Shown in pieces: positions 1 to 64,000 of a stretch of 64,000 nucleotides of DNA (position 1 is the stretch's first letter; each line of letters opens with the position of its first letter). The notes beneath the pieces were generated by a model, which worked only from the letters and a program-made list of their open reading frames with translations, was not told the origin of the DNA and searched no databases. A program made the translations under genes and the position numbers. Source of the stretch: Squalus acanthias (taxonomy: Eukaryota); NCBI GenBank assembly GCA_030390025.1, contig CM059431.1:152150001-152214000 (forward strand), given 5' to 3'.

Positions 1-592
1 AAGTTATGCTGGAGATGTACAAAACGCTAGTTAGGCCATAGCTGGAATATTGTGTGCAGTTCTGGTCGCCACACTATTGCAAGGATGTGATTGTATTGGG
101 GAGGGTGCAGAGGAGATTCACCAGGATGTTACCTGGGCTGCAGCGCTTCAGCTATGAAGAGAGACTGGACAGGCTGGGGTTGTTTTCCTTAGAGAAGAGA
201 AGGCTGAGGGGGGACCTGATTGAGATGTACAAAATTATGAGGGGCATAGATAGGGTAGATAGAAAGGAACCATTCCCCTTAGTAGAGGGGTCAATAAACA
301 GGGGGCGTAGTTTCAGGTTAAGGGGCAGGAGGTTTAGAGGGGATTTGAGGAAAAACTTTTTCACCCAGAGGCTGGTTGGAATCTGGAATTCACTGCCTGA
401 AAGGGTGGTAGAGACAGGAACCCTCACAACTTTGAAGAAGCATTTAGATGAGCACTTGCCAAAGCATACAAGGCTACGGACCAAGTGCTGGAAAATGGGA
501 TTAAAATAGACCCGGCTTGATGGCCGGAGCGGACACGATGGGCCGAAGGGCCTCTTTCTGTGCTGTATAACTCTATGACTCTATGACTCTAT
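1..592 (+). mobile_element. CR1 LINE 3' end
   Basis: ORF2 C-terminus (QFWSPH...RRLRGDLIE...NFFTQR..WNSLP) and a (CTCTATGA)n tail. Confidence 0.92.
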
Positions 593-945
593 TTGGTCCC
601 CTCATCCAAATCATAGATATAGATTGTGAATAGCTGAGGCCCAATCACAGGTCCTTGCGGTACCCCACTGGTTACAGCCTGCCTACCCGAAAAAGACACG
701 TTTATTCCTACTCTCTGTTTTCTGTCGTTAAACAATCCTCAATCCATGCTAGTTTATTACCCCGAATCCCTTGCGCCCTAATTTTGTTTAACATCCTCTT
801 CTGTGGCACCTCATCGAATGCCTTCTGAAAATTCAAATATACCACATCCACTGGTGCTGCCTTATCTATTCTGCTAGTTACAATTTCAAAACATTCTAAC
901 AGACTCGTGAAACACGATTTCCCTTTCGCAAATCCGTGTTCCCTA
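593..945 (-). mobile_element. CR1 RT fragment (paralogs 34262-35290, 55450-56470)
   Basis: HGFAKGKSC...VDVVYLNFQKAFD RT motifs. Confidence 0.85.
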
Positions 946-999
946 ATACTGATGTCGCGTATTAATCTATCGAACTTCAAGAACAGATCAGAAATGCCA

Positions 1000-1054
1000 G
1001 CCCGATAAGCTCAGTCGGAGATCATCAGACTTTTAACCTGAGGATCGAGGGTTC
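1000..1054 (+). pseudogene. tRNA-Lys(UUU) pseudogene, 3'-truncated in the T-loop (paralogs 35342-35397, 56535-56590)
   Basis: GCCCGATAAGCTCAGTCGGAGATCATCAGACTTTTAACCTGAGGATCGAGGGTTC matches the vertebrate tRNA-Lys-TTT sequence. Confidence 0.8.
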
Positions 1055-1175
1055 TTTCCTGCTGTCTCAAACAAACTCATTATTAGGAGTTAAACGTTTG
1101 CCACAGCACCTGATTTTTTCCAAATATAATGCGGCTGAATGAAAGATGGGATTGAGCATTTTGATTTAAAAGCAG

Positions 1176-1227
1176 CGCCTGTATAGAAACTTGAACTGTG
1201 AACCCTCAGATTAAAACTCTTACGCTC
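1176..1227 (-). pseudogene. tRNA-Lys(UUU) pseudogene on the opposite strand (paralogs 35517-35568, 56711-56745)
   Basis: Reverse complement GAGCGTAAGAGTTTTAATCTGAGGGTTCACAGTTCAAGTTTCTATACAGGCG, followed by a ctgcTTTT trailer. Confidence 0.72.
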
Positions 1228-1718
1228 CTGTCCCTGTTTAATATTGCTCACCCAGTTCCCAATGGAACGACTCGCTTTACCTGCTGACATTGAACATGAC
1301 TTCTGTGGCATCCTGCATTTCCTACTTTTTTATACGTTCATGGGCTTTAGGTGTCGCTGGCATGCTGACACGAACGATTTGCTAATGGCCCTACTGCTTT
1401 CATGTTGCGCCCATCTTAGCAGTTTCCTCAGCTTGTCCGTATTGCCTGATCAATAATCATATTACAAGATCCCTTCCTAATAATAATATCTGTCTATTAA
1501 TAAATAGAATATCGTACATATATGTGCACTTCCTGTCTACAAATCCTCAATATACCCTTTCAAGTTTCTTTCACTCTTTTGTGTCGAATATTTCGCCCAT
1601 TATAAAATGTCTTGCCCACATTTAGGACTGAAACGGTCCCTGTAAACCGGTCACGCTGTAATTACGCTCGGTCACCAGTGGTGACGCTGTAGAGTCTCCA
1701 TTATGCATCTTCCATCGC

Positions 1719-1860
1719 AGTCAGAAGTGCTAAACCCCAATGCAGGACTTCATCAGAAATATGGGCTGAGACTTCAGTGTAGGACTGAGAGAGTGCAGCA
1801 TTGTTAGAAACAACGTGCGTTAAATGAAATTTTAAAAGCGGGACCTATCTGACCTTTGAC
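1719..1860 (+). mobile_element. Degenerate Deu-domain-type SINE fragment (paralogs ~27445-27590, 36060-36200, 56924-57065)
   Basis: ggctgacacttcagtgcaggactgagagagtgcagcattg resembles the AmnSINE1/SacSINE1-type core, recalled from memory rather than aligned. Confidence 0.5.
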
Positions 1861-1920
1861 AGTGTCTGTGTTGGAGAAATCTGAGCCGTTGAAAGGTGTT
1901 GCACAGAGTTGAATGCATGA

Positions 1921-1994
1921 ACACACATAGCTCAGTCGGAAAATTATGAGACTTTTCATCTGATGGATCCAGGTTTCAAGTCCTTGTACAGGTG
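1921..1994 (+). pseudogene. tRNA-Lys(UUU) pseudogene (paralogs ~27649-27722, 36262-36335, 57127-57200)
   Basis: ATAGCTCAGTCGG...AGACTTTT(a/c)ATCTGA...TCCAGG(g/t)TTCAAGTCCTTGT.CAGGTG, then a ctgcTTTT Pol III terminator-like run. The acceptor stem is degraded. Confidence 0.78.
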
Positions 1995-2119
1995 CTGCTT
2001 TTGAACAGGGCCCCGTTCTATTGGGTCAGGAGACCAGCGCCTGCAACCCTCATGCCAAGATTACAGAGTATTACAGATAACCACCATTATAAAACTCTTC
2101 ATTGTTTCTACACTAAATT

Positions 2120-2669
2120 TAAGATGAACATGCATAAAACACTGAGTCGGCCTCAACTGGAGTATTGTGTCCAATTTTGGCCTCCGGACTTTAAGAAGGA
2201 TGTTAAAGCTTTGCGAAAGTTCAACAAAGATTGACAAGTATGGTTCCAGGGATAAGCGACTTCAGTTACGCGGATAGACTGGAGATGCTGGGGTTGTTCT
2301 CTTTACAGCAGAGAAGGTTGAGAGGAGATTCGATAGACGTTTTCAAAATCATGAGAGGTATAGACAGAGTTGATAGAAAGAAACTGTTCGCATTGGCAGA
2401 ATGGTCCAGAACCAGAAGGTGCAGATTTCAGCTGATTGGCAGAAGAATTGAAGACGACATGAGGAAAATCCTTTATTAGCACTGCGTTTGGTTAGGATCT
2501 GGAATGCACTGCCTGAGAGTGGTGGAGGCAGATTGAATCGTGGCTTTCTAAACGGAATTGAATTAGTACATGAAGGAAAACTATGTAGGGCTATGGGGAA
2601 AGGGCGGAGGAGTGGGACTAGCTGAAGTGATGTTGCACGGAGCCGGCACGGGCCTCCTTCTGTGCTGTA
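2120..2669 (+). mobile_element. CR1 3' fragment shared by all four units
   Basis: RPQLEYCVQFW...RRLRGD...WNALP. Also at ~27870, ~36480 and ~57350. Confidence 0.85.
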
Positions 2670-3372
2670 ATGAGCCTCCGAACACATATCCGCAGCATAA
2701 CAATGACCACCTATTTCAACATCCGTGAAATCGCTCGTCTCTCATCTGCTGCTAAACACTCATCCATGCCTTTGTTACATCTAGACTTGATTATTCCAAC
2801 ACGCTCCTGGCTGGCCTCCCACATTCTACCCTACATAAACTTGAGGTCATACAAAACTCTGCTGCCCGTGTCCTAACTCGCACCAAGTCCCGTTCCCACC
2901 TCACTCCTGTGCTCACTGACCTACACTGGCTCCCGGTTAAGCATGGCCTCATTTTCAAAATTCTCATCCTTGTTTTCAAATCCCACAATGGCCTCGCCCT
3001 TCCTATCTCTGTAATCTCGTTCAGCCCCACAACCCGATAAGATATCTGCCCTCCAATAATTCTGCCCACTTGAGCATCGCAGATTATAATCGCTCAATCA
3101 TTGGTGGCCGTACCTTCTGTTGCCTTGGCCATAAGCTCTGAAATGCCCTACCTAAACTTCTCTGCCTCGCTACCTCACTTTTCTTCTTTAAGACCATCCT
3201 TAAAACCTTTCTATTTGACCGAGCTTTTGGTCACCTGCCCTAACTGCTCCTCATGTGGCTCGGTGTCAATTTGTTTGTCTCATTATACTCCTGTGCAGCG
3301 CCTTCGGACATTTTACTACGTTAAAGGCGCTATATAAATACAAGTTGTTGTTGTTGTTGTTGTTGTTGTTGT
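2670..3372 (+). mobile_element. L2-clade LINE 3' end (paralogs 28425-29122, 37034-37745, 57909-58625)
   Basis: Frameshifted HIRSIT.TAYF..RNIAR...IHAFVTSRLDYSN.LLAGLP and LHWLPV, with tail ggcgctatataaatacaa(GTT)n. Confidence 0.85.
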
Positions 3373-3479
3373 AACCATTCCATGATTCTGTGATAAAGGA
3401 AACTTTATCGGTTATTTAAGCTGGGGCGTCTCATTCCAGTACCTGCAGTGAAAGGCAGTTCACATTGACGCCCACATGT

Positions 3480-5870
3480 TCTACTTTGACCAGTATGTTC
3501 TTGGCTCAACTCGGACGGAGGCATTGCTCGATCTGGTGCTGGGGGATTAGATGGGTCAGATCGACCAAGTGTCTTTTGGAGAACATTTGGACACGAGTGA
3601 TCATCGTATCATAAGATTTAGATCAGCAATGGAGAAGAGCAAGTGACAATCTAGTGTGGAACTCCTAAACTGGAATAGGGCTCATTTCAATGGGATGCGA
3701 AATTATCTAGACAGGGTTATATGGAGCGAAAGACTTACAGGATAAAAACTTTATCAGAATAATAGGTGATCTTTAATGAGGATATATTCCAAGTACAGGC
3801 TAGATACATTCCAACAAGAGCAAAGGGTAAGGGAAACAAAGCAACGGCTCCTTGGATGACGAGGGAGATAGAGAAGATGGTGAAACATAAAAAGGGGGTG
3901 TATATTGCATGTCAGGTGAATTCATCAAGGGAGAATCAGACGAAAAACAATAAGTTAAGATGGGAAGTGAAGATGAAAATAAGATTGACAAAGAGAGAAT
4001 ACAAGAGTAGAATGGCGGTTAACATAAAAGTGAACCCTAAAATCTTCTCCCGGGATATAAACAGTAAGTGGGTAGTAAGAGGCGTGTTTGGGCATATAAG
4101 GGACAAAGAATGTGATATATTCTTAGAAGCGCAGGACAAGGGTATAAATACTCAATGAATACCTGGTATCGGTGTTTACTAAGGAGGTGGATGCTGACAA
4201 AAAATTGGCGGAAGTGGAAAAGGTAGAAGCAATGGAAGGGGTGAAAATTGATAGACAGGTGCTCCTAGAAAAGCTGGGTACGCTGATAGTGGATAACTCG
4301 CCTTTCACAGATGGTTTGCATTCCAGCTTGCTGAGTGAATTGGGGGAGGAGATAGCGAAAGGGCTTGGCAAAATTGTCCAATCTTTCCTAGATGCGGGGG
4401 AGGTGCCTGAGGATTGGAAGGTGACAAATATGACACCATTGTTCAAGAAAGTTTGCAAGGAAAATCCTAGTAACTACAGGCTTGGCAGTTTAACATTAGT
4501 GCTGGGTAAAGTTTTCGAAACAATAATCAAGGGAAAAGTTAACGTGCACTTGCAGAGGTGTAAGCTAATTAAGGAGAGCGAACACGGATTTGTAAAAGGC
4601 CGATCGCGTTTGTCTTATCTAATTGAATTTTTTGATGAAGTAACATGGAGTATTGATGAAGGGAATGCAATGGAAGTTGACTACATGGATTTTCGGAAGG
4701 CGTTTCACAAAGTACCACATATGAGTTTGGTGAACAAAATTGAGCCCTCTGGAATAGCTGGGTCAGTCGTAGCTTGGATAAGGAATTGGCTTAACGATAG
4801 AAAACTGCGAGTTGTGGTAGAAGGCTATTTTCAGATTGGAGGATGGTAGTCAGTGGAGTTGCCCAAGGGTCAGTGCTCGGGCCACTGTTTTTTTTTTACA
4901 TATATAATTAACTTGGATATTGAAATACAGAGTATAGTTTCTAAATTTGCCAATGACAACAAACTTGGGGGTGTGACAATCTGTGAGGATGATACCAATC
5001 GACTGCAGCACTACATAGTTTTGCTTGCAGAATGGGCAGACAAATGGCAGATGGAATTAAATACAGAGATGTGTGAGGTGATGCATTTTGGCAGCAGGAA
5101 CAGGGAGACGCAATATATACTAAATGTCACATTTCTGAAGAGTGTGCAGGGGCAGAGGGACCTGGGAATTTATGTGCATCGGTCCCTGAAGGTGGCAGGA
5201 CATAATGAGAAAGTGGTTAGCAAAGCATAAGGGTACTTGGGCTTCATAAATAGAGGTATTGAGTACCAAAGTAGAGAAGTTATGCTGAAATTTATAAAGC
5301 GCTGCTTGGGCCACAACTGGAGTATTGCGACCAGTTCTGCTCACCACAATTTAGGTAGGATGTGAAGTCCCTTGTGAGGTTGCAGAGGAGTTTTACCGGA
5401 ATGGTACCGGGCATGGGGATCTTAGCTACTAGGAAAGGCTGGAGAAGCTGGATTTGTGTTCATTAGAGCAAAGGAGGTTGAGGGGTGATTTGATAGAGGT
5501 TTACAAGATTATGAGGGGCTTGGATAGGCTAGACGTGGAAAGGCTGTTCCCACTAGTTAATGGTACATGGAATAGGTGACACAGATTTCAGGTTTTGTGC
5601 AAGAGATACAGTGGGGAATGTGAGGAAAAATATTTTACACAGCGAGTGATGATGACCTGGAATTCGCTGACGACGTAAGTGGTGGAAGCGGAGACACTCA
5701 ATATTTTCAAGGGCAGGCTGGATAGGCACTTGAGGGAAATAAACTTGCTGGGCTACGGGGATAGAGCAGGGGATTTGGGACTGACTGGTTTGCTCTACAG
5801 AGAGCCAGCACATACTCGATGTGCCGAATGGCCTGCTTCTTCTACGTTATGACTCTGTGATTATGACTCC
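3480..5870 (+). mobile_element. 5'-truncated CR1 ORF2 fossil, tail-to-tail with the GPCR (paralogs 29230-31210, 37850-40220, 58730-61110)
   Basis: Fragmented EN/RT frames (KFADDTKLGG-like, AFDKVPH) and a tatgactct tail. Same junctions in all units. Confidence 0.9.
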
Positions 5871-6003
5871 ACTGCTCACGCTCAATCATGACTGTTTTCG
5901 AAACAATAATCTCGTTTACATCAAAACTGAAGGAAGGCCATTCTAAAACGGAACACGATCTGCAGTTAAGCTCTGGTTAGGATAGAAAGCTCGGGTTTGT
6001 ACT

Positions 6004-6905
6004 TCATATTTTATTAACCAAGTTCCGAATCAATGTCCAGGGTGATTGCACCATCTTCACCAGCTCTTTCCTGAATTTGGTTTGGGTCGCTGCATAAATG
6101 CACGTGTTTGTACAGGAGCTCAAATACATGAGCATAAATCCGGTTGCAGAGGCGATGTAAGCAGGAGATGTATAGTCGGGTCGAACGAACGTGACAAGGG
6201 AGTTAATTAAATAACTAACGCAAGTTGTCAGCCACAACAATATAAAACTGCCCGATACACTGAACAGTAAAATGATGGATTTCCTCCGGCTCTCCATCTC
6301 TGGATCGCTCTGATTCTCACTGCAGTGACCCCGGAGTCTCCTGCGGGCTCTACTGGCAGCTAGAATACGCCTGACTGTCAAACCATTAAACAGAAATATC
6401 AAAGCGAAGGGAAGCCCTGGACATACAACAGTTTCGAACCAGGCGAATGCTATACCTATAGGCGAGGTGAAAAATTCAATTTTCAAGCGGCAACCCCAGT
6501 GAATATTGTTAATGATTCGTTCAGTTTCAGATGCAAAAGCAAAGGGGATATTGTCCAACCAGAGCAGAACAGAGACCGTTGTTATGACGGCGGCCGCAGT
6601 TCTCACTGTGCAATATTTCGTTTTAAACTTCTCACAACTTATCGCGACATAGCGGTCAAATGTGAAGGTGACGGTAAACCACACGGACATATCGAGGGCA
6701 ACAGTATTCAAGTATATAAGCAACCTACAGACGGCAGTGTAGCCGAGGAATGAATGTGGAAAGTGATATGTAAAAACGCGATGCAGCAGCACATTGTTCA
6801 TCATGACCAGTAGATCTGCTGTTGCCATGGCCACCATGTAGACCGAGATACCTTTGGAAAGACCGCATTTTCCACCGGAGAGAATCACAATTGTCATTAC
6901 GTTCG
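6004..6905 (-). CDS. GPR139-like class A GPCR copy A, exon 2; spliced product 323 aa, apparently intact
   Basis: Acceptor ccctctttcttacag|CG at 6906/6905. Contains TM2 MATADLL, TM3 FTFDRYVAI, ECL2 Cys (HWGC), TM5 LPFALIFLFN and TM7 SSCTNTCIY. 902+70 = 972 nt; intron 6906-8553. Confidence 0.9.
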
Positions 6906-7234
6906 CTGTAAGAAAGAGGGACAAGCGGTCAGTAACGGGCACTCTCGGATAAATCTCACACCATATTGTGGGGAAATGTTCAGATGTGTCCATGTGCAGG
7001 CGGATTTTTAATTATATATCCGAGCGTTAACGAAGAGGTATTTCTTTTTAAAAAATCGAACACTCAATATAGAGTAACAGAAAATCCGCCATTCTTCCAC
7101 TCATACTTCAGACAGACATCGCCAAATTTAAATCTCACAGTAACTGCTGCAAAGATATGAATGTAAACGACACTTTCAGTTGAGAGAACATCATTCAATT
7201 TAGATCGAAACTTTGCGCTTTTTCTCTGCACAGT

Positions 7235-8020
7235 GCTAATAAATGGCAGGTAACATTAGCGCCACAGAAGTGCCAGGAAATGATTATCTTCAACAAGCGA
7301 GAGTACAACCACCTCTCTTTGACATTCAATGACATTGCCATGGCAAAATCCCCCACCATCAGCATCCTGAAGGTTAACATTGAACAGAAACTTAACTGGA
7401 CCAGCCACATATGTACTGTGGGAAAAAGTGCAGGTCCACGGCTAGGTATTCTGTGGCGAGTGTCTCACCTGAGGTCTCCAAAAGACATTCTACCATCTAC
7501 AAGGCACAAGTAAGGAGTGTGAAGGAATACTCTCCACTTGCCTGGATGACTGCAACTTCAACAACACTCAAGAAGCTCGACACTATCCAAGACAAAGCAG
7601 CCCACTTGATTGCAACCGCATCCACCACCTTTAAGATTCACTCCCTCCACCACCGGCGTACCGTGGCTGCAGTGTGTACCATCTACAAGATGCACTGCAG
7701 CAATTCGCCAAGGCTTATTCGGCAGCACCTCCCAAAACCGCGAAATCTTCCACGTAGAAGGACAAGGGCAGCAGGCGCATGGGGACAGCACCAAGTTTCC
7801 CTCCAAGTCACACATCAGCCTGACTTAGAAGAATATCGCCTATCTGTTATCCTCGCTGGATCAAAATGCTGGAACTCCCTACCTAACATCACAGTGGGAG
7901 TAACTTCACCACACGGAATGGAGCGGTTCAAGAAGGCAGCTCACCACCAGAGTATCAAGGGCAATTAGGGATCAACTTGCCTGCGAAGCCCACATCCAAA
8001 AAACGAATACAAAAAAAACC
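7235..8020 (+). mobile_element. 3' part of a second LINE family (CR1-group, Zenon-like) in the copy A intron; orthologous insertion 42130-44780 in copy C
   Basis: IYKAQVRSV.EYSPLAW...LDTIQDKAA.LI, with tail ggcaattaggga...cccacatcc...gaat(A)n. Confidence 0.8.
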
Positions 8021-8553
8021 CTGGGAAGGTGTTTCGCGGGGGAGGGGTTGGGGGTGGGGGCGGGGTTGCTGCATTTGCTCGGTAACAGAGCGGAAGCTGG
8101 AGGAGACGCGAAGGTTCTTTGCAGCCATGGGGAGGAGAGCAGCAACCTGAGAGGCAATTATGGCTCCAAATCTCTTTCAACGTCCCCTGTTGGGTGTAGG
8201 TGGCTGCAGGCTGAATAATGATCAACGTAAAATAAACAGGCTACAAGTGTACAACTGTCGCGATTAACATCCACACGAAGGAACACATCCTGTAGTGATT
8301 TCTGTACTATTGGTGGAGCCGTGGAATGTCAGCTTCAACCTCGCTGAGTACAGGGAGGAAAGGCGTGCGCCCGGCACCCACGATCTACCGACCAGCCTCA
8401 CCAGCCGCGCGGACTGGTTGGATTTCCACTGATATCCACCAACTTATCCCGATGGATAAGTGACTCTGCAATGAGAGCCTTCTCCGAATCATTACATAAT
8501 CATTAACACTGAGATAGTCAACAGCCATTAGACAACAGGATAAACTGACTTAC

Positions 8554-8623
8554 CGGGAATGCCAAAGGCTGCGAGAGCAGGGTCGAAAAAGATGCGGCCC
8601 ATTTGAATTGTTGGCAGTGCCAT
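8554..8623 (-). CDS. GPR139-like GPCR copy A, coding exon 1 (MALPTIQMGRIFFDPALAAFGIP + 1 nt)
   Basis: ATG at 8623-8621, then 70 nt open, ending at donor G|GTAAGT (intron starts 8553). Phase 1 joins exon 2 in frame (G|CG = Ala), giving ...GIP-ANVMTIVILS, like GPR139 TM1 GLPANILTVIILS. Conserved in copy C. Confidence 0.9.
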
Positions 8624-8704
8624 TTTAATTTTAGCAGAACTTGTGACTTCTGTCTGGCTTTATGGTTAGCATCACAGTGTACAAACGATCCATAAACACT
8701 CTCC

Positions 8705-8756
8705 TTTTATAGAATACTCGGAGCCCCGGTGAGAAATTAAGTCACAGGACAATTGG
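8705..8756 (-). promoter_or_regulatory. Putative core promoter of copy A: TATAAAA and CCAAT
   Basis: Minus-strand TATAAAA at 8711-8705 (about 80 nt upstream of the ATG) and CCAAT at 8756-8752. Both are conserved in copy C. Confidence 0.6.
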
Positions 8757-9049
8757 CGTTAGTTACAGTCACTTAACAAACAAGGCATGATTTTCCGCGT
8801 CAGTGTGCCTGGGACAACAAAGGGGACCTTTTACAACTTATTTCATGAAACTCCATCAATTCAAATGAATAAACGGGAACTCATAGCAGATGGAATGTAC
8901 TGTGCAGAAGCACTGTGATCCCCGAAGGGAAGTTCCCACACTGGCACTGCGTTAGATTACTGGTGCCTCGTAATAATTCGTGAAATCTTAACTCATCCAT
9001 TAGATCGTTAAATTTAGCTTTGCACCATGATGAAAAATGGTGGAGATTC

Positions 9050-10235
9050 TCTAACCTTACTTGTGATGACCCTAATCTAACATTACTGGTGGTGAACCTA
9101 CAATAACATTACTATTGGTGACCCTACTCTAACATTACTGGTGGTGACTCTACTCCAACATTACTGGTGGTGACCCTACTCTAACCTTACAGGTGGTGAC
9201 GCTTATCTAATATTAATGGAGAGAGCCCTGCTCTAAAATTCCTGGCGGTGATCCTACTCTAACATTACTGGTGGCGACCCTTCTCTAACCTTACTGGTGG
9301 TGACTCTACTCTAGCATTACTGGTGGTGATCCTACTCTAACATTACTGGTGGCGAACCTACTCTAGCATTACTGGTGGTGACTTTATTCTAAAATTGGCC
9401 CAAAAATTAGTCCCGCGACGCGAGAGTACGCACTGTGTACTCTCGCGTATTCTGTCACCAATTGCCGGTTTTCTGCATGCACTGCGCATGCGCTGAAAAC
9501 CGGCACTTGTTTTTTGGAAAACGGGGCGTTTACTCGGTTCCACGCGTGCGCGCTACAGGCTGCGCGCACGCTGTGCACTTAGTACTTTGGACGCGCAGGT
9601 AAGGTCGGAAGATTTTAGAAATGAAAAAAGGAGGAGTAAGACCCACTTTTAACAAGGTAAGTAGTGAATTAAGTATTATTTTGAATTTTTTTTAACAGGT
9701 ATATCTTTTTTAGAGACTTTAAAGACAGGTAAGTTTATTTTTATAACTTTTTAAAAGATTTTAAATTTTTTCAAAAGTTTAATTTTTTATTTAAAATGGT
9801 TAATTTATTTAACTATACTTATTTTATTAATGTGATGCTTTTTTTAAATTTAATTGAGGTTTAGCTGTTATTTTGGGGGGGTGTAAGAATCATAGCTTTC
9901 ACAGCACGTATGTGAAACTTATGAATGGAAGATGGTGTGCTGCCATTGGCTCTAACTGTGTCACGTGATCCCACAGCTCGCACGCATTCACTACGCCGGT
10001 GGGAAACGCAAGCACTGCCCAGCTGATGTCCAGAACATCAAGTTCGTGCGAGCTGGATCTGAAAAAGCCAACGCGGAGTGAGAGATCGCGGGGAAGCCTT
10101 ACCCCCGCGTCAACACTCAGTCTTTAATTTCTGGGCCATTATTGATGATGACACTACACTGACGTTACTGGTGGTGATCATATTCTAACATTGCTGGTGG
10201 TAACTCTACTCTGACATTGCTGGTGGTGATCATAA
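9050..10235 (+). repeat. 26-bp minisatellite (ACCCTACTCTAACATTACTGGTGGTG)n, unit A, interrupted by a MITE
   Basis: Direct tandem repeats with no spacers. Confidence 0.95.
9397..10137 (+). mobile_element. Non-autonomous DNA transposon (MITE), PIF/Harbinger-like
   Basis: TIR GGCCCAAAAATTA...TAATTTCTGGGCC with 3-bp TSD ATT (9394-96 and 10138-40). No transposase. Confidence 0.75.
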
Positions 10236-11103
10236 CCTTCAGTGCACTATGGCAAGTATATCCTATCTTAGCTAAGGAGAACAAAACTGCACCCAGTACC
10301 AAGGTCCTGTATAACTGTAGTAGTAAGATATCCTTGCTCCTGTGTTAAAATGCTCTTGTAATGAAGGCCGACATACCATGAGCATTCCTAACCGCTTCCT
10401 GCACCTGTATGTTTGCTTTCAGTGACTGGTGTACAAAGACACCCAGGTCCCTTTTAACATCACAATTTCCCAATCTATCACCATTCAAATAATACTCTGC
10501 CTTTCTCTTTTTCCTATCGAAGTGGTTAACTTCACATTTATCCACGTTATACTGCATCTGCCATGTATTTGCCCACTGACTCAACTTGCCTACATCTCCT
10601 TGAAGCCTCTTTGCATCCTCCTCATAACTCACAATCCCACCTAGTTCCTTGTCGTCAGCGAGCTTGAAAATATTGCATTTGGTTCCCTCATCCAAATCAT
10701 TGATATATATTGTGAATAGCTGGGGCACAGGCACTGATATCTGCGGTACCCCACTAGTCACCGCCTGCCACCTCGAAATAGACCCATTTATTCCTACTCT
10801 CTGGTTCCTGTCTGGTAACCCATTGTCAATCCATGCCAGTATATTACCCCCAATCCCATGTGCTTTGATTTTGCACACGAACCTCTTATGTAGGACTTTA
10901 TTAAAGGCCTTCTGAAAATCCAAATTCACTGGTTCTGCCATGTCTATTCTACCATTCACATCCTCAAAAATGTCCAATAGGTTTGTCAAACACGAAATCC
11001 CCTTCATAAATCCATGCTGACTTTGTCTAATCCCGTTGATATTTTCTAAATGTCCTGTTGTCACACCCTTTGTAATAGCCTCTGTGTTCTCCCTACTACT
11101 GAT
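10235..11103 (-). mobile_element. CR1 RT fragment
   Basis: SGVPQ.SV..PQLFTIYINDL...LADD motifs. Confidence 0.88.
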
Positions 11104-11736
11104 GTTAGGACACGCTTGATAATTGATAGGAGACGACTGATAATTGATCATACACGCTTGATAATTCATAGGACAGACTTGATAATTGATAATACTCGCT
11201 TGAATATTGATAGAAGAAGTTTGATAATTGATAATACACGCATGATAATTGATAGGACCTGCTTGATAAGTGAAAATACACGCTTGATAATTGAAAGGAC
11301 ACGCTTTAAAATTGATAGGAGGCGAATGATAATTGATAATACACGCTTGATATTTGATAGGACATGCTTCATAATTGATAATACACGCTTGATAATTGAT
11401 GGAACACGGTTCGTAATTGACTAGATACGCTTGATAATTGATCAGATAAGCTTAATTATTGGTAGGACATGTTTGGTAATTGACAGGAGACGACTGATAA
11501 TCTTTAATACACGCTTGATAACTGATAATACACAATTGATAATTGAAAGGACGCGCTTGATAATTGATAGTACACGCTTGATAATTGATTGGACATGCTT
11601 GATAATCAATAATACAAGCTTGATAATTGATAATACACGCTTAATAATTAAAGGACATGCAGGATAATAGATAATACATGCTTAATAATTAATAGAACAT
11701 GCATGATAAATGTTAAAACGCGCTTGATAATTGATA
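11104..11736 (+). repeat. 21-bp minisatellite (TTGATAATTGATA[AT/GG]ACACGC)n, left part
   Basis: Tandem 21-mers with 7-bp substructure. Confidence 0.95.
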
Positions 11737-13720
11737 CAGAAGTATAAACATAGGAGCCTGTGAGTGCAGCATGCACAGAGTGCAGTGAGCACATAGTTAA
11801 CAACTGGGAGTTTGGTAAGTGTGGGATTTTTAAGGGTTAATCTCTTTTAAATTTCTTTTAAAATCTAGAGTAAATAGCTAGCAGCTCTTAAGTAAGATTA
11901 ACTGTTTAAGTTAAAATTTAAACTTTAAATCTTTAAATTTCATCCGGATTAAGCAGAGACAAACAAGCAAGGTCTCCAGCTGGAAAGCTGCTGTAGTTAA
12001 TTAGCTAACCAGATTAAACTGGTTCCTGAAACAGTAGCAGAGAAGTGCTGCCTCATCTGCGCTACAAAAAGTATAAACACAGGGGCCTGTGAGTGCAGCC
12101 AGCACTGAGTGCAATGAGCACTGAGTGAACAAATGGGAGTTTGTTAAGTGTGGGTGCTTGGTGAAGTGGGTGTAGGAGGTGCTTGCTTTCCTAACTTCTC
12201 CCGCAGAGCAGCGGCGGACCTGAGCAGGAGCAGACCGAGGCCCGGGAGCAGGGATAAAAGCAGCAGCAGAACTGCAACAACAAGTGAAAATGGCAGTGTG
12301 ATGTCACAGATAAGGCAGGTAATTAATTGTTAGTGACTGTGGGATAAGTTTTAAGTTAACAAATAGCATATAAATAAATTTTAAAAACTAAACTTAATTT
12401 AATTAATTTAATAAACTAAACGAGGTAAATAATTTTATTAACAATAAACTAATTAATTAAATAAATAAAATAATGGCAGAACAGGAGATGAGTTCCTGCT
12501 GCAATATGTGGGAGTTCTGGACATTTTTGTCCAGGGCGACTACATCTGTGGTCAGTGTCTGTAGCTCGAGGGACTTCGTTGGGGAGGTATGCTAGTACTG
12601 TTTGGGCGGGGGGTGGGGGGATGTTAAACTAACTTGGCAGGGGGATGGGATACGGAGTGGAGCTAGAGTAGTGGGCGAGGCACAGAAAAATATCGAGTAA
12701 AAAAACAAGTCATCCTGGAAGGCAGAGAAAATATGTAACGGCACAAGGCAGTATGGCAAGGCTGGATGGCATTTAGCTATTCGAGCCAGCATGTAGAAAA
12801 TCCGACAAGAGAGGGGGAGTTACTGGACTGAATTCTAGGGAATGTAGCCTGGCAAATGGTCGAAGTGTAACTAGGAGAACATTTTGGTGACAGCGACCAT
12901 AATTCGGTGAGATTTAAGTTAGTCATGGCAAAGGACAAAGATGGACCGGAAATAAAGGTTCTAAATTGGGGGAAGTCCGATTTTAATATAATAAGGCAGG
13001 ATCTGGCAAAAGTGGACTGGGATGAGCTACTTGTAGGAAAATCCACATCAGACCAGTGGCAGTCTTTCAGAAAGGAAATGGAGAGAGTACAACGCCCACC
13101 TGTTCCCTTGCCGGTCAAGGATGGGACCAACAATCCCAGGGAACCCTGGATGTCAAGGGATATGCAAGAATCGTTTAGGAAGAAAAGGGAGGCTTTTGGA
13201 AGATACCAAGGACTAAAAACAGTGGAAGCCCTAGTGGAGTATAGAAAGTGCAGTGGGGTACTTAAAAAAGCAATTAGGAGAGCGAAGAGGGGGCATGAAA
13301 AAACACTGACAAGCAAAATAAAGGAAAATCCCAAGGTGTTTTACAAGTATATTAAGGGCAAGAGGATAATCAGGGAAAGAGTAGGGCCCATTAGCGATCA
13401 AAGTGACAATCTATGTGTAGAGCTGGAAGATTTAGGTGAGGTTTTAAATGAATATTTTGCATCTGTGTTCACTATGGAGAAGGACGATGTCGGCTGAGAA
13501 ATCAGGCAGGGGGACTGTGATATGATTCAACAAATTAGTCTTGAGAGGGAGCAGGTACTAGCGGTTTTAGCGGGCAATAAAGTGGATTAATCCCCAGGCC
13601 CTGACGAGATGTATCCCAGGCAGCCGTGTGAGGCAAGGGACGAGATTGCAGGGGCTCTGACACAAATTTTCATAAGCTCTCTGGCCACAGGGTAGATGCC
13701 AGTGGACTGGAGAACAGCTA

Positions 13721-16700
13721 AAAGCAAAAGATAGGAAGGAGAAAAACAAAATTCCACTCAGAGAAAACAACTGTTTCAATCAAACATGGCCACAGTAAAT
13801 ACTAATTCTAATAGGTCTAAGAGCGTTAAAAAAACAAGCCTGAAGGCTTTGTGTCTTAATGCAAGGAGCATTCGGAACAAGGTGGATAATTAGCTGCGCA
13901 AATAGAGGTAAACGAATATGATTTGATTGGGATTACCGAAACATGGCTCCAGGGTGGCCAAGGCTTGGAACTTAATATCCAGGGGTACTCAATATCGAGG
14001 GAAGATAGGCAAAAAGGAAAGGGATTGGGGTAGCATTGCTGGTTAAAGAGCGGATTAACACAATTGAAAGGATATAAGATCTGATGAAGCGGAATCTGTA
14101 TGGGTGGAACTGATAAATAACAAGGGGCAGAAAACGTGAGTGGGAGTGATATATAGACCTCCAAACAGTAATGCGGAGGTTGGGGATGGCATAACAAGGG
14201 AAATTAGAGAGCGTCCAATCAGGACACAGCAGTCATCTTGGGTGACATTAATCTAAATATAGATTGGGCTAACCAAATTAGTAACAATACAATGGAGGAG
14301 GAATTCCTGGAGTGTTTACGGGATGGTTTCAGGACCAATATGTCAAGGAACCAAGCAGAGATCAGGTCATCTTAGACTGGGTATTATGCAATGAGAAAGG
14401 ATTAATTAGCAATCTTGTTGTGCGAGGCCCCTTGGGTCGGAGCGATCATAATATGATCGAATTCTTCATTAGGTGGGAGAGTGAAGTAGTTGACTCGGAG
14501 ACTAGGGTACTGAATTTAAATAAAGGAAACTTCGATGGTATGAGGTGTGAGTTGGGTGGGATTGATTGGGGAATGTCACTGAAAGGGTTGACGGTGGAGA
14601 GGCAATGGCAAACATTCAAAGACCGCATGGACGAACTACAGAATTTGTTCATCCCAGTTTGGCATAAGAATAAAACAAAAAGGGTGACTCAACAATGGCT
14701 AACAAGGGGAATTAGGGATAGCATAAGATCCAAGGAGAGGGCATATAAATTGACAGAAAAATTAGTAACACTGTGGATTGGGAGCAGTTTAAGATTCCAC
14801 AAAGGAGGACAAAGGGATTAATTAAGAAGGGGAAAATAGAATACGAGAGTAAGCTTGCAGGGAACATAAAAACTGACTGTAAAATCTTTTATTGATATGT
14901 GAAGAGAAAAAGATTAGTGAAATCAAGCATAGATCCCTTGCAGTCAGAATCAGGGGAACTTATGATGGGGAACAAAGAAATGGCAGACCAATTAAATACA
15001 TATTTTGGTTCTGTCTTCACAAAGGAGGACACAAATAACCTCCCAGAGATGTTGGGGAACATAGGGTCTGATGAAACGGAGGAACTGAAAGAAATCAGAA
15101 TTTGTGGGAAATGGTGTTAGGGAAATTGAAGGGATTGAAGGCCGATAAATGCCCAAGGCCTGATAATCTACATCCTAGGGTACTTAAGGAAGTGGCCCTA
15201 GAAACAGTAGATGCTTTGCTGATCATCATCCAACATTCGATGGAATCTGGAACAGTACCCTTGGATTGGAGGGTAGCTAATGTTACCCCACTATTCAAAA
15301 ACGGTGGTAGAGAGAAAACGGGGAATTACAGACCGGTAAGCCTGACATCGGTAGTGGGGAAAATGCTAGAGTTCATTATAAAAGATGTAATAGCTGAGCA
15401 CTTGAAAAACAGTGACAGGATCGGACAAAGTCAACATGTATTTACAAAAGGTAAATCATGCTTGACTAATCTATTGGAATTTTTTGAGGATGTAACTGGT
15501 AAAATAGATAAGTAAGAACAAGAGGATGTGGTGTATTTGGACTTCCAAAAGGCTTCTGATAAGTTCCCGCATAAGAGATTAGCGTGTAAAGTTAAGGCAC
15601 ATGAGATTGGGGGCAAGGTATTGACTTGGATAGAGAACTGGTTGGCAGACAGAAAGCAAAGAGTTGCAATAAACGGGTATTCTTCCGAGTGGCAGGCAGT
15701 GACTAGTGGGGTAACGCAGGGATCGGTCCTTGGACCCCAGCTATTCATAATATATATTAATGATCTAGACAAGGGAACTAGATGTAATATCTCCAAGTTT
15801 GCAGACGACACAAAACTGGGTGTGCGTGTGTGCTGCGAGGAGGATGCCGAGAAACTCCAGGATGATTTGGACAGGTTGGGTGATTGGGCAGAAGCATGGC
15901 AGATGCAATATAACGTGGATAAATGCGAGGTTATCCACTTTGGTGTCAAAAACAGAAAGGCAGATTATTATCTGAATAGCAATAGATTAGGAGAAGGGGA
16001 AGTGCAACGAGACCTGGGTGTCCTTGTGCACCAGTCGCTGAAGGTAAGAATGCAGGTGCAGCAGGCGGTTAAGAAGGCAAATGGTATGTTGGCCTTCATA
16101 GCGAGAGGGTTTGAGTACAGGAACAAGGATGGCTTGCTGCAATTGTACAGGGCCTTGGTGAGACCACACCTTGAGTACTGTGTACAGTTTTGATCGCCTT
16201 ATCTGCGAAAGGATGTTCTTGCCATGGAAAGAGTTCAGCGAAGATTCACAAGGCTGATACCTGGGATGGCAGGAATGACGTATGAAGAGAGATTGGGTAA
16301 ATTGGGCTTATACTCGCTGTAGTTTAGAAGAATGAGAGGGGATCTCATAGAAACTTATAAAATTCTGACAGGACAGGACAAACTAGATGCAGGAAGGATG
16401 TTCCCGATGGTCGGGGAGTCCAGAACCAGGGGTCACAGTCTAAGGATAAGGGGTAAGCCATTTAGGACAGAAATGAGGAGGAATTTACTCACCCAGAGAG
16501 TGGTGAACCTGTGGAATTCTCTGCCACAGAAGGCAGTAGAGGCCAATTCATTAAATAGATTCAAGAAGGAGTTGGATACATTTCTTAAGGCTAAAGGGAT
16601 CAAGAGATATGGGGAGAAAGCAGGGACAGGGTACTGAATTTGGCTGATCAGCCATGATCGCATTAAATGGTTGAGCAGGCTAGAGGGGCCGAATGGCCTA

Positions 16701-16734
16701 CTCCTGCACCTATATTCTATGATTCTATGATTCT
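13721..16734 (+). mobile_element. Innermost CR1 with an almost complete but disrupted ORF2
   Basis: EN and RT frames (GVTQGSVLGP, KFADDTKL) and an (ATTCTATG)n tail. Confidence 0.88.
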
Positions 16735-17786
16735 AACGTAGTATCATTATTCAAGAAGGGGAGTAGGGATAAAGCAGTGAATTATAGGCCAGTGAGCCTA
16801 ACATCAGTGCTAGGGAAATTATTGGGAACAATTCTGAGGGACTGAATCAGTCTCCACTTGCAGAGGCAAGGATTAATCAAGGATAGTGAGCATGACTTTG
16901 TCAGGGGAGATCATGTCTAACCAATTTGTTTGAATTTTTCGAGGTGATGACTAGGTGTGTTGATGAGGGTAGTGCAGTTGATGTAGTCTACATGGACTTC
17001 AGTATGGTTTTTAAAAAATCCCACATGGGAGACTGGTCAAGTTGTTCAGAGCCCATGGGATCCAGGGCAATTAGTCACATTGGATCCAAAATTGACTTAG
17101 TGGCAGAAGGCAGAGGGTGATGGTCGAAGGTTATTTTTATGACTGGAAGCCTGTTTCCAGTGGTGTACCGCAGGGATCGGTGCTGGGTCCTTTGCTGTTT
17201 TCGGTGTACATTAATGATTTATATATGAATTTAGGAGGTATGATCAGTAAGTTCGCAGATGACACGAAAATTGGTGGAGTGGTAAATAGCAAGGAGGGAA
17301 GCCTCAGTCTACAGGACGATATATATCGGTTGGTTAGATGGTCAGAACAGTGGGAAATTAAATTTAACCCTGAAAGTGTGAGGTGATGCATTTTGGAAGT
17401 ACTGACAAGCAATGGAATACACAATACATTGCAGGACCTCAGGAGAGACAGAGGATCAGAGGGATCTTGGTGTGCATGTACATAGATCCCTGAAGGCAGC
17501 AGGACAGGTAGATAAGTTTGTTAAAAATCCATATGCTATACTTGCTTTCATTAGCAGAGGCTTAGAATATATGCGCAGGGAGGTTATGATGGAGCTGGAG
17601 AAAACGCTAGTTAGGCCACAGCTGGAATACTGTGTGCAGTTCTGGTCGACACAATATAGGAGGTATGTGATTGCATTGGAGAGGGTGCAGAGGAGATTTA
17701 AACCGGATGTTACCTGGGCTGGAGCGGTTCAGCTATGAAGAGAGACTGGACAGGCTGGAGTTGTTTTCCTTAGAGCAGCGAAGGCT

Positions 17787-19260
17787 TGTAAAGGAAATAG
17801 CCATATTCCAAAAGATACACCATCCAATGAACAGATTTCTGATATTATTCATACATGACAAACTGGGCTTAAAAGTCGGGAAAGCCTCGGCGACACAGGC
17901 TGCAAACACAATACAGGCTTTTGAGATAAGAACAGTTGATAACAAAAGCTGTAAATACCAAACAAGCTTTGAAATGGGAATTGCTTTGTAACTACTGATA
18001 CAAAGGCCTTTATGAAACAGAGGGTTGTAGGTTCCAAGGAGTCTACAGTTTGGAACAACGCAATACCATCACCCAGTTTAAAGTGTTAAAATCTAACACG
18101 TCAAACAGAAGATTATTAAAAACAACTGCCTTTGAAAAAATGACATCAACTAAAAGAAATACCTGCCGTAAAATAGTTTTATGTTAAACTTAGAACAAGG
18201 AGACATGATTCTTAATGCAATCAATTGAACTGAATGAGAAATGCAAAGAACACCCTAGATGAAGTGTTTTTGATTTAGAAATTGTAAAAGGTACAAACAA
18301 AACACTTTGAAGATATAATATCAGTAGATGACACCAAGCAATCACATTGTGTTTGTATTGAAAATGCAATAGTTAGGAGACACGACGTCTGCTCACAAGC
18401 AGTTAAGGTGATATTAAGAATTGAATAGAATGGCATCCGAAAAATAGCATAATAGATAAATCGATAATAAGCATAAAAATGATAAGTTTTTGAAAAACCT
18501 ATACAGCAGAAAGGATTCCAAAAGTTGGCAGCTGAAATGACAGTAAGATAGAAATTTATTCAATAGAGAATGACGAGAGAAAATTAGCTTACATCCGCAG
18601 AAAACGTCAAAGAATAAACCACTAAAAAAGGTAAAAAAATAAAGCTTTTCAGATAGAGAGTCAGAAGTCGCTTGGAAGGAGCAGAGTGATTCTTGCCTTT
18701 ACAACCACTCTGTAGGCCTGCAACTCTGAGTCTCGTGTAATCAAGTTATTTGATTTTGGTGGATATTCTGGATTAAGAAATAAGTAGAAGTGTGGAAATG
18801 TAACGAAGTTAAGATCTGAGAATAATGATCTCTGAGAAGAAATGTAAGCTATTTGTATTTTGAACGGTTAAAGTTAGGATTGCCATACCAGCTGTCAACT
18901 AAATCTCGGTTCTGTAATAAATATATATATTGTTAAAATTGTCTCACAGAGTAATTTCTGTATCACTCTTGCGAACTCAATTTCTGTACTCTTTTCAGAG
19001 AGGAGTTGCAGAATTCTGGGGGGTTTTCCGGACCCTCATAATATCCGGAAGGTTACAGTCTAGTTAAAATTGTTAAAAGTGCTATCGGTGACATGTTCAG
19101 GCCGTTCCTTTCCTTTAGAGAGAGATAGTCTGAACCTTTAGACCCAATTAAGCGACTCTAGGATTCTGCTACCGCTAACTTTAGTTGAAGGTCAACGCCT
19201 GGGGAATACGTCTGATCTGGGGTACCCCGAAAAGGGCTAGGAATAGTAATTATCCCTTCA
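17787..19260 (+). mobile_element. Long solo LTR (1474 bp)
   Basis: TGTAAAGG...CCCTTCA termini interrupt a CR1 frame. 4-bp TSD GGCT/GGCA (one mismatch); AATAAA at 18916. Confidence 0.75.
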
Positions 19261-22200
19261 GGCATAGGGGAGACCTGATTGAGGTGTACAAAATTATGAG
19301 GGGCATGGTAAGGTTAGATAGAAAGGAACTTTTCCCTTTAGTAGAGGGTTCAATAACCAGGGGGCTTGGTTTCAAGGTAAGGGGCAGGAGGTTTAGAGGG
19401 GATTTGAGGAAAAACGTTTTTACCCAGTGGGTTGTTGGAATGTGGAACTCACTGCCTGAAAGGGTGGTAGAGGCAGGAACCCTCACAACATTCAAGAAGC
19501 ATTTAGATGAGAACTTGAAACGCCATAGCATACAAGGCTGCGGACCAAGTGCTGGAAAATGGGATTAGAATAGACAGGGCTTGATGGCTGGTGCAGACAC
19601 GATGGGCCGAAGGGCCTCTTTCGGTGCTGTATGACTCTATCACTCTCTGACTCTATGAACTGAGGAGCTGGAGTTCGAGGTGCTGACATTGTGACACATC
19701 AGGGAAGGAGAAATTTACCTGGACATTTTGCTTCAGGAGGCAGCCACTCCCCGCAGATTAAATACTTCAGAATTGACACGTGGTCAGGGACAGGCGGGTG
19801 TGACTGCGAGTGAGGCAAGTACGGGGATCCAGGAGGTAGTATTGCAGGAGCCTCAGACCCTGCACTTGTCCAATAGATTCGAGGTTCTTTCAACCCTTGT
19901 GGACAAGTGCGGGGAATGCGGGGAGGTCGTGCAAACTGACCACTGCACCGTGGTACAGGTAGCCGTTCAAGTGAGGAGTGTAAAAAGGAATGTGGTTGTA
20001 CTAGGTGACAGTATAGTTAAGGGGATAGACACTGTTCTCAGCAGCCAGGAGCGTGAGTCCTGAAGGCTATGTTGCCTACCCGGTGCCAGGGTGAAGGACA
20101 TCTCCTCCGGACTGGAGAAGAACTTGGAGTGGGAGGGGGATGATCCAGTTGTCGTGGTCCAATAGGTACCAACGACATAGGTAAGACAAAGCAAGAGGTT
20201 CTGCTGAGAGATTTTGAGCAGCAAGGGACTAAATTAAAAAGCAGAACCACAAAGGTCATAAACTCTGGATTATTACTGGAGCCACGAGCAAATTGGCCTA
20301 GGATCAATAGGATCAGGGAGATGTATGCGTGGCTCAAAGATTGGTGTGGGAGAAGTGGGTTTCGATTCGTGGGACACTGGCACCAGTACTGGGGAAAGAT
20401 GTGTTCCGTTGGGAAGGACTACACCTGAGCCTTGCTGGGACCAGAGTTCTAGCAAATCGAATCACTAATGAGGTAGATAGAAATTTCAACTAAATAAGGG
20501 GTGGGGAGAGGGTCCCCGTGGAGAAAAATCTAGAATGCTAACGAGAAAAGACAAGGAAGCAGTGCAGGAAAGTGATTGAGGTAAGGGTAATCAGATTGTC
20601 TTACGAAGGGACAGAGCGTAGAAACAAAGGAGTACACTAACAAATAGGGTCCGGTAAGATAAAATGTTAAGGCAAATAAGGCCGCAGTAGAAAAAAAGTT
20701 AAGTTGTCTAAAAATGTTTAAAAAAATAATCTAAAGGCACTGCATCTGAATGCACGAAGCATTCGTAATAAGGTAGACGAATTATCAACGCAAATAGATG
20801 TAAACGGATACAATATGATTGCGCTTACGGAGACATGGCTGCAGGGTGACCAAGTCTGGGAGCTGAACATTCAAGGATATTCGATATATAGGAAGTACAG
20901 GCAAAAGGAAGAAGGAGGTGGGGTGACGTTGTTAGTAAAGGATGAAATCCGAGCAATCGCGAGAAAGGATATTGTTTACAGAAAATCAAAATGTAGAATC
21001 TGTCTGGGTGGAGCTTAGAATCACCAAAGGGCAGAAAACATTGGTGGGAGTCTTCTATAGGCCTTCAAAGAGTAGTGGTAATGTAGGGGATGGCACCAGA
21101 CAGGAAATTAGAGATGCATGTAACAAGGGTACTGCAGTAATTATGGGTGACTTTAATCTACCTATAGACTGGCCAAACCAAATTAGGAATAATACTGTGG
21201 AGGATGAATTCCTGGAGTTTGTACGAGATGTTTTTTTAGAGCAGAACGTTGAGGAGTCAACTAGGGAACAGGCTATCCTAGATTGGAAATTGTGCAATGA
21301 GAAGATGTTAATTAATAATCTTGTTGTGCGGGCTCGTTTAGGGAAGATTGACCATAACATGATAGCATTCTTCACTAAGATGGAAAGTGAAAAATTCAAT
21401 CCGAAACTAGGCTCCTAAATCTAAACAAAGGAAATTACGAAGGTATGTGGAGTGAGTTGTCTATGATAGATTGGGAATCTGCATTAAAAGGCATGACGGT
21501 GGATAGGCAATGTCTAACATATGAGGAAGAATGCATGAATTGCAACAGTTATACATTCCTATCTGGCGCAAAAACACAAATGGAAAACAGCCAAACTATG
21601 GATAACAAAATAAATTAAGGATAGTATTTGATCCAAAGAGGAGTCATATAAAGTTGCCAAAAAAGTAGCAAGCCTGAGGATTGGGAGCAGTTTAGAGTTC
21701 AGCAAAAATGACCAAGTGATTGATTAAGAGGGGAACAATAAAGTATGAGATTAAATTTGCAAGGACCTTAAAAGCGGATTGTAAAAGCTTTTACAAGTAT
21801 GTAAAAATAAAAAGATTAGTGAAGACAAATGTAAGTCCCTTACACTCAGAAATGGGACAATTTATAAAGGGGAACAAGGACATGGCAGAGCAATTGAACA
21901 AATACTTTTCTTCTGACTTCTTGGAAGAGGACACAAATAACATCCCAGAAATGCTAGGGAAACAAGGGTCCAGTGAGAAGGAGGATTTAAAGGGAATTTG
22001 TATTCGTAAAATAATAGTGCTGGGGACATTAATGGGTCTGAAAGCCGAAAACTCCCCAGGGCCTCATAATTTGCATCCCAGAGTACTAAAAGAGTAGCCA
22101 TGGAAATAGTGGATGCATTGGTTGTCATCTACCAAAATTCTAGAGAATATGGCACAGATCCCACAGATTGGAGGGTGGCAAATATAACCCCACTATTTAA

Positions 22201-22479
22201 AAAAGCAGTGAGAGAGAAAACAGGGAACAACAGATCGGTTAGCCTAGCAGCAGTAGTAAGAAGAATGCTAGAGTCTATTATAAAGGATGTGATAACAGGA
22301 CACTTAGAAAATATCAACGCGATTAGACAAAGTCACCATGGATTTATGAAAGGGAAAACGTGTTTGACAAGTCTACTGGAGTTTTTTGAGGATGTAACTG
22401 ATAGACTAGATAAGGGAGAACCAGTGTATGTGGTGTATTTGGATTTTCCGAAGGCCTTTGAAAAAGTCCCACAAAAGAG

Positions 22480-23630
22480 TGAATGGATAATTACTACTAG
22501 TCCAAGCCGTTTTAGGGCTACCCCGGATCAGGCATATTTCCCAGATGTTCACTTTCAATTAAAGTTTGAAGTAGCCGAATCCTAAAGACGGTTAATTGGA
22601 TCTAAAATTCCGGGCTATCTCTCCCTAAAGGAAAGGAAAAACCGAGAATGTCACCGTCATCCAGATAGCACTTTTAATAAGTTTAGCTGGACTGTAACGT
22701 TCTGGATATTATGAGGGTCCGGAAAACTCCCTCAGAATTCTGCAACTTCCTCCCAAATAGTTTACAGAGATTGAGTTCGCGAGTTTTTGATACAGATGTC
22801 TTATGTGAGACAATTCTAAAAATATGTTGATTTATTTAATAACCGACATGCAATTTACAGATGTCGAGTTAATCAATCGCAACATTAACCATTCTAAAAA
22901 GAGAAAACATACGATTTTTTAATGGAGAATCTTATTTTCAAATTTTAACTTCGCTACAGTATTACAGTTCTTAAAGTTCTTTTACAGGATATCCACCAAT
23001 ATCAAATACCTTTGATCCCTCAGGTACAAAGAGTTGGAAACTACAGAGCCGCCTCTGAAGCTGAGAATTGCTTTGCCCGATTAAAGCGATTCTGTTATCC
23101 CATTTGAGCGTTCAATACTTATACCCTTTTCCAGGGGTATTTCCTGTAAGGATTTCTGCTGTTGCAAGCTAATTATCACTGGTCATTTTTCTGCTGACCT
23201 CTGCAAGTCTTGCTGCCACATCCGCTGGCAGCATTACAGAATCTTGTCTCATCTCTAGGTGTTCTAAGTTTACCATATAAAAACTGGGTGATGGCAGGTG
23301 TTCCATACTTTATGTCATCTTTACGAGTGCAGATGTTCCTTGGCTTATGTGTTTTTTTACGCAGTGTAAATTTGAAGACCTTATCCAGGGTGAACCATTT
23401 TTTCGTTCCAAAATGTTCAGCTTGTCAGAGCCCTTCACCTTCTGTTTCAATAAGGTGATTTATTCAGGTTCAACACCTGTCTTATCTCAATAGCCAGAAT
23501 GCTTTCTTAGCTATTTCAAGGTTAGCATTCCAAATTTCCAAACCCAGTTGGTCATGTTTTAATAAGGCCAGAATTCTTTCATAAAATAGTGTATTTTTTC
23601 CGAATAGGTTTAATGGCATAATCCTTCACA
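22480..23630 (-). mobile_element. Related solo LTR (1151 bp), inverted
   Basis: TG...CA termini and a perfect TSD AGAG (22476-79 and 23631-34). Both ends match the reverse complement of 17787-19260. Confidence 0.8.
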
Positions 23631-24757
23631 AGAGGTTAGTGCGCAAATTTAAAGCACATGGGATTGGGGTAATATTCTGGCATGGATTGAAAATTGATTA
23701 ACAGACAGGATACAGAGAGTAGGAACAAATGGTTCTTTTTCGGGGTGGCTTGCGGTGACTAGTGGGGTACCAGAGGGATCAGTGCTTGGACCCTAGCTAT
23801 TCACAATATATATCAATGACTAGGATGAGGGAACCTAATGTAATATTTCCAAGTTTGCTGACGATACGAAACTAAGTGGGATTGTGAGTTGTGAGCAGGA
23901 TGCAAAGAGGCTTCAATGCGATTTAACAAGTTGAGTTAATGGGCAAATACATGGCAGATGCAGTATTATGTGGATACATGTGAAGTAATTCATTTCGCTT
24001 GGAAAACAGAAAGGCAGAGCATTATTTAAATGGAGATAGATTGTGAAATGTTGATATACAGAGGGACTTGGGTGCCTTTGTACACGTGTCATTGAAAGCA
24101 AAGCAGTTAGCAAGGCATATCGTATGTTGGCCTTCATTGCAAGAGGATTTGAGTACAGGAGATAGGATGTCTTACTACAGTTATACAGGGCCTTGGTGAG
24201 ACCACAGCTGGAGTACAGTGAGCAATTTCGGTCTCCATACATAAGAAAGCATATACTTGCCATAGAGGGAGTGCAGCGAATGTTCACCAGTCTGATTCCT
24301 AGGATGGCAGGACTGTCGCATGAAGAGAGATTGGGTCGACTAGGCGTGTATTCTCGAGAGTTTAGAAGAATGAGAGGGGATCTCATTGAAACGTTAAAAA
24401 TTCTGACAAGGCTAGACAGACTGGATGCAGCGGAGATGTTTCCCCTGCCTGTTTGGCTCTAGAACGAGGGGGTCACAGTCTCAGGATACGGCATAAGTCA
24501 TTTAGGAATGAGATGAGGAGTAATTACTTCACTCAGAGATTGGTGAAGCTGTCGAATTCTCCACCACAGAAGGCTGTTGAAGCCAAGTCACTGAATATAT
24601 TTACGAAGTGGATAGATAGATTTCTAGACACAAAAGGCATCGAGTAGTATGGGGAGAGAGCGGGAATATGGTATTGAGATAGCTGATCAGCCATGATCAT
24701 ACTGAATTGCGGCGCAGGCTCGAAAATCCGAATGGCTCCTAGTTTTGTATGTTTCTA

Positions 24758-25232
24758 TGATAGGACACGCTCGATAATTGATAATATACGCTGTATAATT
24801 GATAATTTCTGCTTGATAATTGATAGGATACGCTTGATAATTGATAGGACACGATTGATAATTGATAATACCCGCTTGATAATTGATAATACACGCTTGA
24901 TAATTCAATATACCCGCTTGATAATTCATTGGACATGCTTGATTATTGATAATACGCGATTGATAATTGAAAATACACGCTGGATAATTGATTGGACATG
25001 ATTGATAATTGATAATACACGATTGATAATTGATAACACACGCTTGATTGTTGATAATACACGCTTTGTAACTGATAATTCACGCTTGATAATTTATAAT
25101 AACCGCTTGATAATTGATAATACACGCTTGATAATTGATAAGACATGCAGTATAATTAATAATACACGCTTAATAATAGAAAGGACTTGCATGATAATTG
25201 ATAATACACGCTTGATAATTTCTAGTACATGC
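24758..25232 (+). repeat. 21-bp minisatellite, right part of the same array
   Basis: Resumes right after a CR1 tail. Confidence 0.93.
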
Positions 25233-28200
25233 ATGAGGGAAGAATATAGCGAGGAATGTCCAGTTTTTGAGAGACGATACGCAGAATGGGTGACTGTTTT
25301 TCGAAACACCTCCTTTCAGTCTGTAAGGATGGCCCCGATCTTCCGGTCGCCTGTCACTTTAATTCTCATCTCCACTCCCACTCTGATTTCTTAGGCCTCT
25401 TACACTGTTCCAATGAAGCGCAACGTATGCTCGAGGAACAGCACCTCATCTTTCAATTAGGCACTTTAAAGCCTTCTGGACTCAACTTCGAGTTCAACAA
25501 TTTCAGTTCAGATCCTCTGCCCCTATGTTTTTTCCCATTTTTTTCTCTCTCTCACATGTCATCTGTCGAATATTCAGCCATTGCCATTTGCAATTGATCT
25601 AGAGCCATCTTTTGTTTCTTAACTTGTCCCATTACCATCTCCTTTTGCCTTGCACCATCATCCCTTTTGTCTCTTAATCTCTCCTGCCTTCCATCCTATC
25701 AAAGATATTACCTTTTGTTCTTTCCTCCCATCCCCACTTTCCCAGGCCCTACACTTGCTTAAAAACCTGTTTAGCTCCAGATTTTTCCAATTATGACGAA
25801 GGGTCATCGACCTGAAACATTAACTTTGTTTCATCTCCACATTTGCTGCCTGACCTGCTGAGTATTTCCAGAATTTTCTGCTTTTATTTTCCATTATTTG
25901 AGGAGTTTTGAATGATGCTGAATACTATTCAGTCATCAGCGAACATCCCCATTTCTGACCTTATGTTGGATTGAAGGTCATTGATGAAGCAGCTGAAGAT
26001 GGTTGGGACTGGAACACTGCCCTGAGGAACTGCTGCAGCGATGACCTAGGGCTGTGATGATTGACCTTCAATGTGCCGTTTGATAGCACTTTCGATGACA
26101 CCTTCCATCACTTTGCTGATGACTGAGAGTGGACTGATGGGGTGGTAAATGGCCGGGTTGGATTTGTCCTGTTATTGTGGACAGGACATACCTGGGCATT
26201 TTTCTACATTGTTGGCTATATGCCAGTGTTGTAGCTGTTCTGTAACAGCTTGGCTGGAGGCGTGGCTAGTTCTGGAGCACAAGTCTTCAGCACGATAGCC
26301 GTGATGGTATCGGGGTGCATGGCCTTTCCTGCAGCCACCGCGCTCAGCCATTTCTTGATATCACGTAGAGTGAATCGAATTGGCAGAAGACAGTCTTCTG
26401 TGATGGTGGGATCCTCGGCAGTAGGCTGATATGGATCATCTACTCGTCACTTCTCGCTCAAGATGTTTGCAAGCCCTTCAACCTTGTCTTTTGCACTCAC
26501 TTGCTGGGCTCCAGCATCATTGAGGAAGGGGATATTCATGGTGCTACCTCCTCCCGTCAGTTGTTTAATGGTCCACCACCATTCACGACTGGATGTGGCA
26601 GGACTGCGGAGCTTTGATATGATCCGTTGATTGTGGGATCTCTTAACCCTGTCTACAGCCTGCTGCTTTCGCCTTTGCGACAGGTATATTGGTGAGGATG
26701 AGGTCAAGTAGATTTTTCCCTCGTGTTGATTTTCTCATCATCTGTTGCAGGCCCAGACTGACAGCTATGTCCTTCAGGACTCGGCCAGCTCGGTCAGCAG
26801 TGGTGCTACCGAGCCACTCTTGATGATGGACATTGAAGTCCCCCACCCATTCTGTGCCTTTGCCATTCTCAGTGCCTCTTCCAAGTGATGTTAAATATGG
26901 AGGAGTATTGATTTATCAGCTGAGGAAGGGCAGCAGGTGGTAATCAGCAGGAGGTTTCCTTGCTCATGCTTGTCCTGAATCCATGAGACTTCATGGGGTC
27001 TGGCGTCAATGTTGGGGAGTCCCAGGGGCAGTATTTCAAGCTGAGCTTTCCTGCTGTCTCAACAAAACTTATTAATGTGTTTATTTTCTAATGGCACTGC
27101 TTTCAAATGTAATTTGTCACTCTTTTTTTGGATTTATTCGACATTAAACTGTTTTACAGCATTCTGATCATTCCTCTGCAACATGCAATCATTCCTTTAC
27201 TACTTTTAGCTGCAGAAATTAAAGTAATCATGAAAGACATCAAAAACCTTGTTATTATTCTGTGATACTGTATAATCTTTCACCATTTAATAGATTCAGA
27301 AATTTAAATTCAATATGTCGCTCATGACATATGTTAATCTATTAAAATTCAAAAACTATTCAAGAAAAGCCATCCTTAAAATTTTCCACGAATAGTAAAT
27401 ACACAAATACTCTTCATGGGATCATAGAATCAAATAAACCTTCGGAGTCAGAAGTGCAGAACCCCAATGCAGGACTTCAATCAGAAATATGGGCTGAGAC
27501 TTCAGTGTAGGACTGAGAGAGTGCAGCATTGTTAGAGACAAAGTGCGTTGAATGAAATTTTAAAAGCGGGACCAATCTGCCTGCTGATAGTGTCTGTGTG
27601 GGAGAAATGTGAGCCGCTGAAAGCTGTTGCACAGAATTGAAAGCACGAACACACATAGCTCAGTCGGAAAACTATGAGACTTTTAATCTGATGGATCCAC
27701 GGTTAAAGTCCTTGTAGAGGTGCTGCTTTTGATCATCGCCCCGTTCTATTTGGTCAGGAGACAATAGGGGGCGGAATTGATGGAGAGATCAGCGCCTGCA
27801 ACATTCATGCCAAGATTACAGAAGTATTACAGATAACCACCATTATAAAACCATTCATTGTTTCTACTCTAAAGTTATGATGAACATGTATAAAACACTG
27901 GGTCGGCCTCAACTGGAGTATTGTGTCCAATTTTGGCCTCCGCACTTTAAGAAGGATGTTAAAGCTTTGCGAGGGTTCAGGAAAGATTGATAAGTATGGT
28001 TCCAGGGATAAGCGACTTCAGTTAGGTGGATAGACTGGAGAAGCTGGAGTTGTTCTATTGACAGCAGAGAAGGTTGCGGGAGATTTGATAGACGTGTTCA
28101 AAATCATGAGGGGTCTAGACAGAGTTGATAGAGATAAACTGTTCGCATCGGCAGAAGGGTCCAGAACCAGAGGGCACAGATTTAAGGTGATTGGCAGAAG

Positions 28201-31200
28201 AACCAAATCATGAGGAAAACCTTTTTTTACACAGCGTTTGGTTAGGATCTGGAATGCACTGCCTGAGAGAATGGTGGAGGCAGATTGAATCGTGGCTTCC
28301 AAAACGGAATTGAATAAGTACTTGAAGGAAAAAAAAATGTACGGCTGTGGGGAAAGGGCGGGGGAGTGGGGCTGGCTGAAGTGCTGTCGCATGGAGCTGG
28401 GAGGGGCCTCCTTCTGTGCTGTAATGAGTCTCGGAACACGTTACCGCAGCATGACCGCCTATTTCCACCTCCTTAACATTGCTCATCACCGCCCTTGCCT
28501 CAGCTCATCTGCTGCTAAACACTCATCCATGCCTTTGTTACATTTAGACTTTATTATTCCAACGCAATCCTGGCTGGCCTCCCACATTCTACCCAACATA
28601 AAACTGTCGTTATTCAAAACTCTGCTGCCCGTGTCCTAACTCGCACCAAGTCCCGTTCCCCCATCACTCCTGTGCTCACTGATCTACACTGGCTCCCGGT
28701 TAAGCAATGCCTCATTTACAAAATTCTCATCCGTGTTTTCAATTCCCTCCTTGGCCTCGCCCCTTCCTATCTCTGTAATCTCGTTCAGCCCCACAACCCC
28801 TGCCCCCACAGTTTTCTACGCTCCTCTAATTTTGCCCTCTTAAGCATCCCTGATTATAATCGCTCAACAATTGCTGGCCGTGCCTTCTGTTGCCTTGGCC
28901 GTAAAGTCTGAAATTCCTTGTCTAACCCTCTCTGCCTCGCACCGTTCTTTCCTCCTTTAAGATGCTCCTTAAAACATACATCTTTGACAAAGCTTTTGGT
29001 CACCTGCCCTAATTGCTCCTCATGTGGCTGGGTTTCAAATGTTTGGTCTTATAATACTCCTGTGCAGCGCCTAGGAGCGACTTATTACGTTAAAGGCGCT
29101 ATATAAATACAAGTTGTTGTTGTAGCCATTGCATGATTCTATGATAAAGGAAACGTTATCGGTTATTTAAGCTGGGGCGTCTCAGTCCACTATCTGCAGT
29201 GTAAGGCAGTTAACGCTGATGCCCACATGTTCTACTTTGACCAGTATGTTCTTGGCCCAACTAGGACGGAGGCATTGCTGGATCTGGTGCTGCGGGCTGA
29301 GGTGGGTCAGTTCGACCAAGTGCCTGTTGGAGAACACTTCGATACGAGTGATCATCGTAACATAAGATTTAGATTAGCAATGGAGAAGAGCAAGGACTTA
29401 TCTAGTCTGGAGCTCCTAAACTGGAATAGGGCTAATTTCAATGGGATGCGAAAGGATCGACCCAGGGTTAACTGGAACGAAAAACTTACAGCAAAATACT
29501 GCAACAGAACAATAGGTGATCTTTAATGAGGAGATGTTCCAATTAGAGGCTAGGTACATTCCAACAAGTGGAAAGGGTAAGGGAACCAAAACACGGGCTC
29601 CTTGGATGACGAAGGAGAAGGAGAAGCTGGTGAAACAAAAAAATGGGTGTATGATTCATGTCAGGTGAATTCATCAAGGGAAAATCAGATCAAATACAAT
29701 AAATTGAGATGGGAAGTGAAGATGAAAATAAGATTGGAAAGAGAGAATATGAGAGTAGAATGGCGGTTAACATAAAAGGGATACCAAAAATCTTCTACCG
29801 GCGGGTAAACAGTAAGCGGGTAGTAAGAGGCAGGGTGGGACTTATTAGAGACAAAGAAGGTGATAGTTGCTTAAAGGCACAGGACAAGGGAAGAATAGTC
29901 AATGAATAATTTGTATCGGTGTTTACTAAGGAGGTGAATGCTGACAAAATATTGGCAGATTTGGAAAAGCTAGAAGCAATGGAAGGGGTGAAAATTGATA
30001 GACAGGGGGTCCTAGAAAGGCTGGGTATGCTTAGAGTGAATAAGTCGCCTGCTCATGATGGCTTGCATCCCAGCTTGCTAAGGGAATTGGGGGAGGAGAT
30101 AGCGGAAGAGCTTGGCATAATTTTCCATTCTCCCCTAGGTGCGGAGGTGGTACCTGATGATTGCAAAGTGACAAATATGACACTATTGTTCAAGAAAGGG
30201 TGTAAGGATAATCCTATTAACTACAGGCTGGTCAGTTTAACATCAATGCTGGGTAAAGTTTTAAAAACAATAATTAAGCAAAATGTTAACGGGCACTTGG
30301 AGGGGTTTAAGCGAATTAAGGAGTGCGAACACGGATCTGTAAAAGGCCGATCGTGTTTGACTCATCTCATTGAATTTTTTGATGAAGTAACAGGCAGGAT
30401 TGATGAAGGGAATGCAATGAATGTTGTCTACATGGATTTTCGGAAGGCTTTTGACAAAGTACCACATATGAGGCTGGGTAACAAAATTGAGCCTCATGGA
30501 AAAGGTGGGTCAGTGGCAGCTTGGATAAGGAATTGGCTTAAGGGTAGAAAACAGCCAGTTGTGGTAAATGGCTATTTTTCAGACTGGAGGATAGTAGACT
30601 GTAGAGTTCCCCAATGGTTAGTGCTGGGGTCAATACTTTTTTCATATATATAACTGACTTAAATATTGAAATACAGCGTAGAATTTCTAAATTTGCCGAT
30701 GACTCCAAACTTTGGGGTGTGGCAATCAGTGAGGAATATAACAATCGACTGCAGCAGTACATAGTTTTGCTTGCAGAATGGGCAGACAAGTGGCAGATGG
30801 AATTTAATACAGAGAAGTGTGAGGTGATGCATTTTCGCAGCAGGATCAGGGAGAAGCAATATATACTTAATGACACAGTTTTAAAGAGTGTGCAGGGACA
30901 GAGCGACCTTGGAGTTTAATGTGGATATACCCCTGAAGGTGGCAGGATATATTGAGAGAGTGGTTAGCAAAGCATATGGGATCTTGAGCTTCATACATAG
31001 AGGTATTGAGTACCAAAGTAGCGAAGTTATGCTGAAACTTTTTAAAGCGCTTGTGAGGCCACAATTGGAGTATTGCGTCGAGTTCTGGCCACCACAATTT
31101 AGGAAGAATCTGAAGTCCCTTTTGAGGGTGCAGAGGAGATTTGCCGGAATGGATCCGGGGATAGGGGATCTCAGCTGCAAGGGCAGGCTGGAGAAGATGG

Positions 31201-31210
31201 ATTTGTTTTA
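25232..31210 (+). repeat. Segmental duplication unit B, truncated and lacking the GPCR
   Basis: Colinear with 51580-60700 apart from internal deletions. Ends inside the shared CR1 at an inverted CR1 insertion. Confidence 0.85.
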
Positions 31211-33060
31211 TAGTGTTATAGAGTTATACAGCACAGAAAGAAGCTCTTCGGTCCATCGTGTCCGCGCCGAACATCAAGCCCTGACTACTCTAATCCCATT
31301 TTCCAGCACTTGTTCCGTAGCCTTTCTATGCTATGGCGTTTCAAGTGCTTATCTAAATACTTCTTGAATGTTGTGAGGGTTCCTCCCTCTGCCACCCTTT
31401 CAGGCAGTGAGTTCCAGATTCCAACCACCCTCTGGGTGGAAAAGTTTTGCCTCAAATCCCCTCTAAATCCCCTGCCCCTTACCATGACACTAAGCCCCCT
31501 GGTTATTGAACCCTCAACAAAGGGAAAAAGTTCATTTCTATCTACCCTATCTATGCCCCTCATAATTTTGTACACCACAATCAGGCCCCTCCTCAGCCTT
31601 CACTGATCTAAGGAAAACAACCCCAGCCTGTCCAGTCTCTCTTCATAGCTGAAGCGCTCCAGCCAAGGTAACATCCTTGTGAATCTCCCCTGCACCGTCT
31701 CCAATGCAATCACATCCTTCCTCTAATGTGGCGACCAGAACTGCACATAGTATTCCAGCTGTGGCCTAACTGGCGTTTTGTACAGTTGCATCACAAGCTC
31801 TCTGCTCAGATATTCTGTGCCTCGGCGAATGAAGGCAAGTATCCTATATGCCTTTTTTAACCACCTTATCAACATGTCCTGCTGCCTTCAGGGATCTATG
31901 TACATGCACACCAAAGTCCCGCTGATCCTCTGTCCTTCCTAGGGTCCGACCATTCATTGTGTATTCTCTTGCCTTGTTAGTCCTCCAAAAATGCATCACC
32001 TCACAATTTTCATGGTTAAATTCCATTTGCCACTGTTCTGCTCATCCGAGCAATCCATCTATATCGTCCAAAAAGCGTGAGGTTTCCCTCCTCGCTATTT
32101 ACCACTCCATCAATTTTCGTGTCGTCTGCGAACTTAATGCTCATACCTCCTACATTTATATGTAAATCATTAATGTACACTACAAACAGAAAATGACCCA
32201 GCACCGATACCTGCGGTACACCACTGGACACAGGCTTCCAGTCAGAAAAAAACTCCTTCGACCATTACCCTCTGCCTCCTGCCACCAAGCCAATTTTGGA
32301 TCCATTGTGCCAAATGCCCTGGATCCCATTGGCTCTTAACTTCTTGACCAGTCTCCCATGCGGGACTTTGTCAAAAGCCTTACTGATGTCCATGTAGACC
32401 ACATCAACTGCACTACCCTTATCCACACACCTAGTCACCCCCTCGAATAATTCAATCAAATTGGTTAGACATGATTTCCCCCTGACAAAGCCATGCTGAC
32501 TATCCTTGCCTAATCCTTGCCTCTCCAAGTGGAGACTAATTCTGTCCCTCAGAATTTTTTCCAATAATATCCCTACCACTGATGTTAGGCTCACTGGTCT
32601 GCAATTACTTGGTTTACCCTCAATACCCTTCTTGAATAATGGTACTACGCTGGCTGTCCTCCAGTCCTCTGGCACCTCCCTTGTGGCCAGGGAGGTTCTG
32701 AAAATTTGTGTCTGAGCCCCTGCAATCTGCTCCCTCGCCTCACACAGCAGCCTGGGATGCATCTCCTCTGGTCCTGGGTATGTATCCAATTTTAAGCCCT
32801 CTAAAGCTGTAGTATCTCCTCCCCCTCAGTACAAATTTGTTCAAGTATATCACAATCTCCCTGCCTGATTGTTATGCCTACATCGTCCTTCTCCATAGTG
32901 AACGCAGATGCAAAATATTCATTTAAAACCTCACCTGCATCTTCCGGCTCTATGCACAGATAGCCACTTTGTTCCCTAATGGGCCCTACTCTCTTCCTGG
33001 TTATCCTCTTTACCTTAATATACTTACAAAACACCTTGGGATTGTCCTTTAATTTGCCCG
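31210..33060 (-). mobile_element. CR1 ORF2 3' half, inverted; marks the truncation of unit B
   Basis: RT motifs (AFDKVPH, KFADDTKI) and a tail at ~31211. Confidence 0.88.
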
Positions 33061-34255
33061 GATCAATAGGATCAGGGAGATGAATGCTTATCTCAAAGAT
33101 TGGTGTGGGAAAAGTGGGTTTCGATTTGTGGGGCACTGGCACAGTACTGGGGAAAGATGGAGGTGTTCCGTTGTGACCGACGTCACCTGTACCATGCTGG
33201 GACCAGAGTTCTAGCGAATCGAATACTTGGGAGGTAGATAGGACATTCAACTAAATAACGGGGTTTGAGGGATGGGGGGGGGGGGCTGGTGCGCGGGCAG
33301 GGGAGAGGGACCAGGTGGAGGAAAATCTGGAATGCTAAAGAGAAAAGACAAGGAAGCAGTGCCTGAAAGTGATTGGGGTGAGGGTAACCTATTGGTGTAA
33401 GGAAGGGAGGAGCATACAAACAAAGGAGTGCACGTACAAATAGGGTCCGGGTAAGAAAAAATGGTCAGACAAATAGGGCAATAGTACAAAAAAAGTTAAG
33501 ATGCCTAAAAATGTTAAAAAGACAAATCTAAAGGCACTGTGTCTGAATGCACGAATCATTCGTAATGAGGTTGTGGAATTAAGAACGCAAATAGATGTAA
33601 ACCGATACGATATAATTGCGTTCATGGAGACATGGCAGCAGGGTGACCAAGGCTGGGAGCTGAATATCCAAGCATATTCGATATTTAGGAAGGACAGGCA
33701 AAAAGTAAAAGGAGGTGGGGTGGCGTTGTTAATAAAGAAGGAAATCCGAGCAAGAGTGAGAAAGGATTTTGGCTCAGAATATCAAAATGTAGAATCAGTC
33801 TGGGTGGAGCTAAGAATCACCAAGGGGCAGAAAACATTGGTGGGATTCTTCTATAGGCCTTCAAACAGTAGTGGTAATGTAGGGGATGGCATCACACTGG
33901 AAGTTAGAGATTCTTTTATCAAGGATACTGCATTAATCATGGGTGGCTGTAATCCAAATATAGACTGGCCAACCTAAATTAGCAATAATACTCTGGAGCA
34001 TGAATTCCTGGAGTTTGGACGAGATGATTTTTTAGACCAGTACGTTGAGGAGTCAACTCGGGAACAGGCTATCCTAGATTGGGAATTGCGCAATGAGAAG
34101 GGGTTAATTAATAATCTTGTTGTGCGGGATCCTTTAGCGAAGATTGACCGTAACATGAGAGAATTCTTCATCAAGATGGAAAGTGAAGAAGTCCATTCCG
34201 AAACCAGGGTCCTAAATCTGAACAAAGGAAACTACGAAGGTATGAGGAGTGAGTT
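33060..34255 (+). mobile_element. CR1 fragment covering the ORF1 end and EN domain
   Basis: LKALCLNAR.IRN...DIIAF.ETW; closely similar to 20301-21455. Confidence 0.85.
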
Positions 34256-37200
34256 CATTCCCATAAGAACATAAGAACAGAACAAGTAGGAGCAGGAGTA
34301 GGCCATTCGGCCCCTCGAGCCTGCTCCGCCATTCAATAAGATCATCGTTGATCTTCTACCTCATCTCCACTTTCCTGCACTATCCCCATATCCCTTGATT
34401 CCCTTAATATTCAAAAATTCATCGATCTCTGTCTTGAATATACTCAACGACTGAGCCTCCACAACCATCTGCGGTAGAGAAATCCAAAGGTTTACCACTC
34501 TCTGAGTGGTGAACTTTCTCCACATCTCAGTCCTAAATGGCCGACCCCTTATTCTGAGACTGTGCCCCATGGGTTCTAGACTCCCCAACCAGGGGAAACA
34601 TCCTACCTGAATCTACCCTGTCAAGCGCTTTAAGAATGTTGTTTGTTTCAATGAGATGACCTCTCATTCTTCTAAACTCTATGGAATATAGGCCTAGTCT
34701 ACTCAATCTCTCCTCATAGAACAATCCCACCACATCCCAGGAATCAGTCCGGTGAACCTTCGTTGCATGTCCTCTCTGACAAGTACATTCTTCCTTAGGT
34801 AAATATACCAAAACGACTCCATTTGCCATGTTCTTGCCCACTAAATTCGCCTATCTCTAGCCCTTGGAGCCTCCTTGCATCCTCCTCACAACTTACATCC
34901 CACACAAGCATGTATCATCAGCACACATAGATACATTATGTTTGAACCCCTCAACCAAGTCATTGATATAGAATGTGAATATCTGAGACCCAATCATAGA
35001 TCCTTGCGGTAACCAACTAGTTACAGCCTGCCAACCTGAAAATGACCCGTTTATTCTTACTCTCTGTTTCCGGTCCGTTAACCAATCCTCAATACATATT
35101 ACCCCGAATCCCATGAGTCCTAATTCTCTTCAAATTCCTCTTGTGTGGTACCTTATCCAATGCCTTCTGAAAATCCAAATATACCACGTCCACTGGCTCT
35201 CACTTTACTATTCTGCTAGTTACAACTCCAAAACATAATAACAGATTCGTCAAACACGATTTATCTTTCATAAATCCGTGTTCCCTCCTACTGATGTCAC
35301 ATATTAATCTATTGAACTTCAAGAACTGGTCAGAAATGCCATCCTGAAAAGTTCAGTCGGTAGATCATCAGACCGTTAATCTGAGGGTCTCGGGTTCTAT
35401 CCTGCTATGCAATTAAAACTCATTATTATGAGTCAAACGTTTGCCACAAGACCTGATTGTTTCAAATATAATGGGCTGCATGGAAGATGGAATTGAGCAT
35501 TTTGATTTAAAAGCAGTGCCTGTATAGGGGCTTGAACCCTGGACACACAGATTAAAACTGTTACGCTCCTGCCCCTGTTTAATATTGCTCACCCAGATCC
35601 CAATGGAAGGACACGCTTTACCTGCTGACATTGAACATGATTTCGGTCGCATCCTGCCTTCCCAACTTTATTATTGGTTCAAGGGCTGTGGGCGTCGCTG
35701 GTATGCTGACACAAAGGATTTCCTAATGGGCCTGCTGCTTACATGTTGAGCACATCTTTCAAGTTACCTCAGATTGTCAGTATTGCCTGATCTATAATCA
35801 TTTTAAAAGATCCCTTCCTAATAATAATGTCTGTCTCTTAATAAATTGAATAACTTACATATATGTGCACTTCCTGTCTACAAAACCTCAATATACCCTT
35901 GCAAGTTTCTTTCACACTTTTGTGTCGAATATTTCGCTCATTTTAAAATCTCTTGCCCAGATTTAGGACTGAAACGGCCCCTGTAAACAGGTCACGCTGT
36001 AGTTGCGCTCTGTCGCCAGTGGTGACGCTGTAGAGTCTCCGTTTCGCATCTTCCTTCGCAGTCAGAAGCGCTAAACCCCAATGCAGGACTTCAACCGAAA
36101 TATGGGCTGACACTTCAGTGCAGGACTGAGAGAGTGCAGCATTGTTAGCGACACTGCCCGTTGAATAAATCTTAAAAAGCCGGACCAATCTGCCCGCTGA
36201 CAGTGTCTGTGTGGGAGAAATGTGAGCCGCTGAAAGCTGTTGCACAGTATTGAATGCATGATCATACTTAGTTCAGTCGGACAACGATGATACTTTTAAT
36301 CTGATGGATCCGGGGTTCAAGTCCTTGTACAGGTGCTGCTTTTTAACAGGGCCCCGTTCTATTTGGTCAGGAGACAATGGGGGACGGAATTGCTGGGGAG
36401 ACCAGCGCCTGCAACATTCAGACCAAGATAACAGAAGAATTACAGATAACCACCTTTATAAAACCCTTTATTGTTTCAACACTAATGTTATGATGAACAT
36501 TTATAAAACACTGGGTCGGCCTCACATGGAGCATTGTGTCCAATTCTGGCCTCCACACTTTCGGAAGGATGTCAAAGCTTTGAGAGGGTTCAGGAAAGAT
36601 GGACAAGAATGGTTCCAGGGATGAGCGACTTCAGTTACGTGGATAGACTGGAGAAGCTGGGGCTTTTCTCCTGACAGCAGAGAAGTTGATTTGATAGAGT
36701 TGTTCAAAATCATGAGGGGTCTAGACAGAGTTGATAGAGAAAAACTGTTCCCATTGGCAGAAGGGTCCAGAACCAGAGGGCACAGATTTAAGCTGATTGG
36801 CAGAAGAACCGAAGACGACATGAGGAAAAACATTTATTTTCTCAGCGAGAGGTTAGGATCTGGAATGCCCTGCCTGAGAGAGTGGTGGAGGCAGATTGAA
36901 TCGTGGCTTTCAAAACGGAATTGGATAAGTACCTGAAGGAACAAAATTGCAGTGCTAGCGGGAAAGGGCGGGGGAGTGGGACTCGCTGAAGTGCTGTTAC
37001 AGGGAGCCGGAAAGGGCCTCCTTCTGCGCTGTAATGAGCTTCCGAACACATATCCGCAGCATAACAAAGAATCACATATTTCCACATCCGTAACATCGCC
37101 CTTCTCCACCCTTGTCTCAGCTCATCTGCTGCTAAACACTCATCCATGCCTTTGTTACATCTAGACTTGATTATTCCAACGCACTCCTGGCTGGCCTTCA

Positions 37201-40200
37201 CATTCTACCTTACATAAACTTGAGGTCATCCAAAACTTTGCTGCCCGTGTCCTAACTCGCACCAAGTCCCGTTCACCGATCACCCCTGTGCTCACTGACC
37301 TACACTGGCTCCCGGTTAAGCAACGCTTCATTTTCAAAATTATCATTCTTGTTTTCAAATCCCTGCAAGGCCTCGCCCCTTCCTATCTCTGTAATCTCGT
37401 TCAGCCCCACAACGCCCCCCAGATACCTTTTCTCCTCTAATTCTGCCCTCTTGAGCATCCCTGATTATAATCGCTCAACAATTGGTTGCCGTGCCTTCTG
37501 TTGCCTCGGCCCTAAGCCCTGAAATTCCCTGCCTAAATCTCCCTGCCTCGCTACCTCTCTTTTCTTCTTTAAGATGCTACTTAAAACCTACCTCTTTGAA
37601 CAAGCTTTTGGTCACCTGCCCTAGTTGCTCCTCATGTGTCTCGGTGTCAATGTTTTTGACTCATAATACTCCTGTGCAGCACCTTCGGACATTTTACTAC
37701 GTTAAAGGCGCTATATAAATACAAGTAGCTGTTTTTGTTGCTGTAATCATTCTATGATTATATGATAAAGGAAACTTTATCGGTTATTTAAGCTGCGGTG
37801 TCTCATTCCAGTACCTGCAGTGTAAGGCAGTTAACGCTGACGTCTACATGTTCTACTTTGACCAGTATGTTCTTGGCACAAACAGGACGGTGGCATTGCT
37901 GGATCTGGTGCTGGGGTCTGAGGTGGGTCAGATCGACCAAGTATCTGTTGGAGAACACTTGGATACGAGTGATCATCGTATCATTAGATTTAGATTAGCA
38001 ATGGAGAAGAGCAAGGAACAATCAAGTGTGGGAATATTAAACTGGAATAGGGCTAATTTCAATGGAATGCGAAAGGATCTAGCCAGGGTAAAATCGAACG
38101 AAAAACTTAGCGTAAAACTGTAACGGAACAATGGGTCATCGTTAAGGAGGAGATGTTCCAAGTACAGGCTAGGTACGTTCCAACAAGAAGAAAGGGTAAG
38201 GGAACCAAAGCAAGGGCTCCTTGGATGACGAGGGAGTTGGAGAATATGCTGAAGCAAAAAAGAGGGCATATGATGCATGTCAGGTGAATTCTTCAAGGGA
38301 GAATCAGAACAAATACAATAAGAAGAGATGGGAAGTGAATATGAAAATAAGATTGGCAAAGAGAGAAAATGAGAGTAGAGTGGCAGTTAACATAAAAGGG
38401 AACACACAAACCTTCTACCGACATGTGAACAGTTAGCGGGTAGTAAGAGGCAGGGTGCGGGTTATTAGGGACAAAGAAGGTGATATATACTTAGAGGCGC
38501 AGTACAAGGGTAGAATGCACAATGAGTACTTTTTATCGGTGTTTTCTAAGGAGGTGGATGCTGACAGAATATTGGCAGAAGTGGAAAAGGTAGAAGCAAT
38601 GGAAGGGGTGAAAATTGATCGACAGTATGTACTAGAAAGGCTGGGTATGAATCGAGTGTATTAGTCGAATGGTCCAGATGACTTGCATCCCTGGTTGCTC
38701 AGGGAATTGGGGGAGGAGATAGCGGAAGGGCTTGCCATAATTTTCCAATCTTCCCTAGATGCGGTGGTGGTGCATGAGGACTGGAAAGTGATAAATGTGA
38801 CATCATTGTTCAAGAAAGCGTGTAAGGACAATCATAGTAACTACAGGCCGGTCAGTTTAACATCAGTGGTGGGTAAAGTTTTAGAAACAATAATCAAGGG
38901 AAAAGTTAAAGGGCACCAGGAGAGGTTTAAGCTAATTAAGGAGAGCCAACACAGATTTGTAAAAGGCAGATCGTGTTAGACTCATCTGATTGCATTTTAT
39001 GATGAAGTAACAGGGAGGATTGATGAAGGGAATGAAATAGATGTTGTCTACATTGATTTTCGGAAGGCGATTGAAAAAGTATCACATGGAAGGCTGGTTA
39101 ACAAAATTGAGGCTCATGGAATAGGTGGGTCAGTGGCAGCTTGGATAAGGAATTGGCTTAAGAATAGAAAACAGCGAGTTGTGGTAAATGGCTGTTTTTC
39201 AGACTGGAGGATGGCAGACAGTGGTGTTCCCCAAGGGTCAGTGCTGGGGCCCCGGTTTTTTGATGTAAAAAATTGACTTGGAGATTGAAATACAGCGTAG
39301 AATTTCTAAATTTGCCGATGACACCAAACTTGGCGGTGTGACAAAGTGTGAGGATGTTACCAATCGACTGCAGCAGTCCATAGTTAGACTTGCAGAATGG
39401 ACAGACAAGTGGCAGATGGAATTTAATACAGAGATGTGTGAGGTGATGCATTTTGGCAGAAGGATCAGGGAGAAGCAATACACCCTTAATGGCACAGTTT
39501 TAATGAATGTGCAGGGTCGGAAGGACTTGGGAGTTAATGTGCATAAATCCCTGAAGGTGGCAGGACATATTGAGTGAGTGGTTAGCAATGCATATGAGAT
39601 TTTGGGCTTCATAAATAGAGGTATTGAGTACAAAAGTTATGAAGTTATGCTGAATCTTTATAAAAAGCTGGTTAGGCCACAATTGGAGTATTGCTTCCAG
39701 TTCTGGTCACCACAATTTAGGAATGATGTGAATGCCCTTGAGAGGGTGCAGAGGAGATTTACCAGAATGGTTCCGGGGATGGGGGATCTTGGCGACAAGG
39801 ACAGATTGAGAAGCTGGATTTCTTTTCATTGGAGCAAAGTCGGTTTGATAAAGGTTCACAAATTTATCGCGGGTATGGATAGGCTGGATGTAGAAATGCC
39901 GGTCCCACTAGTTGATGGTACAAGGACTGGGGGACACAGATTTAAGATTTTGTGCAGGACATACAGGGGGAATGTGAGGATAAACTTTTTTACGCAGGAA
40001 GTGGTGAGGAGCTGGAACTCGCTGCCGACGGAAGTGGTCGAAGCGGAGACACTCAATTTTTTCAAGGGCAGGCTGTATAGGAACTTGAGGGAAATAAATT
40101 TGCAGGGCTACGGGGATAGAGCGGGGGAATGGGACTTACTGGATTGCTATACAGAGAGCCGGCACATACTCGATGGGCCGAATGGCCGCCTTCTGTGCCG

Positions 40201-41482
40201 TTATGACTCTATGACTATAACTCCACTGCTGAAGCTCAACATGACTGTTCTCTTTGAATCTTATGCGATACGTGCCTTGTTATAACGGGAATCGAGTATG
40301 TTCACCCGGGCAAAGAAGCAAAGAAATGTTTCCTGATACCTGTTCATTTTCGCAACAATAATCTATTTTTGTCCCAACTGAAGGAAGGCAAATCAAAAAC
40401 GGAACACAATCTGCAATTAAGCTCTAGTTAGGATAGGAAGCCCGGGTTTGATCTTCATATTTTGTTAACCAAGTTCCGAATCAATGCCCAGGGAGATTTC
40501 ACTAATCTCACCAGCCCTTCCCTGAATCTGGTTTGAGTCGCTGCATAAATGCACGTGTTTGTGCAGGAGCTCAAGTACATGAGCATAAATCCGGTTGCAG
40601 AGGCGATGTATGCAGGAGATGAATAATCGGGTCGAACATGAATGGCCTGGGAGTTAATTAAATAACTGACGATAGATGTCAGCCATAACAATACAAAGCA
40701 GCCCGTTACAGTGAACAGTAAAATGATGGATTTCCTCCGGCTCTCCATCTCTGGATTGCTCTTATTCTCACTGCAGTGACCCCGGAGTCTCCTGCGGGCT
40801 ATACTGGCAGCTAGAATACGCCTGCCCGTCAAACAATTAAACAGAAATATCAAAGCGAAAGGAAGACCTGATGAAATAACAGTTTGGAACCAGACGAATG
40901 CTGTACCCGCAGGCGAGGTAAAAAAAGTCGCTTTTGAAGCAGCAACCCCAGTGAATCCCGTTAATGATTCGGTCAGTTCCAGATGACTACGATAAGGGGA
41001 TTTCGACCGAGCAGAGAAGAAGGGAGACCGTTGTTATGACGGCGGCCGCAGTTCTCACTGTGCAATATTTCGTTTTAAACTTCTCACAACTTATCGCGAC
41101 ATATCGGTCAAATGTGAAGGTGACGGTAAACCACACAGACATATGGAGGGTAACAGCATTTAGGTATATAAGCAACCTACAGACGGCAGTGAAGTTGAGG
41201 AATGAATGTGGAAAGTGATATGTAAAAACGCGGTACAGCAGCACATTGATGATCATGACCAGTAGATCTGCTGTTGCCATGGCCACCATGTAGACCGAGA
41301 TACCTTTGGAAAGACCGCATTTTCCTCCGGAGAGAATCACGATTGTCAGTAGGTTCGCTGTAAGAAAGAGGAACAAGCGATCAGTAACGGGCACACTCGG
41401 ATAAATCTCACACCATGTTGTGTGGAAGTGTGCAGATATGTCCCTGTGCAGGCTGATTTATAATTATATAGGCGAGCGTTAA

Positions 41483-41919
41483 ACATAGAAACATAGAAAC
41501 ATAGAATCTAGGAGCAGGAGTAGGCCATTCGGCCCGTCGAGCCTGCTCCGCCATTCAATACGATCATGGCTGATCATCCAAATCCAGTACCCTGTCCCTG
41601 CTTTAATCCCCACAGTGCACATATCCCACCCTACCCCCGTAACCCCACGTATTTAATTCCCCCTAACATATCCCATCCTATCCCCATAACCCCACATATT
41701 TAATCCCCCCTAACACTAAGGGTCAATTTATCATAGCCAAATCAACCTAACCCACACATTTTTGGACTGTGGGAGGAAACCGGAGCACCCGGAGGAAACC
41801 CACGCAGACACGGGGAGAATGTGCAAACTCCACACAGACAGTCACCCGAGGTCAGATTCGAACCCGGGTCTCTGGCGCTGTGAGGCACCAGTGCTAACCA
41901 CTATGCCACCGTGTTGCCC
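41483..41919 (-). mobile_element. Full-length V-SINE (HE1-like): tRNA head, V domain and CR1-type tail
   Basis: A box TGGCATAGTGG, B box GGTTCGAATC, V core GTGGAGTTTGCACATTCTCCCCGTGTCTGCGTGGGTTTCC, (TTTCTATG)n tail and TSD GTTAA. The site is empty in copies A and D. Confidence 0.9.
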
Positions 41920-42421
41920 GTTAACGAAGAGTCTTTAAAAAAAAACTTTGAACACTCAATATAGAGGGACTGAAAATACGCCGTCCTTCTCTGCAGACTT
42001 CAGACAGATATTGTCAAATATTAAATGTAACTTCACAGCAATGAATACAATGATATGAATTCAAATGATACATTCATTTGAGAGAACATCATTCATTTTA
42101 GGTCGGAATTCAGCGCTTTTAATATGCACCGTGCGGATAAATGGCAGGTAACATAAGCGCCACAGAAGTGCAAGGCAATGAATATATTCAACAAGCGAGA
42201 GTCCAACCAACGTCCCTTGACATTCAATGGTATTAGAATCGCCCAATCCCCCCACCATCAAATTCCTGGTTGTCACCATTGACCAGAAACTTAACGGGAC
42301 CAGCTACATAAATACTGTTGCAACAGTAGCAGGTCAAAGGCAAGGTATTCAGTGGCGAGTGTCTCTTCGCGAGTCTCCCCAAAGACTTTCTACCACCTAC
42401 AAGGCACAAGCAAGGAGTGTT

Positions 42422-42870
42422 CCTTTTTATTCATATTTGGGATGTGGGCGCCGCTGGCAAGGCCAGCATTTCTTACCCATCCGTGATTGCCCTTCAGAAG
42501 TTGGTGGTTCGCAGCCTTCTTGAAACGCTGCAGTCCGTGTGCTGAAGGTACTTCCACAGTGCTGTTAGGGATGGATTTCCAGGATTTTGACCCAGCGTCG
42601 ATGAATGATCGGCGATATACTTCTAAGTCAGGATGATGTGTGACTTGGAGGGGAACTTGGAGGTGGTGGTGTTCCCATTCGCCTGCTGGCCTTACCTTCT
42701 AGGTGGAATAGGTCGCGGGTTTGGGAGGTGCTGCCGAAGAAACCTTGGCGAGTTGCTGCAGTGCATCTTGTAGATGGAACACACTGCAGCCGTGGTACGC
42801 CGGTGATGGAGGAAGTGAATGCTTAAGGTGGTGGATGGGGTGCTAATCAAGCTGGCTGCTTTGTCCTGGA
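42422..42870 (-). mobile_element. Zenon-like LINE 3' fragment inserted antisense into a copy of its own family
   Basis: IQDKAASLIS...HRRT.AAVC.IYKMHCSN on the minus strand. Confidence 0.75.
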
Positions 42871-43257
42871 TGGAATACTCTCCACTTCCCTGAATGAGTG
42901 GAGCTCCAACAACACTCAAGTAGCTCGACATCATCCAAGACAAAGCAGCATGCTTGATTGGCTCCCCATACAACACCTTAAACATTCAACCCCTTCCCCA
43001 CCGACGGACCATGGCTGCAGTGTGTACCATCTTCAAGATGCACTGCAGCAACACGCCAAGGCTTCTTTGACAGCACCTCCGAAACCCGCGACCTCTTTCA
43101 CCTAGATGGAGAAGGGCAGCAGTCGCATGGGAACTCCACGACCTCCAAGATCCCCTCCAAGTCACACATTATCCTGACTTAGAAGTATATCGGCGATCTT
43201 TCATAGTCACTGGATCAAAATGCTGGAACTCTCTACCTAACAGCACTGTGGGAGTAC

Positions 43258-44665
43258 TGTAGGATAGAGTGTACCTGTAGGATTTATTAAACATTATTAA
43301 GATTGCATAACCATTATTAAAGAACTAAATTGTATGTTAAAAACCTAAAAAAGCCAGTATAAAATGGAGAATGGCTGAGACCAAAGCATGATGGTAAATT
43401 TAAGCCAACATTGGCCCAGAAATTGATCTCGCTCTGTTCCCGCGGGGGTAAGGAGCAGGGGCCAATTCTCACTCCGCTTTGGCTTTTTCAGATCCAGCTC
43501 GCACGAACTTGCTGTTCCAGACATCAGCTGGGCAGTGCTTGCGTATCCCACCGGCGAAGTGAATTCGTGCGAGCTGTGGGATCACGTGACTCAGTTAGAG
43601 CCAATGGCAGCACACCATCTTCCATTCATAAGTTTCATATACGTGCTGTGAAAGCTATGAATCTTACACCCCCCCAAAATAACAGCTAAACCACAATTAA
43701 ATTTAAAAAACCCATCACATTAATAAAATAAGTATAGTTAAATAAATTAACCATTTAAAATTTAAAATCTTTTAAAAAGTTATAAAAATAAACTTACCTG
43801 TCTTTAAAGTCTCTAAAAAAGATATACCTGTTAAAAAAATTCAAAATAATACTTAATTCACTGCTTACCTTGTTAAAAGTGGGACCTTGCTCCTCCTTTT
43901 TCCATTTCTAAAATCTTCCGTCCTTACCTGCGCGTCCAAATCACTAAGTGCACAGCGTGCGCGCAACCTGTACCGCGCACGCGGTGCACCGAGGAAACGC
44001 CCCCTTTTCCAAAGACCAAGTGCCGGTTTTCAGCGCATGCGCAGTGCATGCAGAAAACCGGCAATTGGAGAGAGAATACGCGAGAGTACGCAGTTCGTAC
44101 TCTCGCGCAGCGGGATCAATTTTTGGCCCATTATGTTAACTGCGAGAATAGTGCTCAGGTAGTATAGGTTTTATCTTATGTTAAAAACAAAAAGGCAATG
44201 AAGGACAAAACATAGATAATGGGTAATGGGAAAGGCAAAAGATGTAAAAGTTCTCAGAGAAAAGCTCACAGCTGAAAAAGGGAGGGAATCATAGACCGTA
44301 CTTGTGACGTTCAGAATGGAGTGACAGCCCAAGCAGTTGCAAATTGCTGTGTATTTTGACGAAACAAAAAGGTATAAAGCAACAGCTATTGAACACTGAA
44401 AGCAGCGCGCAGCGAGAAACCAGAGGATTAGAAGCTTCAGTCAACATAACACAGCAAGATAATAAAGAAACCGCGCCACAGTCACTCGGAAGGAACGCCG
44501 TGGTTCAGCGAACAAATTGTGACTATCGTCTTGTTCAGTAGTACTTTCTCTGTACTGTATGTTTAATGCTTAATAAACCTGCTTTACTTATACACAATAT
44601 ACCTGTACCCAGAGTGGTTTGTGTAGTCGCGGACAAATTATTATAAGGAGCTTTTAAAAGCTACA
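43258..44665 (+). mobile_element. Solo LTR of a different family (about 690 bp without the nested MITE)
   Basis: TGTAG...CTACA termini, TSD GTAC (43254-57 and 44666-69), TATAAA at ~44373 and AATAAA at ~44572. Confidence 0.8.
43413..44129 (-). mobile_element. Second copy of the same MITE, inverted and nested in a solo LTR
   Basis: TIR GGCCCAGAAATTGATC...GATCAATTTTTGGCCC with TSD ATT (43410-12 and 44130-32). Reverse complement of 9397-10137. Confidence 0.78.
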
Positions 44666-45438
44666 GTACATTCACCACACGGATGCAGCGGTGCAAGGTG
44701 GCGGCTCACCACTACCTTCTCAAAGGCAATTAAGGATGACCTTGTCAGCGACGCCCACATCCCACAAACGAATAATAAACAATCGCCTGTGAAGCCCGGG
44801 TTTAGGGGGAGCTGCTCGGTAACAGAGCGGGAGCTGGTGGAGACGCGAAGGTTCTTGGCTGCCGAGGGGAGTGGAGCAGCTGCCTGATAGGCAATTATTG
44901 CTGAAACTTTCTTTCAAAGTCCCCTGTTGGGTGGAGATGGCTGCAGTCCGAGCCGAGCAATTATCAACGTAAAATAAACAGGGTACAAGTGTACAACTGA
45001 TGTGATTACCATCCTGTACTGTCCTGTACTGATCTCTATATTGTTGGAGGGGCCGGTCGGAGTCAGCTTCGCCCTCCCTCAGTTCAGGGAGGAAAGGCGA
45101 GCGCCCGGTACTCACGATCTACCGACCCGCTTCTCCGGTCGAGCGGACTGGTTGGCTTCTCACTGATGTTCACCAACTTATCCTGAAGGATAAGTGACAC
45201 TGCAATGAGAACATTCTCGGAATCATTACATAATCATTAACACTGAGATAATCAACAGCCATTAGACAACAGGATACACTGACTTACCGGGAATGCCAAA
45301 GGTTGCGAGAGCAGGATAGTAAATAATGCGGACCAGTTCAATTGTTGGCAGCAACATTTTTTTTTAACAAGAATATGTGACTTCTGTCCGGCTTTACGGT
45401 TAGCGTCAAAGTGTACATGCGATCCTTAAACACTCTCC

Positions 45439-45490
45439 TTTTATAGAAAACTCGCTGCCCCGGTGAGACTTTTAGTCACACGACAATTGG
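45439..45490 (-). promoter_or_regulatory. Paralogous TATA/CCAAT promoter of copy C
   Basis: TATAAAA at 45445-45439 and CCAAT at 45490-45486, same spacing as copy A. Confidence 0.55.
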
Positions 45491-45774
45491 CGTCAGTAAC
45501 AGTCACTAAATTAACAAGGCAAGATTCTCCGCATCAGTGTGCCTGGGACAACAAAGGTTACATTTTACAATTCAGTTCATAAAACTCCGACATTTCAAAT
45601 GAATGGACGGGAACTCATAGCAGATGGAATGTACTGTGCACAAGCACCGTGATCCATCACGGGAACATCCCACACGGGCAGTGCGTTAGGTTACTGTTGC
45701 CTCCTAATAATTCGTGAAATCTATAACTCATCCATTAGATTGCTTAATTTAGCCAGCTACCATGCTGATAAATG

Positions 45775-47940
45775 TAGGTGACCCTACACTAACCTTACTG
45801 GTGCTGACTCTAATCTAAAATTACTGGTGGTGACCCTAATCTAACAATACTGGTTGTGAATTCACTCTAATATTACTAGTGGTGACTATATTCTAACATT
45901 ACTGGTTGTGACCCTACTCTAACAGTACTGGTGGTAACCCTACTCTAACGTTAATGGTGGTGACTTTACTCTAACATTACTGGTGGTGACCCTACTCGAG
46001 CACAACTGGTGTTGAATATATTCTAACAGTACTGGTGGTGACTCCACTCTAACATTACTGGTGATGACCCTACTCTAACTTTATTGGTGATGAAACTACT
46101 CTGACATTACAAGTGGTGATCATAATGTAACATTACTGGTGGTGACTCTACTATGAATTTATTGGTGGTGATCATACTTTGACATTACTGGAGGTGACCC
46201 TGCTCTCACATTTCTGGAGAGGACCCTCCTCTAAAATTACTGCTGGTGACTCGACACTAACATTACTGATGAGGACACTACTTAACATTACTGATGATGA
46301 CTCTGCTCTAACATTACTGTTAAGGAACCTACTCTAACATTATTGGTCTACATTTACACTCGCATTACCGGTGGTGACCCGATTCTAACATTACTGGTGA
46401 TGACCTTACTCTAACGTTAACGGCGGAGACCTTACTCTACCATTACCAGGTGTAACTCCGGTCTAACCTTACTGGTGATGAGTCTAGTCAAAATTAACTG
46501 GCGGATAAATACGGTGAACTAACTGGCGATGACCATACACTAACACGACTGGAGGTGACTCTATTCTAACACTATTGTTGGTGACTTTACTCTAGCATTA
46601 CTTGTGGTGACGCTAATCTAGCACTACTGGTGGTGACTCTACTCGAACATTACTGGTGTTGACTATACATTAACATTAATGGTGGAGCCTCTACTCAAAC
46701 GTTATTGGTGGTGACCCTACTCTAACATTACTGGTTGTGACTCTACTTTAACATTGCTGATGGTGACTCTACTCAAACGTTACTGCTGGTGACTATACTT
46801 TAACATTATGTTGGTGACCTTACTCTGACATTACTGGTGGTGACTCTACATTAACATTACTGGTGAGGAACCGACTCTAACATTAGTGGTGGTGACTCTA
46901 CTCTAACATTACTGATGCTGCCCTACGCTAACATTATTGGTGGTGACTCTACTCTAACATTACTGGTGATGACCCTACTCTAACATTACTGGTGATGACC
47001 CTACTCTAACATTATTGGTGATGACATTACTCTTATATTACTAGTGTTGATCATACTCTAACATTACAGATGGTATACTCTAACATTATCGATGTTGACT
47101 CTACTCTATCATTACTGGAGGTGACACTGCTCTAACATGTCTGGTGAGGTCCATACTCTAAAATTACTGTTGGAGAGTCTACTCTAACATTACTGGTGAG
47201 GACACTACTTAACATTCCTGGTGGTGACTCGAATCTAACATTACTGGTGACGAACCAACTCTTATATATCTGGTGATGAATCTACACGAGCATGACCGGT
47301 GGTGACCCGTTTTTACCATTATTGGTGATGATCCTACTCTAACTTTAATTGCGGAGACCATACTCTAACATTATTTGCTCTGACTCCGCTTTAGCATTAC
47401 TGGGGATAAGTCTAGTCAAACACGACTGGTGGTGAGTCTACTCTAACACTAATGTTGGTTACTCTACTCGAGCATTACTTGTGCTGACCATAATCTAGCA
47501 TTACTGGTGGTGACTCTACTCGAACATTACTGGTGTTGACTATATTTAACATTAATTGTGGTGACACTACAACAACATTACTGCTGTTGACTCTACTTTA
47601 ACATTAATTGTGGTGACGCTACTTTAACATTACTGGGGAAGACTCTAATGTAACGTTACTAGTGGTAACTGTAATCTAACATTACTGATGATGAACCTAC
47701 TCTACCATTACTGATGTTGACCCTACTCTAACATTACTGGTGGTGACCCTACTCTAGCATTACTGGCATGATTCTACACTAACATTACTGGTGATGACTC
47801 TGCTCTAACATTACTGGTTGTAACTCTACTATGACATCACTGGTGGAGATTCTACTCTAACATTATTGATGATGACCCTACTCAAACTTTACCGATGTTG
47901 AACCTTCTCTAACATAACTGGTGGTGATCATAAACTAACA
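45775..47940 (+). repeat. 26-bp minisatellite, unit C (roughly 80 copies)
   Basis: Same consensus as unit A. Confidence 0.95.
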
Positions 47941-47944
47941 TGTC

Positions 47945-48875
47945 ATAATTGATATGACACGTTTGATAATTGATAATGCACGCTTTATAATTGATAATAC
48001 GCGCTTAATAATTGGCAATGCGCACTTCATAATTGATAGGACTCGTTTGATAATTGAAAGGAGACGCCTGATAATTGACAGAACGTGCTTGATATTTGGT
48101 AATACACGCTTGATAATTGATAGGACATGCTTGATAATTGATAGGATATGCTAGAGAATGGATAACACACGCTTGATAATTGATAGGATATGTTTGCTAA
48201 TTGATAATACACGTTTGATAATTGATAGGACATGCTTGATAATAGATAATACACGCTTGATTATTGCTAATCCAGGCTTGATAAATGATAATTCACGCTT
48301 GATAATTGATTATACAAGCTTGATAAATGATAATAAACGCTTGATAATGGACAGGACGTGCTTGATAATTGATAATACACGCTTGATAATTGATTGGACT
48401 TGCTTGATATTTGATAGGATATGCTTAATGATTGACATAACCGCCTTGATTATTGATCGGTCATGCAGGATAATTTATAAAACAAGCTTGATAATTGATA
48501 ATACATGCTTGATAATTGATAATACACGCTTGATAATTGATAGGACACGCTTGATAATTGATAATACACGCTTGTCAATTGATAATTCACGCTAGAGAAT
48601 TGATAATACACGCTCGATATTTGATAATACACGCTTGATACTTCACAGGCCACTCCAGCCAATTAATAATGGACGCTTGATAATTGATAATACAAGCTTG
48701 ATAATTGATAATCCACCCTTGATTATCGATTGGACATTTTAATAATTGATTATTCACGCGTGTTAATTAATAATACATGTCTGATAATTGATAGGACACG
48801 CTGGATATTTGATAATACACGCTTGATAATTGACAGAACACTATTGATAATTGATATCACCACCTTGATTATTAT
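47945..48875 (+). repeat. 21-bp minisatellite at the C/D boundary (resumes at 51220-51580)
   Basis: Same consensus; split by TE insertions. Confidence 0.95.
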
Positions 48876-49200
48876 TATGATGTGGAGATGCCGGTGTTGG
48901 ACTGGCGAGGACAAAGGTGAGAAGTCGCACAACAACAGGTTATAGTCCAACAGCTTTATTTGAAATCACAATCTTTCGGAGCACTGCTCGTTCGTCAGGT
49001 GAAGTGAAGAGATGCATATAGGCACAGCATATATAGTCAGAGAACACTGCCAGATGATTACAGTTAATCTTTCCAACTGCCCTTTATCACACCTCATCAG
49101 AGAGATAATCACGGCAATCAAAGATGTGGATGGTGTCCAAACAGGTCAGTCAGGAAAACATTACATCAAAGACAATGTGGCAGATGCTGGGGTCTGTATG
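48876..49200 (-). mobile_element. Terminal fragment of a second Penelope-like family
   Basis: Minus strand tcacCTGACGA.cgagcagtgctcc.GAAA..gtga hammerhead core followed by AATAAA. Confidence 0.6.
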
Positions 49201-49309
49201 GAAAACAAAAACATTTTTTGCTGGAAATCACAGCAGGACTCGATTCGTCGTTGGCTTTACACAGATGCGGCCGGATCTGCTGTGATTTCCTGCAATAAAA
49301 TGTTTTGGG

Positions 49310-50875
49310 TTGGGTCTAGGACACTGCCCTGAGGAAATCCTGCAGCGACGTCCTGGGGCTGTGAAAATTGAACTTCAACCACCACAACCATGTTCCTTGT
49401 GCTAGGTATGACTCCAGTCAGGGAAGCGTTTTCCCCCTGATTCCCATTGACTTCAGTTTTACTAGGGCTCCTTGATGCCAGACTCGGTCAAATGCTGCCT
49501 TGATGCCAAGGGCAGTCACTCTCACCTCACCTCTGGAATTCAGCTCCTTTGTCCATGTTTGGACCAAGGCTGTAATGAGGTCGGGAGCCGAGTGGTCTTG
49601 GCGGAACCCAAACTGGGCATCAGTAAGCAGGTTATTGGTGAGTAAGTGCCGCTTGATAGCACTTTCGATGACACCTTCCATCACTTTGCTGATGATTGAC
49701 AGTAGACTGATGGGGCGGTAATTGGCCGGGTGGATTTGTACTGCTTTTTGTGGACAGGACATACCTGGGCTGTTTTCCACATTTTCGGATAGATGCCACT
49801 GTTGTAGCTGTACTGGAACAGCTTGGATAGTGGCGTGGCTAGTTCTCGAACACAAGGCTCCAGCACGATTGCCTGGATGTTGTCGGGGCCCACAGCCTTT
49901 GCTGTATCCAGTGCGCTCAGCCGTTTCTTGATACCACTTGGAGTGAATCGAATTTGCTGAAAACTGGCTTCTGTGATGGTGGGGACCTCGGGAGTAGGCC
50001 GATATGGATCATCCACTCTGCACTTCTGGCTGAAGTTGTTTGTAAACACTTCAGCCTTGTCTTTTGCACTCACGTGCTGGGCTCCGCCATCATTGAGGAT
50101 GCGGATATTCTTGGAGCCTCCTCCTCCCGCTAGTTGTCTAATGGTCCATCACCATTCACGACTGGATGTGGCAGATACTGCAGAGCTTTGAACTGATCCG
50201 TTGATTGTGGGATCGCTTAGCCCTGTCTATAGCATGCTGCTTCCGCTTTTTAGAATGCATTTAGTCCTGTTTTGCAGCTTCCCCAGGTTGGCACCTCATT
50301 TTTAGGTAAGCCTGGTGCTGCTCCTGCCACGCTCTTCTACACTCGTTGTTGAACCAAGGTTGGTCCTCTGGCTTGGTGGTAATGGTAGAATGATGGATAT
50401 GCTGGGCCATGAGTTTACAGATTGTGGTGGAATACAATTCTGCTGCTGCTGATGGCCCACAGAGCCTCATGGGCGCCCAGTTTAGAGCTGCTAGATCTTT
50501 TCTGAATCTATCCCATTTATCACGGTGCCACACAACACGCTGGAGGGTGTTCTCATTGTGAAGACGGGGCTTGGTCTCCTCAATGACTGTGCGGTGGTCA
50601 CTGCTTCCAATGCTGTCATGGACAGATGCAGCTGCGACAGGTAGACAAGAAGAAGGTGAGGACGATGTCAAGTAGGTTTTTCCCTCGTGTTGGTTCACTC
50701 ACTACCTGTCGCAGGCCCAGACTGGCAGTTATGTCCTTCAGAACTCGGCCAGCTCGGTGCTACCGAGCCACTCTTGCTGATGGACATTGAAGTCCCCCAA
50801 CCAGAGTACATTCTGTGCCCTTGCTACTCTCAGTGCTTCTTCCAAGTGGTGTTCAACATGGAGGAGTATTGACTC
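49310..50875 (-). mobile_element. Zenon-like LINE, EN-RT portion
   Basis: GDFNVH, QFGFRQDHSAPDL, IKAAFDRVWH. Confidence 0.85.
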
Positions 50876-50914
50876 GTCTAGTTTCATTCTTAATATTTTG
50901 TTTCGGAGCAGTTA

Positions 50915-51216
50915 GTTACAACTGAGTGACTTGCTGGACATTTCAGAGGGCAGTTAAGAGTCAACCACATTGCTGTGGGTCTGGAGTCACATATATGCCA
51001 GACCAGGTATAGGACATTAGTGAGCCAGATGGGGTGGACGACAATGCGATAGTTTCATGTGCACCATTACTGATGCTATCTCTTTATTCCAGATTTATTT
51101 TATTAACTGAATTTAAATTCCCCAGCTGCCGTGGTGGGATTTGAACTCACGGTTTCTGGATCATTAGTCCTACTGGATTACTAGCCCAGTGACATTACCA
51201 CTACGCTACCGTTCCC
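50915..51216 (-). mobile_element. tRNA-derived SINE-like head
   Basis: Reverse complement GGGAACGGTAGCGTAGTGG (A box)...GAGTTCAAATCCCACC (B box), then a core running into the LINE EN sequence. Confidence 0.7.
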
Positions 51217-51654
51217 ATTATGCTTGATAATTGATAGGACACGCTTGAAAATTGATTGGACATGCATGATAATTGGAAATACAGGCTTGATAATTGATAA
51301 TACACGATTAATATTTGATAATAAACGCTTGTGAATTGAAAGGACACACTTGATAATTGATAAGTCATGGAGGATAATTGATAATACAAGCTTGGTTTTT
51401 GATAGGATACAAATGGTAATTGATACTGCATTCTTGTTGATTGATAGGACATGCTTGATAATTGCTAGTACACGCTTGATAATTTGTAAGACATGGAGGA
51501 TAATTGAAAATACACGAGTAATAAGTGAAAGGACTTGCATGATAATTGACAATAGAAGCTTGATAATTGATAGGACATGCATGAGGGATGAATATAGCGA
51601 GGAATGTCCAGTGTTTGATGAATTCACTCCCTCGGTCCACAGAGAGAGCATTTG

Positions 51655-54470
51655 TTTATTCGTTTATGTTATGTGGGCGTCGCTGGTAAGGCCAGCACTT
51701 ATTGCACATTCCGATTTGCCCTTGAGAAGGTGTTGGTGAGCCGCCTTCTTGAACCGCTGCAGTCCGTGTGGTGACGGTACCCCAACATTCTTGTTAGGGA
51801 GGGAGTTCCAGCATTTTGAACCAGCGACGATGAAGGATCGACGATATACTTCTAAGTCAGAATGGTGTGTGACTTAAAGGGGAACTTGGAGGTGGTGGTG
51901 TTCCCCTGTGCCTGCAGCCCTTGTTCTTCCAGGTGGAAGAGATCGCGGGTTCCGGAGGTGATGCCAAAGAAGCCTTGGCGAGATGCTGCAGTGCATCTTG
52001 TAGCTGGTACACACTGCAGCCATGGTATGCCGGTGTTGGAGGGACTAAATATATAAGATTCTGGATGGGGTGCCAATCAAGCGGGCTGCTTTGTCCTGAA
52101 TGGTGACGAGCTTCTTGACTGTTGCTGGAGCTGCACTCATCCAGGCAAGTGGAGCATATTTCATCACACTCTTTACTTGTCCCTTGTTGATGTTGGAAAG
52201 ACTTTGGCGAGTCAGGAGGTGAGACACTCGCCGCAGAATACTTAGCCTCTAACTTGCTCTTGTTGCCACAGTATTTATGTGGCTGGTCCAACTAAGTTTC
52301 TGGTCAATGGTTACCCCCAGGATGTTGATGGTGGGGGATTTGGCGATGGTAATACCGTTCAATGTCAAGGGGAGGTGGTTAGACTTTCGATTGTTGAAGA
52401 TAGCCATTGCCTGGCACTTCTGTTGCATGAAAGTTACCTGCCACTTATCATACCCAGCCTGATGCACGTCCAGGTCTTGTTGTATGCGGGCATGGACTGT
52501 TTCATTATTTGAAGAAAACCAAATCAAAATATGCAGATGCGGGAAATCTAAAATAAAAACAGAACATGCAAGAAATACTCAGCAGGTCAGGCAGCAACAG
52601 TGGAGTTCAGTCCTCTAACACCCCCAACACCCCTTCCCATTCGCCCGGCATCTCCACGTGCAAGCGCAGGAGATGCAACACATGCCCTTTTACCCCCTGC
52701 CTTCCCACTGTCAAGGGCCCCAAACACTCCTTCCAAGTATAACAGCGATTTACTTGTACTTCTTGCAATTTCGTATACTGTATTCACTGCTCACGATGCG
52801 GTCTCCTCTAAATGTGGAGACCAAACGGAGATTGGGTGACCGCTTTGAGGAACAACTCCGTTCAATCCGTAAGGGTGAGCCCGAGTTTCTGGTCACCTGT
52901 CACTTTAATTCTCCGCTCCACTCCCACTCTGACCTCTCCGTCCTCGGCCTCTTTCACTTTTCCAATGAAGCTCAACGTAAGCTTGAGGAACAACACCTCA
53001 TCTTTCGATTAGGCACTTTACAGCCTTCTGGACTCAACCCCGAGTTCAACAATTTCAGGCCATTACGTCTGCCCCTATCTTTTTTTCCAGTTCTTTTCTC
53101 TCTCTCACATGGCAGCTGCCGATCATTCAGCCATTGCAATTTACACTTCATCTAGTGCCATCTGTTGTTTCTTAACTTGACCCTTTACCATTTCCTTTTG
53201 CCTTGCACCATCATCCCTTTTGTCTCTTAATCTCTCCTGCCTTCCACTCTATCACAGAGCTTCCCTTTTGGTCTTTCCTCCGTTCTCCCCTTTCCCTGAC
53301 TCTACACGTGCTTAAAAACCTGTCCAATCTCCAGATTTTTACAGATCTGATGAAGGCTCATCGACCTGAAACGTTAACTCTGTTCTTCTCTCCACAGATG
53401 CTGCCTTACCTGCTGAGTATTCCCAGCATTTTCTGTTTTTATTTTACATTATTTGAGGAGTCGTGAATGGTGCTGAACACTGTGCAGTCATCAACAAACA
53501 TCTCCATATCTGACCTTATGTTGGAGGGACGGTCATTGATGAACCAGCTGAAGATGTTTGGGACTGGGTCACAGCCCTGAAGAACTCCTGCAACGATGTC
53601 CTGGGGCTGTGATGATTGACCTTCAGCCCTCACAACCATCTTCCCTTGTGCCAGTTATGACTACTGTCAGTGGAGCATTTTCCCCCCGATTCCCATTGAC
53701 TTCAGATTTACGAGGGATCCTTGATGCCACACTCGGTCAAATGCTGCCTTGATGTCAAGGGCTGTCACTCTCACCTCACCTCTGGAATTCAGCTCCTTTG
53801 TCCATGTTTGGACCAAGGCTGTAAGGAGGTCGGGAGCCGATTGGTCTTGGCCGAACTCAAACTGGACATCAGTTAACAGGTTATTGGTGAATAAGTGCTT
53901 TTTGATAGCATTTTCGATGACACCTTCCATCACTTTGCTGATGATTGAGATTTGAATAATGGGGTGTTAATCGGCCAGGTTTGATTAGTTCTGCTTTTTG
54001 TGGACAGGACATAATTGGGCAGTTTTTTACATTGTCGGCTAAATGCCAGTGTTGTAGCTGTACTGTAACGGCTTGGCTAGAGGCTCGGCTAGTTCTGGAG
54101 CACAAGTCTTCAGTACGACAGCCGGGATGTTGTCGGGGCCCACAGCCTTTGTTTTATCCAGTCCGCTCAGCCATTTCTTCACATCACGTGGAGGGAATCG
54201 AATTGGCTGAAGACTGGCTTCTGTGATGGTAGAGACATCAGGAAGAGGCCGATATGGATCTTCCACTCGGCACTTCTAGCTGAAGATGGTTGCAAACTCT
54301 TCAGCCTTGTCTTCTGCACTCACGTGCAGGGCTCCACCATCATTGAGGATGCGGATATTCATGGAGCCTCCTCCTTCAGTTAATTGTTTAATGCTCCACC
54401 AACATTCACGACTGGATGTGGCAGGACAGGAGATCTTTGATCTGATCCGTTGATTGTGGAATTTCTTAGC
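51655..54470 (-). mobile_element. Zenon-like LINE with 3' tail, interrupted by the PLE (paralog 25893-27035)
   Basis: LDIKAAFDRVWH and FVDD motifs; tail at ~51655. Confidence 0.85.
52513..53446 (+). mobile_element. Penelope-like element: GIY-YIG C-terminus, hammerhead remnant and inverted terminal copy (paralog ~25270-25892)
   Basis: ETKRRLGDRF.E.LRSI...CHFNS...LEEQHLIFRLGTLQPSGLN. 52550-52605 is an inverted copy of 53390-53445. TSD-like CATTATTTGA at 52503 and 53447. Confidence 0.8.
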
Positions 54471-54689
54471 CCTTTCAGGCAGTCACATAAAACAAAACAC
54501 TTTAAAGATCGTGTAGTTGGTGCGGCGTTGGGGAAACGTCTTTGTGAAGTGATGCCTGGGGGAGGCAGTGTGGGTGTGTGAGAGAAATGCGCTGCGCAGA
54601 GGGTATTACTGCAGAAGGAAAGGCCGAATGTGAACGATGTAATGTTCCATGTTAGCCACGGTATGTCGCTGTTGCTATCAAACATGTGA

Positions 54690-54743
54690 GCCCGGATAGC
54701 TCAGACGCACTGAGGGTGCAGGTTTCAAGTTCCTGCTCGGGCG
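54690..54743 (+). pseudogene. tRNA-Lys pseudogene with an internal deletion
   Basis: GCCCGGATAGCTCAGAC...CTGAGGGTGCAGGTTTCAAGTTCCTGCTCGGGCG. Both acceptor-stem ends are intact; the D-arm segment between two TCAG motifs and the anticodon are lost. Confidence 0.8.
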
Positions 54744-57700
54744 TTGGGTTTAAATCAGAATTCGCAATGCCCTCTCGTGCAAACCCATGTCTGTGCTTTA
54801 AGGTCCATTGAGGGGTATTGTCGAGATGATCAATTCTTACTTTCGTGCAGTCCCGTGAAGCACGAGTATATCAAGCTGATCTTTCCTGCTGTCTCAACAA
54901 AAATTATTAGTATGTGTTAAACGTCTCCACAACATCTGATTTTTCAGATATACTTTTTAAAAATTATTTTCTGAATGTATTTCCAAAGTTTGCAAACAAA
55001 CTTGACTTTTTTGATACGTTATTTTCTAATGGCAGTGCTTTCAAGTGATATTTGTCGCTCTATTATTAGATTTATTGAACATTAAACTGTTTTACAGCAT
55101 TCTGATCATTCGTCTGCAACATGCAATCATTCCTTTACTAGTTTTAGCTGCAGAGATTAAAGTCAACATGAAAGATATCAGCAACATTGTTATTAATTTG
55201 TGATACGTTATAATCTTTCACCATTTATTAGATTCAGAATTTAAAGTTGATTATGTCGCACATGACATATGTTAATCTATTAAACTTCAAAAACTTTTCA
55301 AGACATGCGATCCTTATATTCTTCACGAATAAAAAATCCACAAATACACTTCATAGGATCATAGTATGAAAGAAACTTACAGCACAGAAGGAGGCCAATC
55401 TGCCCATCGTGCTTTTGTTGGCTCTCAGAAAGAGCAGTGGTGCTTAGTCCCATAAGAACATAAGAACATAAGGAATAGGAGCAGGAGTAGTCCATGCGGC
55501 CCCTCGAGCCTGCTCCACCATTCAACAAGATCATGGCTGTTATTCTACCTCTTCTCCACTTTCCTGCACTATCCCCATATCCCTTGCTTGCCTGAATATT
55601 TAAAATCTATCGATCTCTATCTTGAATATACGCAACGACTGAGCCTCCAAAACCCTCGGGGGTAGAGAATTCCAAAGATTTAACACCCTCTGAGTGAATA
55701 AATTTCTCCTCAGCTTTGTCCGAAATGGCCGACCCCTTATTCTGAGAGTCTGACCCCTGGTTCTAAACTCCCAGCCAGGGGAAACTTCCTCTCTGAATGT
55801 ACCCTGTCAAGCCATGTAAAAATGTTGTATGTTTCAATGACATGACCTCTCATTCTTCAAAAATCTAGAGAATATAGGCCTTGTCTACTCAATTTCCCCT
55901 CATAGGAAAATCCCCCCATCCCAGAAATCAGTCTGTTGAAACTTTGCTGCACTCCCTCTATGACAAGTATATCCTTCCTCAGGTAAGGAAACCAAAACTA
56001 TTCCATTTGCCATGTTCTTGACCACTCACTTAGGCTGTCTATATCCCCTTGTAGCTTCCTTGCATCCTCCTCACAACTTACATTCCCACCCAGCTTTATA
56101 TCATCAGCAAACTTGGATATATTACATTTGGTCCTCTCATCCAAGTCATTGATATAGATTGTGAATATCTGAGATCCAATCAGAGATCCTTGCGGTACCT
56201 CACTAGTTACAGCCTGCCAACCGGAAAATGACCCGGTTATTCCTACTCTCTGTTTTCTTTCCGTTAACCAATCCTCAATCCATGCTGGTATATTACCCCG
56301 AATTCATGAGGCTTAATTTTGTTTAATAACCTCTTCTTTGGCACCTAATCGAACGGCTTCTGAAAATCCAAATATACCACATTCACTGCTGCTCCCTTAT
56401 CTATTCTGCGAGTTACAATCTAAAAACATACTAACAGACTCGCCAAACACGATTTCCATTTCATAAGTAGGTGTTCCCTGCTACTGATGTCGCATATTAA
56501 CCTATTGAACTTCAAGAACTGGTCAGAAATGCCATCCTGATACGCTCAGTCGTCAGATCATCAGACCATTAATCTGAGGGTCTAGGGTTCTTTCCTGCTG
56601 ACTCAATTCAACTCATTATTATGTGTTAAACGTTTGCCACAACACCTGATTTTCTGAAATATAATGGGGCTACATGGAAGATGGAATTGAGCATTTTGAT
56701 TTAAAAGCAGCGCCTGTATAAGGACATGAACCCTGGACCATCTGACACTGAACATGACTTCGGTCGCATCCTGCATTTCCTATTTTTTTAAACGTTCAAG
56801 GCCCATTATAAACTAACTTGCCCACAATTAGGACTGAAACGGCCCCTATAAACCGGTCATGCTGTAATTGCGCTCTGTCTCCAGTGGTGACGCTGTAGAT
56901 TCTCCGTTTCACATCTTCCTTCGGAGTCAGAAGCGCTGAACCCCAATGCAGGACTTCATCAGAAATATGTGCTGACACTTCTGTGCAGGACTGAGAGAGT
57001 ACAGCATTGTTCGAGACACTCTCCATTCAATGAAACTTAAAAAGCCGGACCTATGTGCCCGCTGACAGTGTCTGTGTGTGAAAAATGTGAGCCGGGGAAA
57101 GCTGTTGCACAGAATTCACTGCATGAACACACATAGCTCAGTCGGAAAACTATGAGACTGTAAATCTGATGGATCCAGGGTTCAAGTTCTTGTAAAGGTT
57201 CTGCTTTTTTAAAAGGGCCCCTTTCTATTGGGTCAGGAGACAATGGGTGGGGGGCGGAATTGATGGGGAGAGCAGTGCCTGCATCATGCACAACAAGATT
57301 ACAGAATAATTACAGATAACCACCATTATAAAGCGCTTCATTTTTCTACACTAAAGTTCTGATGTAACTTTATAAAACATTGGGTCGGCCTCAACTGGAT
57401 TATCGTGTCCAATTCTGGGCACGGCACTTTCTGAAGGATGTCTAAGCTTTGAGAGGGTTCAGGAAAGATTGACAAGAATGGTTCCAGGGATGTGCGATTT
57501 CAGTTACCTGGATAGACTGGAGAGGCTGAGGTTGTTCTCCTTACAGCAGAGAAGATTGAGAGGAGATTTGATAGACGTGTTCAACATCATGAGGGGTCTA
57601 GACAGAGATGATAGAGATAAACTGTTCGCATCGGCAGAAGGGTCCAGAACCAGAGGGCACAGATTTAAGATAATTGGCATAAGAACCAAGGACGACATGA

Positions 57701-60700
57701 GGAAAAACCTTTTATTTACAGAGCGAGTGGTTAGGATCTGGAATGCAATGACTGAGAGCGTGGTGGAGGCAGATTGATCGTGGCTTTCAAAACGGAACTA
57801 ATAAAGCACTTGAAAAAAACATTGTAGGGCTATGGGGAAAGGGCGGGGGTGTGGGGCTAGCTGAAGTGCTGTCGCATGGAGCCGGCACGGGCCTCCTTCT
57901 GTGCTGTAATGAGCCTCCGAACACATATCCGCAGCATAACAAAGACCGCCTATTTCCAGGTCCTTCACATCGCCCGTCTCTGCCCTTGCCTCAGCTCATC
58001 TGCTGCTAAACACTCATACATGCCTTTGTTACATCTGGACTTGATTATTCCAACGCACTCCTCGCTGGTCTCCCACATTCTACCCTACATAAACTTGAGG
58101 TCATCAAAACCTCTGCTGCCCGTGTCCTAACTCGCACCAAGTCCCGTTCCCCCATCACTCCTGTGCTCACTGACCTACACTGGCTCCCGGTTAAGCAATG
58201 CCTCATTTTCAAAATTCTCATCGTTGTTTTCAAATCGCTCCATGGCCTCGCCCCTTCCTATCTCTGTAATCTCGTTCAGCCCCACAAACCCCCTCCACCC
58301 CAGATATCTGGCCTCCTCTAATTCTGCCCTCTTGAGATTCCCTGATTATAATCGCTCAACAATTGGTGGCAGTGCCTTCTGTTGCTTTGGCCGTAAACTC
58401 TGAAATTCCCTGCTTAAACCTCTCTGCCTCGCTACCTCGCTATCCTCCTTTAAGACGCTGCTTAATACATACCTCTTCGAACAAGCTTTTGGTCACCTGC
58501 CCTAATTGCAGCTCATGTGGCTGGGTGTCAATTTTTTTGTCTTATAATCCTCCTGAGCAGCGCCTTGTGACGAGTTACTATGTTAAAGGCGCTATATAAA
58601 TACAAGTGGTTGTTGCTGTTGATGTAACCATGCTATGATTCTATGATAAAGGAAACTTTATCGGTTATTTAAGCTGGGGTGTCTCATTCCAGTACCTGCA
58701 GTGTAAGGCAGTTAACGCTGATGCCCACATGTTCAACTTTGACAAGTATATTCTTGGCCCATCGAGGACGGAGGCATTGCTCGATCTGGTGCTGGGGGAT
58801 GAGGTGGGTCAGATCGAACAAGTGAGTATTGGAGAACACTTAGATAGGAGTGATCATCGTATCACAAGATTTAGATTAGCAATGGAGAAGAGCAAGGGAC
58901 AATCTAGCGTGGAACTCCTAAACTGGAGTGGGGCTTATTTCAATGGGAAACGAAAGGGTCTACCCAAGGTTAAATGGAACGAAAAATTTGCAGGAAAAAA
59001 ACTGTAACTGAACAATAAGTGATCTTTAAGGAGGAGATGTTCCAAGTACAGGCTAGGTACATTCCAACAACAGTGAAGGGTAAGGGAAAAAAAGCAAGGG
59101 CTCCTTGGATGACGAGGGAGATAGAGAAGATGATGAAACCAAAAAAGCGGATGTATGATGCTCGAAAGGTGAATTCTTCAAGGGAAAATTAAGCCAAATA
59201 CAATACGTTGATATGGGAAGTGAAGAGAAAATAAAATTGACAAAGAGAGAATATGAGAGTAGAATGGCTGTTAACATAATAGGGAACCCAAAAATCTTCT
59301 CCCGACATGTAAATATTAAGCGGGTAGTAAGTGGCATGGTGGGGATAATTAGGGACAATGAAGGTCATATATGCTTCGAGGCGCATGACAAGGGTAGAAA
59401 AGTCAATGAATACATTGTATCGGTGTTTACTAAGGAGGTGGATGCTGACAAAATATTGGCCGAAGTGAAAAATTTAGAAGCCATGGAAGGGGTGAAAATT
59501 GATATACAGTAATAGTAGAAATGCTGGGTATGCTTAGAGCGGATAACTCGCCTGGACCAGAAGGCTTGCATCCCAGCTTGCTAGGGGAATGGGGGAGGAG
59601 ATATCGGAAGAGCTTGCCATAATTTTCTAATCTTCCCCAGATGCGGGGAGGTGCCTGAGGATTGGAAAGTGACAAATATAACACCATTGTTCAAGAAAAT
59701 GTGTAAGGACAATCCTAGTAACAACAGGCTGGTCAGTTTAACGTCAGTGCTGGTTAAAGTTTTAGAAACAATAATCAAGGAAAAATTTAATGGCACTTGG
59801 AGAGTTTTAAGCTAATTAAGGAGAGCCAACACGGATTTATAAATGGCAGATCGTGTTTGACTCATTTAATTGAATTTTTTGATGAAGTAATTGGGAGGAT
59901 CGATGAAGGGAATGCAATGAATGTTGTCTACATGGATATTCAGAATGCGTTTGACAAAGTACCAAATATGAGGCTGGTTAACAAAATTGAGTCTCATGGA
60001 ATAGGTGCGTCAGTGGAAGCTTGGATTAGGAATTGTCTTACGGATAGAAAACAGCGAGTTGTTGTATTTTCAGACTGTAGCATGGTAGACCGTGGAGTTC
60101 CCCAAGGGTCAGTGCTGGGGCCACTGATTTTTTTGATATATATATAATTGACTTGGATATTGAAACTCAGAGTAGAATTTCTAAATTTGCCGATGACACC
60201 AAACTTGGGGGTGTGACACACAGTGAGGAGGACACCAATCGACTGCAGCAGTACATAGTTTTGCTTGCAGAATGGGCAGAGAAGTGGCAGATGGAATTTA
60301 ATACAGAGAAGTGTGAGGTGATGCATTTTGGCAGCAGGAACAGGGAGAAGCAATATATAATTAATGACACCGTTTTAAAGAGTGTGCATGGAAAGAGGGA
60401 CCTTGGAGTTAATGTGCAAATGTCCCTGAAGGTGGCAGGATATATTGAGAGAGTTGTTAGCAAAGCATATGGGATCTTGGTTTTCATAAATAGAGGTATT
60501 GAGTACCAAAGTAGAGAAGTTATGCTGAACCTTTATAAAGCGCTGGTTTGGCCACAACTGGAATATTGCGTCCAGTTCTGGTCACCACAATTAAGAATGA
60601 TGTGAAGACCCTTGTGAAGGTGCATTGGAGATTTACCGGAATGGTTGATGGAAATGGGGGATCTTAGCAATAAGGACTGGCTGGAGAAGCTGGATTTGTT

Positions 60701-61371
60701 TTCATTAGAGCAAACGAGGTTGAGGAGTGATTTGATAGAGGTGTACAAGAATATGACAGGTTTGGATTGGTTAGACGTGGACAGGCTTTTTCCACTAGTT
60801 AGTGGTACAAGGACTAGGGGACACAGATTTAAGGTTTTGTGCAAGAGATACAGGGGGGAAATTTGAGGAAAAACGTTTTTACACAAGCGAGTGTTGATGA
60901 CCTGGAACTCCCTGACGATGGAAGTGGTGGAAGCGGAGACACTCAATGTTTTCAAGGGGAGGCTGTATAGGCACTTGAGGGAAATAATCTTGCACGGCTA
61001 CGGGAATGGAGCGGGGGAGTGGGACTGACTGGATTGCTATACAGAGAGCCGGCACATACTCGATGGGCCGAATGGCCTCCTTCTGTGCCGTTATGACTCT
61101 GTGACTATAACTCCACTGCTGAAGCTCAACATGACTGTTCTCTTTGAATCTTATGCGATACGTTCCTTGCTATAACGGGACTCGAGTATGTACATCCGGG
61201 GAAAACAGCAAACATCAACCACACGGCTCAAAATGGAAGAAATGTTTCCTGATACCTGTTCATTTTCACAACAATAATCTCGTTTTCGTCCCAACTGAAA
61301 GAAGGCCATTCGAAAAAGGAATACGATCTGTAATTAAACTTTAGTTAGGATAGGATGCTCGGGTTTGATCT

Positions 61372-62272
61372 TCATATTTTGTTAACCATGTTCCGAATAA
61401 GTGTCCAAGGAGATTTCACTAATCTCACCAGCTCTTCCCTGAATTTGGTTTGGGTCGCTGCATAAATGCACGTGTTTGTGCAGGAGCTCAAATACATGAG
61501 CATAAATTCGCTTTCAGAGGCGATGTATGCAGGAGATGTATAATCGGGTCGAACATAAATGGCCAGGGAGCTAAATAAGTAACTAACGATAGATGTCAGC
61601 CATAACAATATAATACTGCCCGATACACTGAACAGTAAAATGATGGATTTCCTCCGGCTCTCCATCTCTGGATCGCTCTGATTCTCACTGCAGTTACCCC
61701 GGAGTCTCCTGCGGGCTCGACTGGTAGCTAGAATACACCTGACTGTCAAACCATTAAACAGTAATATCAAAGCGAAGGGAAGCGTTGGACATACAACAGA
61801 TTCGAACCAGATGTACGCTATACCTGTTGGCGAGGTAAAAAAGTCAATTTTCAAGCGGCAACCCCAGTGGCTGTTGTTAATGATTCGTTCAGTTTCAGAT
61901 GCAAACGAAGATGGGATCTTTTCCAAACAGAGCAGAACAGAGACCGTTGTTATGACGGCGGCCGCAGTTCTCACTGTGCAATATTTCGCTTTAAGCGTCT
62001 CACAACATATCGCGACATAGCGGTCGAATGTGAAGGTGACGGTAAACCACATGAATATACTGATGACAGCACTATTCAAGTATATAAGCAACCTACAGAC
62101 GGCAGTGTAACTGAGGAATGAATGTGGAAAGTGATATGTAAAAACGCGATACAGCAGCACATTGAAGAAGATGACCAGTAGAGCTGCTGTTGCCATGGCC
62201 ACCATGTAGACCGAGATACCTTTGGAAAGACCGCATTTTCTCCGACGAGAATCACGATTGTCAGTAGGTTCG
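61372..62272 (-). pseudogene. GPR139-like GPCR copy D, exon 2 only
   Basis: Acceptor intact at 62273/62272. Exon is 901 nt, with a 1-nt deletion near 62240. The TM2 Asp is changed to Ala (MATAALL). Exon 1 and promoter are deleted at the 62852/62853 junction. Confidence 0.88.
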
Positions 62273-62934
62273 CTGTAAGAAAGAGGGACAAGCGGTCAGT
62301 AACGGGCACACTCGGATAAATCTCAAACCAATTGTGGGGAAATGTGCAGATGGTTCACTATGCAAGTGGATTTTTAATTATATATGCGAGCGTTAACGAA
62401 GAGATTTAAAAAAAAAAACATGGAACCCTCAATATAAAGCGACTGCAAATCCGCCTCTCTTCCCTGCAGACTTCAGACAGACGTCGCCAGATATTAAATA
62501 TAATTTCACAACAATTACTGCAAAGATATGAATTCAAACGAAACATTCAGTTGCGAGAATATCATTCAATTTAGATTTAAACTCTGCGCTTTTTCCATGC
62601 ACAATCGACCTCGGAGGGAGGGGGGGGGAAGCTTCTCGGCAACAGAGCGGGAGCTGGTGGAGACGCGAAGGTTCTTTGCAGCCGAGGGGAGTAGGGCAGC
62701 TCCCTGAGCCGCAACTGTTGCTCAAAGTATCTTTCAAAATCCCCTGTTGGGTGTAGGTGGCGGCAGTTCGAGCAATTATCAACGTGAAATAAATAGGGTA
62801 GAACTGTACAACTGATGTGATTACTATCCACAGGAAGAAGCACATCCTGTAGTTACTGGTACCTTGTAATCATTCGTGAATTCTTAACTCATCCATTAGA
62901 TAATTAAATTTAGCTTTGTACTATGATGATAAAT

Positions 62935-64000
62935 GGAGGTGATCCTACTCTAACCTTACTGGTGGTGATCCGACTCTAATATTACTGGTGGTGAAACTGC
63001 ACTGTCATTACTGGTGGTGAATCTGCACTAACATTACTGGTGGTAACTGTACTCTGACAATACTGGTGATGATTATGCTCTAAAATTACTGGTGAGGACC
63101 CTACTCTAAAATTACTGGTGTTGACCCTACTCTAACATTACTGTTGAGGTCACTAATTAACGTTACTGGTGATGACTCTACTCTAACATTACTGGTGGTG
63201 CCGATGATCTAACATTACGGGTGGTGACTATACACTAACATTACTGGAGGTGGCCCTACTCTAACATTACTGATGATGACCCTACTCTAAATTTATTGGT
63301 GATGACAATACTCTGATATTACTGGTGGTGATAATACTCTAAAATTACTGATGGTTATCAAAAGCTAACATACTGGAGGTGACCATGCTGTAACATTACT
63401 AATGAAGACACTATTATAAAATTACATTAGTTAACATTACTGGTTGTGACTCTACTCCAACAATACTGGAGGTGACTCTACTTTAACATTACTGTTGAGG
63501 ACCCTATTCTAACATTAATGCTGGAGAGCATACTTTAAAATCACTGGATGTGACTCTGCTCTAACATTACTGGTGATGAGTCTAATCTAACTTAACTGGT
63601 GGAGGCAATACGCTAACCTTACTGGCAATGGTCCTACTCTAACACTACTGGTGGTGAACCGACACTAACATTACTGGTGGTGATCCTACTCTAGCATTAC
63701 TGGTGGCGAGTCTACTCTAACGTTATTGGTGCTGATTCTATGCTTACGTTAATGCTGGTGACCCTACTTTAACATTACTGTTGCTGTCCCCACTCTGACA
63801 TTTGTGATGGTGACGAGTCTACTCTAATAATACTGGTGGTGCTTCTAGTCTAACATTACTCGAGGTGACCCCGCTGCAACTTTACGAGTGGTGACTCTAC
63901 TCGAACATTACTGGTGGTGAAACTAATTTAACAATACCAGTGGTGATCATAATCTAACATTACTGGTGGTGACTCTATTCTAACATTACTGGTGGTGACT
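62935..64000 (+). repeat. 26-bp minisatellite, unit D (about 40 copies or more)
   Basis: Same consensus; runs off the window. Confidence 0.95.

Follow-up and report, generated by a model that had tools for sequence, protein, structure and literature searches.

Typical of the OR, V1R and T2R repertoires are a compact promoter common to the members, variable pockets and a large share of pseudogenes. Cartilaginous fishes carry few olfactory-type receptors despite large olfactory organs, which is a known puzzle. Only 6–13 OR, 3–5 TAAR, 2–4 V1R and 8–43 V2R genes are given for them in the accessible part of PMC10116579, and the sum of these maxima is at most ~65. The agonist-pocket residues of GPR139, the nearest receptor of solved structure to the genes described here, are E3.32, F3.33, H5.43, R6.51 and N7.38 (PMC8807744). 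Orphan receptors of fishes and coelacanth that adjoin GPR139 and GPR142 were named GPR210A/B (Rinne et al. 2019, PMC6504862); the word "shark" is absent from that paper's main text.

The proteins of the present family are auto-named "probable GPR139" by NCBI. Literature searches for an expansion returned no description of it, with most subscription papers and bioRxiv supplements outside their reach. The accessible parts of two shark genome papers (PMC10620051 and bioRxiv 10.1101/2025.02.19.638963) contain no GPR or GPCR mention, and those of the supplements to PMC11057056, PMC13188829 and PMC13200729 hold no row for it. As far as these searches reach, the family appears to be undescribed and to stand under a misleading label in public annotations.

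Three receptor genes in the window

The window is the whole stretch of DNA that was analysed, 64,000 nt in length. On its minus strand lie three paralogous 7TM genes, each a two-exon class A GPCR. Each lies within a duplicated unit, as the sequence-only reading had described; the 3' flanks of the units align over 4.3–5.6 kb at 84–86% identity in a self-BLAST. The coding features are the following.

8623-8554, minus strand: copy 1 exon 1, 23 codons + 1 nt, GTAAGT donor
6905-6004, minus strand: copy 1 exon 2, mid-TM1 to stop, intact; open frame, AG acceptor
45357-45288, minus strand: copy 2 exon 1, open, GTAAGT donor
41357-40455, minus strand: copy 2 exon 2, a pseudogene with a TAG in frame at 40989-40987 (codon 147) and a +1 frameshift at 40920-40927
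62272-61372, minus strand: copy 3 exon 2, a pseudogene with 1 nt lost at ~62240 and A in place of D2.50
62852..62854, minus strand: copy 3 deletion junction; ~660 bp lost, with promoter, TATA box and exon 1
27439..31209, no strand assigned: a fourth 3' flank of the unit that lacks a receptor gene; 85–86% to the three gene-bearing flanks (self-BLAST)

Spliced through a phase-1 GT..AG intron, copy 1 gives 972 nt that read through 323 aa without a stop. The size and ending of its exon 1 are matched in NCBI-annotated relatives and at other loci of the genome. The protein matches Pfam 7tm_1 (E 2e-22; 80.2 bits against a cut-off of 30.5). AlphaFold2 folds exon 2 into seven helices and an ECL2 hairpin (pLDDT 87.7), and Foldseek gives a TM-score of ~0.7–0.77 to class A structures. 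Exon 1 contributes only ~23 residues, and the N-terminus of copy 1 lacks a glycosylation site. Contigs of four RNA runs (X1, X2, X4 and X5) over 5900-8900 cover mostly intronic repeat, and no exon 1–exon 2 joint is among the joints listed for them, a pattern that weighs neither for nor against expression.

The lesions of copies 2 and 3 differ and arose independently: a stop and a frameshift in the former, a frameshift and the ~660-bp deletion in the latter. The earlier count of one intact and two separately inactivated genes is thus upheld. Sequencing error was ruled out as the origin of the two pseudogenes because either one carries a pair of unrelated lesions, of which one is large or regulatory. 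Open siblings exist for both, at 96.6% identity to copy 2 exon 2 (L008) and 96.2% to copy 3 exon 2 (L007). The window copies are not mutual closest relatives (~89–90% at the nucleotide level), and the closer sibling of each lies 200–460 kb away. No receptor was matched by tblastn in the fourth 3' flank (27439..31209).

The large deletion in copy 3 is absent from the sequence-only account. The alignment of copy 3 to copy 1 runs to 8957 and resumes at 8296, which places the junction at 62853.

Kinship to GPR139 and GPR142

The genome carries a single GPR139 (C18) and a single GPR142 (C24), both away from the family. Their orthologs are 86–96% conserved from shark to tetrapods. We built a tree with GPR139 and GPR142, as the sequence-only reading had proposed. 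The family forms a separate clade that groups with two fish/coelacanth orphan clades, apart from GPR139/142 (support 99/98; 98/96 in a second tree), and an AU test rejects its grouping with GPR139 (p 1.2e-61; 22 rows vs 18). One gene of each fish/coelacanth clade was found in the shark's own genome (C17 and C9). These two clades are likely the GPR210 subtypes; the accessible part of PMC6504862 uses Ensembl ids, and our tree sequences carry UniProt ids. The sister group of the shark family is an amphibian/sturgeon orphan (support 100/99). Matches to this gene came from amphibians and a sturgeon; none of 25 was from an amniote. Deeper relatives are peptide-receptor-like and fall in FMRFamide-receptor-like clusters.

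In a PDB search with the family profile, human GPR139 comes first (E 4.6e-25; 91 bits vs 68 for the next), and GPR139 is also the automatic name of 114 of the top 120 homologs. The single-sequence PDB search, which places GPR139 below four other receptors, and Foldseek, which places it 12th, do not discriminate among class A receptors. Pfam returns 7tm_1 only, the best named relatives are GPR139-like, and one TAAR comes last of 19 PDB hits. Judged by best matches, the family is outside the OR, TAAR, V1R, V2R and T2R families, all five of which are absent from our trees; the first four had already been set apart in the sequence-only reading. As the trees place it, the family would descend from an orphan lineage sister to GPR139/GPR142 and be a distant cousin of GPR139 rather than a set of copies of it. 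GPR139 as the nearest receptor of solved structure is upheld; a reading of these genes as amplified GPR139 is not supported.

The binding site bears on the idea that these are amplified GPR139 paralogs sensing L-Trp/L-Phe like the mammalian receptor. The ECL2 tryptophan and W6.48 of GPR139 do align with the family, which together with the profile search and the automatic names would suit this idea. The five pocket residues are not conserved, however. Among 93 genes, E3.32 is outside the nine commonest residues, and F3.33 occurs in 10, H5.43 in 16, R6.51 in 3 and N7.38 in 4; copy 1 has N, T, E, T and F at these sites. With the true single-copy GPR139 and GPR142 present elsewhere, the AU rejection and the low ranks in the single-sequence searches, we consider such paralogs very improbable. 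Shared aromatic amino-acid ligands find no backing in the polar pocket residues. Nor does the NTCIY variant, to which the sequence-only reading appealed, indicate a small-ligand receptor: human GPR139 itself reads NFFLY there, so the loss of the NPxxY proline was inherited from the wider group and is uninformative on ligand size.

Copy number, promoter and selection

A TM3 family motif has 2,388 matches in the genome and an ICL3 family motif 1,573, with 0 for the control in each case. All of the first 100 TM3 loci sampled are family members; 57 have an intact exon 2 and 43 are broken. We estimate roughly 600–1,400 intact genes in the genome. The clusters lie on at least eight chromosome-scale contigs. 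The family therefore extends far beyond the three copies of the window, and these >2,000 clustered loci, many of them broken, agree with the lineage-specific tandem expansion under birth-and-death evolution that had been put forward. Unequal crossing-over, together with block duplication, would supply new copies, of which about four in ten decay. The view that unplaced scaffolds are mere haplotype copies was ruled out at one locus, L028, for which C7 offers no match above 93%; another scaffold carries a near-identical twin of it.

The upstream regions share further elements.

8703..8712, minus strand: copy 1 TATA box (CTATAAAAGG), 88 bp above the ATG
8757..8782, minus strand: copy 1 26-bp promoter element, ~70 bp above the TATA box
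45491..45516, minus strand: copy 2 promoter element, decayed, with several changes including the TGTTTGTT core
9049..9396, no strand assigned: 26-bp minisatellite array directly upstream of the copy 1 promoter (TRF)
45777..47927, no strand assigned: 26-bp minisatellite array of 83 units, upstream of copy 2 (TRF)
62934..64000, no strand assigned: 26-bp minisatellite array upstream of copy 3, continuing beyond the window (TRF and alignment to the copy 1 unit)

The promoter element starts with what we take to be a forkhead-like core. It is common to subfamilies only ~50% identical in protein, has 219 exact genome matches (control 0) and is the best site in 8 kb in 6/7 held-out promoters. This test was limited to loci with an exon 1, because 9/20 divergent loci gave none within 8 kb. 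A TATA-like box occurs at a similar place in most recovered promoters. The element is decayed in pseudogene copy 2 and deleted in pseudogene copy 3. The copy 1-type minisatellite has the same position in other C7-type units, and its first genome match lies at the start of the C7 cluster. An Rfam search returned no match.

The signalling side of the receptor is conserved. D2.50 and DR are present in 93/93 genes (DRF in 72, DRY in 15) and W6.48 in 86/93. P6.50 is lost (T in 65/93, P in none listed), and P7.50 is kept in ~10/93. Pocket positions have an entropy of 1.8–3.3 bits over the 93 genes, save for two conserved tryptophans and T6.50. We fixed 36 pocket positions beforehand by generic helix numbering and measured selection on tip pairs. 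Across 39 independent paralog pairs, dN/dS is 0.97 (0.77–1.16) at the pocket positions and 0.35 (0.31–0.39) in the cytoplasmic half, where purifying selection is found in all three distance classes (0.25–0.40). The pocket value is above that of other outer-helix sites (permutation p 0.007). It is not above 1, and relaxed constraint accounts for it no less well than diversifying selection. The whole looks like a one-transducer, many-ligand repertoire.

These data also weigh on a germ-line or reproductive role, or on an amplification that largely rode along with repeat-driven segmental duplication, with a copy number of little adaptive value. The units are set in LINE fragments and minisatellites with co-duplicated flanks, and some subfamilies are near-identical recent bursts by pair distance; these points, like the broken loci, speak for it. 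Purifying selection on the cytoplasmic half argues the other way, as do a promoter element kept across subfamilies and, in the trees, subfamilies common to more than one species. The coding exons of the window copies are also more alike (89–90%) than their flanks (84–86%). We find this explanation improbable.

Function and comparison with known receptors

We give an about even chance to the reading that the cartilaginous-fish family is a chemosensory repertoire, with different pockets and one shared G-protein pathway in one cell type. The promoter element and TATA box would drive expression in one specialised cell type, presumably epithelial sensory cells of nose, taste, gill, skin or gut. The ligands would differ from receptor to receptor and be small molecules carried in water or in a lumen, or short peptides; the binding site should lie inside the helix bundle, because there is no N-terminal domain. 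The conserved inner face would couple to one G protein, for which Gq/11 is a guess from GPR139. A clustered multigene family with many pseudogenes, a variable pocket, a conserved signalling face and a promoter element common to several subfamilies speak for a chemosensory role, as do the small known olfactory sets of cartilaginous fishes, and the lack of amniotes among the sister-gene matches fits an aquatic one.

Several points stand against it. The forkhead-like core singles out no one tissue. The conserved sister gene of amphibians resembles a receptor with an endogenous ligand. In PMC10116579, the catshark nose is explained by microvillous neurons that express V2Rs. In a catshark atlas, no GPCR is among the 50 most specific genes of the brain-and-olfactory-epithelium library (accessible part of PMC11979771), a weak point because any one receptor of a large family gives a low signal in bulk RNA.

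Immune and somatosensory GPCR families fit the same signature, which also counts against the chemosensory reading. The main rival is an immune or somatosensory surveillance repertoire that would work like the rodent MRGPR or FPR expansions: leukocytes, mast-like cells or sensory neurons of the skin would use it to sense microbial, parasite or damage-derived peptides and metabolites. The structural signatures fit it equally well, and the peptide-receptor-like deeper relatives would suit it. The missing TM6 proline makes a non-canonical switch, and MRGPRs too have a non-canonical TM6 switch. Known immune GPCR expansions, of tens of genes, are however far below about a thousand, and dN is not in excess over dS at pocket or loops, contrary to an arms-race prediction. 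We regard this rival as rather unlikely.

Whatever its tissue, the family would rank among the largest vertebrate receptor repertoires. Only tentatively do we go further and propose for sharks and rays an unrecognised chemosensory superfamily of about a thousand functional genes, of GPR139-related orphan origin, with one shared promoter element active in sensory cells. If true, it would be as large as the mammalian OR repertoire and tens of times the known shark olfactory families, and it would account for a keen chemical sense alongside very small OR/TAAR/V1R sets. The promoter element is a way in to the cell type, and in Xenopus and axolotl the conserved sister gene could serve to study, in the laboratory, what the ancestral receptor did. 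The question of the tissue is open to direct test with catshark RNA-seq that already exists.

Like GPR139 and GPR142, the family is class A 7TM with a short N-terminus and no proline at 7.50, and its long exon begins at the same TM1 position as that of the genome's own GPR139. Unlike these single-copy genes, it has >2,000 loci and is without the pocket residues and P6.50. Compared with aligned GPR139, it has one more ICL3 motif, and its ECL2 is longer and contains an additional cysteine. Beside the two fish/coelacanth clades of GPR210-like orphans, it is a third clade. The amphibian/sturgeon orphan (Xenopus tropicalis P0411, Pleurodeles P0221, Acipenser P0427), also auto-named "probable GPR139", shares the DPE-x-x-RR ICL3 motif; unlike the family, it has one cluster per species, 66–74% identity among amphibians and a retained P6.50, with no expansion as far as the search shows. 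With OR, TAAR, V1R, V2R, T2R and rodent MRGPR/FPR the family has in common clusters, birth and death, a variable pocket, a conserved signalling face and a compact shared promoter. It differs from all of these repertoires in its GPR139-related ancestry and its two coding exons.

Receptor genes of the window and their siblings

The window holds three class A GPCR genes, copies 1 to 3, all on the minus strand. The sequence-only reading had described three seven-transmembrane genes in one orientation, one intact and two with independent lesions. This arrangement is real, and the system is larger than was first noted.

Features of the window
8782–8757, minus strand: 26-bp promoter element of copy 1, about 70 bp above the TATA box
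8623–8554, minus strand: exon 1 of copy 1, 70 nt
6905–6004, minus strand: exon 2 of copy 1
40989–40987, minus strand: TAG stop in copy 2 (both exons present)
40920–40927, minus strand: +1 insertion in copy 2
near 62240, minus strand: 1-nt deletion, frameshift in copy 3
9049–9396, 45777–47927, 62934–64000: 26-bp minisatellite arrays
11106–11736, 24758–25220, 47945–48856, 51222–51584: four 21-bp minisatellite arrays
4148–5227, 15075–16634, 29910–31364, 38665–40282: examples of LINE fragments

The two exons of copy 1, joined across a phase-1 GT..AG intron, encode an intact protein of 323 aa. Copy 3 also lacks approximately 660 bp, so that its promoter, TATA box, and exon 1 are gone. In copy 2 the promoter element survives in decayed form, and in copy 3 it has been deleted. 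The three copies are approximately 89–90% identical to one another, and their nearest siblings lie elsewhere on contig C7: L002 (99.3%) and L003 (97.3%) for copy 1, L008 (96.6%) for copy 2, and L007 (96.2%) for copy 3. The exon 2 frames of L007 and L008 are open. These two loci are 20 kb apart, and copies 2 and 3 are 21 kb apart. From the matching spacing and the open siblings, we infer duplication of a larger block, followed by the death of the window versions of the pair. The birth-and-death evolution proposed earlier is thus borne out by open siblings of dead copies.

The 3′ flanks of the units align across 4.3–5.6 kb at 84–86%. A fourth copy of this flank (27439–31209) has no gene and ends where an inverted LINE fragment joins it. 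The window is shark-type DNA with many repeats, namely LINE fragments and minisatellites of 21 and 26 bp. A large share of the duplicated units consists of decayed fragments that we take, from their translations, to be CR1/L2-type LINE reverse transcriptase. In receptor units of the C7 type, the promoter is immediately preceded by the 26-bp minisatellite. This repeat has 21,904 matches in the genome (control 0), the first of which falls at the start of the C7 cluster, from C7:136,955,207. None of these genome-wide matches falls on C1–C6, and the repeat therefore marks the C7-type subfamily only. It may aid unequal crossing-over or have a regulatory role.

Size and range of the family

Searching the genome at protein level gave 4,651 first-look candidates. 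The 131 that were scored were all near full-length, with at least 66% identity, and a second query recovered further clusters. A DNA search gave 2,574 first-look candidates. Two degenerate family motifs were counted genome-wide, giving 2,388 matches for the TM3 motif and 1,573 for the ICL3 motif (reversed controls 0). In the stretch covered by both motif listings, 58 loci carried both (TM3 100, ICL3 89); the capture–recapture estimate is 2,700–3,700 loci, which is rough because motif decay is not independent.

The first 100 TM3 matches by contig order (C1–C7, not a random sample) all align to the family. Exon 2 was open and preceded by an acceptor in 57 (Wilson interval 47–66%).

Sampled TM3 loci with open exon 2, by contig
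C1: 16/26
C3: 15/27
C4–5: 1/3
C6: 11/18
C7: 14/26

Scaled up, this corresponds to approximately 1,360 loci with intact exon 2, a figure that reflects exon 2 status only. The exact promoter-element pattern has 219 genome matches (control 0). Unplaced scaffolds hold many copies (127 of these 219 matches), some of them near-identical to one another; if all scaffold copies were redundant, approximately 570 loci with intact exon 2 would remain. The 100 element matches listed fall on C7, C26, C29, and scaffolds. Two of them (C7:159,680,129 and 159,770,921), near the end of C7 and outside the mapped gene range, probably mark further genes.

Clusters are found on C1, C3, C6, C7, C12, C26, C29, and C31, and those of C3, C7, and C26 sit toward contig ends. 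Three loci on C12 (L034, L035, and L039; 90.76–90.86 Mb) make up a small, divergent subfamily in which ECL2 is short, position 6.51 is R, and every gene is bordered by a GA-rich tandem repeat.

In a search for homologs, 1,701 proteins scored E ≤1e-5. All 120 of those listed belong to sharks and rays, and the automatic name of 114 is 'probable/putative GPR139'. When 20 more distant representatives were looked up, skate, catshark, and chimaera (Callorhinchus milii) joined the list. The chimaera protein places within the family, so the family is older than the chimaera–elasmobranch split; the copy count is that of the present genome alone.

Relation to GPR139 and orphan receptors

The sequence-only reading took these genes for amplified GPR139-like receptors. 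A PDB search with a profile built from 49 family sequences and three salamander proteins (52 in all) placed human GPR139 top at 91 bits, with the next at 68; in a single-sequence PDB search, GPR139 was not ranked first. The genome has one GPR139 gene, on C18, which matches named shark, ray, coelacanth, and most tetrapod GPR139 at 86–96%, and one GPR142 gene, on C24. In maximum-likelihood trees, GPR139 and GPR142 form a clade (100/100). The shark family groups with an amphibian/sturgeon gene (100/99–100), then with two orphan clades (98–99/96–98), and amphioxus proteins are next. Monophyly of the shark genes excluding the amphibian clade had support of 98/96 in one tree and only 92/74 in another. 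Forcing the family and GPR139 into one clade costs 172 log-likelihood units (AU p 1e-61), and the proposed grouping is rejected.

The sister gene is present in salamanders, many frogs including Xenopus tropicalis, a caecilian, and sturgeon, with one cluster per species. No amniote or teleost was among its 25 matches, an absence that is soft since the search was word-seeded. P0221 (Pleurodeles), P0411 (X. tropicalis), P0413, and P0427 (Acipenser) are proteins of this conserved orphan, automatically named GPR139 and sister to the shark expansion. The receptor offers a ready laboratory model.

L031 (C17:37.41 Mb) and L032 (C9:120.53 Mb) are single orphan GPCR genes with open frames; they are related to GPR139 and orthologous to coelacanth and fish orphans. 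Rinne et al. gave fish and coelacanth orphans beside GPR139/142 the names GPR210A/B (PMC6504862). GPR210A/B likely correspond to the C17- and C9-type clades, and the shark orthologs seem undescribed so far.

Promoter, ligand pocket, and possible function

We built an element matrix from ten C7/C26-type promoters and scanned 16 held-out 8-kb regions with it. Seven had a recognizable exon 1 (C1, C3, and C6; proteins sharing approximately 50% identity with copy 1). In six of them the best site was 47–73 bp above a TATA-like box, and in the seventh the second best was. Among the nine regions lacking exon 1, a strong site occurred in one and no element site in the other eight. At L167 (C3:86.30 Mb), an otherwise intact exon 1 lies approximately 900 bp away from the TATA box and element; the intervening DNA is probably an insertion in the 5′ UTR and puts the site approximately 1 kb from the ATG. 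Over its first eight bases, the element resembles a forkhead site.

The structure model of exon 2 shows seven helices, an ECL2 hairpin, and helix 8 (pLDDT 87.7). We compared 93 genes (57 open sampled loci and 36 earlier loci; L014 and L018 were left out as broken, and L016 was included despite a late stop). The inner helix halves and cytoplasmic loops are nearly invariant, and the outer halves and loops are strongly variable. The GPR139 agonist contacts compared, from PMC8807744, include E3.32, F3.33, H5.43, R6.51, and N7.38. GPR139/142 keep these five unchanged, but in the family they are hypervariable (2.2–3.3 bits). Of the contacts, the family retains only W6.48 and the ECL2 tryptophan; it has lost P6.50. 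GPR139-like sensing of Trp/Phe is very improbable.

Substitution rates (dN/dS) were calculated with the gene-wide synonymous rate on 39 of 46 independent tip pairs (distance ≤0.2). The inner half gives 0.35 (0.31–0.39), outer helix sites that are not part of the pocket 0.72, the extracellular loops 0.84, and the 36 pocket positions 0.97 (0.77–1.16), or 0.82 using the local synonymous rate. The pocket value is above that of the remaining outer-helix sites (p 0.007), and the seven more distant pairs show the same contrast (0.25 vs 0.81). These rates show that the genes function and that their signalling face is under constraint. A germ-line or passenger explanation appears unlikely. The pocket value would fit either positive selection or mere freedom from constraint.

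Many receptors with one constrained signalling face and one promoter type would make a combinatorial sensor array in a single cell type, each receptor without an N-terminal ligand domain and with its own variable pocket. Chemosensation in sensory epithelia has an even chance of being the role of such an array. Cartilaginous fishes have only 6–13 OR, 3–5 TAAR, 2–4 V1R, and 8–43 V2R genes, according to PMC10116579. Against the nose in particular, the same paper accounts for it with V2R neurons, and a catshark atlas reports no GPCR among the top 50 olfactory-library genes (PMC11979771). An immune or somatosensory role is possible, at a clearly lower probability.

The family proteins are already public under an automatic, misleading name. 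A literature search (subscription papers outside its scope) and term look-ups in genome papers returned no description of the expansion, its origin, or the promoter. An expanded GPCR repertoire is a known kind of system; the origin from an orphan lineage and the scale in sharks appear not to have been known previously.
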